From positions 434,001 to 498,000 of the forward strand of contig OZ025708.1 of assembly GCA_964019335.1 (NCBI GenBank): a DNA stretch of 64,000 nucleotides, read 5' to 3'. Positions 1 to 64,000 of this stretch are shown piece after piece. Made by a program: the position numbers and the translations under genes. Each line of letters starts with the position of its first letter. The first letter of the stretch is position 1. Below the pieces are notes generated by a model. The model did no database searches, was not told the origin of the DNA, and was given only the letters and a program-made list of their open reading frames with translations. The DNA comes from Diplonema japonicum (Eukaryota; Protista; Euglenozoa: Diplonemea).

Positions 1-460
1 ACTCCCATAGCCACTCCACACCTGTCAACTCGGCCCCCTACCCACCCGCGGCCTCACGGAGATACTCGGGCAAGGAGCTTGCTGCGGAGTCTCAGGCGAT
101 CTTCAAGAAGCACAATCTGGTATGGTTTTGTAGCGCTCGTTCTCCTTGTCGCCATTCCTCTAACTCGTTCTTTCCTTGGCTTTTCGCAATGTTACTCGAA
201 GTAACCCCCAAATGTGCAAACCGGGTCCTTCGTATTCTTCGTTGCTTTCCGCCGTAATGCTGCGCAAGCAGCTGAAAGGGGGAAATCTAGCTCTTCTTCG
301 GTCTTCGTGCTTTCTCATCTTTTTGAAAAAGAAAAAGAAAAAGAAAACAAAAAAAAAAAAAAAAAAAATTCTTTTTTTCAAATTCAAAAAAAATCCATAA
401 CCACAGCTGGAAGGGATGCCCGAGCCACCCAGCCATGTCAGAGGCCTTAGAGATTACTAA
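1..460 (+). CDS. 3' end of an unknown protein gene (exons <1..119 and 407..460; intron 120..406)
   Basis: The frame from nt 3 reads ...ELAAESQAIFKKHNL, then a GTATGG donor at 120. After the CCACAG acceptor (406) it continues in frame as LEGMPEPPSHVRGLRDY* (TAA 458-460). Splicing is inferred. Confidence 0.5.
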
Positions 461-799
461 GAAAGCAGCACCGGCAACACCTTTTTTTTTTTTGTTTTTG
501 TTCTGTTACTCCCCCCCCTCCCCCCTTCTTCTTTTTTCTTGTTTTTTTTTTCTCTTTTTTGTATAGTACTGTGTTTATGGAGGAGGAGGGGGGAGGGGGG
601 GACGAATCTCTGGGTAGGGGAGAAAATCTTTTTTTTTTCCTCTGTTTTTTTTTTTTTTTTTACTCCCATTTATTTTATTTTATTCCCCCATTTTTTTAAC
701 CTTCCCTTTATTTTTTTTAAACCCCCCCTTTTCAAAAGAAAAAAATGACCAAAACTACACAAGGAAAGGGGAAAGGGGGGAACAAAAAAAAAAAAGGAT

Positions 800-1562
800 A
801 TGAGCAACAAACCGTACCCATACGAGGTGACTGCTAAGATAGCCCCGCAAGGGTCAGGGCACAATTATGAATACACCGCAGAGGCGTTGAAAGAGGAAAG
901 GGACGCCGTGTGGACGTTCGTAAGGAGGCTGGGTGCGACATTTTACGAGGGTAAGGACTTGGTGAGCGTGTCGATGCCCGTTACATTGTGTGAGCCAGCG
1001 AGCTTCTTGGAACGAATGTGCCGGGGGTGGGTGACTATGCCCTCATATTGCAAGGCGATTCTTGACACAAAATGTGAGATCGAACGGATGAAGCTCGTAG
1101 TGGCCATGGTGGTGTCGGGGCTTCATAAAAATTTAAACTGCAAGAAACCATTCAACCCCGTTCTGGGGGAGACCTACGAGGCAACTTTTGAAGACGGGTC
1201 CCACATACACGTGGAGCAAACCTCCCACCATCCGCCTGTTTCCTCCTGGGAGGTCCACTCCCATGACAACACCTGGAAATTCACAGGAACCGCGAAATGG
1301 AGTGGGTACTTCGCGGGTAACGCCGTAAAGGGCGGCCAACAGGGCGTCAACTGCCTTGAGTTCAGCGATGGATACCGAGTGGAGTGGGTCCTCCCGAACA
1401 TCCATGTGTCGGGAGTTCTGTCGGGCAATCGAATTCTAGACCATGTGGGTGCCATTGAATTCAAAGACAACTCCACACCCTCTTACACCTGCAAGGTCGG
1501 GTTCGGCGACCAACGAAAGCTGGTGGAATGGATGCAAGACAGTGGGAAATGTATGTTAGGGG

Positions 1563-1597
<35 letters not shown>

Positions 1598-2039
1598 GGG
1601 ATAGCCGGTGCGCTGACTGGTGGGTGGTTGTCAGGTGGCCAAGCCGAAGCAAAAGTTCAAGACGATGAACTTACCGGCGAGATATTCCTCACTCCTTGCA
1701 GTGGAAACGCTGAGAAGAAGGTGGTCGTGGCGACGGTTATGGGGTCTTGGTTGAAGGGGGTTGACTTTCAAGACCAAGGAACGGAGGTGTTGAAAAGATA
1801 TTGGGAGAAGGACAATACCCTAGTCACCTTGATAGATAATGACCTTCCTGCGAATGTGCTGCCCACCGACTCGCGGCTGCGGAAGGATATTTCGCACCTT
1901 AAAGAGAACAACCTTGATGCTGCCCAGGAACACAAAGAGGAGATAGAAAACGTATGTGATTAGGGAGAAAAAAAAAAAAAAAAAAAAAAAAAAACAGAGG
2001 CAACGTCGTTTGAACAAAATACGGAAGGGTGCAGCGTGA
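800..2039 (+). CDS. Oxysterol-binding protein-related (ORP/Osh, ORD-only) lipid transfer protein; introns 1551..1598 and 1952..1997
   Basis: ORD signatures: SMPVTLCEPASFLER, KKPFNPVLGETYE, EQTSHHPP, LPTDSRLRKD. Removing 1551..1598 (GTATGT...A-tract...TCAG, 48 nt) eliminates the poly-K insert. Removing 1952..1997 restores the typical ORP C-terminal helix AQEHKEEIEN|RQRRLNKIRKGAA* (TGA 2037-2039). Confidence 0.9.
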
Positions 2040-3029
2040 GATAAAGGGAAAGAAAAGGGGGGGGGGGGGGGGGGGTGGGACACAACAGAAAATGTATAGA
2101 GGTTTTCTTCCTTTTTCCCCCCTTCGTTTTTTTTTTCTTTCTCTGTGCAGCAGCCTGACCATGACCAAATATCTTTCGGTGGTTAAACCACATGAGATTC
2201 CCCCCCCCCCCCCCACCTTTTGAGTGTGTTTTTTTTTTTTCCCCGTTGCCAACAATTCTTCCATCGCTCTGTGAGTTCTTTTTTTCCTTTCTTTTCGTTT
2301 TTTAGTGTCCCGTGCATGTGCAAAAAAAAAGTTTTTTTTGTCTCAAAAAGTTTTTTTAAGTTTTGTTAACTATGAGGTTGTCTTTTGACAAGTCATGTCT
2401 AGCGTCTTCCCCCATCGTATATGTGGGGACTCTTTTTTGTTTTTTTTTTTTTTTTTTGTTTCGTTCAGAATGTGCCATATCCAAAAAGAAAAAAGAAGGG
2501 AAATTAAAAGAGAGAACATACACACTCTCTTCCCGCCACCTACACCCCCCCCCCCCCCCCCCCCCTCCCAACACTGTTCCAATCGGAAAAAAAGAAAACA
2601 AACAAAAAAGAAATGAAGGAAAAACCTCCAACTGTCCCCTCCTTTTTTTTTTTTTTTTTTCGTTTGCTTTCGTACGTCGCAATTTCTTTCTTTTGTTTTG
2701 TTTTTGTTTGCTGTTGTTTTAACAATATTATTTTGTCGAGACTACAAAAAAAAAAAAACAAAACGAAAAACAAAAAAAAAAAACTAGTTTATGGCAGGTG
2801 TAATGGGCTATATTTTGTAATTGGGTATTTTAAAAAAAAAGAAAAGAAAAAAGAAAAAAAAAAAGAAATACCGTGCGCACAAAACAAAATGAAAAGAGCC
2901 AAAACTAGTTTTTTTTTTTTTTTTTTTTTTCTTCTTTTTCTTTTCATTATTTCATGCTCGTTCCCTTGGCTTTGAAAACTCCTTTTTTTTCAGAGCGTCC
3001 CCCCCCCAAAAAAAAAACAAATAAAAAAT

Positions 3030-5845
3030 ATGGGCAAGAAAGAAAAGAAGCTGTCCCCCGAAGAGGAAGAGGCCAGGAGGGCGGAGGAGAGAAGGGCCGT
3101 GCAGAACGCGTATCTAGGGATCTACAAGGAAGCGAAGAGCAGGCGCGGTAAGACGTTAGATGACGTGATGAGCCCGAAGGCTGCCGTGTTCCCGATCCCG
3201 AAGCAGCCTTACACGACCACATTGCTAGGGGCACCTTCAGAGATGATCACAAAGATGAACACCTTCAGCCAAAAACAAAAGGAGGCAATCACCGCTGGAA
3301 TGCGGAAAATCAGGTCAGGTGGCACCTGCCACAAGAAGAACGGCCCGGACACCATCTGCGTCACCGCACCAGGCACCCTAGCCGAGGTGTCTGAGGGTGT
3401 GAAGTCATATGTCGAGTCCTTGATGTCTATCTGGCACAAAAAACAAGGCGGCATCCTTGAAGAACTGGAGGCGAACCTCTCCGTGCCTGTTCCCTCCTCC
3501 GACGCAAGGGCGCTCCTCGCGGAAATTGCAGACCGTCTTCATGACACATACCAGGAAGCCTGCGATGGGGAAAGCTGCCTTGAAACCCTTATCATGACCC
3601 TCTACACGATGGACGGCACCGACATCGACAGGATGCTCTCCTACCCCAACGTCCCTCCCCCTTACAGGGCGGACTTCCAGTCGGTTCGAGACGCATGGAC
3701 AGACTACACCCCCAAAAACCCCACCATCCACGCTGAGATCCTCCATGCCTGTTCAGAGCTTTACTCAGACCCTTGTAACCCCAAGTCCATGCAGGCCGCC
3801 AGTAAGTGGATCCGTTTCATCGGCATCCTGATGGGGCTCTCTGAAGGTCGGCCTTCTGAGAAGCTCTACAAAGGCGTATGGGGTGCTGAAATTGATGTTA
3901 ACCTTCTGAAGAACACCCACATCGGCTGGGTCACACCGCTGTCCGTCTCCTCCAGCGAGAGGGTGGCCGAGGACTTCAGCGACGGCAGTTCCGGCACAGG
4001 TATCGTTTTCACCTTCATGGCAAAGGAAGGCGTCCCACTGTATACTGTAAGCCAGTACCCTGACGAGCAGGAGATACTGCTGCCTCTGGGCAGTGTCTTG
4101 AAGGTTGTCTCCGTGACGCCCAGCGGGAACGACACCTCGTCGGTGGTCAACACGGAGGTCGTTTCGTGCTTGTCGTCGCTCTCGAACGAGGTGCAGCTCT
4201 TCCAGTCTCAGGCCATCGCGGACGCAAGGATCGCAGGCGAATGGCTGTCGCAGCTGGCTGCACTACGTGGTGATGACGACAATGCAAGCAATAAGCTGCA
4301 GTCGAGCGACAGCAGTGCAGAGGAGTCGGAAGACGACGGCGGGTTTCTAACCCAGAACGAGATCAAGCTGCTGGACAGCATATCATCTGTAAACATGGAA
4401 GGCGGGGGGAAGGGGAAGTTCCCAGTAAAGCTGACCCCAGTGCCGCAAGACTTCTCCTGCAACATGCCCGACGAAGAGTCTTGCAAGGCATTGCTCCTCA
4501 GGCTGCGCGAGGAGTACATGAGCAAGAAGGGCGATGCTGTCGACGAGCTAGTCACGAACCTCAGAAGCCAGCACCAGCGGGGCACCGCTGACCACAAACG
4601 CGAGGGGCTGCAAAGGCTCTCCGTTATGGCGAAGCTGCTTCACGACAGGAGCAAGACGCACTTCCCAGACAGCAGCTGCGTCGACAGCCTTGTGATGTGG
4701 CTGTACACCTCCCACGGCGTCAACATTGATGCCATGATGGGCTTCGAGGCACCTGTCTTCCCGGTCAACCCAGATGACCCCAACTATGACAATCTACTTG
4801 CCAAGTGGGAGGAGTACATCAAGGAGTACAGAACAGAGGACTACTCACCAGACCAGAGGACGAGGAACGGCGCTATATTCTGCGACATCAACTGGGCGTT
4901 GCGCATAGAGGGGGCACCGAAGAAGAACGGGAAAGGGAACCCCAAGGCGACCCTGATCATCAGAAAATGGTGCAAGTTCATCAGCACCCTGCTGAACATC
5001 CTGAGCAGGTCGTTCCAAGAAATGGAGCAACCTCTTTACAGAGGGTTCGGGGGGCAGAGCGACAGCATGTTCAGCTACTTAATGAAGCAGGCTCCAGGCG
5101 CGAAACTATACTGGCCCGCTGTGTCGTCATGCGCGCACAACAGGGATGTGGCTGTATCATACGTCGATGGGAGTGCTGCCAATGCACAGACTATGTCAGG
5201 GTACGCACTGCTATTCGAGATAAAGGGAGCAAGCTGCGGTGCAGGTCTGGACCACATCAGCCAGTACCCAGGAGAAACAGAACACGCGCTACCAATGACA
5301 GAACTGGTGATCGAGGACACTGCCGTAGAAGAGGAGATCACAGGGAAGCTAAGGGCCGGGGGGGGAACAGGCTCCTGCGGGGTGATACATGTAAAGACAA
5401 GGCCTGGGTTTGTGAAGAAGCACGTGAACGACCTACTCTACTTCGCAAGAGCAGACGCAAGGAGGACGTCTAAGCGTGTCCTGCGCACCTACAACGCTGT
5501 GAGAATGCTCGAGAAGCCCACAGAGCTGATGAAGGCACGAGCAGAGCTTGTCGACGCTGTCGATGACATGGAACTAGACGCGCTGTTCGAGCTGACAGGC
5601 CATGTGCAGCCCATCGTCAAGGAGGTGGTAGAGAATGCCAGGTGGGTGCTTGAACCAGACGGTCGAGAGGTCCACATAGTCAACGACACCCTCGACAGCC
5701 TCGCGAGGAATAAGGGCCCCGCGGCCTTGGTGGAGAAAATCCGATCGTGGACGTTGGACTGCACCAAGCGGAACGACCTCCCCGACGAGACCACCACCAA
5801 GAGACGCCTTCATGGTTTCTGTTCTGGTAAGAAAACAAAGTATGC

Positions 5846-5885
<40 letters not shown>

Positions 5886-6046
5886 CGTACACACACAGGC
5901 CCGAAGCCTTGCGCAGGGAAGCTCCGGAAGCGGAGGACCTTGCAAGATGGGTGCGATGCGTGCATGCTTACGCAGTGCAGCTGATCGAGTGCGTGAGGTC
6001 GAAGAACGTGAAGGGGGCGGTAAAGAAAAAGCAAAGCAAAGCGTAG
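3030..6046 (+). CDS. Protein with two tandem ART-family (R-S-E type) ADP-ribosyltransferase-like domains and a C-terminal helical domain; intron 5840..5898
   Basis: Unit 1: LYKG (3864)...PLSVSSSERVAEDF...IVFTF...VSQYPDEQEILLP (4065). Unit 2: LYRG (5034)...AVSSCAHNRDVAVSY...LLFEI...ISQYPGETEHALP (5274). Both units are preceded by similar helices (LIMTLYTMDGTDID / LVMWLYTSHGVNID). A GTATGC donor at 5840 and ACACAG acceptor at 5898 give the last exon KPEALRREAPEAEDLARWVRCVHAY...QSKA* (TAG 6044-6046). Confidence 0.75.
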
Positions 6047-6216
6047 GAAGCAAAGAGAAAAAAAAAAACTCGTTCTTTTCCAGGAACTGCATTCCCCCCC
6101 CCCCTTTTTTTTAGGTTTAGGCCTTAAATGTCTCTTTTTTTTTTTTTTTTTTTCTTCCCTCCTTAACTTTTTTTTTCCCCATATTTAAAGCACTCAGATC
6201 TACACAAATATAAGTT

Positions 6217-6670
6217 ATGTCCGAACTGGCTAGAAATTCGATTTTGAACTTCTGGGTGACGGTTAACGAGGGGGAATACGATAAGGTAGCGGACTGCTTC
6301 AGTGAAGGGTGCATCGTGAAATTCCCTGGGTGGGAAAAGGTGTACAAAGGGAAGGACAGCTGCGCCGGGTTTTTCAAAAAGTTTATCTTGGAGAAGAACG
6401 TCACTCACACAGAGCTGTCCTTCTTCCAAGGATACCACCCTGGGGGCGAAGACGATGGGTCTCAGAACAGCATTGTGAACTGGATCCAAGAGGAGGGCGT
6501 TGCCAAGAACGACGCACAATACACAATCAGCTACTCTGCGAAATTCGATGTTTGCAAGGTATAAAAAAAAAAAAATTAAAAAAAAAAAAAATTCCTCCGC
6601 ACAGGCTGGCACCATCTCAAGTGTTGATCTCATCATGGACGAGAATATGATAACGCAAGTATTTGGGTGA
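6217..6670 (+). CDS. Small SnoaL/NTF2-like fold protein (~135 aa); intron 6559..6604
   Basis: N-terminal pattern FWVTVNEGEYDKVADCFSEGCIVKFPG...YKGKD...FF fits the SnoaL-like family. Splicing AAG|GTATAA...CGCACAG|GCT adds AGTISSVDLIMDENMITQVFG*, the expected final strand and helix. Confidence 0.65.
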
Positions 6671-7224
6671 AATGGAAGGGAAAAGTCAGGTGATAAAACG
6701 GTTTCTTTTACACATCAATATTCAGAGGTTTTTTTTTGTTTTTGTTTTTTGTTTTTTTGTTTTTTTTTATCTAATCTATTACACTTAGATTCTTGGTTTT
6801 TTCACCGTCAAAGAGTGCGTTTGGTGTCTTTACAAGATTATCTCAAACATCCTCTTTGTCACTGGTCACACACCCCCACCCCCCCCTTTTTTATTGAGAT
6901 TCCTCCTTTCTGTTTCTGTCTGAATAATACAAAAAAAAAAAAGAAAACGCACATAACGAATAGATAATCTAAACTTTTTTTTTTTGAATCTCTATTTTTT
7001 TTTTTTTTTTTTTTTTCTTTTTTTTTTATGTTTACACGCACTTCCCCCCACCCTGCTCCATTCCCTCTCTTCCCTTCACATTAACGAATTAAAAAAAAAA
7101 AAAGCTTTCTCCTTCCCCCCCCCCCCCCCCTCTTTAAAATTTCAAAAAAATGACAAAAAAAAAGGAAAACAGACAAAAAAAAAAGCAAAAAAAATAAAAT
7201 AAAACACTGGCACCGGAATGTGAG

Positions 7225-8430
7225 ATGGCCGGTTCGGGAGTGTGTAAAGAATGGCCCACAGAAGCAAGACGGGACGCATCAGGGAAGCAGATCGGCAGCG
7301 GCCCGCACACACTGACAGCGGAACAACTAACCCTCTTCGAGGAGGCGAAAAAAAAATGTGGGAAGCTCGACGACTCTATGCGGATGAGCGACGACGACCT
7401 TCTGATGCGCTTCTTCATAGGAAGGGACTTCAAGGTGGACCCCGCCGTGCAGGCGGCTCAGGACAGCGTGAAATGGCGGAAAGCTAACAACGTTGAAAAC
7501 ATCTTCGAATGGTCAGAAAAAACCATGCAACGAGACGTAATATTCAAATCACACACCAAAGGTCTGTGTGGGTTCTACGGCTTCGACAACGAGGGCTACC
7601 CCATCTGGTGGGAAAGGCCCAACCAAACAGGCATCGGAGAACTTTTAAAACAATACGGACGCGACGACTGCCTACGCTGGCACGTATGTGTCGTAGAACG
7701 CTGCAGAGAGGTAGCGAAATCCCTTCGAATGGACAGAGTAACCATGGTCCTCGACCTATCAGATGTCACTGGTTCCGTACTGTTCTCAAAGGCCGGGGGT
7801 CTTCTCAAGGCACAGGCGAAACAGGACCAAGAGGTTTACCCCGAATGCCTGCGAAAAATGTACCTAATTAACGCTCCATGGGGCTTCTCCGCAGCGTGGT
7901 CCGCATTAAAACCATTCTTAAACGCAAGAACACAGGATAAAATCACTATTCAAAGCACACGGCAGGACGGAGACCCGTTGTCGCAATACGTATCAAAGGG
8001 GAACATCCCTGTTGACTTTGGAGGCGATGCGGTGGTAGACTGGGATGTTACCAGGATGATCGCAACAAAAGAACGCCGAATATTCAAACCGAAAATATAT
8101 CTTGACAGAATTAAAGAGTTCGAGAAGACTGTTGTCGAACCGAAAGAAGAAGAAGAGGAAGAGGTACCTTTACCACGGCATGTCCACGGGCATCATGGGC
8201 AGGATGGTGATGTGGCGCATACTGATATTCTTTTGACGTGTTTAACTTATGTGTCGGACAATGATGATGTTTCGACGGTGCCTCCTACTCCTCCTCCCAG
8301 GGAGGATGCTCCTGGTTTTGCGTTGCAGGTGGAGGAGAAGTCACAGGCAAAGCATGTTCCTTCGGACGCTTCGAACCCGCAAGACTCTTCCCCTAGCCCT
8401 TCGGGTCAATGTTGTTGTGCTTTGATGTGA
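7225..8430 (+). CDS. SEC14/CRAL-TRIO lipid-binding protein with C-terminal CaaX (CCCALM)
   Basis: DDDLLMRFFIGRDFKV...WRK (CRAL_N), GFDNEGYPI, TMVLDLSD, YPECLRKMYLINAPWGFSAAWSALKPFLNARTQDKI, IPVDFGG. Intronless, 401 aa. Confidence 0.9.
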   Translation: MAGSGVCKEWPTEARRDASGKQIGSGPHTLTAEQLTLFEEAKKKCGKLDDSMRMSDDDLLMRFFIGRDFKVDPAVQAAQDSVKWRKANNVENIFEWSEKTMQRDVIFKSHTKGLCGFYGFDNEGYPIWWERPNQTGIGELLKQYGRDDCLRWHVCVVERCREVAKSLRMDRVTMVLDLSDVTGSVLFSKAGGLLKAQAKQDQEVYPECLRKMYLINAPWGFSAAWSALKPFLNARTQDKITIQSTRQDGDPLSQYVSKGNIPVDFGGDAVVDWDVTRMIATKERRIFKPKIYLDRIKEFEKTVVEPKEEEEEEVPLPRHVHGHHGQDGDVAHTDILLTCLTYVSDNDDVSTVPPTPPPREDAPGFALQVEEKSQAKHVPSDASNPQDSSPSPSGQCCCALM

Positions 8431-8645
8431 AAAAAAAAAGGGTAAAAAAACACGTACTGATAACCTATCTGGCACGTTGAGAGGGAAAAAAAAAAAAAAA
8501 AAAAAAAAGCTCTCTCCCCCCCGTCTACCTGTGAACACTGTTCCTATTTATTATGCACGTGCACGTCTTTTTTTTTTTTTTTTTTTTTTTTTTCGTTTGT
8601 CCTTTGCCATTAAAACTTTCCTTTTTGCGGCACGCGCAAAAACAG

Positions 8646-8679
<34 letters not shown>

Positions 8680-9357
8680 AGCTTTTGGCAGAATTTACTA
8701 TTATGGTGTTGTTTCCTCTTTTCTCCGTTTTTTTTTTCTTCTTCTTTCTCAACCCTTGGGGTGCATTTAAGGGTTTTTTAAACCTTAGCCTTTAAAAAAA
8801 AAAGCCTAGTTAGGGGGACAATTGCTCATATATGTACTTGTGTAAGGTGCTAAACACTCTCCGTTCTTTCATCTTCCCTTTTCTCCTTTTTTCTTCTTCT
8901 GGTTACGTTTTTTTTTTTTACATTTTCTTCTGGTAAAGGATATTTCAAGGAAAGGATTGTAGCGGTTTCTTCTTTTTTTTTTATTACGTGTCCTTTAGGC
9001 TGGTCTTGGAAGTTTTTTACCTGAGGAATTTATTCCACCACCTTTTTGGTGACAAAAAAAAAAAAAAAAAAGTGAAAACAATTCGTTTCTTTTCGCCCCT
9101 CTCCCCCCCCTTTTTTTTTCGTTCCCCTCTTATTGCTACCAAAAAAAAAAGTTCTTTATTCCATCAGAAACAAGTAAGGGGGAAAAAAGAAAGAAAAACT
9201 AAGAACGAAAGGAGCCCCCCCCCACCCTCACCATGTTTTTACCATATGTCTGTCTTTTTTTTTTCCCCCCCTTTTTTTTTTCCTGCCGTAGGTTCAAAAG
9301 ATATCAAAAAGGCGATCAACGAAAGAAAGGGGAAAGAAAAAAAAAATAATAATAATA

Positions 9358-10650
9358 ATGAAGTTCCACCTGGCTGCGTTCCTAGCGGTGCTAGGAGGGG
9401 TGGCGGGGATCGACAACGGATACGGCCTAACGCCCCCTATGGGGTGGCGATCGTGGAACTGCTACGGAAGAAACGTGAACCAGACGCTGATGGAAACTGT
9501 AATGGACAAGATGGCGGCAAAGGGCCCCGAGGGGAAAAGCCTGCTCGACGTGGGTTACGTCAGCGTGGGCCTAGACGACAACTGGCAAGCCTGCGGGGCA
9601 GGCGTCAACGGCTCCTTCCACGACGAACAAGGCAACCCCATCATCAATCTGAAAACCTTCCCCGATATGAAGGCCATGACCTCCCACGGCCACAGCCTCG
9701 GCCTCAAAGTTGGATGGTACATGAACAACTGCATTTGCAGGGAAACCACCTTCACCAACGACACATACATCGCCCTCCACATGGAGGCCTCTGCTGCAGC
9801 TGTTGCCAACTTCGAGTTCGATGGTGTGAAGCTCGACGGATGTGGACAGTTCATGAACCTCACATGGTGGGGAGCTCTTCTGAACGCAACAGGCAGGCCC
9901 ATCATGATCGAGAACTGTCATTGGGGGAGGACATACCCGGGGCAGCATCCTCCCACAGACGCTGTATGCACAGGTACAACAGCACCGTCCGACTGCCCGT
10001 ACAATTTTTACAGGTCTTCCGGTGACATCCGTCCGGAGTGGTTGAGGGTGATGAATAATCTGCAGACTGTGATTGAGTTTGAAGGGCGCACCCCACGGTC
10101 GATCCCAGGGGCGTGGGCGTACCCTGACATGCTTGAAGTGGGGAACCTCGCATCGCACGGTGAGGACAGGACACACTTCGCTGCATGGTGCATTGTGTCA
10201 TCACCTCTTGTTCTTGGCTACGATGTGACTAATGACACCGTCACGCAAAGGGTGTGGGACATCATTGCCAACGAGGAGGCCATTGCTGTGAACCAGGCAT
10301 GGGTTGGTTCCCCCGGGCAGCTTGTGAAGAACATCATGCCGCCCGACTTTGAGGGTGACGTGGGTATCCCGCAGCATGGTGTGCTTCTCCAGATCTGGGC
10401 CAAGCCTGTGACTGCTGACGGCAACACAGCCGTCCTCGTTATCAACAACTCCACTGGTCCCAGTTATACCGTTCAGCTCAACATGACGGACTTCGGTTTC
10501 CTGTCCACTGACAAGGTCACCGTTCGTGACATCTACAGCCACGCAGATGTCGGGGCGTACACGGGGCACTTCACCACCGACATGATCCCCACCCACGACA
10601 GCAGGTTCTACATGTTCAGCAAATCTTCCTCGCACTCGCAGTGGTTATAG
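9358..10650 (+). CDS. Secreted GH27 alpha-galactosidase / alpha-N-acetylgalactosaminidase
   Basis: Signal peptide, then DNGYGLTPPMGWRSWN, LDDNW, KLDGC (nucleophile Asp), RSSGDI (acid/base Asp), YPDMLEVGN, HFAAWCIVSSPLVLGYD, IAVNQ and a C-terminal beta-sandwich (QIWAKP...VRDIYSH). Confidence 0.93.
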   Translation: MKFHLAAFLAVLGGVAGIDNGYGLTPPMGWRSWNCYGRNVNQTLMETVMDKMAAKGPEGKSLLDVGYVSVGLDDNWQACGAGVNGSFHDEQGNPIINLKTFPDMKAMTSHGHSLGLKVGWYMNNCICRETTFTNDTYIALHMEASAAAVANFEFDGVKLDGCGQFMNLTWWGALLNATGRPIMIENCHWGRTYPGQHPPTDAVCTGTTAPSDCPYNFYRSSGDIRPEWLRVMNNLQTVIEFEGRTPRSIPGAWAYPDMLEVGNLASHGEDRTHFAAWCIVSSPLVLGYDVTNDTVTQRVWDIIANEEAIAVNQAWVGSPGQLVKNIMPPDFEGDVGIPQHGVLLQIWAKPVTADGNTAVLVINNSTGPSYTVQLNMTDFGFLSTDKVTVRDIYSHADVGAYTGHFTTDMIPTHDSRFYMFSKSSSHSQWL

Positions 10651-10795
10651 ATTGCTTCGCTTTATTTTCTTCTTTCAAAACGTTCTTTTCTTTTTTTTTT
10701 TTTTTTTTTAATAAACAACATAGTATCCAGGGTTAACCGATCACCCGCGGGTTTTTAATTACAATCGGGTTTTAAATTGACGTCAAATGAAAGGC

Positions 10796-11520
10796 GAGCA
10801 TGCAACCATGCTTAAAACCCTTATATTCGTATCCCGGGCCCCCCAGATACACAAAGCCGACCCCAGGGAGCATCAAAACGACTTGGAAAAGGATTATTTT
10901 CCGAAAAGCTGTTTTTTCGCTTTTTTTGGCGGGTTTTTAATTAAAAGCGAAAAAACAAAAAAAAATCGAAAATCAAAAATTAAAACAGGAGGAGAGCATG
11001 CAACCATGCTTAAAACCCTTCGTTTCGTCCCTCGGGGCCCCCAGATACACAAAGCCGACCCAGGGAGCATCCAAATGACATAGAAAAGGATTATTTTCCC
11101 GAAAAGCTGGTGCTTCCCTGTTTCAGGCAGGGTCCTAATTGGGAGCGAAATCAAAAGTCAATAATTAAAACGGGAGGAGAGCATGCAACCATGCATATAA
11201 TAACCCTTCTATTCGTCCCCCGGGCCCCCCAGATACACAAAGCCGACCCCAGGGAGCATCAAAACGACTTAGAAAAGGATTATTTTCCTGAAAAGCTGGG
11301 GTTTCCCTTTTTTTGGCGGTTTTTCTTCTTTTTTCTGTTTAAATAGGAGCGAAATCAAAAATCAATAATTAGAGCGGGAGGAGAGCGTGCAACCATACTT
11401 ATAACCCTTCTATTCGACCAGACCTCCCAGATACACAAAGCCTGCATCGAAACGACTTAGAAAAGGGTTATTTTCCCGAAAATCGGGATTTTCCCTGTTT
11501 TTGGCGGGTTTTTAACTAGG
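10796..11520. repeat. Four diverged ~185-205-bp tandem repeats inside the hAT element
   Basis: Unit GAGCATGCAACCATGCTTAAAACCCTT...CCCAGATACACAAAGCC...GAAAAGGATTATTTTCC starts at ~10796, 10994, 11179 and 11383. Confidence 0.9.
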
Positions 11521-11696
11521 CGCGAAAGTCAATTATGAAAAACAATGAAACTTGAACGGGAAGTGTAGCAATGCACAAAGTAAGGGGGGGCGCCTAGAAT
11601 GGGACTCCATGGGACGCACGGAAGCGCGCCCGTTGAGGCAGGATGTTCACCCACAGAGAACTGAATGCACGCACACAGCGATGAACGCCCAATTTC

Positions 11697-12089
11697 TTAC
11701 CTCCCTGCTTGCAACCCGGCGTGCCTGAGAACGTGGTGCCTGCCAGACGAAGACAGAGCACCGCTGATGTCCTGGTTCAGGTACAAGAACAACAGCTGCC
11801 TTCGTACGTCTGGTGTGAGGCGGACGCGACGCATCTCTCCGAACTTGGCGTCGATCGAGGAGAACACCGCGTCCACGGCTGTTACCACAGGCTGCGTGTA
11901 CAGCAGCGACAAGGCCCTGTCATGCAAAACAGGGAGAGCAGCTTTCTGAGCCAGCCACCACGCTTCAATATCGAATGAGGTACTCGTCTCAAGGCTGTGG
12001 TCCATTTGGGCTATGGCCGAGTAGGACAGCCATTCCCCCTCAGACACGTCATGCAGAGGTAGGCTGTCGCGTACTGTTGCGAAGCCGCG
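11697..12089 (-). pseudogene. hAT transposase C-terminal dimerisation-domain remnant
   Basis: FDIEAWWLAQKAALPVLHDRALSLLYTQPVVTAVDAVFSS...RRVRLTPDVRRQLLFLYLN follows the hATC pattern WW...P.L...A..LL..P......FS.....R.RL....LLFL..N. No catalytic or BED part is visible in the element. Confidence 0.75.
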
Positions 12090-12350
12090 CTAGAAAAACT
12101 AATTGATGGCAGCGTAATGAGCTATTTTTATTAGGTAAAATTCCGCTCGTGCGCATAAACAAACCCTGACCCGGTACATAATAACAAGTCTGAAAATCAG
12201 TTTTTTCAAAACTGCATTTAAAGCCTTAAATAAGGCTCTATTTTGGGTTTTGATAGCTGGAATGGGCTCAGATCGTCAAAATAGGGTTTCTGAAAAAAAA
12301 AAAAAAATGAGCATGGTCTTGGTATTTTTTGCCAGAAATATGGGTTTTGG

Positions 12351-12410
12351 ATCGATCAAACCGATCCGAAATTACAAAAAACCGATCAAACCGATCCGAA
12401 ATTACAAAAA
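12351..12410. repeat. Two direct copies of CGATCAAACCGATCCGAAATTACAAAAA in the subterminal region of the hAT element
   Basis: Direct duplication with a 30-nt period. It contains CCGATC, which also occurs in the TIR and is a candidate transposase-binding motif. Confidence 0.8.
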
Positions 12411-12517
12411 AACCCATCATTAACCCGACAGTGATCGAAAATCTAAAATTGCTCGGGTCGGGTTTTAAAACCCGAAGGTGATCGGTTAACCCTGGATACT
12501 ATGAAACAAGCTGTATT

Positions 12518-12643
12518 TTTTTGTTTTTGTTTTTGTTTTTGTTTTTGTTTTTGTTTTTGTTTTTGTTTTTGTTTTTGTTTTTGTTTTTGTTTTTGTTTTT
12601 GTTTTTGTTTTTGTTTTTGTTTTTGTTTTTGTTTTTGTTTTTG
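12518..12643. repeat. (TTTTTG)21 microsatellite
   Basis: Perfect hexamer array of 126 nt just outside the right TIR/TSD. Confidence 0.95.
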
Positions 12644-14144
12644 TGTGCTCCCTTTTTTTTAGATAATTTTTTTGTGTGTAATACCAGTACAGGCTTTTTT
12701 TTTTCTCCCTCCTTCTTTCAGGGAAGTCTGTGCCACGGTGGCGGGTTCTCGGCGGAGAGCTTGGCCGGCTGTCCCTGAACAGGCAACATGGATCGCACTT
12801 GGCTTCTGCAAAAAAAGAAAAAAATATGTCTAGCTTCTTGGTACTTCTCGGAGCCGATGCTAAGCAGCGCACCTAAGGCCATTACAACAGTTGTCTTGGG
12901 AAGCATGCTCCGCCACTCAGGAACCGTGTGTCTTGGAAGCTTCTTGTCCTTCATGTTACGCCAATCGTGGCTCTCGATAGGTCTGTCTACTGTGTTGTGA
13001 TTCTGATGAACACATCCTTTCTTCGATGGTATCAGCCTGTTAAAGGGAAGATTCCGCGTGCAGTTTTATTCCCTAGGTCCTTTAATAAGTGCGACCCAGG
13101 CATGCTTCTATGGTGTGTTCGTATTGTTAGTGATGTGGATCACGAGCTGAGTATTGTCGATGTGGCGAGCAAGTTCATTACATGATTGATGATGTGGCTT
13201 ATTCCTCGTTTCTTGTGAGGGTACATACCTGATTGGTGTCTGGCCTGATTAAGTAGGGTGCCGACATATCAATGCACTTCGCTTGGGGCGTGCGCTTGCG
13301 CAACGCAAGGGGAAAAAACAAGTAGTTTTTCTCACTCACACGCGCGTCATGTACGATAAAGGAGTTTGTTGTTCTACTTGCGTTATAGGGTAAAATGGGG
13401 CAAGTGCCTGTATTATTAAGTTTTATTCTTGCAGCCCAGAGCATAAAAAGTGGAGATACAAAAGAGGTAGAAATAGAGGAACCCCGCGTAAGGAAAGATG
13501 TCTCTCCACGCCCGTCTTTTCTCAGGTGTGTTTCCTGCGAGATCAAGCTAACACAATTCAGAACACACACGCAATTTTCTAACTCATAGTGGGGGTCAAT
13601 TACATTTACTTCTTTTTCTCATGTTGCAAATTCGTGGTGTCCCCGGTGGTCACTGAGCAAATAAAAGGGTAACTAAGCCCTGTGGCTGCACAACATCCAG
13701 GAGTGGCACACCCTACTCTTCTTTTTAAAATCCACAAATTAAAGCAAATAATTCACGTGCTGATCAAAGAAGCATTGATCTCACAGAGATGACCGCCTGT
13801 CTATCACGGGCAACACCGCACTTCGCATCGCCAAATTAAAGTGTATTTCCCACTTGGTCAAGAACGAAATTGGTAAACCGCACTTCACATTGCCGCAATA
13901 GGTGGGCGCCCCTAAGATTTCCACCTTGAAACGGCAGAACCAGAGGATGACACCATTGGTGGTGGACCATTTAAAAGAAACCCCCCCCCCCCGCTGCTTC
14001 GCGCTCCTGAGATGTGTGTCGCACCTTTCGGCTTTAGATCCATACCTCTCTTCTCTTCACTGGCTCCCCAAAAGCCCTTCAAATTCTCATTCCTTCATTG
14101 CCCAATCTTGCTTACCCGGTACGCCCCCCGGCTGGGGTTGAGCT

Positions 14145-14500
14145 GGACATGGCGCGGAACGCAGAAGAAGCTACAACTCGGCCGCGGTGTGCCCCCTGTA
14201 AGCAAGTAGACTTGTGCAGGGTGCCGCACACTGGTCTCCTTTAACTCTTAAATATATTCTCATTTGTTTTCTCAAACTACCCTTTTTCTTTTTTTTTTTT
14301 CCCTCCCGTAGGGTGCCCTCTAGCGGGGGGCTTGTCCTGTACTTTGAGTTTTTTCTCGGTGGTGGGGATAACATGGAAAAAAAGAAGTACACCAGATGTG
14401 TTGTTGTTCGCCGCGTGTTGAGTTGCACACCTTACGCATTAAGGACACGACACGGAACGCAGAAGAAGCTACTGTGTGCCCCCTGTAATCAAGTAGATAG
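14145..14500. repeat. Two diverged ~55-65-nt direct repeats about 300 nt apart
   Basis: GGACA..G..CGGAACGCAGAAGAAGCTAC...GTGTGCCCCCTGTAA.CAAGTAGA at ~14145-14210 and ~14442-14498. Confidence 0.7.
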
Positions 14501-16350
14501 TTCCTGCTTCGTTGCACGCTTAACGACACCTAGTGTTGCAATCAAATAGACAGCAAAGCTATAGCTCCAACTGCCGACCGGTGTTTTCACCCTAGCTGTA
14601 CTTTTTCTGCGCTTCCTACGCTACCTACCTTTTTTTTTTTTTTTAAACTTCCTATTCCTCATCTTTTCTTAGTTTTTTCTTTTTCTTTATTCAAAGGTCA
14701 GGGTACAAAGGGGGGGGAATAAAAACCACAAAAAAAAAGGAAAGAAAAAGAAAACTCCTGGGGCGAAACAAATAAAAACCCCCCCTCCCCCCCCCTTGTT
14801 TTAAGGCGATCCTGTCACACTTTTTTTTTTCGTGGGCCGTTGCTAACCACTTCGTTTCCTATCATCTTTACACTTTCAGCGGTATCTCCACTCGGAATTC
14901 GGGCCCCCATTCTAAACGCGAATCCCCCCTCCCCCCCCAACCTCTTTTCAATTCTTTTTTATAATGAACAGATGCTTGCTATTGTAGGTATCAATGCTCA
15001 GGAAATAGGAATGTGTTTGGAACCCCGCCACACCCCGCGGCAGAGCTCGTTACCGACATCGTCAGATATACATTAAAAAAAAGAACTGCAAAGCCAAGCA
15101 CATAAACCCCGAGGAAGCCGCGCCCTTTGACCGGGACTGCTCAGATAGCGTGCACGTGACTTCGAAATGGCGTTTCTCGCTACTGTTTTAGTTTAAAAAG
15201 TTGAATGCGTAAAAATAACATGCTTTGCAGAGACGTGACTAACCAACCCTTTTGAAAATATGACACTGACTGCAAGAAAAAAAAAAAAAGAAAGAAAAAA
15301 AACAAAGAATAGATATCAAAAGAAATTATTAAGATAAGACAGAAATGGTTATTGTCGAAAAACATATTATGTCCGTGCTTCTGCACGCTCACCCTCTTCG
15401 CACGTCACGGTGTGCATTCTTTTAGGAATCGAAGATTACTATCGCGAAGCAAGTTCTGCTCTCCTCCTAAGAAGTTACTATTTCTCTTCGCTACCTGATT
15501 TGCGGGTTTGCGGGTTTGCAGAAGTGTTGCTCTTCCTGACGAGGAAGGGACCGTTGGGGGCTCTCAATTGCAATGTTTGTGATGCTGCGAAGGGCAACAC
15601 GGTCAAGCTGCTGCGTCATCAGCTGTGGGAGTACGGGATCAGATCCACAAAAAGTTAGAATTTTCTCGAACACGTCGTGGGTTCAATTCCGTTTACTTCT
15701 TTCTCAATATTGCAAATAGGTCGCGCCTTGTATAACGCGTGGGCAGAAAAAGGAGGGATGGTTTTTTATTTAATTCTGCAAAGTTACAGGAGGAAATTTC
15801 TAAAGCACCGTAAAAACCAGCAATCACTTTTGCCATTTACAAGTAAATGCAAAGTGCAGAATAAATGCGAAGTAATAGGCTGGTTTGGCTTAAAAAAAGT
15901 GCCGTAACTGCAAAGTAAAATCTGATTTTTACTCTGACTAATTTTCGGGTTTTTTTCGGTATTCGTTGCAGTCAGGCATCTGAGGCAAAAGAGGCATACA
16001 CATACTTTACCAGATTCCGAGCTACCAAGCATCACACCTGAACCTGGCAAGTGCCGAAAGTTACACTGGCCACGCATACAGGCCTTCTTCTGCACAATAC
16101 CATGTAGATGAAGGAACCTGCTATTTTGGCTGGAAGTCAGACCAAGCCCCTCCACAAAACCACAGTTTCTGAAGAGCGATGATCAAGTTCCTACACAAGT
16201 TACACAAAACCTACAGAATTCGAGCGATGCGGGTGAAACTAAAAAAAAAAAAAAAAAAAAAAGAAAAAAGAGTGAAAAAAAAAAAACATCTGGTTTTTAT
16301 TTAGTAAATAGTTATTATGTGTTGCCTTATTGTCGTTGTTCTGAGAGGGC

Positions 16351-16406
16351 ATACCTTCTCGGCCTTTTGGCTAAGATCAAGTGTGGATCTGTTATCAGCT
16401 TAATAT
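16351..16406 (+). pseudogene. U2: U2 snRNA 5' fragment (truncated, altered branch-point pairing region)
   Basis: ATACCTTCTCGGCCTTTTGGCTAAGATCAAGTGTGG-ATCTGTT---ATCAGCTTAATAT aligns with canonical U2 CUUCUCGGCCUUUUGGCUAAGAUCAAGUGUAGUAUCUGUUCUUAUCAGUUUAAUAU. No Sm site or 3' stem-loops are recognisable downstream. Confidence 0.8.
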
Positions 16407-16440
16407 ATTACTTGTGCAGGGCGCCACCAACACACACTGG

Positions 16441-16523
16441 CTTTCTTTGTCTCTTATATTATTTCTTCTTTTTCCTTTTTGTGCTCTTTCATTCACATCT
16501 CTCTATCAATAATCACCATTCAG
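16441..16523 (+). promoter_or_regulatory. Polypyrimidine tract + AG: candidate SL trans-splice acceptor of the giant gene
   Basis: Long C/T tract ending ...CACCATTCAG (16523), 84 nt before the ATG. Similar tract+AG sites precede other genes (e.g. 2993, 9291, 59317). The function is inferred. Confidence 0.5.
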
Positions 16524-16606
16524 GCAACACTTAAAAAAAAAAAGGGGGGAGGGACACAGAAAAAAGAAAAAGATACCCTCATCGGGAGTGCGCACACGCT
16601 CCTAAG

Positions 16607-19600
16607 ATGCATCGCCCGTTGATGATGCTCTCGCTGACGGCGTCGTGCCACGCCACCTTCTACAACCAAGGAGTGCCCATGACACCCTTCCCAGACGTGA
16701 AGTGCTCGGACATCACTTTCACGCCTGGTGCAGGGTGCAACTGCAACACGGAGATCAGTGGCTCGGTGGTGGACGTGGAAGACGGCTTCGACCCTGCCAC
16801 GGACACGCTCACCTGCGGGGCGTGTGCCGGGCTGGGAATCACCCCCAACTTCGACACCACAACAGGCATCCTGCAGATGTCGGGTGCCGCCACCATCGAC
16901 GAGTACGCACAGGCCATCGCCAGCGTCACCTTCACGTCGACGTCGGGAGCTGGAACCTCTCGCCGTCTGACCTACAACTTCGGCCACGCCATGTACTCCA
17001 CGCACACGGGGCACTTCTACGAGTACTACCCGAAGAACAGCGTGAACTGCAACACGGGGGGTTTCTGCCACTGGGACGACGCGCAGTCTGAGTGCGCCGA
17101 CAAGTCAAAGGACATCCTCGGCCTTGCAGGCTACCTCATCACCATCACTTCGCAGGACGAGCAGGACGTCGCCTCAACAAAGCTGCACGGGGAGGGTTGG
17201 ATCGGTTCGGCGGACATCGCGAAGGAAGGGGAGTGGCGCTGGCTGACCGGTCCGGAGGGTTGCCCCCCTTATAACCTTGCTTTGACGGGGGCGGCAAGAA
17301 CCGCGTGCGACATGGGTTATCCCCTTCCCGAGAACAAGAACCCGTGCACCGGACCTGACTGCGGGCAGGGACAGCTCATCGGAACTGGCAAGGGGTCAAG
17401 CTTCAAGACCGCTTCGGGGGCCTACGAGAACTGGGAGTCAGGTGAGCCGAACGAGTACTCCAAGGACTGCTCGCCGGCGACGTGCTCGACGACAGGAGAA
17501 GACTACGGGCACTACTACGGGAACGGAAAGTGGAACGACTACCCGAACGGGCACAACCGCATCGAAGGCTACGTGTGCGAGTGGGGCGGTGTGGGGGAGC
17601 TCTGCATGAAGGATGACGACGTGTTCGGCTCGCAGATCGTGGTGGCCGGATGCGACTCCTACAAGAACCGAGGGGCGTGCGAGGCCCGCCTCCCCGCCGA
17701 CTCCTGCAAGTGGGACACAACACAGAGCCCCGCGAAGTGTGTGGAGACCGGGTGCCACCGCTACGGGGACGAAACAACCTGCGAAGGCGACGTGACGTGC
17801 GACTGGGACACGACGAAGAGCCCACCTGAGTGCGTGGACAACTACTGCGCGGTGACGCACCTCACGGAAGCGGACTGCAACGCCGACAATACCGCCGACG
17901 GCCCGTGCTACTGGAACACCAACATTCCGGGGGACCAGAAATGCCAGACCCTCGTCTGCGCCGACGTGACCGACAAGTGCAAGTGCATCCAGTCCTCCCC
18001 CCAGTGCCAGTGGGATTCCTCGAAGGGAAGCTGCCACAACCCCAGCATCACAAATACGGCGGTCTGTGGGGACCTGAACACGGAAACCGCGTGCATGGCG
18101 GACACCACCTGCAACTGGGACACCTCGAAAACCCCCTTGTGCCAGCTGTCTGAGTGCTACCCGCTCTGCACGCAGCTCACCTGCGTCGCGAAGGCCGGGT
18201 GCGCTTGGGACGGAACCGATTGTCGAAGGGAGCCCCCTGGCTGCGCTGCACACACGAATGCCGCCGCGTGTCAGCAGGATGAGAAGTGTCTGTGGAACGT
18301 TATGTGGAGCACTGCGAACACGTGCGTGGAGAACCCGTGCAGAACACACACCGACCAGCAGTCTTGCACCGCCGTCGCGGTAGAGATGCCCTCTCCGTGC
18401 ACGCCGCCCGCCGGGAACCCCGACTACTGCTTCCTCAACGTGTGCGACTTCGACTCTACGAAGACGCCCACCTGCTACCCGAAAGACTGTCTGCAGACCT
18501 CCGAGGGGACGTGCTTGGCCGAGTCTGGGTGCCAGTGGGTCCCCCTCCAGACCCCTCCTCCTGTCGGCCCTCCGTCGACCCTTGTTGAGTACTGCACGGA
18601 AGAGAAGTGCAAGCACACCACGGTGCAACTCTGTGAGAACGACCCATACTGCAAGTGGGACGACCAGCTGACGACCTGCGTGGAAGCACCCTGCCCCAAG
18701 CACCCCGACGAACTGTCGTGTGACCAGGACAATGTGTGCCACTGGGACGCTTCAACCAGCCCTCCGATCTGCACTCCGACGGAGTGCGGTGTGCACACGA
18801 CACAGGGAACCTGCGACACAAACACGAACTGCATGTGGGACGGAAGCTCAACCCCGGCCCACTGCACGGCCGCCACCTGCGAGAAATACAACGCACCGAG
18901 CCCCAGGGACAAGTGCGGGTGCGTGGCAGACCCCGAGTGCTCCTGGGTTGTGGACACAACTGGCTCCGGCAACGACCACTGCGCGAAGACCTCGTACTCC
19001 ACATGCCCCGACCTGGACGTTGCCTTTGTGATTGACGGATCAGGCTCTATGTCGAGGTCCTTCGGGAACCACCCGCACGGCTTCTACGGGCTGTTGGAGA
19101 CCCTGAGGGACTGGGTGAAGACGCTCCCCCTCACTGGGGAGGACCACACGGTTGGTGGTGCCTCGAACGTGAAGGGCGGCGGGTTCCGTCTCACTTTTAT
19201 CCAGTTCTCGAGGGCAGAGGCGACGCCTGCGATGGACCATCCCACGAACTGCGCGGTGGGCCAGTGCACGGACGGTCTCCTCTCCGGTAACATCAATGAG
19301 TTGATGGGCGACATCGACTGGCACGAGGCGAACTACCAGGCACACTGGACCTACCTCCACGATGCTCTCCTGGACGTGGCGGACCACACCTTCCTCCCCA
19401 GCCAGTCCCCTTCGCACAGGAAGCACGTGGTGGTGGTCATCGCTGACGGTGGTCTCACTGATTACGACGGTGACGCGTGCAGCGGTACCTCCTGCGGGCA
19501 GTGCCCCAGCGGCTGCGACTCGCAGTGGAAGCCCACCTACCCGGGAATGCTGGACGACGCGCAGCAGAAGCTCCGCGACGAGGATGTGGTGGTGTTCGGG

Positions 19601-22600
19601 ATCGTGATGAGGAGGTTCTCCTACCACACCTTCCAGGACGACAACGCGGAGGCGAAGCTGAAGCCGCTGGTGACAGACCCGAAGGACGACCACTTCATGA
19701 ACCTGATGCTGGACGAGATCCCGGGGCAGGTGTTGGAGCCCTTCTGCGATCCTAACTCGAAGTTTGGAAAGACCCTGATCCCCCCCATTGACGCGAAGCA
19801 TTACCAGTGCGCGACCTGGGGTTTCAAGGATGAGTGCAACGCCGATTCGCTGTGCGAGTGGAAGACCCCGAGGCTGGCAACGTGCGCCTCGGCGACGGGG
19901 TGCCCCGAGCTGAACTGCCAGGGAATCCCGCAGCAGTACAAGGGCCTCTACGACTGCAGCAAGTGCAAGCTCCAGAGGGCAACCGTCATCTGCGGGGCCT
20001 CCGTTAAGTCATCGATCGACGGAACCTGCGAGGAAACTCACTGCGCGAAATGCTGCAACGAAACCTGCTGTAACGCTGACGCCGCGTGCAGCTGGAAGAC
20101 CCCCGGTGAAACGTGCGAGAGGAAGGTGTGCGAGTACACGGACCAGAGTGCCTGCGAGAACGACCCCGACCTGCTGTGCAAGTGGGACGGCAGCAAGTGT
20201 GACCCAAAGCCCTGCGGCTCGATCTTTGTGCAGGAGAAGTGTCTGAACAGCACGAACAACTGCCAGTGGGACACCTCGCTCGACCCCCCTGTCTGCAAAC
20301 AGATCCCCACCTGTGACACCAAAACAGACCCCGCTGTGTGCAAAAGCGACCCGGGCTGCGAGTGGGACTGCAACAGCACTACCTGCAGGGACACGAAGTG
20401 CTCGTACCCTGACCCCGGGACCTGCTCTGTGGACACGGACTGCGAATGGCTGGGGACCATGTGCAAGGAGAAGAAATGCACGCCCGCGAAGACGCAGGTG
20501 GACTGCAAGGACTGCGACAACTGCGTGTGGGACCCTGCATCCTCGACATGCACCGAGGACAAGTGCAAGCCCCTGAATCAGGCGGACTGCGGGAGCAGCG
20601 ACGTGTGCCACTGGGACAACAACGAATGCGTGACCGACTACTGCCCGCAGTACAAGGATGACGAAGTGGAGTGCGGCCACGACCCCAGGTGCCACTGGGA
20701 CTCGGCGACGACTCCGCCTACCTGCCAGCCCACCACCTGCACGAAGGACCATAACACGCAGTATCCCGGCCTTGGAGACGCGCCCTCGCAGATGGGGACC
20801 ATCGACGACGCTGCGTGCACGAACGACCCTGGCTGCAAAACCGGGACCGACTCGAAGGGCCCGTACTGTGCCCCTGCAAGCTGCTCCGACCACACGAAGA
20901 ACTGTGACTGTGTGCGCGACACGAACTGCTACTGGGACCCCGCTGTGACGGCCCCTGCTCCCAAGTGCAAGGACAACAAGGTGTCCAGCTGCCCCGACCT
21001 CGACGTGGTCTTCGTGCTCGACGGCTCCGGTTCCATGGGGGCAAGTTTCGGGTCGCACCCCCACGGCTACTACGCGATGCTCGAAATGTTGAGGGACTGG
21101 GTGAGGACGCTGCCCCTCACCGGAGAGGACAACACTTTCGGGATCAACTCCGCGGTCACGGGCGGGACCTTCCGTATCGCCTTCGTGCAATTCTCCATCG
21201 AGAACGAGTACTGGGTGTGCAGGAACGGAGCAGACGGCTGCAGCAAGTGGAGCAACTGGGGAAGTTGCACCCAGCCGCGGCTCCCTGCAGGAAGGATCTG
21301 CTCGAACGGGCAGCTCACCGGTGAACTAACGGAGCTGGAGAACGACCTTGACTGGCACGAAGCCAACTACATGGGCTCCCTCACCTACATGGCGGCAGCC
21401 CTCGATGATGCGGTCGATATCTTCCACGGCTCCCCCGCGCACCGTGCGCACGTCCTTGTCATTATCACAGACGGGCAGATGAACCCCTTGGAGCCCCAGA
21501 GGAGCCAGGAGATCCCTGCTATCAGGCAGAAGCTCGACGCCGAGGGTGTAATTACCTTCGGTGTAGTTGTGAGGAAGACGGCTGCCCACACAAAGGCCGA
21601 CATAGATGCGGAGGAGACGTTGAAGCCGGTGACCTCCGACGCCCACGACGACCATTTCGTGAACGTGCCACTGGACGATATGCTCACGGAGGTGTTCAAC
21701 GACTTCTGCGACCCTGCAGGGAGGTTCGGGGCCGCCATCCGGCAGCAGGCCCAGAACCAGAACAGCGCGAACAACACAGCCCCCCCTGCCCAGTCGGCCG
21801 CTGTCCCCTGCTCGAAGTGGGGAGTGAAGCTCGAGTGCAGGTCTGACCAGGCATGCGACTGGAAGACCCCGGCCCCCACCTCGTGCCCCGGCAATGGGTG
21901 CACAAACCTTAACTGCCTCGAGCTCCCTGCTGCCCAGGTTTCTGCGGGAATGACCTGCGCAAACTGCAAGCTCTCTGGGGGTGCAGTATCCTGCACTGCT
22001 GGGTCGAGCAACCCTGTGGGAAGCGGCTACTGCGGCGCTACCAGCTGCGAAGAGCACTGCGCAGAGGTTCCTTGCGAGCAGGACACGGCGAACGACTGCT
22101 TCTGGGACACCGACAAGTGCCAGAGGAAGGTGTGCAGCTACCCTGACAAGAACGCGTGCGAGGCAGACCCCGATGCCATGTGCATGTGGGACACCACGGC
22201 CACCCCGGCGGCCTGCGTCCCCAAGAAGTGTCTGCACTTCACGCAGGGGACCTGCGACGTGGACGGCGACTGCCAGTGGGACCCCGCAACGCAGGATTGC
22301 AAGGAGAAGGACCCGGACTGCACGACGATTACGGACAAGCTTGACTGCTTGAACCATGTGAGCGACGCCTGCGACTGGAAGTGCGACACTAACACCTGTG
22401 TGCAGAAGGTGTGCAGGGAAACGACCAGCACAGCCTGCGGGAACAGCGTTGACGGTTGCGAGTGGGACGCAGGCAGCAATGTGTGCCACAAGCAGCACTG
22501 CGTCGGTGCGTCCACAGAGAATGCGTGCATCTCCGACGGCGCCTGCAAGTGGACCGCGGCGACCTCCACCTGTGCGGAGTCAAAGTGCTACAAGTTCGCG

Positions 22601-25600
22601 ACGGAAGCGACCTGCGACCACGACACGGACTGCCACTGGGATCCCACGGGGTGCGAGGGCTGCAAGGAGAAGTACTGCTACAAGACCTTCACCGACGACG
22701 CGAGCTGCAACGCGGACCCGAAGGGGACGTGCATGTGGGACTCGACGAACAACAAGTGCGTGGACAAGACGTGCGACTCGTACAACAACCCTGCAATGGG
22801 CACCGACAGGATGTGCGACTGCCAGGCGGACTCGAGGTGCGTGGTGGACCGTTCGGTTCCTACCGCCCCCGTGTGCAGGGACCAGCACTTCACGCAGTGC
22901 CCGGACCTAGACGTGGTGGTGGCCTTCGACGGGTCGACCTCGATGAACAACAGGTTCGGGACGCACCCCAACGGCTTCGAGGGGCTCATGGAGGCGCTGA
23001 GGGATTGGGTGCAGGCGCTCCCCCTCACTGGAGAAGCGGCTGGCGTGACCTCGACCGACACCAACGGAAGGGTGAGGGTTGGATTCAGCGAGTGGGACCA
23101 AGGGGTGAGGCTGGCGGAGTGCCCCAGCTGCGCTTGCAGCCCCTCTGTGGGTTCGGACGGCGATGGTATCCCCACCACGAGCAGCATGAACACAAAGGGA
23201 AAAACCCCTCCCCGCCCTGCCGACAACTGCGGGAAGCTCACCGGCGACAAGGCGCAGCTCCTTGCTGACCTGGACTGGCACGAGGGCGAGAAGCGCAGGC
23301 CGCAGACCCTGGTGAAGGAGGCTGAGGAGTTCGCAGGGGAGACCTTCAAGGCTTCCCCCGCCTACAGGAAAAAGATCCTCCTTATCTTCACAGACGGCAT
23401 GATCCAGGACAGAGCCTCCCTGGGACCAGCTGGTGCAGTTCTTGCGGCAGAAGGCGTGCAGACCTTCGGGATCGTGCTGACAAGGGGCAACCCTAACTTT
23501 CTGGACCAGCAGAACCTCGACGCCCTGAAGGAGATCGTGACCGACCCGAAGGACAGCCATGCCCTGATGATGCAGATCGACGAGGCTCACCAGGTGCTCG
23601 ATGACTTCTGTAACCCGAACAGCGTGTTCGGAGCCCTCATCACCAGTGGCTCCACCACGCAGCCCAACACGGAGCCCGCCTGCGACACGATCCAGAGCAT
23701 CCCCGACTGCATGGCCCGCTCGACTTGCCAGTGGAACTCGATCACCGTGGCCTGCGAGGACCACCCCTGCTTCAAGCACTGCGGTGAGACGGATTGCATT
23801 GCGGACACCACGAACCAGTGCAAGTTCAACAACGGGACCCTGCAGTGTGAGAAGACTGTGTGCAAAGACCACCTCAGCCAACAGGAGTGCATTGACAACG
23901 ACTGCAAGTGGGATGCCGCAAAAGATCCCAGGTGCTACGAGGGCCCTTGCCAGGCAACTGACCAAGCAGGATGCAACAACCTCGGGAAGCAATGCACTTG
24001 GGACACAACGATCCAGCCCGATCCGAAGTGCGTGGAGACCCCTTGCTACTACGACAACCAAACGGCGTGCGTGGCGGACACGGACTGCGAGTGGGATGAT
24101 GTGTGCCCTGACGACGCGGACCAGAAGTGTGTGCCGAAGAGGTGTACTCAGCCGGACCACCAAACGCAGGCGGGGTGCACGAAGGACACCTGGTGCGTGT
24201 GGACGAGCGCTCTCACTTGCGAGCTCGGGAAATGTGCGAAATACCCGACTGAGAAGTGCTGTGACCATGACGACGGCTGCCACTGGGACATTAGTTCCAA
24301 CCCTCCTGTGTGCGGGGAGAAGTACTGCCCCAAGACCTACCCGACTGTGGCCACGAAGGACCAGTGCGACGCCGACAGCAAGTGCATGTGGGACCCCAGC
24401 AAGCAGGCGTGCGTGGAGGAGGATTGCAGCAAGCTGGACACGTGTCCGTGCAGGGCTCACCCCGACTGCTACTGGGACGCTGCGCACAGCAAGTGCACGG
24501 ACGCGAAGTACGGCGAGTGCCCCACGATGGATGTGATCATGCTTATGGACGGGTCCGGGTCAATGGATGCCTGGTTCGGGAACCACCCGCACGGCTTCTA
24601 CGGGCTGATTGAGATCTTGAGGGACTGGGCAAAGACGCTCCCCCTCACGGGAGAGCTGGCGGGGACCAACACCGGTCCTGGCCCCGTCACTGGCGGTCTC
24701 AGGCTTGGGTTCGTGCAGTTCTCCGGGAGCAACCCCTGGTGGATCTACTCCGGGAAATCTGAAGCGATCCAAACCCCATCGGGTACGGGGACTGGCGGGC
24801 ACCTGTCGGGGGACCTTACTGAGATCAATGACGATTTGGACTGGCACGAGAACAACTACATGGGAGACGGCACCATGATCGAGAAGGGGTTGACGATGGT
24901 GGGGGACATGTTCGATGCCTCGCACCAGCACGCTGTTCGCCCCAGGATCCTCATCATCTTCACGGATGGGAAGATCTACGACCCGAACTCCCTGGGCCCC
25001 GCAAGAACTGTGTTGGACCAAGAGGACGTGCAGACTTTCGGTATCGTGATCAGGAAGCAGCAGGCGCACACGAAGGCGGATGTAGACGCCGAGGCGACGC
25101 TGAAGCCGATCACCTCAGACCCGCACGACGACCATTTCCAGAACCTCATGCTGGATGAGATCTCGACCAAAGTGTTGGGAGACATTTGTGACCCCAACGG
25201 GAAGTTCGGACACCTCATCGTGACGAACTCCCCCTCGACGCAGGCTGGTGTGCACGCTCCGTGCCCGAACCATGCCGACTCGCACCTCTGCAACGCCGAC
25301 CCCGGTTGCGAGTGGCACGCCGCGAGCGACGAGTGCCAAGACTCCCCGTGCATTGCGCACTGTGACGAGCAGTCGTGCGTCCAAGACACGGCGAACCTGT
25401 GCACGTGGAACGGAACGGAGTGCTGGAAGGAGACGAAATGTGCCTACACGGACCAGACCCAGTGCGTGAACTCCCCGGACCTCTGCGTGTGGGACAACGG
25501 GGTGTGCGTGCTGCCCCCGTGCACTCCGAACAAGAACCAAGCCGACTGCGAGGCCGACAAGGACGGCTGTGCCTGGGTGAACCAGAACGGGCAGGACATG

Positions 25601-28600
25601 TGCATCGTGGAGCCCTGCTCGTCGGACTACCAGTCTGTGTGCAGTTCCGACCCGGCGTGCAAGTGGGACTACCCTCTGTGCGGGAACACCTCGAAGCTGC
25701 AGTGCATGCCCAAGGGCTGCGATTACCTCACCGTGAAGGGGGACTGCGACGGCGACGTGCACTGCGTGTGGGACGCTGCGGCCTCCACCTGCAAGGACAG
25801 GGTGTGCGCGCAGTTCAGGGACGAAAGGTGTTGCGACAAGGACGCGACGTGCAAGTGGGATGTGACCACGGACCCCGCGGTCTGCTCGCAGAAGAAGTGC
25901 CCGGCGATCCAGACGCAGCCGAAGTGCGACGAGCAGAGCGACTGCATGTGGAACTCAACAACGAACACGTGTGTGGACCTGGACTGCAGCAAGTTCCCCG
26001 ACATGTGCCCGTGCAACCAGCACGACAAGTGCTACTGGAAGCCCGGTGCGGGTTTCGCTGGGACTGGCGCCTGCGTAGCGGTCGAGTTTGGGGAGTGCCC
26101 CACCCTCGACATTGTGCTGGTGCTGGACGGGTCAGGGTCAATGTCTGCAAAGTTCGGGAACCACCCTCACGGCTTCGACGCTCTCATGGAGATGATGAGA
26201 GACTGGATCGAGACGCTGCCCTTGAACGGGGAGGACGCTTCTGTGGGGATCAATTCGAAGAAGGACAACGGCGGGGTGCGTGTGGGCATTGTCCAATTCT
26301 CCGGATGGAACAACTGGAGGAGCGAAGCCAGGAAGACCCCCGGCGGGGTGGGATCTGGAGGGAGGCTCAGTGGCACGCTGCAACAGCTGGAAGACGACGT
26401 GGACTGGCACGAGGACAACTACATGGGGGACGGGACCATGATTGAAGAGGGTCTCACGATGGCAGCCGACATGTTCCACGCTTCGCCTGTGGACGGGAGG
26501 CAGAGGGTGCTGTTCATCTTCACGGACGGGCAGATCTACGACCCGAACTCCCTTTCCGGTGCGAGGGCGGAGCTCGACAAGGAGGGAGTGCAGGTGTTCG
26601 GTATCGTGGTGAGGAAGGCGACGCAACACACGAAGGCGGACCTGGACGCTGAGAAGACGCTGAAGCCGATCACCTCGGACCCGCACGATGACCACTTCAA
26701 GAACGTCATGATCGATGAAGTCCCGGACCTCATGAAGGGGATCTGCGACCCGAACGGCCCTTGGGGACACCTCATCGTGAAGGACCCCCCCCAGCCTTCG
26801 AGCGGGGTGCACCTTCCGTGCCCGGACTACCAAACCCAAGGGACCTGCAAGAAGGACCCCGGGTGCATCTGGTCCGACGTTGGTTCTGTGTGCTTGAACT
26901 CCCCGTGCCTGCTGCACTGCAACGACTCGGCGTGCCAGGGGGACCCGAACAACAACTGCACCTGGGTGAACGGGAGCATCTGCACGAAGGCCCCCGATCC
27001 GACATGCGACTGCGCGTACACCACAGGGGACCCCGTGTACAACGAGAACATGTGTAAGGCGAACGCGATGTGTGTGTGGGATGCTGCTAGCAGCGTGTGC
27101 CAGCACGACGAGTGCGCGGCAGGGCAGCCTGGGAACCTCACCTGCGGTGCTGTGAACCAGCTCTGCATGGACCCCACCCCTGCACCGTGCACGGACGACT
27201 ACTACTGCGACTGTGTGCCGCCTGCAACGAGGGATCCGACGACGCAGCCCGGACAGGCGGCCGCGGTGTGCGTTCTCGATGAGTGCGCCGTCGACTGCCC
27301 CACTTGCGCTGGGACAACGTGCAGCGACAAGAACCAGGACTGCTTTGACCCAACACCGACCGTGTCCAGCTTGAGCGACTGGACGTGCACCTGCAAGCCG
27401 CCCTACACGGGTGTGGCGGTGGCGAACGCCGCTGTCTGCCAGATCGACGAGTGCAAGGACCAGACCTGCGGGACCTGCGCGAAGAATACCTGCAGTGACA
27501 AGAACCAGACCTGCCACGACCCGGACACCACGGTGTCGAACGACTGGACTTGCACGTGTCCCCCGCCCGCAAACCAGAGCGCCGTCGCCGCTGCTGCGTC
27601 CAGCTGCGACTTCGACGAGTGCACCATCCACAAGGACACCTGCGAGAACGCGGACCAAACTTGCCACGACCCCGACCAGTCCGTAACCGGGGACTGGACC
27701 TGCACCTGCAAGCCGCCCTCGAACGGCACCGCCACCGCGCAGGTTGCTTGGTGTGAGCTTGACGAGTGCGTGAAGACATGTCCGAGCTGTGCAAACACGA
27801 CATGCACAGGAGAGAACCAGCTTTGCGACGACCCCAACAAGGGATCGCACTCCACCGGGGACTGGACCTGCACCTGCCAGAACCCCTTCACGGGCTCAGC
27901 CACGGCTGCCGCTGCGATCTGCAAACTGGACGAGTGCTCTGCTTTGTGCACCGGAACCAGTTGCGCCAACGCGACGTGTTCGAACGTGAACCAGACCTGC
28001 CACGACCCGGACTTCACGAAGCTGGGGGACTGGACGTGCAACTGCCCGCCGCCTTCGAAGCAGCTGCCCTCGCCGCAGCAGCCGGTGATGGGGTGCGAGG
28101 TGAACGAGTGCGACTTGCACAAGGCGGTGTGCGAGAACCAGGGCCAGGTCTGCGAGGACCCGGACCAGCTAGTCGCCGATGACTGGAAGTGCAAGTGCGT
28201 GCCCCCCATGAACGGGACCGCGACGGCGCAGCCTGCAGAGTGCACGATCGACGAGTGCGTGGCGAGCTGCGCCACTTGCGCGAACGACACCTGCAGCAGT
28301 GAGGGCCAGACCTGCGAAGACCCGGACACCTCGATGCACTCCACCGCGGACTGGACCTGCACCTGTCCGCCCCCTTACACCGGGGTGGCCATTGCAAACT
28401 CTGCGACCTGCCTCCTCGACGAGTGCGCGGCAAACTGCACCGATCCGACATGCGCGGGCACTACCTGCAGCGACAAGAACCAGACCTGCCACGACCCGGA
28501 CACCACGACTCTGGGCGACTGGACCTGTGCCTGCCCCCCTCCGTCTCAGAAGCAGCCGGTGGTGGGTGCGCCTGTGGTAGGCTGCGAGGAAAACGAGTGC

Positions 28601-31600
28601 GACAAGATGAAACAGATCTGCGAGAACGTCGGACAGACCTGCGACGACCCAGACCAGCTGACCCCCAACGACTGGGAGTGCAAGTGTGCACCGCCGATGA
28701 ACGGGACGGGAGTTGCAAAGCCTGCGGAGTGCACCGTTGACGAGTGTGCCAGCGACTGCGTTGGCCCGACCTGTGCGAACGCCACCTGCTCGGACGCCAA
28801 CCAGGTCTGCAACGACCCTGACACCGCTGTCCACTCTACCGGGGACTGGACGTGCACGTGCCCGTCCCCGTATTCCGGTGTGGCAATTGGGAGCGCTGCC
28901 ATCTGCCGCATCGACGAGTGCGTGCAGACCTGCCCGACCTGCGCGGACAACGCTTGCTCAAATGCTTCGCAGATCTGCAACGACCCGGACACGAGCAATC
29001 TCGGTGACTGGACTTGTTCGTGCCCCCCCCCTGCACAGAAGCCGTCTCAGGTGGGGGGTCCCGTGGCCCCCTCGTGCGACGTCGATGAGTGCGACCTGCA
29101 CAAGGACACCTGCGAGTCGCAGCAGCAGACCTGCTTCGACCCGGACCAGGGGAAAGTCGGCGACTGGCAGTGCAAGTGCGTGCCCCCCATGAACGGGACC
29201 GCGACGGCGCAGCCTGCGGAGTGCACGATCGATGAGTGCGTGGCGAGCTGCGCCACCTGCGCAAACGACACCTGCAGCAGCAAGAGTCAGACGTGTGAGG
29301 ATCCTGACACCTCGATGCATTCCACCGCGGACTGGACCTGCACCTGCCCGCCCCCGACCACGGGGAAGGCTGTGGCGAACTCTGCCGAGTGTGTGATCGA
29401 CGAGTGCGTGGAGACCTGCGGTACGTGTTCCAACGGAGCCTGCGCCTCGGAGGGTCAGACCTGCCACGACCCCAACGTGGCTGCGAACAGCACAGGCAAC
29501 TGGATCTGTACCTGCCAGCCTCCTTCCACGGGCTTCGCGACCGGGAAAGCAGCCATACCTTGCGTCGTTGACGAGTGCAAAGACCCCGACAACGAGAAGA
29601 AGTGTGCGGACGCCGGGCAGGAGTGCGTGGACCCGAACCCCTCGCTGGGGAGCCGCAACGACTGGGAGTGTCACTGCATCGTGCCGCCCGCCACCAAGAA
29701 CGCGTCGGCGGTGATGAACCCGGCCGATTGCGAATACCCTGGAGAGTGCAAGACTGACCCCGAGGCGAAGAAGTGCGTTGCAGCCGGTCACATCTGCGAC
29801 GACCCCAACACCGATCCCATGTCCACGGGGGACTGGGTCTGCATGTGCCCTCCCCCCTCGACCGGAAACAACGTGACCGCCACCAGCCCCGGCGGTGTCG
29901 CGGGGATGGTGTGCGAGACAAACGAGTGCGTGGTGGTCTGTCCGACCTGCGCGCAGACCGCGAGCAGCCCCACGAACCTCTGCACCGCCGAGGGACAGGA
30001 ATGCAGGGATCCCGACACGACAAGGTACGGCGACTGGCAGTGCGAGTGCCCGGCACCGTGGACCGGGACCCCCGTCACGGGTGGTGCCGCGAACTGCTCT
30101 CTCGACGAGTGCGTTGCGAACTGCCCGTCGTGCTCGAATGGGGCGTGCTCGGACGAGGGGCAAACCTGCGAGGACGCTAACACCGGTGTGCACGACCTGA
30201 AAGACTGGACCTGCACGTGCCCCCTGCCCGGTGTGGGGAGCGCGACAGCGAAGCCCGCAACTTGCGTTTGCGACGAGTGCAGTGAGGCGGACCAGAAGTG
30301 TTCCGCGGCCGGGCAGATCTGCTTCGACCCGAACACCGACTGCAACAGCAAGAAGGACTACACCTGCGAGTGCAAGGCCCCCTACAGCGGGACAGCCACC
30401 GCCCAGGCGGCCACTTGCGAGGTCGACGAGTGCAAGGAGAACAACGCCACTTGCACGGCTGTGGGTCAGGTCTGCAACGACCCCGATATGACGAAGCTCA
30501 ACGACTGGGAGTGCAAGTGTCCGCCCCCCAGCACCGGGATGGCTGTGGGCCAAGCGGCGGACACTTGCAAGCTCGACGAGTGTGTTGAGACGTGCAATAC
30601 GTGTGCAGGAACGACGTGCTCCGACGCGGACCAGACCTGCGCGGATCCCAACACGGACGCCGCGAGCACGGGGGATTGGATCTGCACCTGCAAGCCCCCT
30701 GCCGCGAACAACTCCGCAACGGGGAAGCCCGCGGTCTGCATCTGCGACGAGTGCGTCGGGGACACTCTGTGCGCCGCTGCAAACCAGTCCTGCTACGATG
30801 CGAACACAGTGTGCAACACGCCGTCGGACTTTGTCTGCGAGTGCGAACCCCCGATGATCGGGAACGCCACCGGGTCTGTCGCCACATGCTCCCTCGACGA
30901 GTGCGAGATCAACGGCGCCACGTGCGTCGCGCAGGGACAAGAGTGCAACGACCCGGACCATACGAAGGTCGGAGACTGGGAGTGCAAGTGCAAGCCGCCG
31001 AGCGTCGGGAATGCGACGGCGCAGGCTGCGGAGTGCGTGTACGACGAGTGCAAGATCCAGGACTGTCCAACGTGCGCAAACGACACCTGCAGCGCAGCGG
31101 CCCAGGACTGCGAGGACATGAACACCAGCCCCACGAGCACCAGCGACTGGGTTTGCAAGTGCCCTCCTCCGTCGAACCACACAGCCACGGGGAAGGTTGC
31201 GGTGTGCGATCTCGATGAGTGCAAGGAACCCGCGAATGCCGGGAAGTGCACGGAGATGTGCGTGCCTGGGACCCTGGACTGCGGTCAGACCTGCTACGAC
31301 CCGGACCCGACAACAGCGAGCACGGGGGACTGGGAGTGCTTGTGCCCGCCCCCGGCGACCGGGAAGATGGTTGCCGGCCCTGTGGTGCACTGCACTTATA
31401 ACGAGTGCGACGAGAAGGAGACCGTCTGCGCGGCAGAGGGGCAGGGGTGCGAGGACACGAACCAGCAGACGCTGAACGACTGGGTCTGCGAGTGCCTGCC
31501 CCCCGCAACGGGGAACGCCACGGTGCGACCGGCCAGGTGCCTGCTCGACGAGTGCAAAGTCCAGAACTGCCCCACGTGCGCGAACGACACCTGCAGCAGT

Positions 31601-34600
31601 GTCGGGCAGGAGTGCGAGGACCCCGACACGACGGCGACCAGCACCGGCGACTGGGTCTGCAAGTGTCCGTTGCCGTCGACCCACGAGGCGACGGCGAAGC
31701 CCGCTGTTTGCGAAATCGACGAGTGCGATGAGCCGCAGAACAACTGCACCGCAAACTGCGTTGCCCCGAACACCCCGAACTGCGAGCAGACTTGCTTCGA
31801 CCCGGACACCTCGCCGAACAGTCTCGGAGACTGGACCTGCAGCTGCCCCCCTCCGACGAGCGGAAAGGCTGTGGCCCAGGCGGCGATGTGCACTGTCGAC
31901 GAGTGCGTCGAGCACGGTGCGACCTGCACCGCCGAAGGGCAGACCTGTAGGGACCTGAACACCAGCAAGCTGAACGACTGGGAGTGCGTGTGCACGGCCC
32001 CCGCAAAGGGGTCGGCGTTCGCACAGAAAGTAAAGACCTGCGTGCTCGACGAGTGCGTTGAGGACTGCGACACCTGCTCGAAGAACACCTGCACGGACGC
32101 GGGGCAGACCTGCGAGGACCCGAACACGTCGGAGTCGAGCAAGAGCGACTGGATCTGCAAGTGCCCGTCGCCCTCGACGAACACGGCGACCGGGAAACCC
32201 GCGACCTGCGAGGTGGACGAGTGCAAGGAAAACGGGTGGAAGTGCACCGCCGACTGCAAGGGGGCGTTGAACTGCGCCCAGCAGTGCTTCGACCCGAACA
32301 CCAACACCACGAGCCTGGATGACTGGAAATGCGTGTGCCAGCCTCCGTCGACGGATTCGGCCGTGGCGAAGGCTGCGATTTGCACGGTTGAGCCGTGCAT
32401 CCACGACAACGAGCCCGCCTGCGATCAGGACCCCGATGGCTGTGAGTGGTCACTGCTCCCGACGCCCGTCTGCAAGCCGATCCCCTGCCAGCATACGAAG
32501 GAGGTGGACTGCAAGGCTGAGACAGGCTGCGAGTGGCTCGTCTACTCGGGGGCGTCGACGAACGCTGGAACGGGGGCCGTCTCCTACGAGGTGCTGATGC
32601 CCGTGAAGCCGTTCCCCGCTGTTGCGACGTGCGACGCCAGCTGTTCGTGCGCCGCGCAGAACGCGGTGTTCGTCCGCGTCGGGGACGGCTACGTCAACGG
32701 AAAGGACTCACTCACCTGTGGTGGCTGTGCCGCGGTGGGTGTGACAGTGAACTGGCAGGCGGCGGGGGGTTCCCTGACAGTAAGCGGTGGTGCCGGTGTG
32801 AGCGGCGACAATCTCGCGGAGATCGTGGCCAGCATCGAGTTCACCACCTCGTCGACGGACGGCGGGAAGAGGAGCCTCAGCTGGAACTTCGGAACGGTCC
32901 TAGACACGGCGGCTACGGCGACCGCGTGCGGCGGGGTGGTGGACCTCGTAGGGGGTGTGTGCGTGACAGAGAAGTGCGACTACGGCACTGACGCGGAGTG
33001 CGAGGCGGACCCGTTCTGCGACTGGGTGGGCGGGACGACCGACCCCTGCGTGATCGCCCCGTGCGTGCTGTACCCGAACGAGAAAGAGTGCTCGAAGGAC
33101 CCGGACTGCCGCTTCGACGTGAGCAGCTCGCCCGCCATGTGTAAGGAGAAACCGTGCAGGGCCTTCAAGGGTTCGGTGGAGTGCGATGCGGAAGACGAGT
33201 GCATGTGGAATGCAACGCAGACGAAGTGTGTGGAGAAGGAGTGCAGTAAGTTCAACGACGACCGCTGCCAGTGTCACGCGGAGGACAGGTGCTACTGGGA
33301 CGTGCGCTCCACGGTCCCAAAGTGCGTGGAGAGCAAGTACGGGCAGTGCCCGGTGCTAGACGTGGTGATGCTGCTGGACGGGTCCGGGTCGATGAGCGAG
33401 GCCTTCGGGCGTCACCCGCATGGCTTCTACGCCATGATGGAGATGATCCGGGACTGGGTGAACACGCTGCCCCTCACAGGGGAGGACCATACGGTCGGGA
33501 AGGCGTCAACGGCCCCGAACGGCGGGCTCCGAATGGGGATCATCCAGTTCTCCGGCCCTGTCCCGGAGGCGGTGAAGACTCCTGTCGGGGTGGGGTCCTC
33601 GGGCTCTCTGACCGGGGACCTGACGGAGCTGCAAGGGGACATCGACTGGCACGAGGCAAACTACATCCAGGGGAGCACCTTCATCGCGACGGGGCTGAAC
33701 TGGGCCGGGACCATGTTCCAGTTCTCCCCGTCCACGAGGCAGAAGGTGCTCATCATCGTGACGGACGGGGCCATCAAGGACACAGCGTCTCTCGCCTCCG
33801 CGAAGGCGGTCCTCACCGCGGAAGGGGTGAAGATCTTCGGGGTGGTGCTAAGGAAAGCGGCGGCGCACACGCAAGAGGATTTGGACGCGGAGGCAGCGTT
33901 GAAGCCGATCACCTCGGACCCGCACGACGATCACTTCATGAACGTGCTGATCGACGATATGCCGGATCAGGTCCTGAACGGGATCTGCGATCCGAACAGC
34001 AAGTGGGGCCAGCTCCTCATGCCCGGGGCGTCGAGCGAGAACCAGGCTGGGATGCACAAGCCGTGCCCGCAGCACCTGGTGCAGATGGAGTGCACAGCGG
34101 ACCCCGGTTGCGTGTGGAGCAGCGTGGGCCTGTCGTGCGTGGACTCTCCTTGCGTGGCGCACTGCGACAGCACGAAGTGCACGGCCGACACGGTGAACCA
34201 CTGCCAGTGGAAGGTGGTGAACGGGACGACAGATCCCTCCTGCTGGGTGGAGACAATCTGTGCCTACAACGACGAGACCTCGTGCGAGGCGGACGACGAG
34301 TGCGACTGGGATGCCTCGAAGCCTGACTGCGTGGAGCGCCCGTGCAACCAGCAGACAGAGACGGAGTGCGAGGCGGACCCGAAGGGGTGCGAGTGGACGG
34401 CCGCAACGAAGACCTGCGCGGAGAAGCCGTGCAAGCACACGGTGGAAGCGGACTGCAGCGCCGACGCCCTCTGCGAGTGGGACGCGTGTGCGGGGGTCGC
34501 CGGGGGCGGTGCCTGCCAGAAGAAGAGCTGCGACCCGACGGTCTTCACGGATGAGGTGTCTTGCACGAAGGACGCGCGGTGCCAGTGGGTGAGCGGTGTG

Positions 34601-37600
34601 ACGGGGTTCACCTGTGCGCAGGAGCCGTGCGCCATCCACTCCGGGGAGAGATGCTGCAACACGGAGGCGGACTGCCACTGGGACATCTCGGTGTCCCCTG
34701 CGCAGTGCAGCGTGAAGTACTGTGCGAAGATGAACGCGAACCAGGCGAAGTGCGACAGTGACAGCCAGTGCGTGTACGAGGGAAGCAGCTGCGTGGAGAA
34801 GGAGTGTGGGAAGCTCGCCGAGTGCGAGTGCAGGAAGGATGCGGACTGCTACTGGAACGGGGACAAGAGTTTCTGCACCCCGTTCCAGTTTGGGCAGTGC
34901 CCCACACTGGACCTGGTGCTCTTGTTGGATGGATCAGGGTCGATGAGCCAGGCATTCGGGCGCCACCCGCACGGGTTCGATGCCATTATGGAGATGGTCC
35001 GAGACTGGGTGACGACGCTGCCCCTGAGCGGGGAGAAGGGGATTGTCGGAGTGAACTCGCAGGCGAACAGCGGGAAGGTTCGTGTGGGGATCATCCAGTT
35101 CTCCGGGGTGAACGCGCAGGGGGCAGACCCCGGGAGGGCGGACGCTCAGGCAACCCCCGCTGGGATCGGCTCCTCCGGGAGTCTCACCGGGGACCTCGCG
35201 GAACTGAACACTGACATCGATTGGCAGGAGACCAACTACTACGGCGGTGGGACCATGATTGCGAAGGGGCTGACCGACGTGGCGCAGATGTTCCATGCCT
35301 CCCCGAATGACGGGAGGCAGAGGGTGCTCATCATCATCACGGATGGGCAGATCTTTGACCCGGACACCCAGGCCGTGCTGCAGGCGCGCGGGGAGCTCGA
35401 CAAGGAGAGGGTGCAGGTGTTCGGGGTGGTGGTGAGGAAGGCTACCGCGCACACCGCGATTGACGACCTCGCGGAGCAGACCCTGAAGCCGATGGTGTCG
35501 GTGCCGAAGGACGACCATTTCCAGAACCTCATGATCGACGAGGTCCCTACGCTGGTGCTGGGAGAGATCTGCGACCCGAACGGGAAGTTCGGGAGGCTCG
35601 TTGTCGGGACGAACGGGAGCAGCAGCACCGGGGTGAACAAGCCGTGCAAGCAGCACACCCTGATGGGGGCTTGCAACGCCGACCCCGGTTGCGCGTGGTA
35701 CGACGCGACCCTCTCCTGCGCGGACACTCCGTGCATGCAGCACTGTGAAGAGATCCCTTGCAGGAACGACACGGCTAACAAGTGCGCCTGGGACTCGACG
35801 AAGGGATTGTGCCAAAAGGAGCCGCAGGTGGGGTGCGACTCGCTCTCCATGGGAGAATGCCCGAAGAACCCCAAGTGCGAGGTGTCGAAGGACAACACGA
35901 CGTGCGTGGACAAGAAGTGCTTGCACGACACGGAACAGGGCTGCGTGACGGACCCCGACAAATGCGTGTGGAACAACATCGACCAGGAGTGTACGGAGAA
36001 GCCGTGCAACCATCCGGATGAGGCAACCTGCGAGAACGACGCGCTGTGCGATTGGAACAACGGTAACAACCCCCTGTCCTACAGCAAGGGTGTGAAGATG
36101 TCCCCGTTAAACCTGACCTGCAACCCAACAACGACCTGTATGAACGGTTGTGCCGGGCTGATAAACGGCGCGGCCGTGAGCATCGACAGCGCGGACTACG
36201 TGAAGGGGAAGGACACGTTGGAGTGCGCGGGGTGCCCCGCCCTCGGGATGAAGACAGAGTGGTCCGTGGAGACAGGCTCCCTGCTGCTGACCTCCATGGA
36301 TGGGCAGGAGAAGTCACTGGAGAAGTTCACGGAGGCTTTGAACCAGGTGACCTTCGCGACGACCTCCGCTGCAGGGAACCCAAGGGGGATCACATGGAAC
36401 TACGGGCAGGGGGTGTATGACGCCAGGACGGGCCACTACTACCGCTACTACGCCTCGAACACAGTGTGCCAGACGACCGGCGGTGCAACAACCGCCGGGT
36501 GCACGTGGGAGGACGCGAAGCAGGCCTGCGCGGCGAAGGCCTTCCTTGGGCTAAGCGGCTACCTGATGACAGCGAGCACTGACCTGGATACGGAAGTGGC
36601 GAGAGGGAGGATCGCCGCTGAGGGCTGGATGGGGGCCTCAGCGACGAACGGCGCGTGGACGTGGAGCACTGGTCCGGAAGCCGGGACAGCCCTCAACAGC
36701 TACGAGAACTGGATGACCGGAGAGCCCTCCGCGGTGAACGGTGACGGCTACTTCTTCCCCAACGGGGAGTGGAGCAGCGTGGCGAAAACGAGCGACAAGG
36801 CGGTGCTCGGGTACGCGTGCGAGTGGGGGACGACGAGCGGCCCCGCCTGCACTGGTTCCGTTGGGAGCGTCATCGTGAACGCGGGCGGCTGCGCGGAGGA
36901 GAAGTGCACGGAGACCAGCAGGACGGAGTGCGTGGCGGACCCGTACTGCGACTGGGTGGTGAACACGACTGCATGCGTGCAGAAGCCGTGCACGGACGTA
37001 ATGGAGGAGCTCCCGTGCAACAAGAAGGAGGGATGCCACTGGAGTCCGTCCATCTCTCCTGCGATGTGTGTGGAGGAGCCTTGCGCGAAGCTGAAGGACA
37101 CGCCAACCTGCAACGCCGACAACAACTGCGTGTGGGAGGATGGGAAGAAGATGTGCGTGGAGAAGAACTGCAACGACCTCTCGAAGTGCTTGTGCGTGGA
37201 GGACCCGAAGTGTTTCTGGAAGGCAGCTGGGACCAGTGGGTCGTGTGTGAAGAACACCTATGGTGCGTGCCCCACGATGGATATCGTGGTCCTTGTAGAC
37301 GGATCGCAGTCGATGAGCCAGTCCTTCGGGCACCACCCGCACGGCTTCTTCGCCCTGATGGAGATGCTGGGGGACTGGATCCAGAGCCTGCCCCTGAGCG
37401 GGGAGGCGGCGACGGTCGGGGCTGCCTCGCAGGCGAACAGCGGGAAGGTGAGAGTCGCGGTGGTGCAGTTCTCTGGGCACCCGCAGTTCTTCAGCCCTCC
37501 TAACACCTGGAGCGGCCCCGTGGTAGAGTCGGTGGCAGTGAGCCCGGTGGGAGTGGGGACGGCGGGCCGCCTCTCCGGAGCGTCCGCGGAGTTGAAGTCG

Positions 37601-40600
37601 GACGTGGACTGGCACGAGAGCAACTACCTGGAGGCCGGGACTTACATTGCGAAGGGGTTGAAGAGGGCGTCAACCATCTTCACGAGTTCCTCGCCTGTGG
37701 ACGGGAGGCAGCGTGTGCTCATGATATTCACAGACGGGATGATCGAGGACGCGGGGACGGACAAGGACATCATGGTGCAGGCGAGGCAGGATCTTGACGG
37801 GCTGTCTGTTCAGACCTTCGGGATCGTGGTGAGGAGGTTCGCGCAGCACACGCAGACCGATGTTGACGCTGAGGCGACGCTGAAGCCGATCGTGTCTGCG
37901 CCTCAGGACGAGCACTTCATGAACCTGCAGATCGACGAGGTCCCAGACCAGGCGCTGAACGGGTTGTGCGACCCGAACGGGCCGTGGGGACACCTCATCG
38001 TCGCCCCGCAGACCACGCAGGCGGGGGTGCACCAACCCTGCCAGAACTACCTCGGGAAGACGACTTGCGTTGCGGACAAGGGGTGCACCTGGTCGGATGT
38101 CCTCACCTCGTGCCTGGACTCCGTGTGCGTGCCGCACTGCGACCAGCCGACCTGCGAGGGGGAGACCTCTACGAAGTGCGTGTGGGACGGGAGCCTCGAA
38201 GAGTGCTTCAAGAAGCCGGTCTGCCAGTATTCCGACAAAGTGAACTGTAACAACGACGAGGAGTGCAAGTGGGACTCGAACAAGTGTATTGAAAAGCCGT
38301 GCAACTACCCCGACGAGACGAGCTGCATCGCAGACACCGGCGCGGATTGCGTGTGGTCGACGGTGACGAAGAAGTGCAGCGAGAAGCCCTGCAACTACAA
38401 CAATACGGCGGACTGCGGAGCGGACGGCGGTTGCCAGTGGGAGGACACGTGCAAGGAGCCCGAGGACCAAATGTGTATCGTGAAGCCGTGCATGCACAGC
38501 AACGAGACCGCATGCAAGGAAGACGTGATGTGCGCGTGGAACGCCTCCGGCTGCGCCGTCGCGACCTGTGCGCACTACCCCGACGAAAAGTGCTGCAACC
38601 GCGACGACGGGTGTTACTGGAACGTGCAGCAGGCCCCTGCTGTGTGCTCGCAGCACCCTTGCCGCCTGCTTGGCTCGGAGGGGACCTGCAACGCCGACAG
38701 GAACTGCATGTGGGAGGGAGGGAGCAGCACCTGTTTGGAAAAGTCGTGCGGGAAGTACACGACAAGGTGCCCCTGCGAAGCGGACCCGGACTGCTTCTTT
38801 GTCGTCGGGTCGAACCACTGCACCTTCCAGCGCTACGGGACGTGCCCGACGCTTGACGTGGTGGTGCTCCTGGACGGAGGAGTATCGATGGAAAGGAAGT
38901 TCGGGCGCCACCCCCAGGGCTTCTACGCCCTCGTGGAGGTTGTGAGGGACTGGGCGAGGACTCTCCCGCTCTCTGGAAGTGCGGCGGGGGCCACCCCCGC
39001 CAACAACAACGCTGTCCGCCTCGCCTTCGTGCAGTTTGCGGGGAGCAGCCTGTGGCCGTCTGGCGATGCGAAGCAGGCCCTTTCCTCAACCGGTACGGGC
39101 ACCAGCGAGGGGCGCCTCACCGGGGTGCTCTCGGAGGTTGAGAAGGACCTCGAGTTCCAGGAGGACAACTTCATGGGGGGCAACGCTGCCCGTCAGCCCG
39201 CCCCTCAGACCACCTACCTCCTTGCAGGCCTGCAGAAGGCGTCGAGCTTGTTCAAGGCCGGTCCTGTGGACGGGAGGAGGCGCGTGCTGATCGTTGTGGC
39301 GGACAGCCCCCTGGATGACAAGGACAAGTACCAGACGGTGATGGCAGACCTTGCTGCCTCGCAGGTGGAAGTGTTCGCAGCCACGGTGCGTCCGTTCACG
39401 GCGCAGTCTGCGGGGGACCTGCAAGCAGATGCGGACCTGAAGGAAGTGGTGTCGGACCCCAAGGACGGGCACTTTGTGAGCGTCGAGATAGACCAGTTGG
39501 CGGCCTCGCTGAACGGTTTGTGTGACCCGAACAGCCAGTGGGGCGGGTTCATCGCGGCGACTGCCGTCGACCGCGAGCCGTGCAACCTCCGTGTCGGGAA
39601 GACGGCATGCAACAAGGACTCCGGCTGCGTGTGGTTCGACACGACCCTGTCGTGCGGGGACTCCCCGTGCCTGACCCACTGCGAGGCCCCCGTCTGCGTG
39701 GCGGACACGGCCAACAGATGCGTGTGGAACGGGGCCTCGTGCGAGAAGGAGGAGGTCTGCAAACACCCTGACCTCGTTGCGTGTGAGGCGGACCCTGAGT
39801 GCGAGGTGGACAAGGGGACCTGCATCGGGAAGAAGTGCAAGCACGACACGGAGCAGGGCTGCGTGGCGGACCCCGACTCGTGCGTGTGGAACAACCTGGA
39901 CCAGGCCTGTGGGGAGAAGCCGTGCAACTACGACAACCTGGACCAGTGCGTGCTGGACCTGAAGTGCGAATGGAAGTCGCTGGTGCCAGAGTGCTTGCCG
40001 AAGCTCTGCACATACGGGAACCAGACCGCGTGCGAGACGACAGAGCCAGGGATGTGCGTGTGGGAGAGCACCGACGACAAGTGTGTGCCAGCCCCGTGCA
40101 AGCAGTACCAGAGCGAGATCGAGTGCAAGCTGGACGAGGGGTGCGACTGGACCAGCGAGTGCGAGCCGAAATACTGCGAGAGGTACGCCGGGGATGCTGG
40201 GGCGTGCGACAGTGATGGGCTGTGCATGTGGGACGAAACGAAAAAGAAGTGCGTGGACAAGGAATGCGGGGCCTTCCAGAATGACACGTGCCGCTGCCAC
40301 AAAGACGCGGACTGCTTCTGGGACAAGGGGGTGTGCAAGACCGCGAAGTTCGGAGAGTGCCCGACCCTCGACATCGTGCTTGCGGTGGATGGGTCGGCGT
40401 CGATGACACAGACTTTCGGGCGCCACCCGCACGGCTTCTACGGGTTGATGGAGGTGCTGAAGACGTGGACCGGGAAGCTCACCCTGAGCGGGGAGAAGGC
40501 TGGGACTCCCACGACGGCCCTGACGGGGAAGACGAGGATCGGTGTCGTGCAGTTCAGCGGGAAGCCGGCCATCAAGATCCCCGGAAAGGACCTCGTGGAC

Positions 40601-43600
40601 GGGGCGCAGAAGACTCCCACCGGGACCGGGAGCGGGGGCAGGCTCTCCGGGGACAGGGCGGAGGTGGACGCAGACTTGGTTTGGCAGGAGACGAACTTCA
40701 TGGAGGGCGGGACCTACATCGCCGCAGCGCTCGACGTTTCGGCGGACATGTTCCAGGCCTCGCCGAGGGACGGGAGGAAGAGGGTGCTCCTGATTTTCAC
40801 AGACGGGCAAATTCAGGATGCGGACAAGCTGGTGGACGCGAGGAAGCGTTTGGAGCAGGAGGAGGTGATCACCTTCGGTATCGTGGTGAGGCGCTTCGAT
40901 GCACACACGCAAACGGACATCGATGCTGAGGCGACCCTGAAGCCGATCACCTCGGAGCCGCACGCGGAGCACTACTACAACCTCCTGCTGGACGAGATCT
41001 CTGACACCCTGGACGGGCTGTGCGACCCGAACAGCATGTGGGGGAAGTACGTTGTGGAGACGGCGCAAGCAGGGGTGCACAAGCCCTGTGGGAACTACAA
41101 TGAGAAGGAGGCCTGTAACGAAGACGTCGGATGCGCGTTCCGTGACGTCCTCGCGGCCTGTGTGGACACCCCGTGCATCAAGCACTGCTCGGAGGGCCTG
41201 TGTGCGAACGACACAGCGAACAAGTGTTTCTGGAAGGCCGACGAGAGCGTGTGCTACAAGGAAGAGGGGTGCTCCAAGTACAAGAACGATGGGGACTGCG
41301 GTGTGGACACGACCTGCGCCTGGAGGGAGGACAAGTGCGTGGACAAGCCGTGCGACTACCCTGACGAGAACAGCTGCACCGCCGACTCGACCTACGACTG
41401 CGAGTGGTCGTCGAAGGACGGCACCTGCACGGAGAAGCCGTGCCAGTACACGGAGGAGGCGGGCTGCAAGGGGGATGCGAAGTGCCTGTGGGACGTCGCG
41501 TGCATCGGGACGGGGATCCCCGCGATGTGCGTGCGCAAGCCTTGCGATCACCCGACGGCTGTGGAGTGCAGTTCCGACACCTCCCAGTGCGAGTGGAGTG
41601 GCACCGCCTGTGCGATGAAGACCTGCACGGCGTACGTGGATGAGAGGTGCTGCAATGCTAACGAGAAGGGGGAGGGCTGCCACTGGGACGTGAAGCAGTC
41701 TCCTGCAGTCTGCAGCGTCGACCCCTGCAGGGTGTACGGGAGCGAGAACGCGTGCAACAGCGAGAGGGCGTGCATGTGGGAGGGGACGAAGTGCGGGGAG
41801 AAGGACTGTAACAAGCTGACGGACAAGTGTGCTTGCGAGGCGGACCCGGACTGCTTCTACAGCACGGCTCCCGGTAAGCCGCACTGCACCTTCCAACGCT
41901 ACGGGACGTGCCCGACGCTTGACGTGGTGGTGCTTTTGGACGGAGGGGTATCGATGGAAAGGAAGTTTGGGCGCCACCCCCAGGGCTTCTACGCCCTCGT
42001 GGAGGTTGTGAGGGACTGGGCACAGACGCTCCCTTTGAGCGGAGAGGCGGCGGGAGCCGCGTCGGCGCAGAACTCGCAGGCTGTCCGCCTCGCCTTCGTG
42101 CAGTTTGCGGGGAGCGAGAGCTGGGCTCCGTCCGACAGCAGGCAGGCCCTCACAGCCACCGGGACCGGGACCAGCGAGGGGCGCCTCACCGGCTCCCTGT
42201 CGGAGGTAGAGGCGGACCTCACCTTCCAAGAGGCGAACTTCATGGGGGGCAGCCTCTTGACGCAACCCACCCCGCAGACCACCTACCTCCTCGCGGGCCT
42301 GCAGAAGGCCGTCAGCCTGTTCCGCACCTCGCCCGTAGATGGGAGGAAGCGGGTGCTGATCATCGTTACGGACGACGAGCTCGACGATGCAGACAAGCAC
42401 CAGACAGCGAGAGCGGAGCTGGACCAGGCGCAGGTGCAGGTCTTCGGAGTTGTGGTGCGCCCCTTCGACACGCACACCACCCTCGACGAGAAGGCGCAGC
42501 AGACCCTGCAACCCCTGGTGTCGGACCCCAAGACTGGCCACATAGTGAACGTGCAGGTGGACGAGATTGCGGCCTCGCTGAACGGACTGTGCGACCCGAA
42601 CGCGGCCTGGGGCAAGTATGTCGGGGTGGTTGCGGAGGGGAGGCAGCCCTGCCAGCTCCACTCACTGAAGGATCCTTGCAACAAGGATGCCGGCTGCGTG
42701 TGGTTCGATGCGACCCTGTCGTGCGCGGACTCCCCGTGCCTGGAGCACTGTGACGGCGCGGAGTGCGCAGCCGACACGGTGAACTTGTGCCAGTGGAACG
42801 GGACAGTAAACTCTTGCGGGAAGGAGGAGGTGTGCAGCTACCCAGAGCCCTCGGAGTGCGGTGTGAACACAGAGTGCGAGTGGAAGAACAACGTGTGCAT
42901 CGGGAAGGAGTGCAAGCACGACAACGAGCAGGGCTGCCTTGCGGACCCCGCTGTTTGTGTGTGGGACAACGTGAAACAGGACTGCAAGAAGAAGCCGTGC
43001 GTGTACGACAACATGGACAGCTGCAACCTGGATCTGGAGTGCTCGTGGAATGTGGATGCCGTGGAGTGTGAGGTTAAGAAATGCAACTACGGGAACCAGA
43101 CGGCGTGCGAGACGATGGAGCCCGGGATGTGCGTGTGGGAAACCAGCCCCGACAAGTGCGTGCCCGCCCCGTGCAAGCAGTACGGGAACGAGAAGCTCTG
43201 CATGGCGGACGACAGCTGCGAGTGGAGCACGGCGATCGCCCCGGGGACCTGCGAGGTGAAGTACTGCAGAAAATACTGCAACATGGAGACGAGCATCTGC
43301 AACGAGGACGAGTGCAACCAAGACCCCGCGTGTTTGACGGAACCCGCGACCAGCATCTGCAAGAAGAAGGAGTGCGGGATGCTGAGGGACCAGTGTGCGT
43401 GCCACAAGGAGCCCGACTGCTTCTGGCTCTCGGGGGAGAGGACCTGCGTGGACCAGAAGTACGGGACGTGCCCCACGTTGGACCTGGTGGTTGTGTTCGA
43501 CGGGTCGGCGTCGATGAGCCAGGTCTTCGGGCGCCACCCGCACGGCTTTTACGGGATGGTGGAGATGCTGAGGGCGTGGGTCGGGGGGCTACCCTTGAGC

Positions 43601-46600
43601 GGGGAAAAGGCGGGGGCCCCTGTGACCACGGGCCCCACCTCCAGGAAGATCCGTGTCGCCTTCGTGCAGTTCAGCGGCGTTGCCACAGCGCCCCTCACGA
43701 CGACCCCTATTGCCGGGTCAGCGATCAAGACCCCCGCCGGTGTAGGTGCAGCAGGGAGGCTGTCAGGCGACTTCGCGGAGCTCTCTGCGGACCTCGACTG
43801 GCACGAGGCCAACTACATGGAGAAGGGGACCTACGTGAACCTCGGTTTGCAGATGGCGGCCAGCATCCTGTCAAGCTCCCCAACCGACGGGAGGAGGAGG
43901 GCCGTCTACGTGATCACCGACGGGCAGCTCCAGGACCAGGCGTACTTGGAGGACGTGAAGGGAAAGCTCGACTCCGTCAGTGCCGAGGTGTTCGGGATCG
44001 TGGTGAGGAGGTTCGCGTCGCACACGAAGGTGGACACGGACGCGGAAGAGGCGCTGAAGCCGATTACCTCGTCCCCGCACGACAAGCACTTCGTGAACGT
44101 GGACATGGATGAACTCGCCTCGAGCAGCGGCCCGCTGACGCAGCTGTGCGACCCTGCGACGGATTTCGGTTCCTCGATCGCGATGGGGGTGGCCGGGGGG
44201 AAGCACCAGCCGTGCAACGCCTACGCCACGAAGAAGGACTGCATGAAGGACGTAGGGTGCGCGTGGAACCAGCTGTCGTGCGGGACATCGCCGTGCGTGA
44301 TGCACTGCAATGAGACGACCTGCAACCAGGACGTTGTTAACGAGTGCGTGAACGGGTGGGACTCCACAGACGAGACCTGCTACCGTGAAGCTGTCTGCGC
44401 GGGGTCTACCGTCACCACGTGCGTGGCGGAGACAGGCTGCCAGTGGAACGGGTCGACCTGCGAGGTGAAGCCCTGCTACCACACCTCAGAAGACGGGTGC
44501 ATTGCGGACACAGAGTATGTGTGTGAGTGGAAGCAATCGGAGTGCGGGGTGAAGCCGTGCGTGATGCACACGGATGCGTTAGCGTGCACAGGAGACACCA
44601 CTGGGTGCGTGTGGAACAGCAGCACCTCAAAGTGCACCCCTGTGAAGTGCACGCCGTACAACATTAAGGACGAGTGCAAGGCAGACGTGCTGTGCCAGTG
44701 GGAGGAGGTTGGCTCCAGGTGCGTGGTGAGGCCCTGCGTGGAGTACGCTGACGACCGCTCGTGCGACGCCGACAAGAAGTGTCACTGGGACACTACGGCG
44801 GCACCCGGGAGCTGCCAGCTGAAGCCGTGCGCGAGGTACGAGAACGAGACGACCTGCGGGCTCGACACGGGATGCAAGTGGGATGGAACGGAGCAGGTGT
44901 GCGTGAAGAAGACTTGCCACACAATCCCCGGGAAGTGCGAGTGCCAGCAAGATGCTGCCTGCTTCTGGTCGACCGCCGGGGGCCACGCGCGCTGCGAAGA
45001 ACAGGTGTTTGGGAAGTGCCCTACCCTTGACGCGGTTTTGGTGCTGGACGGGTCGGGATCGATGAGCCAGTCCTTTGGGCGCCACCCGCACGGCTTCTAC
45101 GCCATGATGGAGATGATCCGGGACTGGGTTAAGACCTTGCCCCTGAGCGGGGAGCTTTCTTCCGTGGGCCCGAGCTCCGCGGCGGCCACCGGCGGCGTAA
45201 GGCTCGGGCTGGTGCAGTTCAGCGGGGAGCCAAACTCCGTGAACCCTGCGACAGGCGGTGTCGTGAACTCGGCGCAGAGGACGCCGCCCGCTGTGGGCAG
45301 CGGCGGCCGCCTCAGCGGGGACCTCGCGCAACTCGAGTCAGACATCACGTGGCACGAGGACAACTACATGGCGCAGCTCACCTTCATCGAAGAGGGGCTG
45401 AACATGGCTGCCAACATGCTGACAAACGACTCTCCCCTCGACGGGCGTCGAAGGATAGTCATCATCATCACGGACGGGGTGCTGATGGACGGGGACCGCC
45501 TCACGACCGTGCGGGCGAAGCTGCAGCAGCTGCAGGTCATCACCTTCGGTATCGCTGTGAGGAGGTTCAACGCGCACAGCGCCGAGGACGATGCCGCCGA
45601 GGCTGCTTTGAAGCCGGTCGTTTCGGAGAAGGAGGACGACCACTTCATGAGCCTCACCATGGATGAGATTCCGGAGGAGGTGCTGAGTGGGTTGTGCGAC
45701 CCCAACAGCAAGTGGGGCAAGTTCGTGTCAGCTGCTGACGGTGGCTCTTCGGGGACCGGGAACGGCACCGTTCCCTGCGCGCAGCTGGATGGGAAGATCA
45801 CCTGCAACCGCAACACCGGTTGCGTGTGGTCGGACACAACCCTGAGCTGCGGTGCGACGCCCTGCTACGACCACTGCGACCAGGCGAGTTGTGATGGCGA
45901 CGTGGACAACCACTGCACGTTCGAGACGGCGACCCAGGGCTGCACGAAGAAGCCGCCTTGCAGCTACACCGCTGCACCCGAGTGCTCGAAGGACGCCGAG
46001 TGCATGTGGGAGAACGGCAACAACAAGTGCGTGGAGAAGCCGTGCCAGCATGAAGACGAGGAGCCGTGTCTCCTGGACACGGAGGGTTGCGTGTGGGACT
46101 CTGTTGAGAAGAAGTGTACACCCGAGCCGTGCCAGAGGCAGACCACGAAGGTGGGCTGCGACGACCTTGCTGACATCTGCGTCTGGGACACTGCTGGGCA
46201 GAACGGCGACGTTTGCAAGCCGAAGAGGTGCGTGTCTTGCCCTGCTGGGAACCAGACATGCTGCGAGTCCGCCGAGAACAAGATTTGGTGCGACTACACC
46301 GCCGGCAACACCTGCGTGGAGAAGCCGTGCGTGGGCTACGTGGATGAGCTCTCGTGTTCGTCGGCGACGGAGAGTCAGTGCGAGTGGGACCCGACCACCT
46401 CGCCTGGGATGTGCAAGGAGAAGTACTGCGCGAAATTCAACGAGACCACATGTGATTTAGAGCCTGCTTGCGCTTGGGACTTCGGGACGTGCGACACGAA
46501 GAGGTGTGAAGACGTTCACGAGCACTGCTCGTGCACAACGGACCCGAGCTGCTTCTGGCACGACGGGACATGCGTGGACGTGCACTACGGTGCGTGCCCC

Positions 46601-49600
46601 ACGATGGACATCGTGGTGCTTCTGGACGGATCGGGCTCGATGACGCAGTCCTTCGGGCGCCACCCGAATGGCTACTTCGCCCTCATCGAGATGCTGAAGG
46701 ACTGGGTGTACCTGCTGCCCCTCCCCGGTGACATTGGGGCTGCAGGTAAGGACCCTACGAAGTACGCCCCAGGGTCTGCGAGGGTTGCCATCGTGCAGTT
46801 CAGCGGTGACAAGAACCTGGCGGGCGCCAGCTCCGCGCTCGTGTCGACTGACGGAGCGAAGGGGAGGCTCTCTGGCTATGTTCCAGAATTGAGGCAAGAC
46901 CTGTCCTTCCAAGAGCACAACCACATGGCAAAGGACACCTTCTTAAACGAGGCCCTCGACATGGCTGCTGGTCTGTTCTCCGGCCCCCTCTACCCTGTAG
47001 ATGGGAGGAGAAGGATCGTGTTGGTGCTCTTGGGCAGCCCTGTGTTGGACGAAAGCATGCTCTCCGGTCCTCTGGGGAAGATTCAGGCGATCGGGGCGCA
47101 CCTGGTCGGGATTGTGGTGAGGAGGAGTGACTCGCACGCAACTCTAGACAACGACGCAGCGGCCTCGCTGGAGCCCATCGTGACGGAGCCGACGGAAGCC
47201 CACTTCAAGAACGTTGCCATTGACAACCTAAAGGAAGAAGTATTCGACAAGTGGTGCAACCCAAACACACCGTGGGGAAGCTGGCTGGTAGACCTCAAGG
47301 CCACTGACTCCCACCTTCCCTGTTCATTCCACAGTGGCTCTCCTGAGTGCAACCGCGATTCTGGGTGCGCCTGGGACGACGGGTTGGTGGCGTGCACGGT
47401 GACACCATGCCTGCAGTACTGCTCGAAGGCTCTGTGCGAGGACCTCTCGGACCCCGCATACCGTTGCCAGTTCAATGTGACCGGCGACTCGACTTGCACG
47501 AAGGAAAAGATCTGTGCCTACGCGGACGAGCAGGGGTGCATGGCAGACTACGAGTGCACGTGGACGATGAACAGGTGCGAGCCTACGCCCTGCCAGCACC
47601 ACACAGAGCCCGCATGCGTGTCGGACCTTGTTGGCTGTGAGTGGGCTGACGACAAGTGCACCGTGAAGAAGTGTTTGTACACCACGCCAGAGAACTGCAC
47701 CAACAGCGACGGAGAATGCGAGTGGGACCCCACAGCGTCGGTGTGCGGCCCCAAGACGTGCACGCACACAACGGAGAAGGAGTGCACGGATGACGTGAAG
47801 TGCGATTGGGAGAACCCAACGTGCAAAAAGAAGAAGTGTGTGGAGCACCTGGAAGAAGGGTCATGCATCTCAGAGGCCGGGTGCGAGTGGGAAGTAGACA
47901 CCTCGCCCGCCTACTGCAAGGAGACCTACTGCCACAGGTGGACCGCTGAGGCGAACTGCAACCTCGACGCTGCATGTGCCTGGGACGGCAGCATCTGTGT
48001 GCCTTCAACTTGCATGAGGAATAACGGGAAACCCTGCGATTGCGCGGCGGACCCCAGCTGCTTCTGGGTGGAGTCGAGGAAGTCGTGCGTGGAGGCGGCC
48101 TTCGGTGCTTGCCCACCACTCGACATTGTGGTCCTGTTCGATGGCACGGAGTCCATGGAAGGGGCCTTCGGGCGCCATCCCAACGGGTTTGACGCAGTGA
48201 TGGAGATGTTGAAGGACTGGGTGAAGAGCCTTCCCTTGAACGGGGATTCGTACATCGTGCCAAAGACCTCCGCAAGTACTGCGGGGATCAGGGTTGCTTT
48301 CGTACAGGTCGGCTCTAACGTGCAGCCGATGCTGGTGACAAGCCCGACGAACCCCGCGACACCCTCCGCAGCTGGTTTGTTGTCTGGAGACATGAACCAG
48401 CTCCTCGGCGACCTGGCCTTCCACTCGGCCAACATGCTTGGAGGGAACGGTCGCTACATGGAGAACGCGGTGAAACATGCGGAGACGGCACTCTCGAGCC
48501 AGAGCCCCACGACGAGGAAGCAAGTGGTGCTGATGCTTACCAGCGGGAAGGTGTCCGACGAGGACAAGCTGAAACTTGCGATGGCTACGCTTGACCCAAC
48601 CGTGCAGGTGTTTGGTGCGACTGTGCGCCGCCTCAGCACGAGGACCTCCGAGGACAACGCAGCTGCGGACCAGATGAAGACCCTGGTCTCTGTCACCCAC
48701 GCCGAGCACTTCTTAGACCTCGAGATCGACGAGCTCAACGAGAAGGTCTTCTCTGCTTTGTGTGACAGGACGAAGACCTTCGGGGCAGCCATGCTCAAGG
48801 ACTCGGTCCTTGTCTCGTCTGGCACCAACAACCAGCCGTGTTCCACATACTCGGTCGCAGGAAACTGCAGGGCCGACACCGGTTGTGTGTGGTCCGAGTC
48901 TTTGCTGCAGTGCACCGCGCATCCATGCAGATCGCACGGTTGCGACCAGACCGCCTGCACCACGGACACAGCGTGTGACTGGACCCAAGAGGGCTCGTGC
49001 TACAAGAAGCCCCCGACTTGCCCCAGCCAACAGACACAGCCTACTTGTGAGGCTGTGACGGAGAACGGCGGCTGCGCGTGGGTGATGGTGGATGTGAACG
49101 TCTACCGCTGCGTAGAGAAGCCTTGCGTGGGCCACCAAGCAGAGGACAGTTGCATCACCGACCCGAACGTGTGTGAGTGGAACTCGAAGACCTCTGAGTG
49201 CACGAAGAAGGAATGCACGTACCCCACGGAGCAAGAATGCACGAGTGCTCCAGAGGTCTGCGAGTGGTCCGTTGATCATTGCAAGAAGCAGAGGTGCACT
49301 GCTGTGGATGAAGCAGTATGCGTGACCGACGACGCGTGTGAATGGGACACCGTCTGCAAGTTTAAGAAGTGCAGGCAGTACGACGATGAACAGACGTGCG
49401 ACCACGATGACCAATGCCACTGGGACGTGAGTGAGTCACCTTCGAAGTGCGACGTGAAGGTGTGCTTGAGGTACACCTCTGAGGGGGCGTGCGAGACTGA
49501 CCCGGAGCTCCGCTGCAGCTGGGACGCGACGAACAACAAGTGTGCGAACAAGGACTGCTCTGAAATCACGACACCGTGTCCCTGCAACAAGGACCTGGGC

Positions 49601-52600
49601 TGTTACTGGGACACATCCTTCGATGTGAATGGTGGAGCTTGTGTGTCGGGTTCCTTTGGTGGCTGCCCCCTGATGGACGTGGTGGTGCTGGTGGACGGGA
49701 CGACCTCCATGAAGAGTGCCTTCGGGCGCCACGCCAGCGGCTATCAGGCGGTGATGGAGTTCCTCCGAGACTGGGCCAGAACGCTCCCCCTGTCTGGGGA
49801 CTCTGGGAAGGTCGCAGCGTCTGTGAAGGTGGACGGCGGTGTGCGCTTGGGGGTTGTGCAGTTTGCTGCCCAAGGTCGTGCGACGAAGACCGGCCCCACG
49901 GTGGGGAGCGGCGGTCACGTCACCGGCATGCTGTCCGAGCTTGAAGCGGATTTGGATTATCAAGAGGCAAAGATGATTGACACCAGCGACGCATACATTG
50001 CGGGGGCTCTGCAGTTGGCGCAGGCGATGTTCACAAGGCCTGAGAGGAAGAAGGTGCTCATTGTGATTTCTGACAGCATCGTCATGGATGCTGGGAGGGC
50101 TGAGGTGAACGCTGCTGTGAGCTCCCTGTTTGGCGCTGGTGTGAAGGTATTCGGTGTGCTGCTGCGCCCTGCTGCTGCCTTCCCCTCGACGGCAGGGGAC
50201 GCGAGGGACGCGATGCTCAACGTGCTGAGCGACGTGCGGGACGAGCACTTCTTGGACGCCCAGATCGAGGATTTGAAGACGATTCTGGACACCCTGTGTG
50301 ACCCCTCGAAGCAGTTCGGGCACCTGATTGCGTCGGCCGAGGGTGGTGCCGGTGCCCTGAAGCCGAAGCAGCCTTGCCCCATGTACTTCGAGAAGAACGT
50401 CTGCAACAAGGACGCGGCTTGCAGGTGGAGTGCTTCCCTCCTGGTGTGCTCCGACTCGGCGTGCGTCCGCCACTGCGATGAAGATGTCTGCAAGGCGGAC
50501 ACTTCGAACCTTTGCAAGTGGGATGCCACCGAGCAGATCTGCTTCAAGAAGCCCATCTGCGACCACCCGATCTCGGAGTGCGCGGCAGACCCCGGCTGCG
50601 AATGGAAGGCCGCGGACTCTGTGTGTGTGGAGAAGGAGTGCCAGCACCAAGCGGAATCCGGCTGTTTGAGCGACCCTGTGGGCTGCATCTGGGACAGCCA
50701 GACGGACCACTGTCTGCCGCGCCCGTGCATTTACACCGCTGAACAGGCTTGCAACCTGGACCCCACTTGTACGTGGGATGCGGCGATTGTTGGAACGCAG
50801 GCGTGGGCTCCGTGTGTGGAACAGCCTTGTACCACCACTAACCCCACAGAGTGTTTGAAGGACAGCAGGAGGTGCCAGTGGGAGGCGAACAAGTGCACGG
50901 TGAAGCCGTGCGTGCAGTACCTGGACGAGAAGACCTGCGACCACGACGAGGCCTGCCACTGGGATGTCAGCGAATCCCCGACGATCTGCAGCGAGAAGTA
51001 CTGCAGGAAGATGAAGTCGGAGGGGTTGTGCAACGACAACGCGAAGTGTGCTTGGAACAGCGGCGACAGCCTCTGCAAGGAGGTGGTGTGCTCAGACCTC
51101 GCAGACCAGTGCGCGTGCAACGAGAGAGAACTCTGCACGTGGGACAAGCAGAGCACCGTCTGCAAGAACGTGGACTTCGGTGGTTGCCCCTCGATGGACG
51201 TCGCCGTTGTGTTCGACGGGTCTGGTTCGATGAGCCAGTCCTTCGGGCGCCACCCGCACGGCTTCTACGCTATGATCGAGTCTCTGAGGGACTGGTTCAA
51301 AACCCTGCCCCTGACGAAGGAACCCGCCGGGACTTCGGCGCCGGCCCCGGGTGTGAGGGTCGGCCTCATCCAGTTCTCCGCCCCCAACGGCGCTCTGAAG
51401 ACGCCGCCTGGAACAGGCACGGGCGGCCGCTTCTCTGGGAACCTGGCAGAGCTGCAAGTGGACCTTGACTGGCACGAGGCCAACTACGCCATGCAGCAGA
51501 CCTACATCTCAGAAGCCTTGAGCTTTGCGGGGTTGATGTTCCAGTCGGCAGCTGCCAGCGGCAGGGCAAAGATCCTGCTCATCCTGACGGACGGAAAGAT
51601 CCACGACGCCTCGCAACTGAGCACGGCAAGGGCGGTGTTAGACGGGCAGGGCGTGCAGACCTTCGGTGTGGTGCTGAGGAGGTTCGACCAGCACACGCAG
51701 ACAGACATCGATGCGGAGGAGGTGCTCTCGACCATCGTGTCGGAGCCGAGGGAGGACCACTACATGAACATCCCGCTGGACGACTTCTCGGAAACGGTGC
51801 TGAAGGATTTCTGCGACCCGAACAGCAAGTTCGGGGAGATCATACTGGCCTACCAGGGGGCGACGGGGGCTGGACACGTGCCATGCGGTTCGCACAACGA
51901 GGCGGCGACCTGTTGGAAGGACGGGCAGTGCTTCTGGAGCGATGTTGAAGTGGCGTGCCAGTGGAGCTCGTGCCACAAGCACTGCTCGCAGGAGGTCTGC
52001 GAAGCGAGTAAGGACGAACAGGACAAGGCATGCGCGTGGACCGACGGCTGCGGGAGGACCGTTGAGTGCACGCAGACGACGGAGAATGCGTGCAAAACAG
52101 CAGAGTGCTTCTGGGACACAACGACGGACCCGACCTGTGTGGTGATGCCGTGCACGGCGACCTCGGAGGACGGCTGCGTGGCAGACCCCCACGGGTGCGA
52201 GTGGGACGACGTGACCCACGTCTGCAAGGTGAAGGAGTGCAACGACAAGACGCAAATGCCGTGCGACGCAAAGGCGATCTGTGAGTGGGACGGCGCGATC
52301 GACCAGTGCGTGGAGAAGCCGTGCGTGCCGTACACAACGCAGGCAGAGTGCGAGAAGCACTCGTTCGACTGCAAATGGGAAGGCGATGCCTGCAAGGTAG
52401 TAAACGGGTGTGTTGTCTACACGAACGAGAAAGAGTGCAACACGGACGCCAGCGGTGACTGTGAATGGAAGACTGCACACTCGCCTGCCCACTGTGGTGT
52501 GAAGGTGTGCAGGACATACGGAACGGAGGCAGACTGTGAAGCGGCGGACAAAGGAGCCGCGGATGGCTGTGCCTGGGACAAGACCAAGATGAAGTGCGAC

Positions 52601-55600
52601 GAGGGTGTGATCCTCTGCAAGGGCGAGACAGCACCGTGCTCATGCGGCCAGATGCCCGGGTGCATGTGGGACACGAGAACCTCGAAGTGTGCGGCGTCGA
52701 TGTTTTCGAACTGCCCTGCGGTGGACATAGTGATCGCGATCGACGGGTCCCTCAGCATGGGCGAGCGCTTCGGGCGCCACCCGCACGGCTTCTTCGCGGT
52801 GTCAGAGATGGTACTGGACCTTGCGAAGACGCTGCCGCTGTCGGGAGAGGCGGCGGGTGTGGCGAGCGATGCGTCGTTGCCCTCAGGCTTCCGTGTCGGC
52901 ACGGTGCAGTTCTCTGCGCAGAGAGAGGCGATGAAGGCTCCTGCTGGGACTGGGACCGAGGGCAGGCTATCTGGTGTGCTTGCAGAGATCGACGCCGATG
53001 TGCACTGGCACGAGGACCTGTTCACGTCGCACGCGACCGACGCTTCGTACCTCACGCAGGCGATGGAGATGGCTGCGAAGATGTTTGATAGCTCGCCTGC
53101 AGACAGGAAGAAAGTGCTGTTGGTGGTCGCTGATGGAGACATCCTGGACGCGGAAGCGAGCTCAATGGTGACGGTGTCTGGGCTATTGGAGCAGCAGAGG
53201 GTGCAGGTGTTCGCTGTTCACGTTAGACTGTACAACACGGCAAGCCCGCAGGACGAGAAGGACACTGCAAAGATGGAGGCTTTCGTGACCAGCCCGTCGA
53301 ACAGCCACGTGCAGGACGTGACAATGGAGGAGTTGGAGGATGTCTTCGCGAGCCTCTGCAACGAGAACAGCACGTTCGGCTACTTCCTCTCCAAGCACGG
53401 GGAGTCTGTGCACAAGAGCAGCTGCTCAGAGTGGGCGATACTGGCAGGCTGCGAGGCAGACAGCTCTTGCATGTGGAGCGCGGTGAAGAGCGCGTGCACG
53501 GCGAGCCCGTGCGTGCAGCACTGTGCCCAGGAGGAGTGTGAGGCGGACGTCGCGAACATGTGTGGCTGGGACGGTGCCTCGTGTTCCAGAAAGGTGTGTG
53601 CCTACACTGTGAAGGACAGCTGCGACGCGGTGCAGGGCTGCAGGTGGTCCACTGGTGTCACTGGTTTGGAGGAGTGCAAGCCTGAGGTAGGGTGTCCCGC
53701 CAAGTACACGTCGGAAAAGTGCGTGACCGACGTGAACTGCAAGTGGGATGCCAGCGACAGCCAGTGCAAGGAGAGGCACGGCTGCGTGGTGTACACCTCC
53801 CTCCCGGAGTGCAACGCAGACGGGGAGTGCGCTTGGAACACCGCCACCGCGCAGTGCGAGGACAAAACCGGGTGCGCTGTGCACATTGCCGAGATGACCT
53901 GCACCCCAGACAACGAGTGCACGTGGGATGCCATGAGCAATGTGTGTGTGGAGAAGAACTGTGCGTACTACAAGGATGCGGTAGCGTGCGAGGCACCGGG
54001 GGTTGGTGGTGCCTGCAAGTGGAACACCACGGACGGTAAGTGCGTGGAGGTTGAAGGTTGTGCTTCGTACAACGCCGAGGCAGCTTCGGCACAGGCCAAC
54101 TGCAACGACGACGTTATGTGCCAATGGAAAGAGAACACTTGCGTGGACAAGACCGGGTGCGCGAGGTACATTGCTGAGGTCACCTGCGATAGGAACAAGG
54201 ACGAGAGCGGTGTGCAGTGCGCGTGGAACGGCACTACGTGCGAGCAGGCGAAGGGATGCGCGCGCCACACCGACAGCATAACGTGCCTCGGGAATACTGG
54301 TGAAAACTGCGACTGGTTCACTGGTGACGACATGGGCACTGGCGGAGAAGCGGTGTGCGCAGAGAAGTGTCCTGCCAGAACCTCCGCGCCTGTGTGTGTG
54401 GAACAGGCAGGGTGCGGTTGGGTGGACAACAAGTGTGCGAAACTGGGCTGTGCGGTGCACACGTTGAAGCAACCCTGTGACGACGACAGCAGGATCGGCG
54501 GGTGCGAGTGGCTGCCCGACCAGGGCAAGTGCGCACCCAAGAACCCCGGTGCGTGCATCATCCGAGACGAGGACTCCTGCGTGGCGGGGACCGGCTCTGA
54601 GAGAAACAAGTGCAAGTGGGTGGGGGCGAATGACGGGGAGGCGGCCCCTGGGCAGCAGGGCGGGGCATGCATCGTGAACCCGAACCATGGGAAGTGCGGC
54701 ACGGACAACAAGGGGTGCTGCAAATGCAAGCCTGGGTGGTCGGGTCTCGAGTGCAACTTGTGTGGGTTCGAGGAGTCGAGCGACAGGGAGACGTGCACGC
54801 TGTGCAGCAGGGAAGGGACCTGTTCGAACCACGGGAAGTGTGGGGAAGACAACCTGTGTGTGTGCGACGGCGGGTGGACGGGCGCAGACTGCAGCCTCCG
54901 AGGGTGCGCTGACGCGGCCCCCTACTGGTACACGGCTTACCCGAACCAGCCGCTGAAGGACCAGACCTTCAGCCTGATCATCCACGGATGCTTCAACGCG
55001 AGCAGCACGAAGGACCGCGTGGTACGCGTAGTGAACGCGACCGGGGACCCCTCCGAGGACTGCAAGCAGGCGCAGTGCACGGAGACAGAGACGAACAAGG
55101 CGCTGGTGATCGGCACCGGCGGGTGCATGAAGGCGGTGCAGCAGAACATGTCGTTGGTGGAGCCCGTGTCAGAGATGGAGCTGCTGGTGGACGTGAAGGC
55201 GACCTTTGAGGCAACTAAGAGCGAGAATGAGTACACCGTGTGCTGGTTTGACGGGACGGGCTTCAAGCCGCTTGTGACGCACGACCGCGACGGGAACAGG
55301 AAGGACACCATCAAGGTCACTGCCGAGGCAGATGCAGACACCGGTCTCATCACCGAGAAGGGCGGAAATGGTGGCGGCGGCGAGGAGTGCTGTGAGGGGC
55401 TGAAGCTGGGCGAGGCATGCCTCCCAGCCGCCCTGATCCTTGTTCTGTGGATCGTGATTGTGGCCCTCATCGCCTTCCTTGTCTTTTCCCTCATCAAGAG
55501 CCAGAAGGAGAAGGGCGACTTGGACGGCAAGTCCTACAACAAGAAATTCGATGACTTCGAGATGGAGGATGGGAACCGCACCATGCTCAGGGACGAGGAC

Positions 55601-55615
55601 AAAGAGGTCAACTAG
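16607..55615 (+). CDS. Giant (13,002 aa) single-exon type I membrane adhesin-like protein: signal peptide, beta-sandwich/C-type lectin heads, 18 VWA domains, Cys-Trp repeats, ~32 Ca-EGF-like repeats, EGFs, TM, 39-aa tail
   Basis: Uninterrupted ORF with strong GC3 bias. Hydrophobic N-terminus; C-type lectin with EPN (17444) and WND (17531); 18 hand-counted 'CPx(L/M/V)Dhhhh(h)DG(S/T/G)xSM' VWA starts from ~19010 to ~52715; tenascin-type EGF CSNHGKC...CVCDGGWTGADCS; TM AALILVLWIVIVALIAFLVFSLI (~55427-55495). Confidence 0.93.
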   Translation: MHRPLMMLSLTASCHATFYNQGVPMTPFPDVKCSDITFTPGAGCNCNTEISGSVVDVEDGFDPATDTLTCGACAGLGITPNFDTTTGILQMSGAATIDEYAQAIASVTFTSTSGAGTSRRLTYNFGHAMYSTHTGHFYEYYPKNSVNCNTGGFCHWDDAQSECADKSKDILGLAGYLITITSQDEQDVASTKLHGEGWIGSADIAKEGEWRWLTGPEGCPPYNLALTGAARTACDMGYPLPENKNPCTGPDCGQGQLIGTGKGSSFKTASGAYENWESGEPNEYSKDCSPATCSTTGEDYGHYYGNGKWNDYPNGHNRIEGYVCEWGGVGELCMKDDDVFGSQIVVAGCDSYKNRGACEARLPADSCKWDTTQSPAKCVETGCHRYGDETTCEGDVTCDWDTTKSPPECVDNYCAVTHLTEADCNADNTADGPCYWNTNIPGDQKCQTLVCADVTDKCKCIQSSPQCQWDSSKGSCHNPSITNTAVCGDLNTETACMADTTCNWDTSKTPLCQLSECYPLCTQLTCVAKAGCAWDGTDCRREPPGCAAHTNAAACQQDEKCLWNVMWSTANTCVENPCRTHTDQQSCTAVAVEMPSPCTPPAGNPDYCFLNVCDFDSTKTPTCYPKDCLQTSEGTCLAESGCQWVPLQTPPPVGPPSTLVEYCTEEKCKHTTVQLCENDPYCKWDDQLTTCVEAPCPKHPDELSCDQDNVCHWDASTSPPICTPTECGVHTTQGTCDTNTNCMWDGSSTPAHCTAATCEKYNAPSPRDKCGCVADPECSWVVDTTGSGNDHCAKTSYSTCPDLDVAFVIDGSGSMSRSFGNHPHGFYGLLETLRDWVKTLPLTGEDHTVGGASNVKGGGFRLTFIQFSRAEATPAMDHPTNCAVGQCTDGLLSGNINELMGDIDWHEANYQAHWTYLHDALLDVADHTFLPSQSPSHRKHVVVVIADGGLTDYDGDACSGTSCGQCPSGCDSQWKPTYPGMLDDAQQKLRDEDVVVFGIVMRRFSYHTFQDDNAEAKLKPLVTDPKDDHFMNLMLDEIPGQVLEPFCDPNSKFGKTLIPPIDAKHYQCATWGFKDECNADSLCEWKTPRLATCASATGCPELNCQGIPQQYKGLYDCSKCKLQRATVICGASVKSSIDGTCEETHCAKCCNETCCNADAACSWKTPGETCERKVCEYTDQSACENDPDLLCKWDGSKCDPKPCGSIFVQEKCLNSTNNCQWDTSLDPPVCKQIPTCDTKTDPAVCKSDPGCEWDCNSTTCRDTKCSYPDPGTCSVDTDCEWLGTMCKEKKCTPAKTQVDCKDCDNCVWDPASSTCTEDKCKPLNQADCGSSDVCHWDNNECVTDYCPQYKDDEVECGHDPRCHWDSATTPPTCQPTTCTKDHNTQYPGLGDAPSQMGTIDDAACTNDPGCKTGTDSKGPYCAPASCSDHTKNCDCVRDTNCYWDPAVTAPAPKCKDNKVSSCPDLDVVFVLDGSGSMGASFGSHPHGYYAMLEMLRDWVRTLPLTGEDNTFGINSAVTGGTFRIAFVQFSIENEYWVCRNGADGCSKWSNWGSCTQPRLPAGRICSNGQLTGELTELENDLDWHEANYMGSLTYMAAALDDAVDIFHGSPAHRAHVLVIITDGQMNPLEPQRSQEIPAIRQKLDAEGVITFGVVVRKTAAHTKADIDAEETLKPVTSDAHDDHFVNVPLDDMLTEVFNDFCDPAGRFGAAIRQQAQNQNSANNTAPPAQSAAVPCSKWGVKLECRSDQACDWKTPAPTSCPGNGCTNLNCLELPAAQVSAGMTCANCKLSGGAVSCTAGSSNPVGSGYCGATSCEEHCAEVPCEQDTANDCFWDTDKCQRKVCSYPDKNACEADPDAMCMWDTTATPAACVPKKCLHFTQGTCDVDGDCQWDPATQDCKEKDPDCTTITDKLDCLNHVSDACDWKCDTNTCVQKVCRETTSTACGNSVDGCEWDAGSNVCHKQHCVGASTENACISDGACKWTAATSTCAESKCYKFATEATCDHDTDCHWDPTGCEGCKEKYCYKTFTDDASCNADPKGTCMWDSTNNKCVDKTCDSYNNPAMGTDRMCDCQADSRCVVDRSVPTAPVCRDQHFTQCPDLDVVVAFDGSTSMNNRFGTHPNGFEGLMEALRDWVQALPLTGEAAGVTSTDTNGRVRVGFSEWDQGVRLAECPSCACSPSVGSDGDGIPTTSSMNTKGKTPPRPADNCGKLTGDKAQLLADLDWHEGEKRRPQTLVKEAEEFAGETFKASPAYRKKILLIFTDGMIQDRASLGPAGAVLAAEGVQTFGIVLTRGNPNFLDQQNLDALKEIVTDPKDSHALMMQIDEAHQVLDDFCNPNSVFGALITSGSTTQPNTEPACDTIQSIPDCMARSTCQWNSITVACEDHPCFKHCGETDCIADTTNQCKFNNGTLQCEKTVCKDHLSQQECIDNDCKWDAAKDPRCYEGPCQATDQAGCNNLGKQCTWDTTIQPDPKCVETPCYYDNQTACVADTDCEWDDVCPDDADQKCVPKRCTQPDHQTQAGCTKDTWCVWTSALTCELGKCAKYPTEKCCDHDDGCHWDISSNPPVCGEKYCPKTYPTVATKDQCDADSKCMWDPSKQACVEEDCSKLDTCPCRAHPDCYWDAAHSKCTDAKYGECPTMDVIMLMDGSGSMDAWFGNHPHGFYGLIEILRDWAKTLPLTGELAGTNTGPGPVTGGLRLGFVQFSGSNPWWIYSGKSEAIQTPSGTGTGGHLSGDLTEINDDLDWHENNYMGDGTMIEKGLTMVGDMFDASHQHAVRPRILIIFTDGKIYDPNSLGPARTVLDQEDVQTFGIVIRKQQAHTKADVDAEATLKPITSDPHDDHFQNLMLDEISTKVLGDICDPNGKFGHLIVTNSPSTQAGVHAPCPNHADSHLCNADPGCEWHAASDECQDSPCIAHCDEQSCVQDTANLCTWNGTECWKETKCAYTDQTQCVNSPDLCVWDNGVCVLPPCTPNKNQADCEADKDGCAWVNQNGQDMCIVEPCSSDYQSVCSSDPACKWDYPLCGNTSKLQCMPKGCDYLTVKGDCDGDVHCVWDAAASTCKDRVCAQFRDERCCDKDATCKWDVTTDPAVCSQKKCPAIQTQPKCDEQSDCMWNSTTNTCVDLDCSKFPDMCPCNQHDKCYWKPGAGFAGTGACVAVEFGECPTLDIVLVLDGSGSMSAKFGNHPHGFDALMEMMRDWIETLPLNGEDASVGINSKKDNGGVRVGIVQFSGWNNWRSEARKTPGGVGSGGRLSGTLQQLEDDVDWHEDNYMGDGTMIEEGLTMAADMFHASPVDGRQRVLFIFTDGQIYDPNSLSGARAELDKEGVQVFGIVVRKATQHTKADLDAEKTLKPITSDPHDDHFKNVMIDEVPDLMKGICDPNGPWGHLIVKDPPQPSSGVHLPCPDYQTQGTCKKDPGCIWSDVGSVCLNSPCLLHCNDSACQGDPNNNCTWVNGSICTKAPDPTCDCAYTTGDPVYNENMCKANAMCVWDAASSVCQHDECAAGQPGNLTCGAVNQLCMDPTPAPCTDDYYCDCVPPATRDPTTQPGQAAAVCVLDECAVDCPTCAGTTCSDKNQDCFDPTPTVSSLSDWTCTCKPPYTGVAVANAAVCQIDECKDQTCGTCAKNTCSDKNQTCHDPDTTVSNDWTCTCPPPANQSAVAAAASSCDFDECTIHKDTCENADQTCHDPDQSVTGDWTCTCKPPSNGTATAQVAWCELDECVKTCPSCANTTCTGENQLCDDPNKGSHSTGDWTCTCQNPFTGSATAAAAICKLDECSALCTGTSCANATCSNVNQTCHDPDFTKLGDWTCNCPPPSKQLPSPQQPVMGCEVNECDLHKAVCENQGQVCEDPDQLVADDWKCKCVPPMNGTATAQPAECTIDECVASCATCANDTCSSEGQTCEDPDTSMHSTADWTCTCPPPYTGVAIANSATCLLDECAANCTDPTCAGTTCSDKNQTCHDPDTTTLGDWTCACPPPSQKQPVVGAPVVGCEENECDKMKQICENVGQTCDDPDQLTPNDWECKCAPPMNGTGVAKPAECTVDECASDCVGPTCANATCSDANQVCNDPDTAVHSTGDWTCTCPSPYSGVAIGSAAICRIDECVQTCPTCADNACSNASQICNDPDTSNLGDWTCSCPPPAQKPSQVGGPVAPSCDVDECDLHKDTCESQQQTCFDPDQGKVGDWQCKCVPPMNGTATAQPAECTIDECVASCATCANDTCSSKSQTCEDPDTSMHSTADWTCTCPPPTTGKAVANSAECVIDECVETCGTCSNGACASEGQTCHDPNVAANSTGNWICTCQPPSTGFATGKAAIPCVVDECKDPDNEKKCADAGQECVDPNPSLGSRNDWECHCIVPPATKNASAVMNPADCEYPGECKTDPEAKKCVAAGHICDDPNTDPMSTGDWVCMCPPPSTGNNVTATSPGGVAGMVCETNECVVVCPTCAQTASSPTNLCTAEGQECRDPDTTRYGDWQCECPAPWTGTPVTGGAANCSLDECVANCPSCSNGACSDEGQTCEDANTGVHDLKDWTCTCPLPGVGSATAKPATCVCDECSEADQKCSAAGQICFDPNTDCNSKKDYTCECKAPYSGTATAQAATCEVDECKENNATCTAVGQVCNDPDMTKLNDWECKCPPPSTGMAVGQAADTCKLDECVETCNTCAGTTCSDADQTCADPNTDAASTGDWICTCKPPAANNSATGKPAVCICDECVGDTLCAAANQSCYDANTVCNTPSDFVCECEPPMIGNATGSVATCSLDECEINGATCVAQGQECNDPDHTKVGDWECKCKPPSVGNATAQAAECVYDECKIQDCPTCANDTCSAAAQDCEDMNTSPTSTSDWVCKCPPPSNHTATGKVAVCDLDECKEPANAGKCTEMCVPGTLDCGQTCYDPDPTTASTGDWECLCPPPATGKMVAGPVVHCTYNECDEKETVCAAEGQGCEDTNQQTLNDWVCECLPPATGNATVRPARCLLDECKVQNCPTCANDTCSSVGQECEDPDTTATSTGDWVCKCPLPSTHEATAKPAVCEIDECDEPQNNCTANCVAPNTPNCEQTCFDPDTSPNSLGDWTCSCPPPTSGKAVAQAAMCTVDECVEHGATCTAEGQTCRDLNTSKLNDWECVCTAPAKGSAFAQKVKTCVLDECVEDCDTCSKNTCTDAGQTCEDPNTSESSKSDWICKCPSPSTNTATGKPATCEVDECKENGWKCTADCKGALNCAQQCFDPNTNTTSLDDWKCVCQPPSTDSAVAKAAICTVEPCIHDNEPACDQDPDGCEWSLLPTPVCKPIPCQHTKEVDCKAETGCEWLVYSGASTNAGTGAVSYEVLMPVKPFPAVATCDASCSCAAQNAVFVRVGDGYVNGKDSLTCGGCAAVGVTVNWQAAGGSLTVSGGAGVSGDNLAEIVASIEFTTSSTDGGKRSLSWNFGTVLDTAATATACGGVVDLVGGVCVTEKCDYGTDAECEADPFCDWVGGTTDPCVIAPCVLYPNEKECSKDPDCRFDVSSSPAMCKEKPCRAFKGSVECDAEDECMWNATQTKCVEKECSKFNDDRCQCHAEDRCYWDVRSTVPKCVESKYGQCPVLDVVMLLDGSGSMSEAFGRHPHGFYAMMEMIRDWVNTLPLTGEDHTVGKASTAPNGGLRMGIIQFSGPVPEAVKTPVGVGSSGSLTGDLTELQGDIDWHEANYIQGSTFIATGLNWAGTMFQFSPSTRQKVLIIVTDGAIKDTASLASAKAVLTAEGVKIFGVVLRKAAAHTQEDLDAEAALKPITSDPHDDHFMNVLIDDMPDQVLNGICDPNSKWGQLLMPGASSENQAGMHKPCPQHLVQMECTADPGCVWSSVGLSCVDSPCVAHCDSTKCTADTVNHCQWKVVNGTTDPSCWVETICAYNDETSCEADDECDWDASKPDCVERPCNQQTETECEADPKGCEWTAATKTCAEKPCKHTVEADCSADALCEWDACAGVAGGGACQKKSCDPTVFTDEVSCTKDARCQWVSGVTGFTCAQEPCAIHSGERCCNTEADCHWDISVSPAQCSVKYCAKMNANQAKCDSDSQCVYEGSSCVEKECGKLAECECRKDADCYWNGDKSFCTPFQFGQCPTLDLVLLLDGSGSMSQAFGRHPHGFDAIMEMVRDWVTTLPLSGEKGIVGVNSQANSGKVRVGIIQFSGVNAQGADPGRADAQATPAGIGSSGSLTGDLAELNTDIDWQETNYYGGGTMIAKGLTDVAQMFHASPNDGRQRVLIIITDGQIFDPDTQAVLQARGELDKERVQVFGVVVRKATAHTAIDDLAEQTLKPMVSVPKDDHFQNLMIDEVPTLVLGEICDPNGKFGRLVVGTNGSSSTGVNKPCKQHTLMGACNADPGCAWYDATLSCADTPCMQHCEEIPCRNDTANKCAWDSTKGLCQKEPQVGCDSLSMGECPKNPKCEVSKDNTTCVDKKCLHDTEQGCVTDPDKCVWNNIDQECTEKPCNHPDEATCENDALCDWNNGNNPLSYSKGVKMSPLNLTCNPTTTCMNGCAGLINGAAVSIDSADYVKGKDTLECAGCPALGMKTEWSVETGSLLLTSMDGQEKSLEKFTEALNQVTFATTSAAGNPRGITWNYGQGVYDARTGHYYRYYASNTVCQTTGGATTAGCTWEDAKQACAAKAFLGLSGYLMTASTDLDTEVARGRIAAEGWMGASATNGAWTWSTGPEAGTALNSYENWMTGEPSAVNGDGYFFPNGEWSSVAKTSDKAVLGYACEWGTTSGPACTGSVGSVIVNAGGCAEEKCTETSRTECVADPYCDWVVNTTACVQKPCTDVMEELPCNKKEGCHWSPSISPAMCVEEPCAKLKDTPTCNADNNCVWEDGKKMCVEKNCNDLSKCLCVEDPKCFWKAAGTSGSCVKNTYGACPTMDIVVLVDGSQSMSQSFGHHPHGFFALMEMLGDWIQSLPLSGEAATVGAASQANSGKVRVAVVQFSGHPQFFSPPNTWSGPVVESVAVSPVGVGTAGRLSGASAELKSDVDWHESNYLEAGTYIAKGLKRASTIFTSSSPVDGRQRVLMIFTDGMIEDAGTDKDIMVQARQDLDGLSVQTFGIVVRRFAQHTQTDVDAEATLKPIVSAPQDEHFMNLQIDEVPDQALNGLCDPNGPWGHLIVAPQTTQAGVHQPCQNYLGKTTCVADKGCTWSDVLTSCLDSVCVPHCDQPTCEGETSTKCVWDGSLEECFKKPVCQYSDKVNCNNDEECKWDSNKCIEKPCNYPDETSCIADTGADCVWSTVTKKCSEKPCNYNNTADCGADGGCQWEDTCKEPEDQMCIVKPCMHSNETACKEDVMCAWNASGCAVATCAHYPDEKCCNRDDGCYWNVQQAPAVCSQHPCRLLGSEGTCNADRNCMWEGGSSTCLEKSCGKYTTRCPCEADPDCFFVVGSNHCTFQRYGTCPTLDVVVLLDGGVSMERKFGRHPQGFYALVEVVRDWARTLPLSGSAAGATPANNNAVRLAFVQFAGSSLWPSGDAKQALSSTGTGTSEGRLTGVLSEVEKDLEFQEDNFMGGNAARQPAPQTTYLLAGLQKASSLFKAGPVDGRRRVLIVVADSPLDDKDKYQTVMADLAASQVEVFAATVRPFTAQSAGDLQADADLKEVVSDPKDGHFVSVEIDQLAASLNGLCDPNSQWGGFIAATAVDREPCNLRVGKTACNKDSGCVWFDTTLSCGDSPCLTHCEAPVCVADTANRCVWNGASCEKEEVCKHPDLVACEADPECEVDKGTCIGKKCKHDTEQGCVADPDSCVWNNLDQACGEKPCNYDNLDQCVLDLKCEWKSLVPECLPKLCTYGNQTACETTEPGMCVWESTDDKCVPAPCKQYQSEIECKLDEGCDWTSECEPKYCERYAGDAGACDSDGLCMWDETKKKCVDKECGAFQNDTCRCHKDADCFWDKGVCKTAKFGECPTLDIVLAVDGSASMTQTFGRHPHGFYGLMEVLKTWTGKLTLSGEKAGTPTTALTGKTRIGVVQFSGKPAIKIPGKDLVDGAQKTPTGTGSGGRLSGDRAEVDADLVWQETNFMEGGTYIAAALDVSADMFQASPRDGRKRVLLIFTDGQIQDADKLVDARKRLEQEEVITFGIVVRRFDAHTQTDIDAEATLKPITSEPHAEHYYNLLLDEISDTLDGLCDPNSMWGKYVVETAQAGVHKPCGNYNEKEACNEDVGCAFRDVLAACVDTPCIKHCSEGLCANDTANKCFWKADESVCYKEEGCSKYKNDGDCGVDTTCAWREDKCVDKPCDYPDENSCTADSTYDCEWSSKDGTCTEKPCQYTEEAGCKGDAKCLWDVACIGTGIPAMCVRKPCDHPTAVECSSDTSQCEWSGTACAMKTCTAYVDERCCNANEKGEGCHWDVKQSPAVCSVDPCRVYGSENACNSERACMWEGTKCGEKDCNKLTDKCACEADPDCFYSTAPGKPHCTFQRYGTCPTLDVVVLLDGGVSMERKFGRHPQGFYALVEVVRDWAQTLPLSGEAAGAASAQNSQAVRLAFVQFAGSESWAPSDSRQALTATGTGTSEGRLTGSLSEVEADLTFQEANFMGGSLLTQPTPQTTYLLAGLQKAVSLFRTSPVDGRKRVLIIVTDDELDDADKHQTARAELDQAQVQVFGVVVRPFDTHTTLDEKAQQTLQPLVSDPKTGHIVNVQVDEIAASLNGLCDPNAAWGKYVGVVAEGRQPCQLHSLKDPCNKDAGCVWFDATLSCADSPCLEHCDGAECAADTVNLCQWNGTVNSCGKEEVCSYPEPSECGVNTECEWKNNVCIGKECKHDNEQGCLADPAVCVWDNVKQDCKKKPCVYDNMDSCNLDLECSWNVDAVECEVKKCNYGNQTACETMEPGMCVWETSPDKCVPAPCKQYGNEKLCMADDSCEWSTAIAPGTCEVKYCRKYCNMETSICNEDECNQDPACLTEPATSICKKKECGMLRDQCACHKEPDCFWLSGERTCVDQKYGTCPTLDLVVVFDGSASMSQVFGRHPHGFYGMVEMLRAWVGGLPLSGEKAGAPVTTGPTSRKIRVAFVQFSGVATAPLTTTPIAGSAIKTPAGVGAAGRLSGDFAELSADLDWHEANYMEKGTYVNLGLQMAASILSSSPTDGRRRAVYVITDGQLQDQAYLEDVKGKLDSVSAEVFGIVVRRFASHTKVDTDAEEALKPITSSPHDKHFVNVDMDELASSSGPLTQLCDPATDFGSSIAMGVAGGKHQPCNAYATKKDCMKDVGCAWNQLSCGTSPCVMHCNETTCNQDVVNECVNGWDSTDETCYREAVCAGSTVTTCVAETGCQWNGSTCEVKPCYHTSEDGCIADTEYVCEWKQSECGVKPCVMHTDALACTGDTTGCVWNSSTSKCTPVKCTPYNIKDECKADVLCQWEEVGSRCVVRPCVEYADDRSCDADKKCHWDTTAAPGSCQLKPCARYENETTCGLDTGCKWDGTEQVCVKKTCHTIPGKCECQQDAACFWSTAGGHARCEEQVFGKCPTLDAVLVLDGSGSMSQSFGRHPHGFYAMMEMIRDWVKTLPLSGELSSVGPSSAAATGGVRLGLVQFSGEPNSVNPATGGVVNSAQRTPPAVGSGGRLSGDLAQLESDITWHEDNYMAQLTFIEEGLNMAANMLTNDSPLDGRRRIVIIITDGVLMDGDRLTTVRAKLQQLQVITFGIAVRRFNAHSAEDDAAEAALKPVVSEKEDDHFMSLTMDEIPEEVLSGLCDPNSKWGKFVSAADGGSSGTGNGTVPCAQLDGKITCNRNTGCVWSDTTLSCGATPCYDHCDQASCDGDVDNHCTFETATQGCTKKPPCSYTAAPECSKDAECMWENGNNKCVEKPCQHEDEEPCLLDTEGCVWDSVEKKCTPEPCQRQTTKVGCDDLADICVWDTAGQNGDVCKPKRCVSCPAGNQTCCESAENKIWCDYTAGNTCVEKPCVGYVDELSCSSATESQCEWDPTTSPGMCKEKYCAKFNETTCDLEPACAWDFGTCDTKRCEDVHEHCSCTTDPSCFWHDGTCVDVHYGACPTMDIVVLLDGSGSMTQSFGRHPNGYFALIEMLKDWVYLLPLPGDIGAAGKDPTKYAPGSARVAIVQFSGDKNLAGASSALVSTDGAKGRLSGYVPELRQDLSFQEHNHMAKDTFLNEALDMAAGLFSGPLYPVDGRRRIVLVLLGSPVLDESMLSGPLGKIQAIGAHLVGIVVRRSDSHATLDNDAAASLEPIVTEPTEAHFKNVAIDNLKEEVFDKWCNPNTPWGSWLVDLKATDSHLPCSFHSGSPECNRDSGCAWDDGLVACTVTPCLQYCSKALCEDLSDPAYRCQFNVTGDSTCTKEKICAYADEQGCMADYECTWTMNRCEPTPCQHHTEPACVSDLVGCEWADDKCTVKKCLYTTPENCTNSDGECEWDPTASVCGPKTCTHTTEKECTDDVKCDWENPTCKKKKCVEHLEEGSCISEAGCEWEVDTSPAYCKETYCHRWTAEANCNLDAACAWDGSICVPSTCMRNNGKPCDCAADPSCFWVESRKSCVEAAFGACPPLDIVVLFDGTESMEGAFGRHPNGFDAVMEMLKDWVKSLPLNGDSYIVPKTSASTAGIRVAFVQVGSNVQPMLVTSPTNPATPSAAGLLSGDMNQLLGDLAFHSANMLGGNGRYMENAVKHAETALSSQSPTTRKQVVLMLTSGKVSDEDKLKLAMATLDPTVQVFGATVRRLSTRTSEDNAAADQMKTLVSVTHAEHFLDLEIDELNEKVFSALCDRTKTFGAAMLKDSVLVSSGTNNQPCSTYSVAGNCRADTGCVWSESLLQCTAHPCRSHGCDQTACTTDTACDWTQEGSCYKKPPTCPSQQTQPTCEAVTENGGCAWVMVDVNVYRCVEKPCVGHQAEDSCITDPNVCEWNSKTSECTKKECTYPTEQECTSAPEVCEWSVDHCKKQRCTAVDEAVCVTDDACEWDTVCKFKKCRQYDDEQTCDHDDQCHWDVSESPSKCDVKVCLRYTSEGACETDPELRCSWDATNNKCANKDCSEITTPCPCNKDLGCYWDTSFDVNGGACVSGSFGGCPLMDVVVLVDGTTSMKSAFGRHASGYQAVMEFLRDWARTLPLSGDSGKVAASVKVDGGVRLGVVQFAAQGRATKTGPTVGSGGHVTGMLSELEADLDYQEAKMIDTSDAYIAGALQLAQAMFTRPERKKVLIVISDSIVMDAGRAEVNAAVSSLFGAGVKVFGVLLRPAAAFPSTAGDARDAMLNVLSDVRDEHFLDAQIEDLKTILDTLCDPSKQFGHLIASAEGGAGALKPKQPCPMYFEKNVCNKDAACRWSASLLVCSDSACVRHCDEDVCKADTSNLCKWDATEQICFKKPICDHPISECAADPGCEWKAADSVCVEKECQHQAESGCLSDPVGCIWDSQTDHCLPRPCIYTAEQACNLDPTCTWDAAIVGTQAWAPCVEQPCTTTNPTECLKDSRRCQWEANKCTVKPCVQYLDEKTCDHDEACHWDVSESPTICSEKYCRKMKSEGLCNDNAKCAWNSGDSLCKEVVCSDLADQCACNERELCTWDKQSTVCKNVDFGGCPSMDVAVVFDGSGSMSQSFGRHPHGFYAMIESLRDWFKTLPLTKEPAGTSAPAPGVRVGLIQFSAPNGALKTPPGTGTGGRFSGNLAELQVDLDWHEANYAMQQTYISEALSFAGLMFQSAAASGRAKILLILTDGKIHDASQLSTARAVLDGQGVQTFGVVLRRFDQHTQTDIDAEEVLSTIVSEPREDHYMNIPLDDFSETVLKDFCDPNSKFGEIILAYQGATGAGHVPCGSHNEAATCWKDGQCFWSDVEVACQWSSCHKHCSQEVCEASKDEQDKACAWTDGCGRTVECTQTTENACKTAECFWDTTTDPTCVVMPCTATSEDGCVADPHGCEWDDVTHVCKVKECNDKTQMPCDAKAICEWDGAIDQCVEKPCVPYTTQAECEKHSFDCKWEGDACKVVNGCVVYTNEKECNTDASGDCEWKTAHSPAHCGVKVCRTYGTEADCEAADKGAADGCAWDKTKMKCDEGVILCKGETAPCSCGQMPGCMWDTRTSKCAASMFSNCPAVDIVIAIDGSLSMGERFGRHPHGFFAVSEMVLDLAKTLPLSGEAAGVASDASLPSGFRVGTVQFSAQREAMKAPAGTGTEGRLSGVLAEIDADVHWHEDLFTSHATDASYLTQAMEMAAKMFDSSPADRKKVLLVVADGDILDAEASSMVTVSGLLEQQRVQVFAVHVRLYNTASPQDEKDTAKMEAFVTSPSNSHVQDVTMEELEDVFASLCNENSTFGYFLSKHGESVHKSSCSEWAILAGCEADSSCMWSAVKSACTASPCVQHCAQEECEADVANMCGWDGASCSRKVCAYTVKDSCDAVQGCRWSTGVTGLEECKPEVGCPAKYTSEKCVTDVNCKWDASDSQCKERHGCVVYTSLPECNADGECAWNTATAQCEDKTGCAVHIAEMTCTPDNECTWDAMSNVCVEKNCAYYKDAVACEAPGVGGACKWNTTDGKCVEVEGCASYNAEAASAQANCNDDVMCQWKENTCVDKTGCARYIAEVTCDRNKDESGVQCAWNGTTCEQAKGCARHTDSITCLGNTGENCDWFTGDDMGTGGEAVCAEKCPARTSAPVCVEQAGCGWVDNKCAKLGCAVHTLKQPCDDDSRIGGCEWLPDQGKCAPKNPGACIIRDEDSCVAGTGSERNKCKWVGANDGEAAPGQQGGACIVNPNHGKCGTDNKGCCKCKPGWSGLECNLCGFEESSDRETCTLCSREGTCSNHGKCGEDNLCVCDGGWTGADCSLRGCADAAPYWYTAYPNQPLKDQTFSLIIHGCFNASSTKDRVVRVVNATGDPSEDCKQAQCTETETNKALVIGTGGCMKAVQQNMSLVEPVSEMELLVDVKATFEATKSENEYTVCWFDGTGFKPLVTHDRDGNRKDTIKVTAEADADTGLITEKGGNGGGGEECCEGLKLGEACLPAALILVLWIVIVALIAFLVFSLIKSQKEKGDLDGKSYNKKFDDFEMEDGNRTMLRDEDKEVN
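27103..32390 (+). repeat. ~32 tandem ~55-aa Ca-EGF-like coding repeats within the giant ORF
   Basis: Consensus (D/N)EC-x(n)-C-x4-Q-x-C-x-DP(D/N)-x(4-6)-DW-x-C-x-C-PPP-x2-G-x-A-x4-A-x-C, counted by hand from HDECAAG to VDECKENG. Confidence 0.85.
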
Positions 55616-57029
55616 GAGCTATTGTGCCCTGGTTGAAAGAAACCTTGAATGAACATAACTGAACAATAAAAAAAAAAGAAAAAAAGAAACAAATAATGGG
55701 AAGAAAACAGAGGATTTGAGAAATAAGAATAAAATTTTTAATCAAAACAAAAATAATGCAGTCGTAAACTCCTGCAAACTTTCTTGTACTTGCCATCCCT
55801 TCCCGGGCTTCCGAAGTTTATTCTTGGCTGCCTCTTCTTTTTCTCTTCTGCTCCTCTGTTTCTTCCCTAGTTTTTTTCCTCTTTTTTTTTCCCTTCTCTT
55901 TTTTTTTTTTAATCTCCCCTCCTTCCCCGCACCCTTTTTCCGTCAGGCACTGACCTGCGTGACAAAGCGTTGGACCGAGATGAGGAAATGTGCTCCAAAA
56001 AGAGCTTCCAGGCAATAAGGCTGAAGTAGCCTTTCTGTGTGGCAAAGGAGTTCCTCCCAGCTTGGTCAATACGCAGATTACTTTTTTGGAGAAAAAAAGA
56101 ACCCTTTTCTTCTCTTTCTTTTCCCTCCCATTGTTATTCTTTTAACAACCACACATAGACCCTCTACGCTGTACGCTTCTCGTCAATCACGCGCAGCAAC
56201 CAAAGTCTTTTGCTTTGAGTGTTTTTATTTTATTTTTTTATTTGTCGCGCCCAATTAAGTTTGTGACAAGCGCGATTTTTTTCTCTTTCTTTCCCCTTTT
56301 TTTTAAAAATTGCACTTCTTTTATCTTCATCTTTATGCTTCGAGGGGGTTCCCCCCTTTTGTGAACACTTTGAACCAAAGTACTATTAATCTTTTTTTTT
56401 TTTCGAAGGCTTGCGTGACACGTACCTGTCGCAGACCCCGACAAGGCTGCCCCGCAGTTTTACCACCGCAGTAGGAACCCGCCAGAGCCCCCAGAACGGG
56501 GACAACGGGGACTAAGAACAGCGCGGCCGGTGAGCGCAAAAACGCATACCTTAAAAGAATAGTTTTTTCTTGTCTTCCTCCCTTCAACTCTTTCATCTTT
56601 TTTTTGAATTTTTTTTTCTTCTCTTCTTTTTAAAAGAAAATCGGAAAGTAAATTAAAAGAGAAAGTCCAAGCCCTTTCCCCTAAAGAAATGTTAAACAAA
56701 AAGGGAAAACAAAGCAACCAAGAGGGAAAACACAAGATGGGGTCAATAGCACGATAAGAGTGTTCCAGGCTCTTGTCATTCTTGGTACCCATCTCCTCCT
56801 TCAGGTGTGTTTGCTGTGAACTGTTTTTGAATTAACCTCTTTATGAAAGGGTTCTCTTTATGCACTCCCCCACCCCATCTCTCTCCCCCCTTCTTTCCCC
56901 TTTCGAACGTTTCATCCGTGCCTTTTGGCTTCTCGTTCTTCTTTTTCTCTTTCATTTTTTTGTGTGCTCTTTTTCTCTTTGCTACTCACCACCCCTCACA
57001 GGTTACCGTACACAACAACAACAATAACG

Positions 57030-57203
57030 ATGCTGCTGCTGCGCCCCTTTGTGTGCGTGACAACGCTGTTGGCGTGTGCTCACGGGCACGGCTAGGAACT
57101 GCGCCTGCAAGGAAGGGGCGAGCCGCAGAGCGTGGAGGGGGCAGACAGGTACCCTGACAGCGGGCCTTCGGACGGGACGCTCGCGGCGGCGGGGCAGGAC
57201 AAC
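57030..57203 (+). pseudogene. Truncated, frameshifted copy of the 5' part of the AA10 LPMO gene at 61580
   Basis: Near-identical to 61583-61804 (ATGCTGCTG...CACGGGCACGGCTA...GCAGGACAAC) but with 20-nt and 28-nt deletions, then an abrupt end. The upstream ACAGGTTA.C.TACAC context is also shared. Confidence 0.9.
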
Positions 57204-57209
57204 CGGCCA

Positions 57210-59220
57210 ATGCTCCAGAAGGAGAGTATTAACAGATAGGCCCTATAGCGCTACGTTGTCGGCGTACGCAGCAAAATCTGAAAAAGTGCGTACGGCTCCA
57301 CCCCAAAAAAATGATTTACAGAGCTTCCACTTTTTCTTTTTTTTGCCTTGGAACCTTTATGTGTTCTAATCTCACTCCCCCTCCCCTCCCTTCCTGCTAT
57401 TTTCGCTGCCTAGTTGACTCAGGACTATTTCCTCGGATGAACGATGACAACAACAATAAGATCTTGTGCACCATGTGTCTTGAACCAGACTGTGTTGTCT
57501 GTGGGTTTCTTGAATCTCAGGTTTGCACTTTTCTAACTCATAGTGGAATTCCAGTTGGTTCTTGTTCTCAAGTTGCAGATCAGTGGTGTCTTCCATAGCT
57601 CTGGGCAAATAAAAGCCCACTTTTGGCTTAGGCCTTGTTCCCAGTTTCAATTTTTCTATTTAGTCAGCTTACCAAGCTCCCCAAAAGACTTCAAAATACC
57701 GAAGCAGCAGAAAGTGAGGAGCGAGTGGCCGCGCCAGGTATGAGAAGGCCTGATTAGAGATGGCGACAGTGGCAATTCCAGCGACAGCGGCAGCACTAGT
57801 CAACAAAGTGGGGAAAACAACTTGTATTCGCGGTGGAAAGGTACAACGAAGGGAGGAGGGTCCGCCGAGAGAAGCACGAAACTGGACAACCCTAGCTGGA
57901 AGGAACTGGCAGCCCGCAACGAGACCGAAGCAAACCTGGGAAGGAACAACCCATAACGGAAGGAGCGAGGCAACCCCGCACCCGAGACCGACCCCCGACA
58001 CCTCGGACTACAACACGCAGCAGAAGGAACCAAGCAACCCCATACCCTCTGGCGCCTGTACCCGCAAAGGCCCAAGGAGACTCCACAGATGCCACTCTGA
58101 ACTGTCCTCATAAACTTCACGATTTTGTCACAAGCTTGTAGGTGCTGGATGGCGAAGAGGAAAAAAAGGACAACGAGGAAGCAAACGACGAACCTAACAC
58201 TGAACCCAACACTGAATCCAACGCTGACCTCACAGATGACTCTTTCGGCAACAAAAAAACCATCGAAGCTGAGGAATTTGTCATAAGAAGAATTCTTTAT
58301 TACACAGGTGCCGCGACCGAAGGCATCATTGTTTGACGAAGAGAACGTCTGATAGAGACGAATCGGGTGTAAAAGTGTTTTGTCTCAGTAAAGAGGGGGC
58401 GACAAAAATGGATGCTTTTAAACTTGCAGTTGAGAAGCTAGGGGTAAAAAAAAAATGGTATTCGGACCGAGAAAGGGTAAATGGGAATATTTTGGCGATC
58501 AGGACACTCGCCACAGAGGCTTTTGAGAAGCCCAGTGGCACGCAACGACTGTGCTGCACTAGTTTGTGACGTAGTGTGTAAAGGGGAACTTTTAGTGGAC
58601 TTCTGCTATCATTTTCTGGTTGGTAGCCAACAAGACACCACGGCGCCAATTGGTCAGAGGCATGAGGCTTGACCACATCACACATGACGAAATAAGGACA
58701 GCTGGTCTTACTGTTGGAAAAGATTTGTTCCACAGTAGCATGGGCACAGAAAGAAATAAAGAAAAAAAATGGAGTGGATACTCTGGACTGACGGTGGGCG
58801 TCACTTTCGTGCAAAGGGATTTTGCTACTTCTTGTTCTTTTTGGTCTTCGTTATGTCTATCCTGATCGGACGTTTTCCCTGTGGCTTCTGGGCAAAAACA
58901 GCAGGGACAGCCACTTTGGTGTGCTCTCTCGTGTTTGGCTTTGGGTGCCTCGTTCCACAACAATTAAAACTGTGGAACAAATAGCTAGCATCACCAATAC
59001 GATACGGTGCACCGTGCACGTAGTTACTGATGTCTTTAGCCCATACAAAAAGAAAATTCTTGAGTTTCCGGATTTTACAGGTGCATATGAGCTCAGGAGT
59101 AACTCGATGCAGACAGGGCAGAGAAAAGGCCCAGTCTGTGAATCTCGTGATGAGTATGAGGACGTTCCTGGTAGCCTTCCCGGGCTTGAAAAACGAGAAA
59201 GAATAGTAACCAAGCCTGCC
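57210..59220 (+). mobile_element. Probable decayed DDE transposase relic (Sola-like motifs)
   Basis: Homopolymer-poor, coding-like 2-kb block broken by stops and frameshifts. Contains WILWTDGGRHFR (58784) and, in another frame, GKNSRDSHFGVLSR (58891), resembling the 'W(S/T)DG...' and 'HGKxxxDxxFG' motifs I associate with Sola-type transposases. No TIRs found. Confidence 0.35.
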
Positions 59221-59342
59221 AGTTTTTTTTTCTCCCATTTCCCTTTTTTACCTGTCTCCTTCTTCCTTCCTTTCCCCCCAATCACCCCAAAAAAAAACAT
59301 TTTGAACACGCCGACAGCTTGAAAAGAAAAAAGAGGAAAAAA

Positions 59343-60989
59343 ATGCTGGCCCGAATCCTGTTGTTGTGGTTGTTCGCTGTTGTGGTTGTTGGTGCGACCG
59401 TCGAGGAGCTAGCACGGATCGGCGGGGCGGGCCCGCTGGCGGGGGAGACCTCTGCGGACCTGGCGAGGTCGGGGGACCACACGTTCAGCGTGATGACGGA
59501 CGATTCGGTGAGGATCACGAATGTTGCAGACAAGGCAAACCCTGTGGAGGTAGGGATGCTAAAGCACAGCAGCGGGAGGGCAGCCTCTGTGCTGACGGAC
59601 GGGAACCTGCTGTACGTGTCGTACCTGCACGCACTGATCGTCTACGATCTGTACCCGGACCCCGCTGCCCCAAGGATGCTGCACACCTTCCTTCCCCCTC
59701 CCGACGCCGACCTGAACTTCTGGCGTGGGATGACCCAGTCTGCCAACCACATCTACGTGTCGTACTTCCACAGCCCCACCACCACCGAGTCCCTGTACGT
59801 GCTTGCGAAGGGGACCCTCATGCAGGTGGGGGTTTCGGTGTTGTCGACGACAGGCTCCTTCGTGCTGGACATGACCTACGCGGACAGGAAGGTGTACGCG
59901 ACCACAGAGCAGCTCACCCCCCAGGGCAGCGTCTCTGTGCTGGACGTGTCGGACCCCACGAACCCCCACGAGGAGTCGTCCTTCGCAACGCCGGACATCG
60001 ACTTCAACAGGGTTGTGTTCCACGAGGGCTTCCTGTACATCAGCAGGGTCGACACCAGCACGGACATGCCGCTGAAAATCAACCCGACGACAGGGGCCCC
60101 CGTGGCGATGACGATGCCTGCCTTCGTGCACGATTGCGGGGATATCCGCTTCTACAACTCGAGGGTGTACCTTGCCTGCTCCAACAACGGCCTCGTTGTG
60201 TTGGAGGAGACGGCGCCCAACACCTTCACCCTCCTTGCAAGGGACGAGGCGAGGTCCCCCTTCACCCTCCTGCCCAGCGGCGGCTACCTTTTCGTGAGCG
60301 ACGCGACGGACAGGCTTGCGATCTACGACATTCCGGATGCGGCTGTGGAGCTCGTTGGGGGCATCGTACCTTTTGCGATGCAGGTTGTGGAGGGAGACTC
60401 CTCTTCTGCTGTGGAGGACAAGGTGAGCGGGCAATGCTGGGAGAGGATCCCCGAGTGGCTTGCAGGGTCGACAGCGTACATGGGGGTTCACGGGGGCAAA
60501 GGGATGTCCCTGAGACTGTCGTGCCCTGCGACTGAGAAGAACTACTACCCCTGCACCTTCTATGTGACACTGCACAACTGCCTCCCGTGCAGCTCCTCTA
60601 CCAACGGAGGCCTCCCGAAGGAGTTGCTGGAGGCTGGCTTCGAGGCTGCGGGCTGCGGGCCGAGGTACATCCCAATCTTCCCCGGTGCCCCCGATGATGT
60701 CCGCAACCACCCTGCCGCAATCTTCAAGCTGCAGGTGGAGAGAGGTACGGAAGCCATTGAGCTGCCCGTGTCCAGGGAACTCCTCCACGTCGCGGTGTTC
60801 GTGCACTCCTCTGGACAGCAGTGCTCCTTGAAGAACGCCGAGGCGTGCGCCGCAGCCTCCCGGGTGTGCGAGTACGACAGGAAGAAGAAGAAGTGCATGG
60901 ACAAGCCGATGTGCCCCACGAGGACAGGACCTCAACCCACAGGGCCACAGGGGCGCAGGTGCATGTGCTTCGCCCTCCCGCTGTTCTGA
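59343..60989 (+). CDS. Secreted LVIVD-repeat (beta-propeller-like) protein with Cys-rich C-terminal domain
   Basis: Signal peptide MLARILLLWLFAVVVVG. Repeats: VRITNVADKANP, LLYVSYLHALIVYDLYPDPAAP, VSVLDVSDPTNP, VYLACSNNGLVVLE, YLFVSDATDRLAIYDI. The ATG at 59343 is preferred over the TTG at 59319. Confidence 0.75.
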   Translation: MLARILLLWLFAVVVVGATVEELARIGGAGPLAGETSADLARSGDHTFSVMTDDSVRITNVADKANPVEVGMLKHSSGRAASVLTDGNLLYVSYLHALIVYDLYPDPAAPRMLHTFLPPPDADLNFWRGMTQSANHIYVSYFHSPTTTESLYVLAKGTLMQVGVSVLSTTGSFVLDMTYADRKVYATTEQLTPQGSVSVLDVSDPTNPHEESSFATPDIDFNRVVFHEGFLYISRVDTSTDMPLKINPTTGAPVAMTMPAFVHDCGDIRFYNSRVYLACSNNGLVVLEETAPNTFTLLARDEARSPFTLLPSGGYLFVSDATDRLAIYDIPDAAVELVGGIVPFAMQVVEGDSSSAVEDKVSGQCWERIPEWLAGSTAYMGVHGGKGMSLRLSCPATEKNYYPCTFYVTLHNCLPCSSSTNGGLPKELLEAGFEAAGCGPRYIPIFPGAPDDVRNHPAAIFKLQVERGTEAIELPVSRELLHVAVFVHSSGQQCSLKNAEACAAASRVCEYDRKKKKCMDKPMCPTRTGPQPTGPQGRRCMCFALPLF

Positions 60990-61579
60990 ATTGGCGTGTT
61001 TGTCTCTCTTTTTTCTTTTTTTAAGAATAACAATAACAATAATAATTATAAAAAAGATTTTGACTATATCTTTTTTTCATTTACACACTACTTCCCTTTC
61101 TTTTCTTCTTCTTCTTTTTGCCCCTTTCCTTCTTGTCGTTCAGCACAAAGAAGGAAGTCGTTAAAAAAGAATACAGAGCACGGTTAATGCCTTGGGCATC
61201 CCCGGCCTTCGCTGGTGGAGCTGGCGATGCAATGCAACGGCGGTTGCTGCTTTTTTTTCCCCCTCTTTTTTTTCTAGTCTAGAACCCTTTCTTTTTCTTC
61301 CCTCCACTCCCGTCACTGAGGCCCCCGCCTGCTGGGACGGGCTGCTCATACCGTATCTAATATATACTGCTGACACTTCAGTGTACTTTCCTCTCCGCTA
61401 AATCTTTTGCTGCCCTTCAGGGTAAGTGCAGAAGAGCATCTTTCAATTTTTTTTTCTTCTCTTTTTTCTCTCTTTTTTTTTTTCAATTTTCATGCGTTTG
61501 CCTACAACTCGCCTCCCCTTATCCACGCACACTCAAAAAAACAGGTTAACCTACACACACACACCCCATCCTACCAGTA

Positions 61580-62404
61580 ATGATGATGCTGCTGCGCCCC
61601 CTTGTGTGCGTGACAACGCTGTTTGCGTGTGCTCACGGGCACGGCTACGTGAAGGCTCCGGCGTCGAGGAACTACGCCTGCAAGGAAGGGGCGAACCAGA
61701 ACTGCGGCGGGGTGCAGTACGAGCCGCAGAGCGTGGAGGGGGCGGACAGGTACCCTGACAGCGGGCCTTCGGACGGAACGCTCGCGGCGGCGGGGCAGGA
61801 CAACTGGGCGGCCCTGAACGAGCAGTCGGCGACGAGGTGGGCGAAGACCTCGATCAGCTCCGGCCCTGTGGACTTCACGTGGCAGTTCACGGCGAACCAC
61901 ATCACGCGGGACTGGAGGTACTACATCACGAAGGAGGGGTGGAACGGGGTGACCCCTCTGGGGAGGGAGACCTTGGAGAGCAGCCCCTTCTGCACGGTGG
62001 ACGGGGCGATGGTGCAGCCGCCGATGGTGGTGACGCACTCGTGCACGGTCCCGACGAGGAGTGGCTACCACGTGGTCCTCGCCATCTGGGACGTCGGCGA
62101 CACGGCGGCCAGCTTCTACAACGCCATCGACCTCGACTTCAACGGGGGCAACACGACCCCTGTCCCGACACCCCTCCCCACCACGGCCCCGACGGGGGAC
62201 GCCGCAAGCCCTGTCCCGACACCGGTCCCCACAGCGGCCCCTCCCGCAGGGCCCTGCAACGGCCCCGTCATCGCGGAGTGGGGAGGCTGCATCGATTCCC
62301 CTTCCTGCTGCGAGGCTCCCGCCCGCTGCTACCAACAGAACCAGTGGTACGCCCAGTGCAGGGCGAGGTGCGATGTTCCTGAGTGGTGCAAGCTTATTGG
62401 ATAA
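61580..62404 (+). CDS. AA10 lytic polysaccharide monooxygenase (CBP21/GbpA-like) + Pro/Thr linker + CBM1-like module
   Basis: Signal peptide ends ...ACAHG, so the mature N-terminus is HGYVKAPASR (His-brace His1). Also YEPQSVEG, WQFTANH (second His), WRYYITK and GYHVVLAIWDVGDTAASFYNAIDLDF (axial Phe). C-terminal EWGGC...CC...CYQQNQWYAQC. Confidence 0.92.
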   Translation: MMMLLRPLVCVTTLFACAHGHGYVKAPASRNYACKEGANQNCGGVQYEPQSVEGADRYPDSGPSDGTLAAAGQDNWAALNEQSATRWAKTSISSGPVDFTWQFTANHITRDWRYYITKEGWNGVTPLGRETLESSPFCTVDGAMVQPPMVVTHSCTVPTRSGYHVVLAIWDVGDTAASFYNAIDLDFNGGNTTPVPTPLPTTAPTGDAASPVPTPVPTAAPPAGPCNGPVIAEWGGCIDSPSCCEAPARCYQQNQWYAQCRARCDVPEWCKLIG

Positions 62405-63163
62405 AAAAGCTGTCCGAAGAAAAAAAAAAAAAAAAAAAACGAAACGACTAACTAACGAGAAAAGCACACCTATTTTTTTTTTCTTTTAAATTCATCTTCC
62501 AAAAAAAAAAGAAAATCTTTATAAGGAGGCGACGCGGGCGGAGGGGTGAAGAAGGATGATGTTGGTTTATGAAAAAAGGGGTATTTTTTTTTACCGTGAC
62601 TCCGGGTCACGCCCCCATTCTCTCTTGAACCTCTGTTCTTTCTTTCTTCTTTCCCCCGACACCATTTTTCCTCCCTCGATGCTTTTGGAAGGGCCCTATG
62701 GAATCATTTCCCGGGGTATCTTTTGTTTTGTGTGTGTTGCCTTCTCCTCGTTCCCTCTCTCTTCTTTATTTATTTATTTATTATTTTTTTTGTGTGTGTT
62801 CCCACCCTCTCCTTTTTGTGGCAATCGTTTATTTGCTAAACCCTCTTGCACAAGTTTCCTTTCTGTTTGTTTGTTTGTTTCACAAGCACTAGAAAAAAAA
62901 AGAGGGAGAAAAAAAAAAAAAAAAAAAAGCTTGGTATCTTGTTTCTTCGCCTTTCTTTTTTCTCCCTCTTTTTTTCTCTTTTTTTTTCCCCTGCTTCTCG
63001 TCTTCTTAAACGACGCTTCGAATTTTTTATATTTTCTTTCACGGTGGAAACTCTCTGTGCTTCTCTTTTTTTTTTATCTCACTCCAGGTTTATAACCCAA
63101 CAAAAAAAAAAAAAAAAAAAAAAAACCTCATACCGTGTGAGAAAGAAAGAAAAGAAGAAGAAG

Positions 63164-64000
63164 ATGAGAATCTTGCAGACAGCACTGCTGGGGTTGGCAG
63201 TTGCGCTCCTTGCAGGGGCTCAGGACACAGCGCCCTCAACAACATCGACCTCTGAGCCGCTGACGGTGACGTCTCTGGCCACGTCGTTGGCGGACACGGT
63301 GGACGCCTTCAGGGGGGCCGTGGCGGACGCACTTGCGGACAGGGCGGACGAGGTGCTGGAGGCCCTCGGGGTGCAGGAGGCGATTGAGGCGGTGACGGGG
63401 GCCCTCGACCAGCTGAACACCCTGAAGGACAAGGCGGTGGAGGCGGCGGACGGGTTGATGGAGTTCTTCGAAGACACCGCGACGGTCGAGACCTTCCTGG
63501 CCGACATCCCCAACCTCGCGAACAGCCTGAAGCCCTACATCCGCACCTTCTCCGGGCAGTGCAACGCGACGACCGCCTCTTCGAACAGGGCGGCGATGCT
63601 CCTCGAGGCGCAGCAGAACCACCAGAAGCGGAGGATGGTGAAGCCCCTGGAGGACTGCTGTGCGATCGGGTACCTCTGCACCTCGAAAGCGAACGGGAAC
63701 TTCGGGTGCCCGCTCTTCACGGTGACGATCGGCTTTGGTGTCGCGTATGAGGGGCTGAGGGTGGGGAACTTCGTCTTCACCCCCTCTATTGGGCTCGGGT
63801 GGAGCATCGGGTTGGAGGCTGTCCCGGGTGGAAGGGCAAATCTCTTTACGGGTCTGGGTCTTGGATGGGGTGCGGGTATTAACTACGAGAAGCAGACGGA
63901 ACCTGCTACTCCTGTTCCTACACCTGTTCCTACACCTGTTCCTACACCTGTTCCTACACCTGTTCCTACACCTGTTCCTACACCTGTCCCTACTCCGGTT
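63164..64000 (+). CDS. Secreted/surface protein of unknown function, running off the window end, with TPVP mucin-like repeats
   Basis: ATG 63164, signal peptide MRILQTALLGLAVALLAGA, frame open to 64000 (279 codons). Helical region, Cys cluster, Gly-rich alternating segments, then a 12-nt ACACCTGTTCCT array. Confidence 0.75.
   Translation, partial: MRILQTALLGLAVALLAGAQDTAPSTTSTSEPLTVTSLATSLADTVDAFRGAVADALADRADEVLEALGVQEAIEAVTGALDQLNTLKDKAVEAADGLMEFFEDTATVETFLADIPNLANSLKPYIRTFSGQCNATTASSNRAAMLLEAQQNHQKRRMVKPLEDCCAIGYLCTSKANGNFGCPLFTVTIGFGVAYEGLRVGNFVFTPSIGLGWSIGLEAVPGGRANLFTGLGLGWGAGINYEKQTEPATPVPTPVPTPVPTPVPTPVPTPVPTPVPTPV
63908..64000 (+). repeat. 12-nt coding minisatellite (ACACCTGTTCCT)n = (TPVP)n
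   Basis: At least 7 units, continuing past the window end. Confidence 0.9.

Follow-up and report, generated by a model that had tools for sequence, protein, structure and literature searches.

A 13,002-codon single-exon gene of Diplonema japonicum predicted to encode a membrane-anchored protein with 18 VWA domains, one member of a diplonemid family

The locus and its domain map

The window analyzed here is a 64,000-nucleotide stretch of the Diplonema japonicum genome (assembly GCA_964019335.1, contig OZ025708.1, positions 434,001 to 498,000). One open reading frame on its plus strand, 16607..55615, begins with ATG and runs in a single exon through 13,002 codons to a stop, with zero internal stops. 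The predicted protein has a calculated mass of 1,395,692 Da (1.396 MDa), a pI of 4.5, 1,141 cysteines, and 78 N-glycosylation sequons. A preliminary description made from the sequence had reported an uninterrupted, intronless frame for a product of ~1.4 MDa, and the frame is indeed open throughout. With ~0.03 stops per codon expected at the composition of the frame, the chance of 13,002 open codons is ~e^-380. The GC content is 0.60-0.65 within the frame and 0.43-0.50 in the flanks. Among eukaryotic protein-coding genes with a single exon, it ranks with the largest seen.

Elsewhere in the window, upstream of the giant frame, a U2 snRNA-like element has its conserved 5' end at 16350-16389. Rfam returned no match at the gathering threshold anywhere in the window, and no tRNA gene was found in it.

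The gene divides into the following features, listed with the evidence for each.

16607..55615, + strand: whole single-exon coding sequence, 13,002 aa plus stop (open frame; paralogues and colinear relatives)
16607..16654, + strand: putative 16-aa signal peptide, MHRPLMMLSLTASCHA (by eye; the core is hydrophobic and positions -3/-1 carry small residues)
16655..17020, + strand: head 1, pre-lectin module, aa ~17-138 (also found at aa 5317-5437 and as the first part of head 3)
17021..17641, + strand: head 1, C-type lectin domain, aa ~139-345, with a ~48-aa insert (Pfam Lectin_C; PDB matches; motifs in 6 paralogues)
17627..18994, + strand: N-terminal Cys-rich repeat region, aa 341-796 (resembles the linkers between VWAs in self-comparison)
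18995..26746, + strand: VWA domains 1-5 with Cys-rich linkers, aa 797-3380 (Pfam VWA, self-built HMM)
27098..32383, + strand: tandem array of 32 cbEGF-like units, each of ~54 aa, aa 3498-5259 (motif; weak EGF scores)
32555..32917, + strand: head 2, pre-lectin module without a lectin domain, aa 5317-5437 (matches aa 9-134 at E 5e-17 with 36% identity)
33338..35572, + strand: VWA domains 6-7 with linker, aa 5578-6322 (self-built HMM)
36080..37219, + strand: head 3, pre-lectin module and C-type lectin-like domain, aa 6492-6871 (29% identity to head 1, E 1e-50)
37259..53359, + strand: VWA domains 8-18 with ~300-aa Cys-rich linkers, aa 6885-12251 (HMM; AF2 model of one module)
53360..55414, + strand: C-terminal Cys-rich repeats, two EGF_2/Teneurin-type EGFs, and membrane-proximal domain, aa 12252-12936 (Pfam, self-similarity)
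55415..55495, + strand: single transmembrane helix, aa 12937-12963 (the sole 19-aa window with a Kyte-Doolittle mean >3)
55496..55612, + strand: 39-aa cytoplasmic tail with the motif FDDFEMEDG (motif common to relatives)

The signal peptide is putative and weak. The N-terminus, MHRPLMMLSLTASCHA followed by TF, aligns by eye with the clearer signal peptide of relative P0001, MRSLVLLSAAAVASA, and relative P0009 likewise has a clearer signal peptide aligned with this N-terminus. At the other end, the two EGF_2/Teneurin-EGF matches, near aa 12,733-12,763, are weak Pfam hits. The transmembrane segment and 39-aa charged tail of the preliminary description were both recovered, the helix being the only one and the tail containing 12 acidic and 9 basic residues and no tryptophan.

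VWA, lectin, and EGF-like domains

With a self-built HMM we located exactly 18 VWA domains, the number counted before, in groups of 5+2+11. Their starts lie at aa 797, 1459, 2095, 2635, and 3161 (first group), at aa 5578 and 6095 (second group), and at aa 6885, 7410, 7915, 8432, 8952, 9468, 9994, 10499, 11017, 11524, and 12033 (third group). The spacing is 505-540 aa (1.5-1.6 kb) and the first two gaps are 662 and 636 aa (~2 kb), as had been estimated (a period of ~1.55-1.6 kb, and ~2 kb for the first two gaps). The Pfam VWA family (PF00092) matched all 1000-aa pieces of the protein apart from aa 4001-5000, at 38-96 bits against a cut-off of 23.8. Pairwise identity among the 18 copies is only 31-70%, indicating that the array is old and uniquely assemblable. 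A full MIDAS (DxSxS...T...D) is present in 13 VWA domains and incomplete in the other five, and the pattern at each VWA position is largely identical across all paralogues. In integrin I domains, TRAP, and CMG2, the MIDAS binds an acidic side chain of the ligand via Mg2+ or Mn2+; VWA domains also form non-adhesive matrices, e.g. in collagen VI and matrilins.

Modeling of a single VWA-plus-linker module by AlphaFold, proposed earlier as a check, gave a pLDDT of 87.5 (~90 over the VWA) and bore out the VWA fold. The AF2 model consists of an integrin-I/TRAP-like VWA followed by ~ten small disulfide-rich repeats, and in fold comparison the VWA matched many solved VWAs at Z ~20. Its fold matches include integrin alphaM and alpha1 I domains, CMG2, collagen VI, TRAP, and the VWAs of LapA-type adhesins. 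The best matches of the VWA unit by both sequence and fold were the integrin alpha I and CMG2/TEM8 VWAs (2.7e-6 for integrin alpha1 by sequence; 4e-9 with a target TM-score of 0.7-0.78 by Foldseek). Because this predicted fold is of high confidence, the VWA-plus-linker module should be expressible and amenable to study on its own. The linker repeat, which may be PSI-domain-like, gave no Pfam match even at E 5 and no Atlas match; the fold searches used the VWA-plus-linker model, and the matches returned were filled by the VWA domain.

Three heads interrupt or precede the VWA groups, and, in agreement with the preliminary description, the C-type lectin domain occurs in the first and third and is absent from the second. 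Head 1 (aa 17-345) scored 25.7 bits against Pfam Lectin_C (PF00059; cut-off 22.6), and a profile of heads 1 and 3 (A3) matched solved C-type lectin domains in the PDB across both halves, aligning aa 137-202 and 254-308 to CLEC10A. The sugar/Ca2+ motifs of head 1, EPN (in the context GEPN) at aa 280-282 and WND at aa 309-311, are kept in six of six paralogues and in relative P0009. In animal C-type lectins, EPN and WND bind Ca2+ and sugars of the mannose/GlcNAc/fucose type. Head 1 is predicted to contain a C-type lectin domain with a Ca2+/sugar site; since the AF2 model of the head (11 sequences) was unusable, with a pLDDT of 38.7, this assignment is drawn from sequence. Head 3 shows EPS and WSS where head 1 has EPN and WND, and its lectin motifs are therefore degenerate. 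Head 2 matches just the pre-lectin module of head 1. This module received no assignment from Pfam, NCBIfam, or the Atlas; a possible likeness to the bacterial T1SS-143/cadherin-like repeat was dropped, NCBIfam having returned nothing and the Atlas nothing usable.

Between the first VWA group and head 2, where ~32 Ca-EGF-like repeats had been noted, we counted exactly 32 units. They share the consensus CxxDEC...C...QxCxDP[DN]...DWxCxC with six cysteines, which agrees with the cbEGF core C-x-[DN]-x(n)-[FYW]-x-C-x-C; its start is one residue shorter than the classical D-x-[DN]-E-C motif. The units match Pfam EGF weakly (E 0.02, 15.6 bits, cut-off 21.5), a profile of 29 of them reached a fibrillin chain in the PDB at E 0.4, and they are called cbEGF-like by motif only.

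Paralogues, selection, and diplonemid relatives

The preliminary description treated the gene as single; a six-frame search of the 62.5-Mb genome showed it to be one of ~12 paralogous loci, a family that occupies ~0.75% of the genome (~12 x 39 kb). Seven paralogous frames read intact, with lengths of 12,986-13,142 aa, the same start, the same tail, the same order of parts, and identities of 75-93%. They represent six distinct sequences, two tandem copies on C111 being identical in nucleotide sequence. One further paralogue, on C64, ends at a 200-N scaffold gap, and the loci on C14, C99, C11, C30, and C113 are known from six-frame matches only. The dN/dS ratio is 0.08-0.24 in 14 of the 15 paralogue pairs, at dS values of 0.4-1.2, and stays below 0.3 in each region, with the heads and VWAs most conserved. 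The family is under purifying selection across all 39 kb.

These data bear on the possibility that the frame is an assembly artefact, i.e. wrongly joined genes, or an untranscribed relic. The scaffold gap at C64 would fit such an explanation, as would the C111 pair if it were a duplication made in assembly. However, a misassembled join of several genes, the danger named in the preliminary description, is contradicted by the seven independent full-length frames with their common order of parts. A dS of up to ~1 combined with a dN/dS of ~0.1 across all 39 kb, the 31-70% identity of internal modules, and colinearity over more than 6,000 aa with RNA-derived contigs of other genera also argue against an artefact, which we regard as extremely improbable. 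The interval 16607..55615 is a genuine, selected single-exon gene of the ~12-locus family and is predicted to encode a type I transmembrane protein of ~1.4 MDa.

Region-wise dN/dS revealed no sign of diversifying heads among the paralogues, a result that is neutral on adhesion. Loci of self/non-self specificity usually show the opposite of purifying selection in their recognition parts. The strong constraint on all regions, heads included, thus speaks against a role in cell-cell recognition during aggregation, mating, or kin discrimination, with the paralogues as alternative specificities. We consider such a role very unlikely, although a multigene family of similar large surface proteins would suit it and some Diplonema species are reported to aggregate (PMC5845003).

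At least nine other diplonemid species have colinear relatives that are 39-49% identical and share the transmembrane helix and tail motif, and by sequence comparison the family is conserved across diplonemids. Named homologues comprise KAJ9442392.1 ('Halomucin'), KAJ9444039.1 ('Neurogenic locus Notch protein'), and KAJ9471018.1 of D. papillatum, and homologous transcripts were found in Rhynchopus euleeides, R. humris, Namystynia, Artemidia, Flectonema, and Hemistasia. Some relatives are transcripts longer than 20 kb, and Trinity transcripts encode up to 6,951 aa. The tail motif FDDFEMEDG reads YDGFEMEDG in Rhynchopus and YADVDMEGG in Namystynia. The earlier suggestion that the architecture was assembled independently in this lineage fits these data, since every named relative is a diplonemid.

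Literature searches on diplonemids with von Willebrand or lectin yielded no description of the giant protein, and the D. papillatum genome paper makes no mention of VWA, lectin, Notch, or adhesion. In public databases the family is represented by automatically named models and transcripts that are fragmentary, at 2,000-7,000 aa; none is full-length, and none is taken up in the papers searched. The claim that no protist adhesin with such an architecture had been described survives these searches, the public record consisting of misnamed fragments. Current diplonemid annotations thus fragment genes of this kind and label the parts misleadingly ('Notch', 'Halomucin').

Known systems and candidate functions

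The layout had been compared with the apicomplexan TRAP/CTRP gliding adhesins, and this comparison held in part. Like these, the giant protein is predicted to be a protist type I protein with MIDAS-bearing VWAs, one transmembrane helix, and a short acidic tail, and the modeled VWA matches those of Plasmodium falciparum TRAP (Z 19.2), P. vivax TRAP (Z 17.1), and Toxoplasma gondii MIC2 (Z 17.4). CTRP comprises six VWA domains, seven thrombospondin type 1 repeats (TSRs), a transmembrane helix, and a tail, and a (sub)terminal tryptophan in the acidic TRAP/CTRP tail couples it to the glideosome; these adhesins are secreted from micronemes, moved rearward, and shed by rhomboid cleavage. In contrast, Pfam scans spanning the whole protein gave no TSP_1 match, and the tail is without tryptophan. 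The giant protein also differs in having 18 VWA domains (1-6 in the TRAP family), C-type lectins, cbEGF-like units, and a Cys-rich stalk; it is ~6 times the length of CTRP, belongs to a different supergroup, and has named relatives in diplonemids only. Judged by these features, it is not a TRAP/CTRP member.

The MIDAS sequence is shared with integrin alpha I domains and CMG2/TEM8, but Pfam scans found no match to the integrin beta-propeller (FG-GAP) or other integrin families. There is no thigh/calf or beta subunit context either, and the VWAs stand in tandem with Cys-rich linkers. Giant bacterial RTX adhesins (MpIBP of Marinomonas, LapA, and that of Aeromonas) resemble the protein in exceeding 1 MDa, in being anchored at one end, and in combining a repetitive extender with VWA and sugar-binding modules; the modeled VWA matches LapA at Z 18.1 and the Aeromonas large adhesion protein at Z 17.6. 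Unlike these, which are retained in an outer-membrane pore, the giant protein is predicted to be anchored by a transmembrane helix, and it is eukaryotic and disulfide-rich. Its binding modules are not confined to the tip but occur along its full length, and it lacks RTX repeats and Ig-like extender domains.

Metazoan matrix proteins (matrilins, collagen VI, AMACO, SVEP1/polydom, and selectins) use the same vocabulary of VWA, cbEGF-like, and C-type lectin domains; the modeled VWA matches collagen VI at Z ~20, and collectins and DC-SIGN share the EPN/WND motifs. No such protein, however, is a counterpart in domain order, domain number, or size, and Pfam contains no model for the linker repeat. 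The giant protein lacks collagen triple helix, coiled coil, sushi, and pentraxin domains, and its lineage is unrelated to animals. This likeness raises the alternative of a structural cell-coat or extracellular matrix protein forming a protective hydrated glycocalyx, in which the VWAs would chiefly bind each other or other coat proteins, as in collagen VI, matrilins, and the mussel byssus protein PTMP1, and not external ligands. The modeled VWA is as good a match to collagen VI and PTMP1 as to integrins, the protein is acidic and rich in sequons, a structural component needed in bulk could well be encoded by ~12 near-equivalent paralogues, and D. papillatum relatives were automatically named 'Halomucin'. 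Nevertheless, the distal lectin retains its complete sugar/Ca2+ motif set, the conserved tail motif suggests coupling to the cell interior, and the protein has no mucin-like Ser/Thr/Pro-rich stretches, Cys, Asp, and Thr dominating within folded repeats. We therefore see a structural coat as a serious but rather unlikely alternative.

The neighborhood and tail of the gene invite another explanation, namely a receptor for prey or particles at the feeding apparatus, whose lectins and VWAs would capture bacteria or polysaccharide and whose tail would direct endocytosis or phagocytosis. EPN-type lectins of animals, such as collectins and DC-SIGN, recognize microbial glycans of the mannose/GlcNAc type, and EPN-type motifs are present in head 1. 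The tail motif of the Rhynchopus and Namystynia relatives has the form Y-x-x-hydrophobic, but the D. japonicum motif is FDDF, which does not. Secreted CAZymes lie nearby: a GH27 is found near the giant gene, and an AA10 LPMO lies within 5 kb at 4 of the ~12 loci. The genome holds a great many LPMO genes, at least 50, which makes the adjacency weak evidence; in view of this number and of the 4 loci only, a giant gene and LPMO acting as one system was set aside as too weak. An ectodomain perhaps half a micrometer long would moreover be odd for a receptor, and on balance an uptake function appears distinctly improbable.

An adhesin is a plausible reading of the sequence. From its domain content, we consider it somewhat probable that the giant protein is a cation-dependent, multivalent surface tether, encoded by a selected family of ~12 loci. 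The ectodomain of ~12,900 aa would form a long, disulfide-stabilized stalk of ~150-200 small Cys-rich helix-hairpin repeats and the 32 cbEGF-like units, holding out the 18 VWA and two C-type lectin domains. By analogy, the membrane-distal lectin, with EPN and WND, may bind sugars in a Ca2+-dependent manner, and the 13 VWAs with a full MIDAS may bind ligands in the presence of Mg2+ or Mn2+; a multivalent tether dependent on divalent cations would follow from these two properties together. The conserved tail motif could link the protein to a cytoplasmic partner. The stages of D. japonicum include a sessile one and a large trophic one that glides (PMC13598402). The tether would fasten the trophic cell, whether gliding or sessile, to prey, detritus, or a substrate rich in glycans.

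A more far-reaching version, which we judge unlikely, is that lineage-specific proteins of ~13,000 aa, without counterpart outside diplonemids, form surface filaments of perhaps 0.5 µm as the main means of gripping and gliding, that the linker has a new small disulfide-rich fold, and that some loci attach and degrade in concert with adjacent secreted LPMOs. Diplonemids rank with the ocean's most abundant heterotrophic protists. If this version were true, such filaments would grip marine particles, algal walls, or prey via Ca2+-dependent glycan binding and MIDAS-dependent binding. The conserved, strongly selected lectin/VWA family is a concrete, testable candidate for these behaviors of diplonemid cells.

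The giant open frame and its domains

An ATG-to-stop open frame of 13,002 codons occupies positions 16607-55615 of the + strand, with a GC content of 0.60-0.65 within the frame versus 0.43-0.50 outside. Because about 3% of random codons would be stops at this composition, a frame of this length does not arise by chance. The product has a calculated mass of 1,395,692 Da, a pI of 4.5 and 1,141 cysteines (8.8% of residues). A single strongly hydrophobic segment (aa 12937-12963) precedes a 39-aa tail, which lacks tryptophan and has 12 acidic and 9 basic residues, and the predicted topology is type I. Long antisense frames are present within the gene (39086-42661, - strand, 1,191 aa; 28958-32404, - strand, 1,148 aa) and in a paralogue (4,834 aa, contig C63:395297-409798, - strand); the simplest reading is that they reflect GC-rich codon usage and are not genes.

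A profile from one VWA copy, iterated over the protein itself, counted exactly 18 VWA domains, grouped 5, 2 and 11 and spaced 505-540 aa apart, with first two gaps of 662 and 636 aa; Pfam VWA (PF00092) is also above threshold along the entire protein. We modeled the VWA domain plus its Cys-rich linker with AlphaFold using an alignment (A4) of 58 modules from five paralogues (mean pLDDT 87.5). In this model, residues 1-230 adopt the VWA fold (Foldseek 4e-9, Z 17-21 to solved VWAs), with matches to the I domains of integrins alphaM, alphaX, alpha1 and alpha2, CMG2/TEM8, collagen VI and mussel PTMP1, and further to P. falciparum TRAP, T. gondii MIC2 and bacterial LapA-type adhesin VWAs. These matches are taken up by the VWA part, not the linker repeat. 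Residues 240-517 are folded into about ten small repeats, in each of which four cysteines and a conserved tryptophan hold together a six-residue helix and a beta-hairpin (consensus C-x7-C-x2-D-x2-C-x-W-x6-C-x3); a Pfam search returned no matching model for this repeat even at E 5. The full MIDAS (DxSxS, T, D) is present in 13 of the 18 domains, the exceptions being domains 9, 11, 14, 15 and 16. The per-position pattern of the DxSxS columns is largely kept across six paralogues, domains 9 and 11 reading DGGVS in all.

A second self-profile delimited exactly 32 units of ~54 aa (aa 3498-5259) with the consensus CxxDEC...C...QxCxDP[DN]...DWxCxC, a pattern similar to that of calcium-binding EGF domains in tandem; their profile scores fall below significance (Pfam EGF, E 0.02; fibrillin, E 0.4), and on their motif we term these units cbEGF-like.

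Three head regions are built from a ~120-aa module, to which no family could be assigned in head 1, with or without a C-type lectin domain.

Head regions of the giant protein
aa 17-345: head 1, pre-lectin module followed by a C-type lectin domain
aa 5317-5437: head 2, pre-lectin module alone
aa 6492-6871: head 3, 29% identical to head 1 (E 1e-50)

Head 1 scores 25.7 bits with Pfam Lectin_C (cut-off 22.6), and its phmmer matches include the carbohydrate-recognition domains of CLEC4F, CD23, mincle and DC-SIGN. When heads 1 and 3 of six paralogues are combined in a profile, both domain halves align to CLEC10A and NKG2D (E about 1e-6), the EPN motif sitting on QPD of CLEC10A and WND on WND. In animal C-type lectins, EPN and WND belong to Ca2+ site 2 and select mannose/GlcNAc/fucose-type sugars. 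Both motifs are present in head 1 of all six paralogues and of P0009, a relative from another species; head 3 reads EPS and WSS instead. We assign a C-type lectin domain to head 1 from these sequence comparisons; the AlphaFold model of the head (11 sequences) reached a pLDDT of 38.7 and thus gives the lectin fold no structural confirmation.

The preliminary description had read the same layout: one ~39-kb frame of 13,002 aa and ~1.4 MDa, 18 VWA domains (5+2+11) with this spacing, a lectin head, a head without lectin, a second lectin head, and a transmembrane segment with a charged 39-aa tail. Every countable detail of its map agrees with the computed counts, including its ~32 Ca-EGF-like repeats, whose EGF identity is a matter of motif and not of significant profile scores.

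A family of giant genes in diplonemids

The gene had been treated as single. A six-frame search of the D. japonicum genome (62,535,345 bases, 132 contigs) revealed 12 loci with giant open frames sharing the VWA-linker module, on contigs C61 (the window), C64 (two), C63 (two), C5, C111 (two), C11, C14, C99 and C30, plus a short fragment on C113. Intact paralogue frames in the five regions that were read encode 12,990, 13,002, 12,986, 13,023 and 13,142 aa (the last twice), and all share a common start (MHR..SL.ASC) and tail (FDDFEMEDGNRTMLRD).

Special cases among the giant loci
C111:71608-111084 and 116990-156466, - strand: 13,142-aa pair (loci L014-L018, L032-L036)
C64:146719-166413, + strand: partial copy, 6,533 aa from the common start codon (loci L001, L019, L002)
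C11:765843-805500 (approximate), + strand: split paralogue, open frames of 4,578 and 8,524 aa

The coding sequences of the C111 pair are nucleotide-identical and lie 45,382 bp apart, and an LPMO gene is located ~4 kb upstream of each one; the pair represents either a very recent tandem duplication or one made by the assembly. The partial C64 copy breaks off at a scaffold gap of 200 N, and a full copy faces it from the opposite strand at 174889-213891; the arrangement looks like an unresolved inverted pair. The C11 paralogue, lying in two open frames, has one frame break or stop, which either marks it as a pseudogene or reflects an error in the sequence.

The paralogues are 93.3, 86.8, 82.4, 81.5 and 75.0% identical to the window's protein. 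Pairwise dN/dS is 0.08-0.24 in 14 of 15 pairs and 0.40 in the other (dS 0.4-1.2), and it is below 0.3 across every region, with the strongest constraint in the heads and VWA domains. The VWA copies within the protein are just 31-70% identical among themselves, so the array is ancient and not a recent repeat prone to miscounting by an assembler. A misassembled join of several genes, raised in the preliminary description, is contradicted by the intact paralogues, the constraint and the divergent VWA copies; on these comparisons we consider misassembly and pseudogeny excluded, far better than a single check of reads could achieve. Continuity and expression of the window's own copy are predicted on purely comparative grounds.

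A profile of 15 modules, searched against 1.84 billion representative proteins, gave 944 matches at E <= 1e-3. Of these, 150 reach E <= 1e-30, and among the 150 matches listed the longest has 7,575 aa. Named matches listed are without exception from diplonemids: Rhynchopus euleeides, R. humris, Diplonema papillatum, D. ambulator, Flectonema neradi, Namystynia karyoxenos, Artemidia motanka and Hemistasia phaeocysticola. The best are colinear with the giant protein.

Colinear relatives (positions in the giant protein)
aa 5441-12992: P0154, R. euleeides transcript (its aa 305-6936), 36-40% identity
aa 6735-10649: P0007, D. papillatum, 49% identity
aa 460-3531: P0001, 48% identity
aa 8467-12993: P0006, Namystynia, 39% identity

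Relatives that include the C-terminus have a homologous transmembrane helix and tail motif (YDGFEMEDG in Rhynchopus, YADVDMEGG in Namystynia). Since several are Trinity RNA assemblies, homologues are transcribed in other species, with contigs over 20 kb. In GenBank, the D. papillatum members of the family are modelled as fragments, under the labels 'Halomucin', 'Neurogenic locus Notch protein' or 'hypothetical protein'.

The pre-lectin module and C-type lectin are also reused in other large frames of the D. japonicum genome (C29:454641-467752, C9:48817-49290, C35:401251-418194, C13:706216-714643, C102:172851-173699; 4,125, 8,600, about 1,900 (three), about 600 (three) and 2,212 aa), which suggests that surface proteins carrying lectins are a broader group than the giant family.

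Genomic surroundings

Every recognisable gene in the window is encoded on the + strand, in keeping with the unidirectional gene arrays expected in euglenozoan genomes: oxysterol-binding protein, ART-domain protein, CRAL/TRIO protein, GH27 alpha-galactosidase, giant gene, LVIVD-repeat protein and AA10 LPMO.

Features flanking the giant gene
9358-10650, + strand: GH27 alpha-galactosidase (Melibiase_2 and Melibiase_C), 6 kb upstream
16351-16479, + strand: U2 spliceosomal RNA-like element (RF00004, E 7.5e-8, 45.3 bits with the gathering threshold at 46), 130 nt before the giant gene's ATG
59319-60989, + strand: 556-aa ORF with an N-terminal hydrophobic segment and LVIVD repeat (PF08309, 26.2 bits), between giant gene and LPMO
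61580-62404, + strand: AA10 LPMO (PF03067, 157 bits) with a Cys-rich C-terminal module

The U2 likeness is confined to the 5' ~60 nt of its element, the remainder being pyrimidine-rich. At least 50 LPMO copies exist in the genome; of the giant loci, only those on C61 and C11 and both on C111 have one within about 5 kb.

Known adhesins and predicted function

The preliminary description had likened the protein to the TRAP/CTRP adhesins. The likeness holds for the working logic and not for membership, as the giant protein has no thrombospondin repeat in Pfam scans, no tryptophan in its tail, and comes from another supergroup. Integrin I domains and CMG2 are closest to its VWA domains, but no other integrin part is present. 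The greatest likeness in logic is to megadalton bacterial RTX adhesins, which combine extender, VWA and sugar-binding modules, whereas the giant protein has eukaryotic disulfide-rich repeats and a transmembrane anchor.

Literature searches for diplonemids with von Willebrand found none, and with lectin nothing relevant; the D. papillatum genome paper does not mention VWA, Willebrand, lectin, Notch or adhesion, and the locus tags of the D. papillatum fragments are absent from the searchable literature. Within the literature searched, the giant lectin-VWA family is undescribed, in line with the preliminary remark that no described protist adhesin of this architecture was known. The family is real and remarkable, with known domain types in an arrangement and size that are unprecedented.

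MIDAS-bearing VWA domains, a distal lectin whose sugar/Ca2+ motifs are intact, a stalk of disulfide-rich repeats that looks rigid, and a conserved tail motif suggest that the protein is probably an adhesin. Three less likely readings draw on the same parts: it may instead be a surface coat or matrix that associates with itself, a receptor for uptake, or a molecule of cell-cell recognition. As an adhesin, its ectodomain would be an extended filament, roughly a few hundred nanometres long from usual domain sizes, that would present many cation-dependent binding sites and tether the cell to a glycan-bearing substrate, detritus or prey. Such a predicted tether is consistent with the life stages of this flagellate, which glides in its trophic stage and is sessile when starved (PMC13598402).
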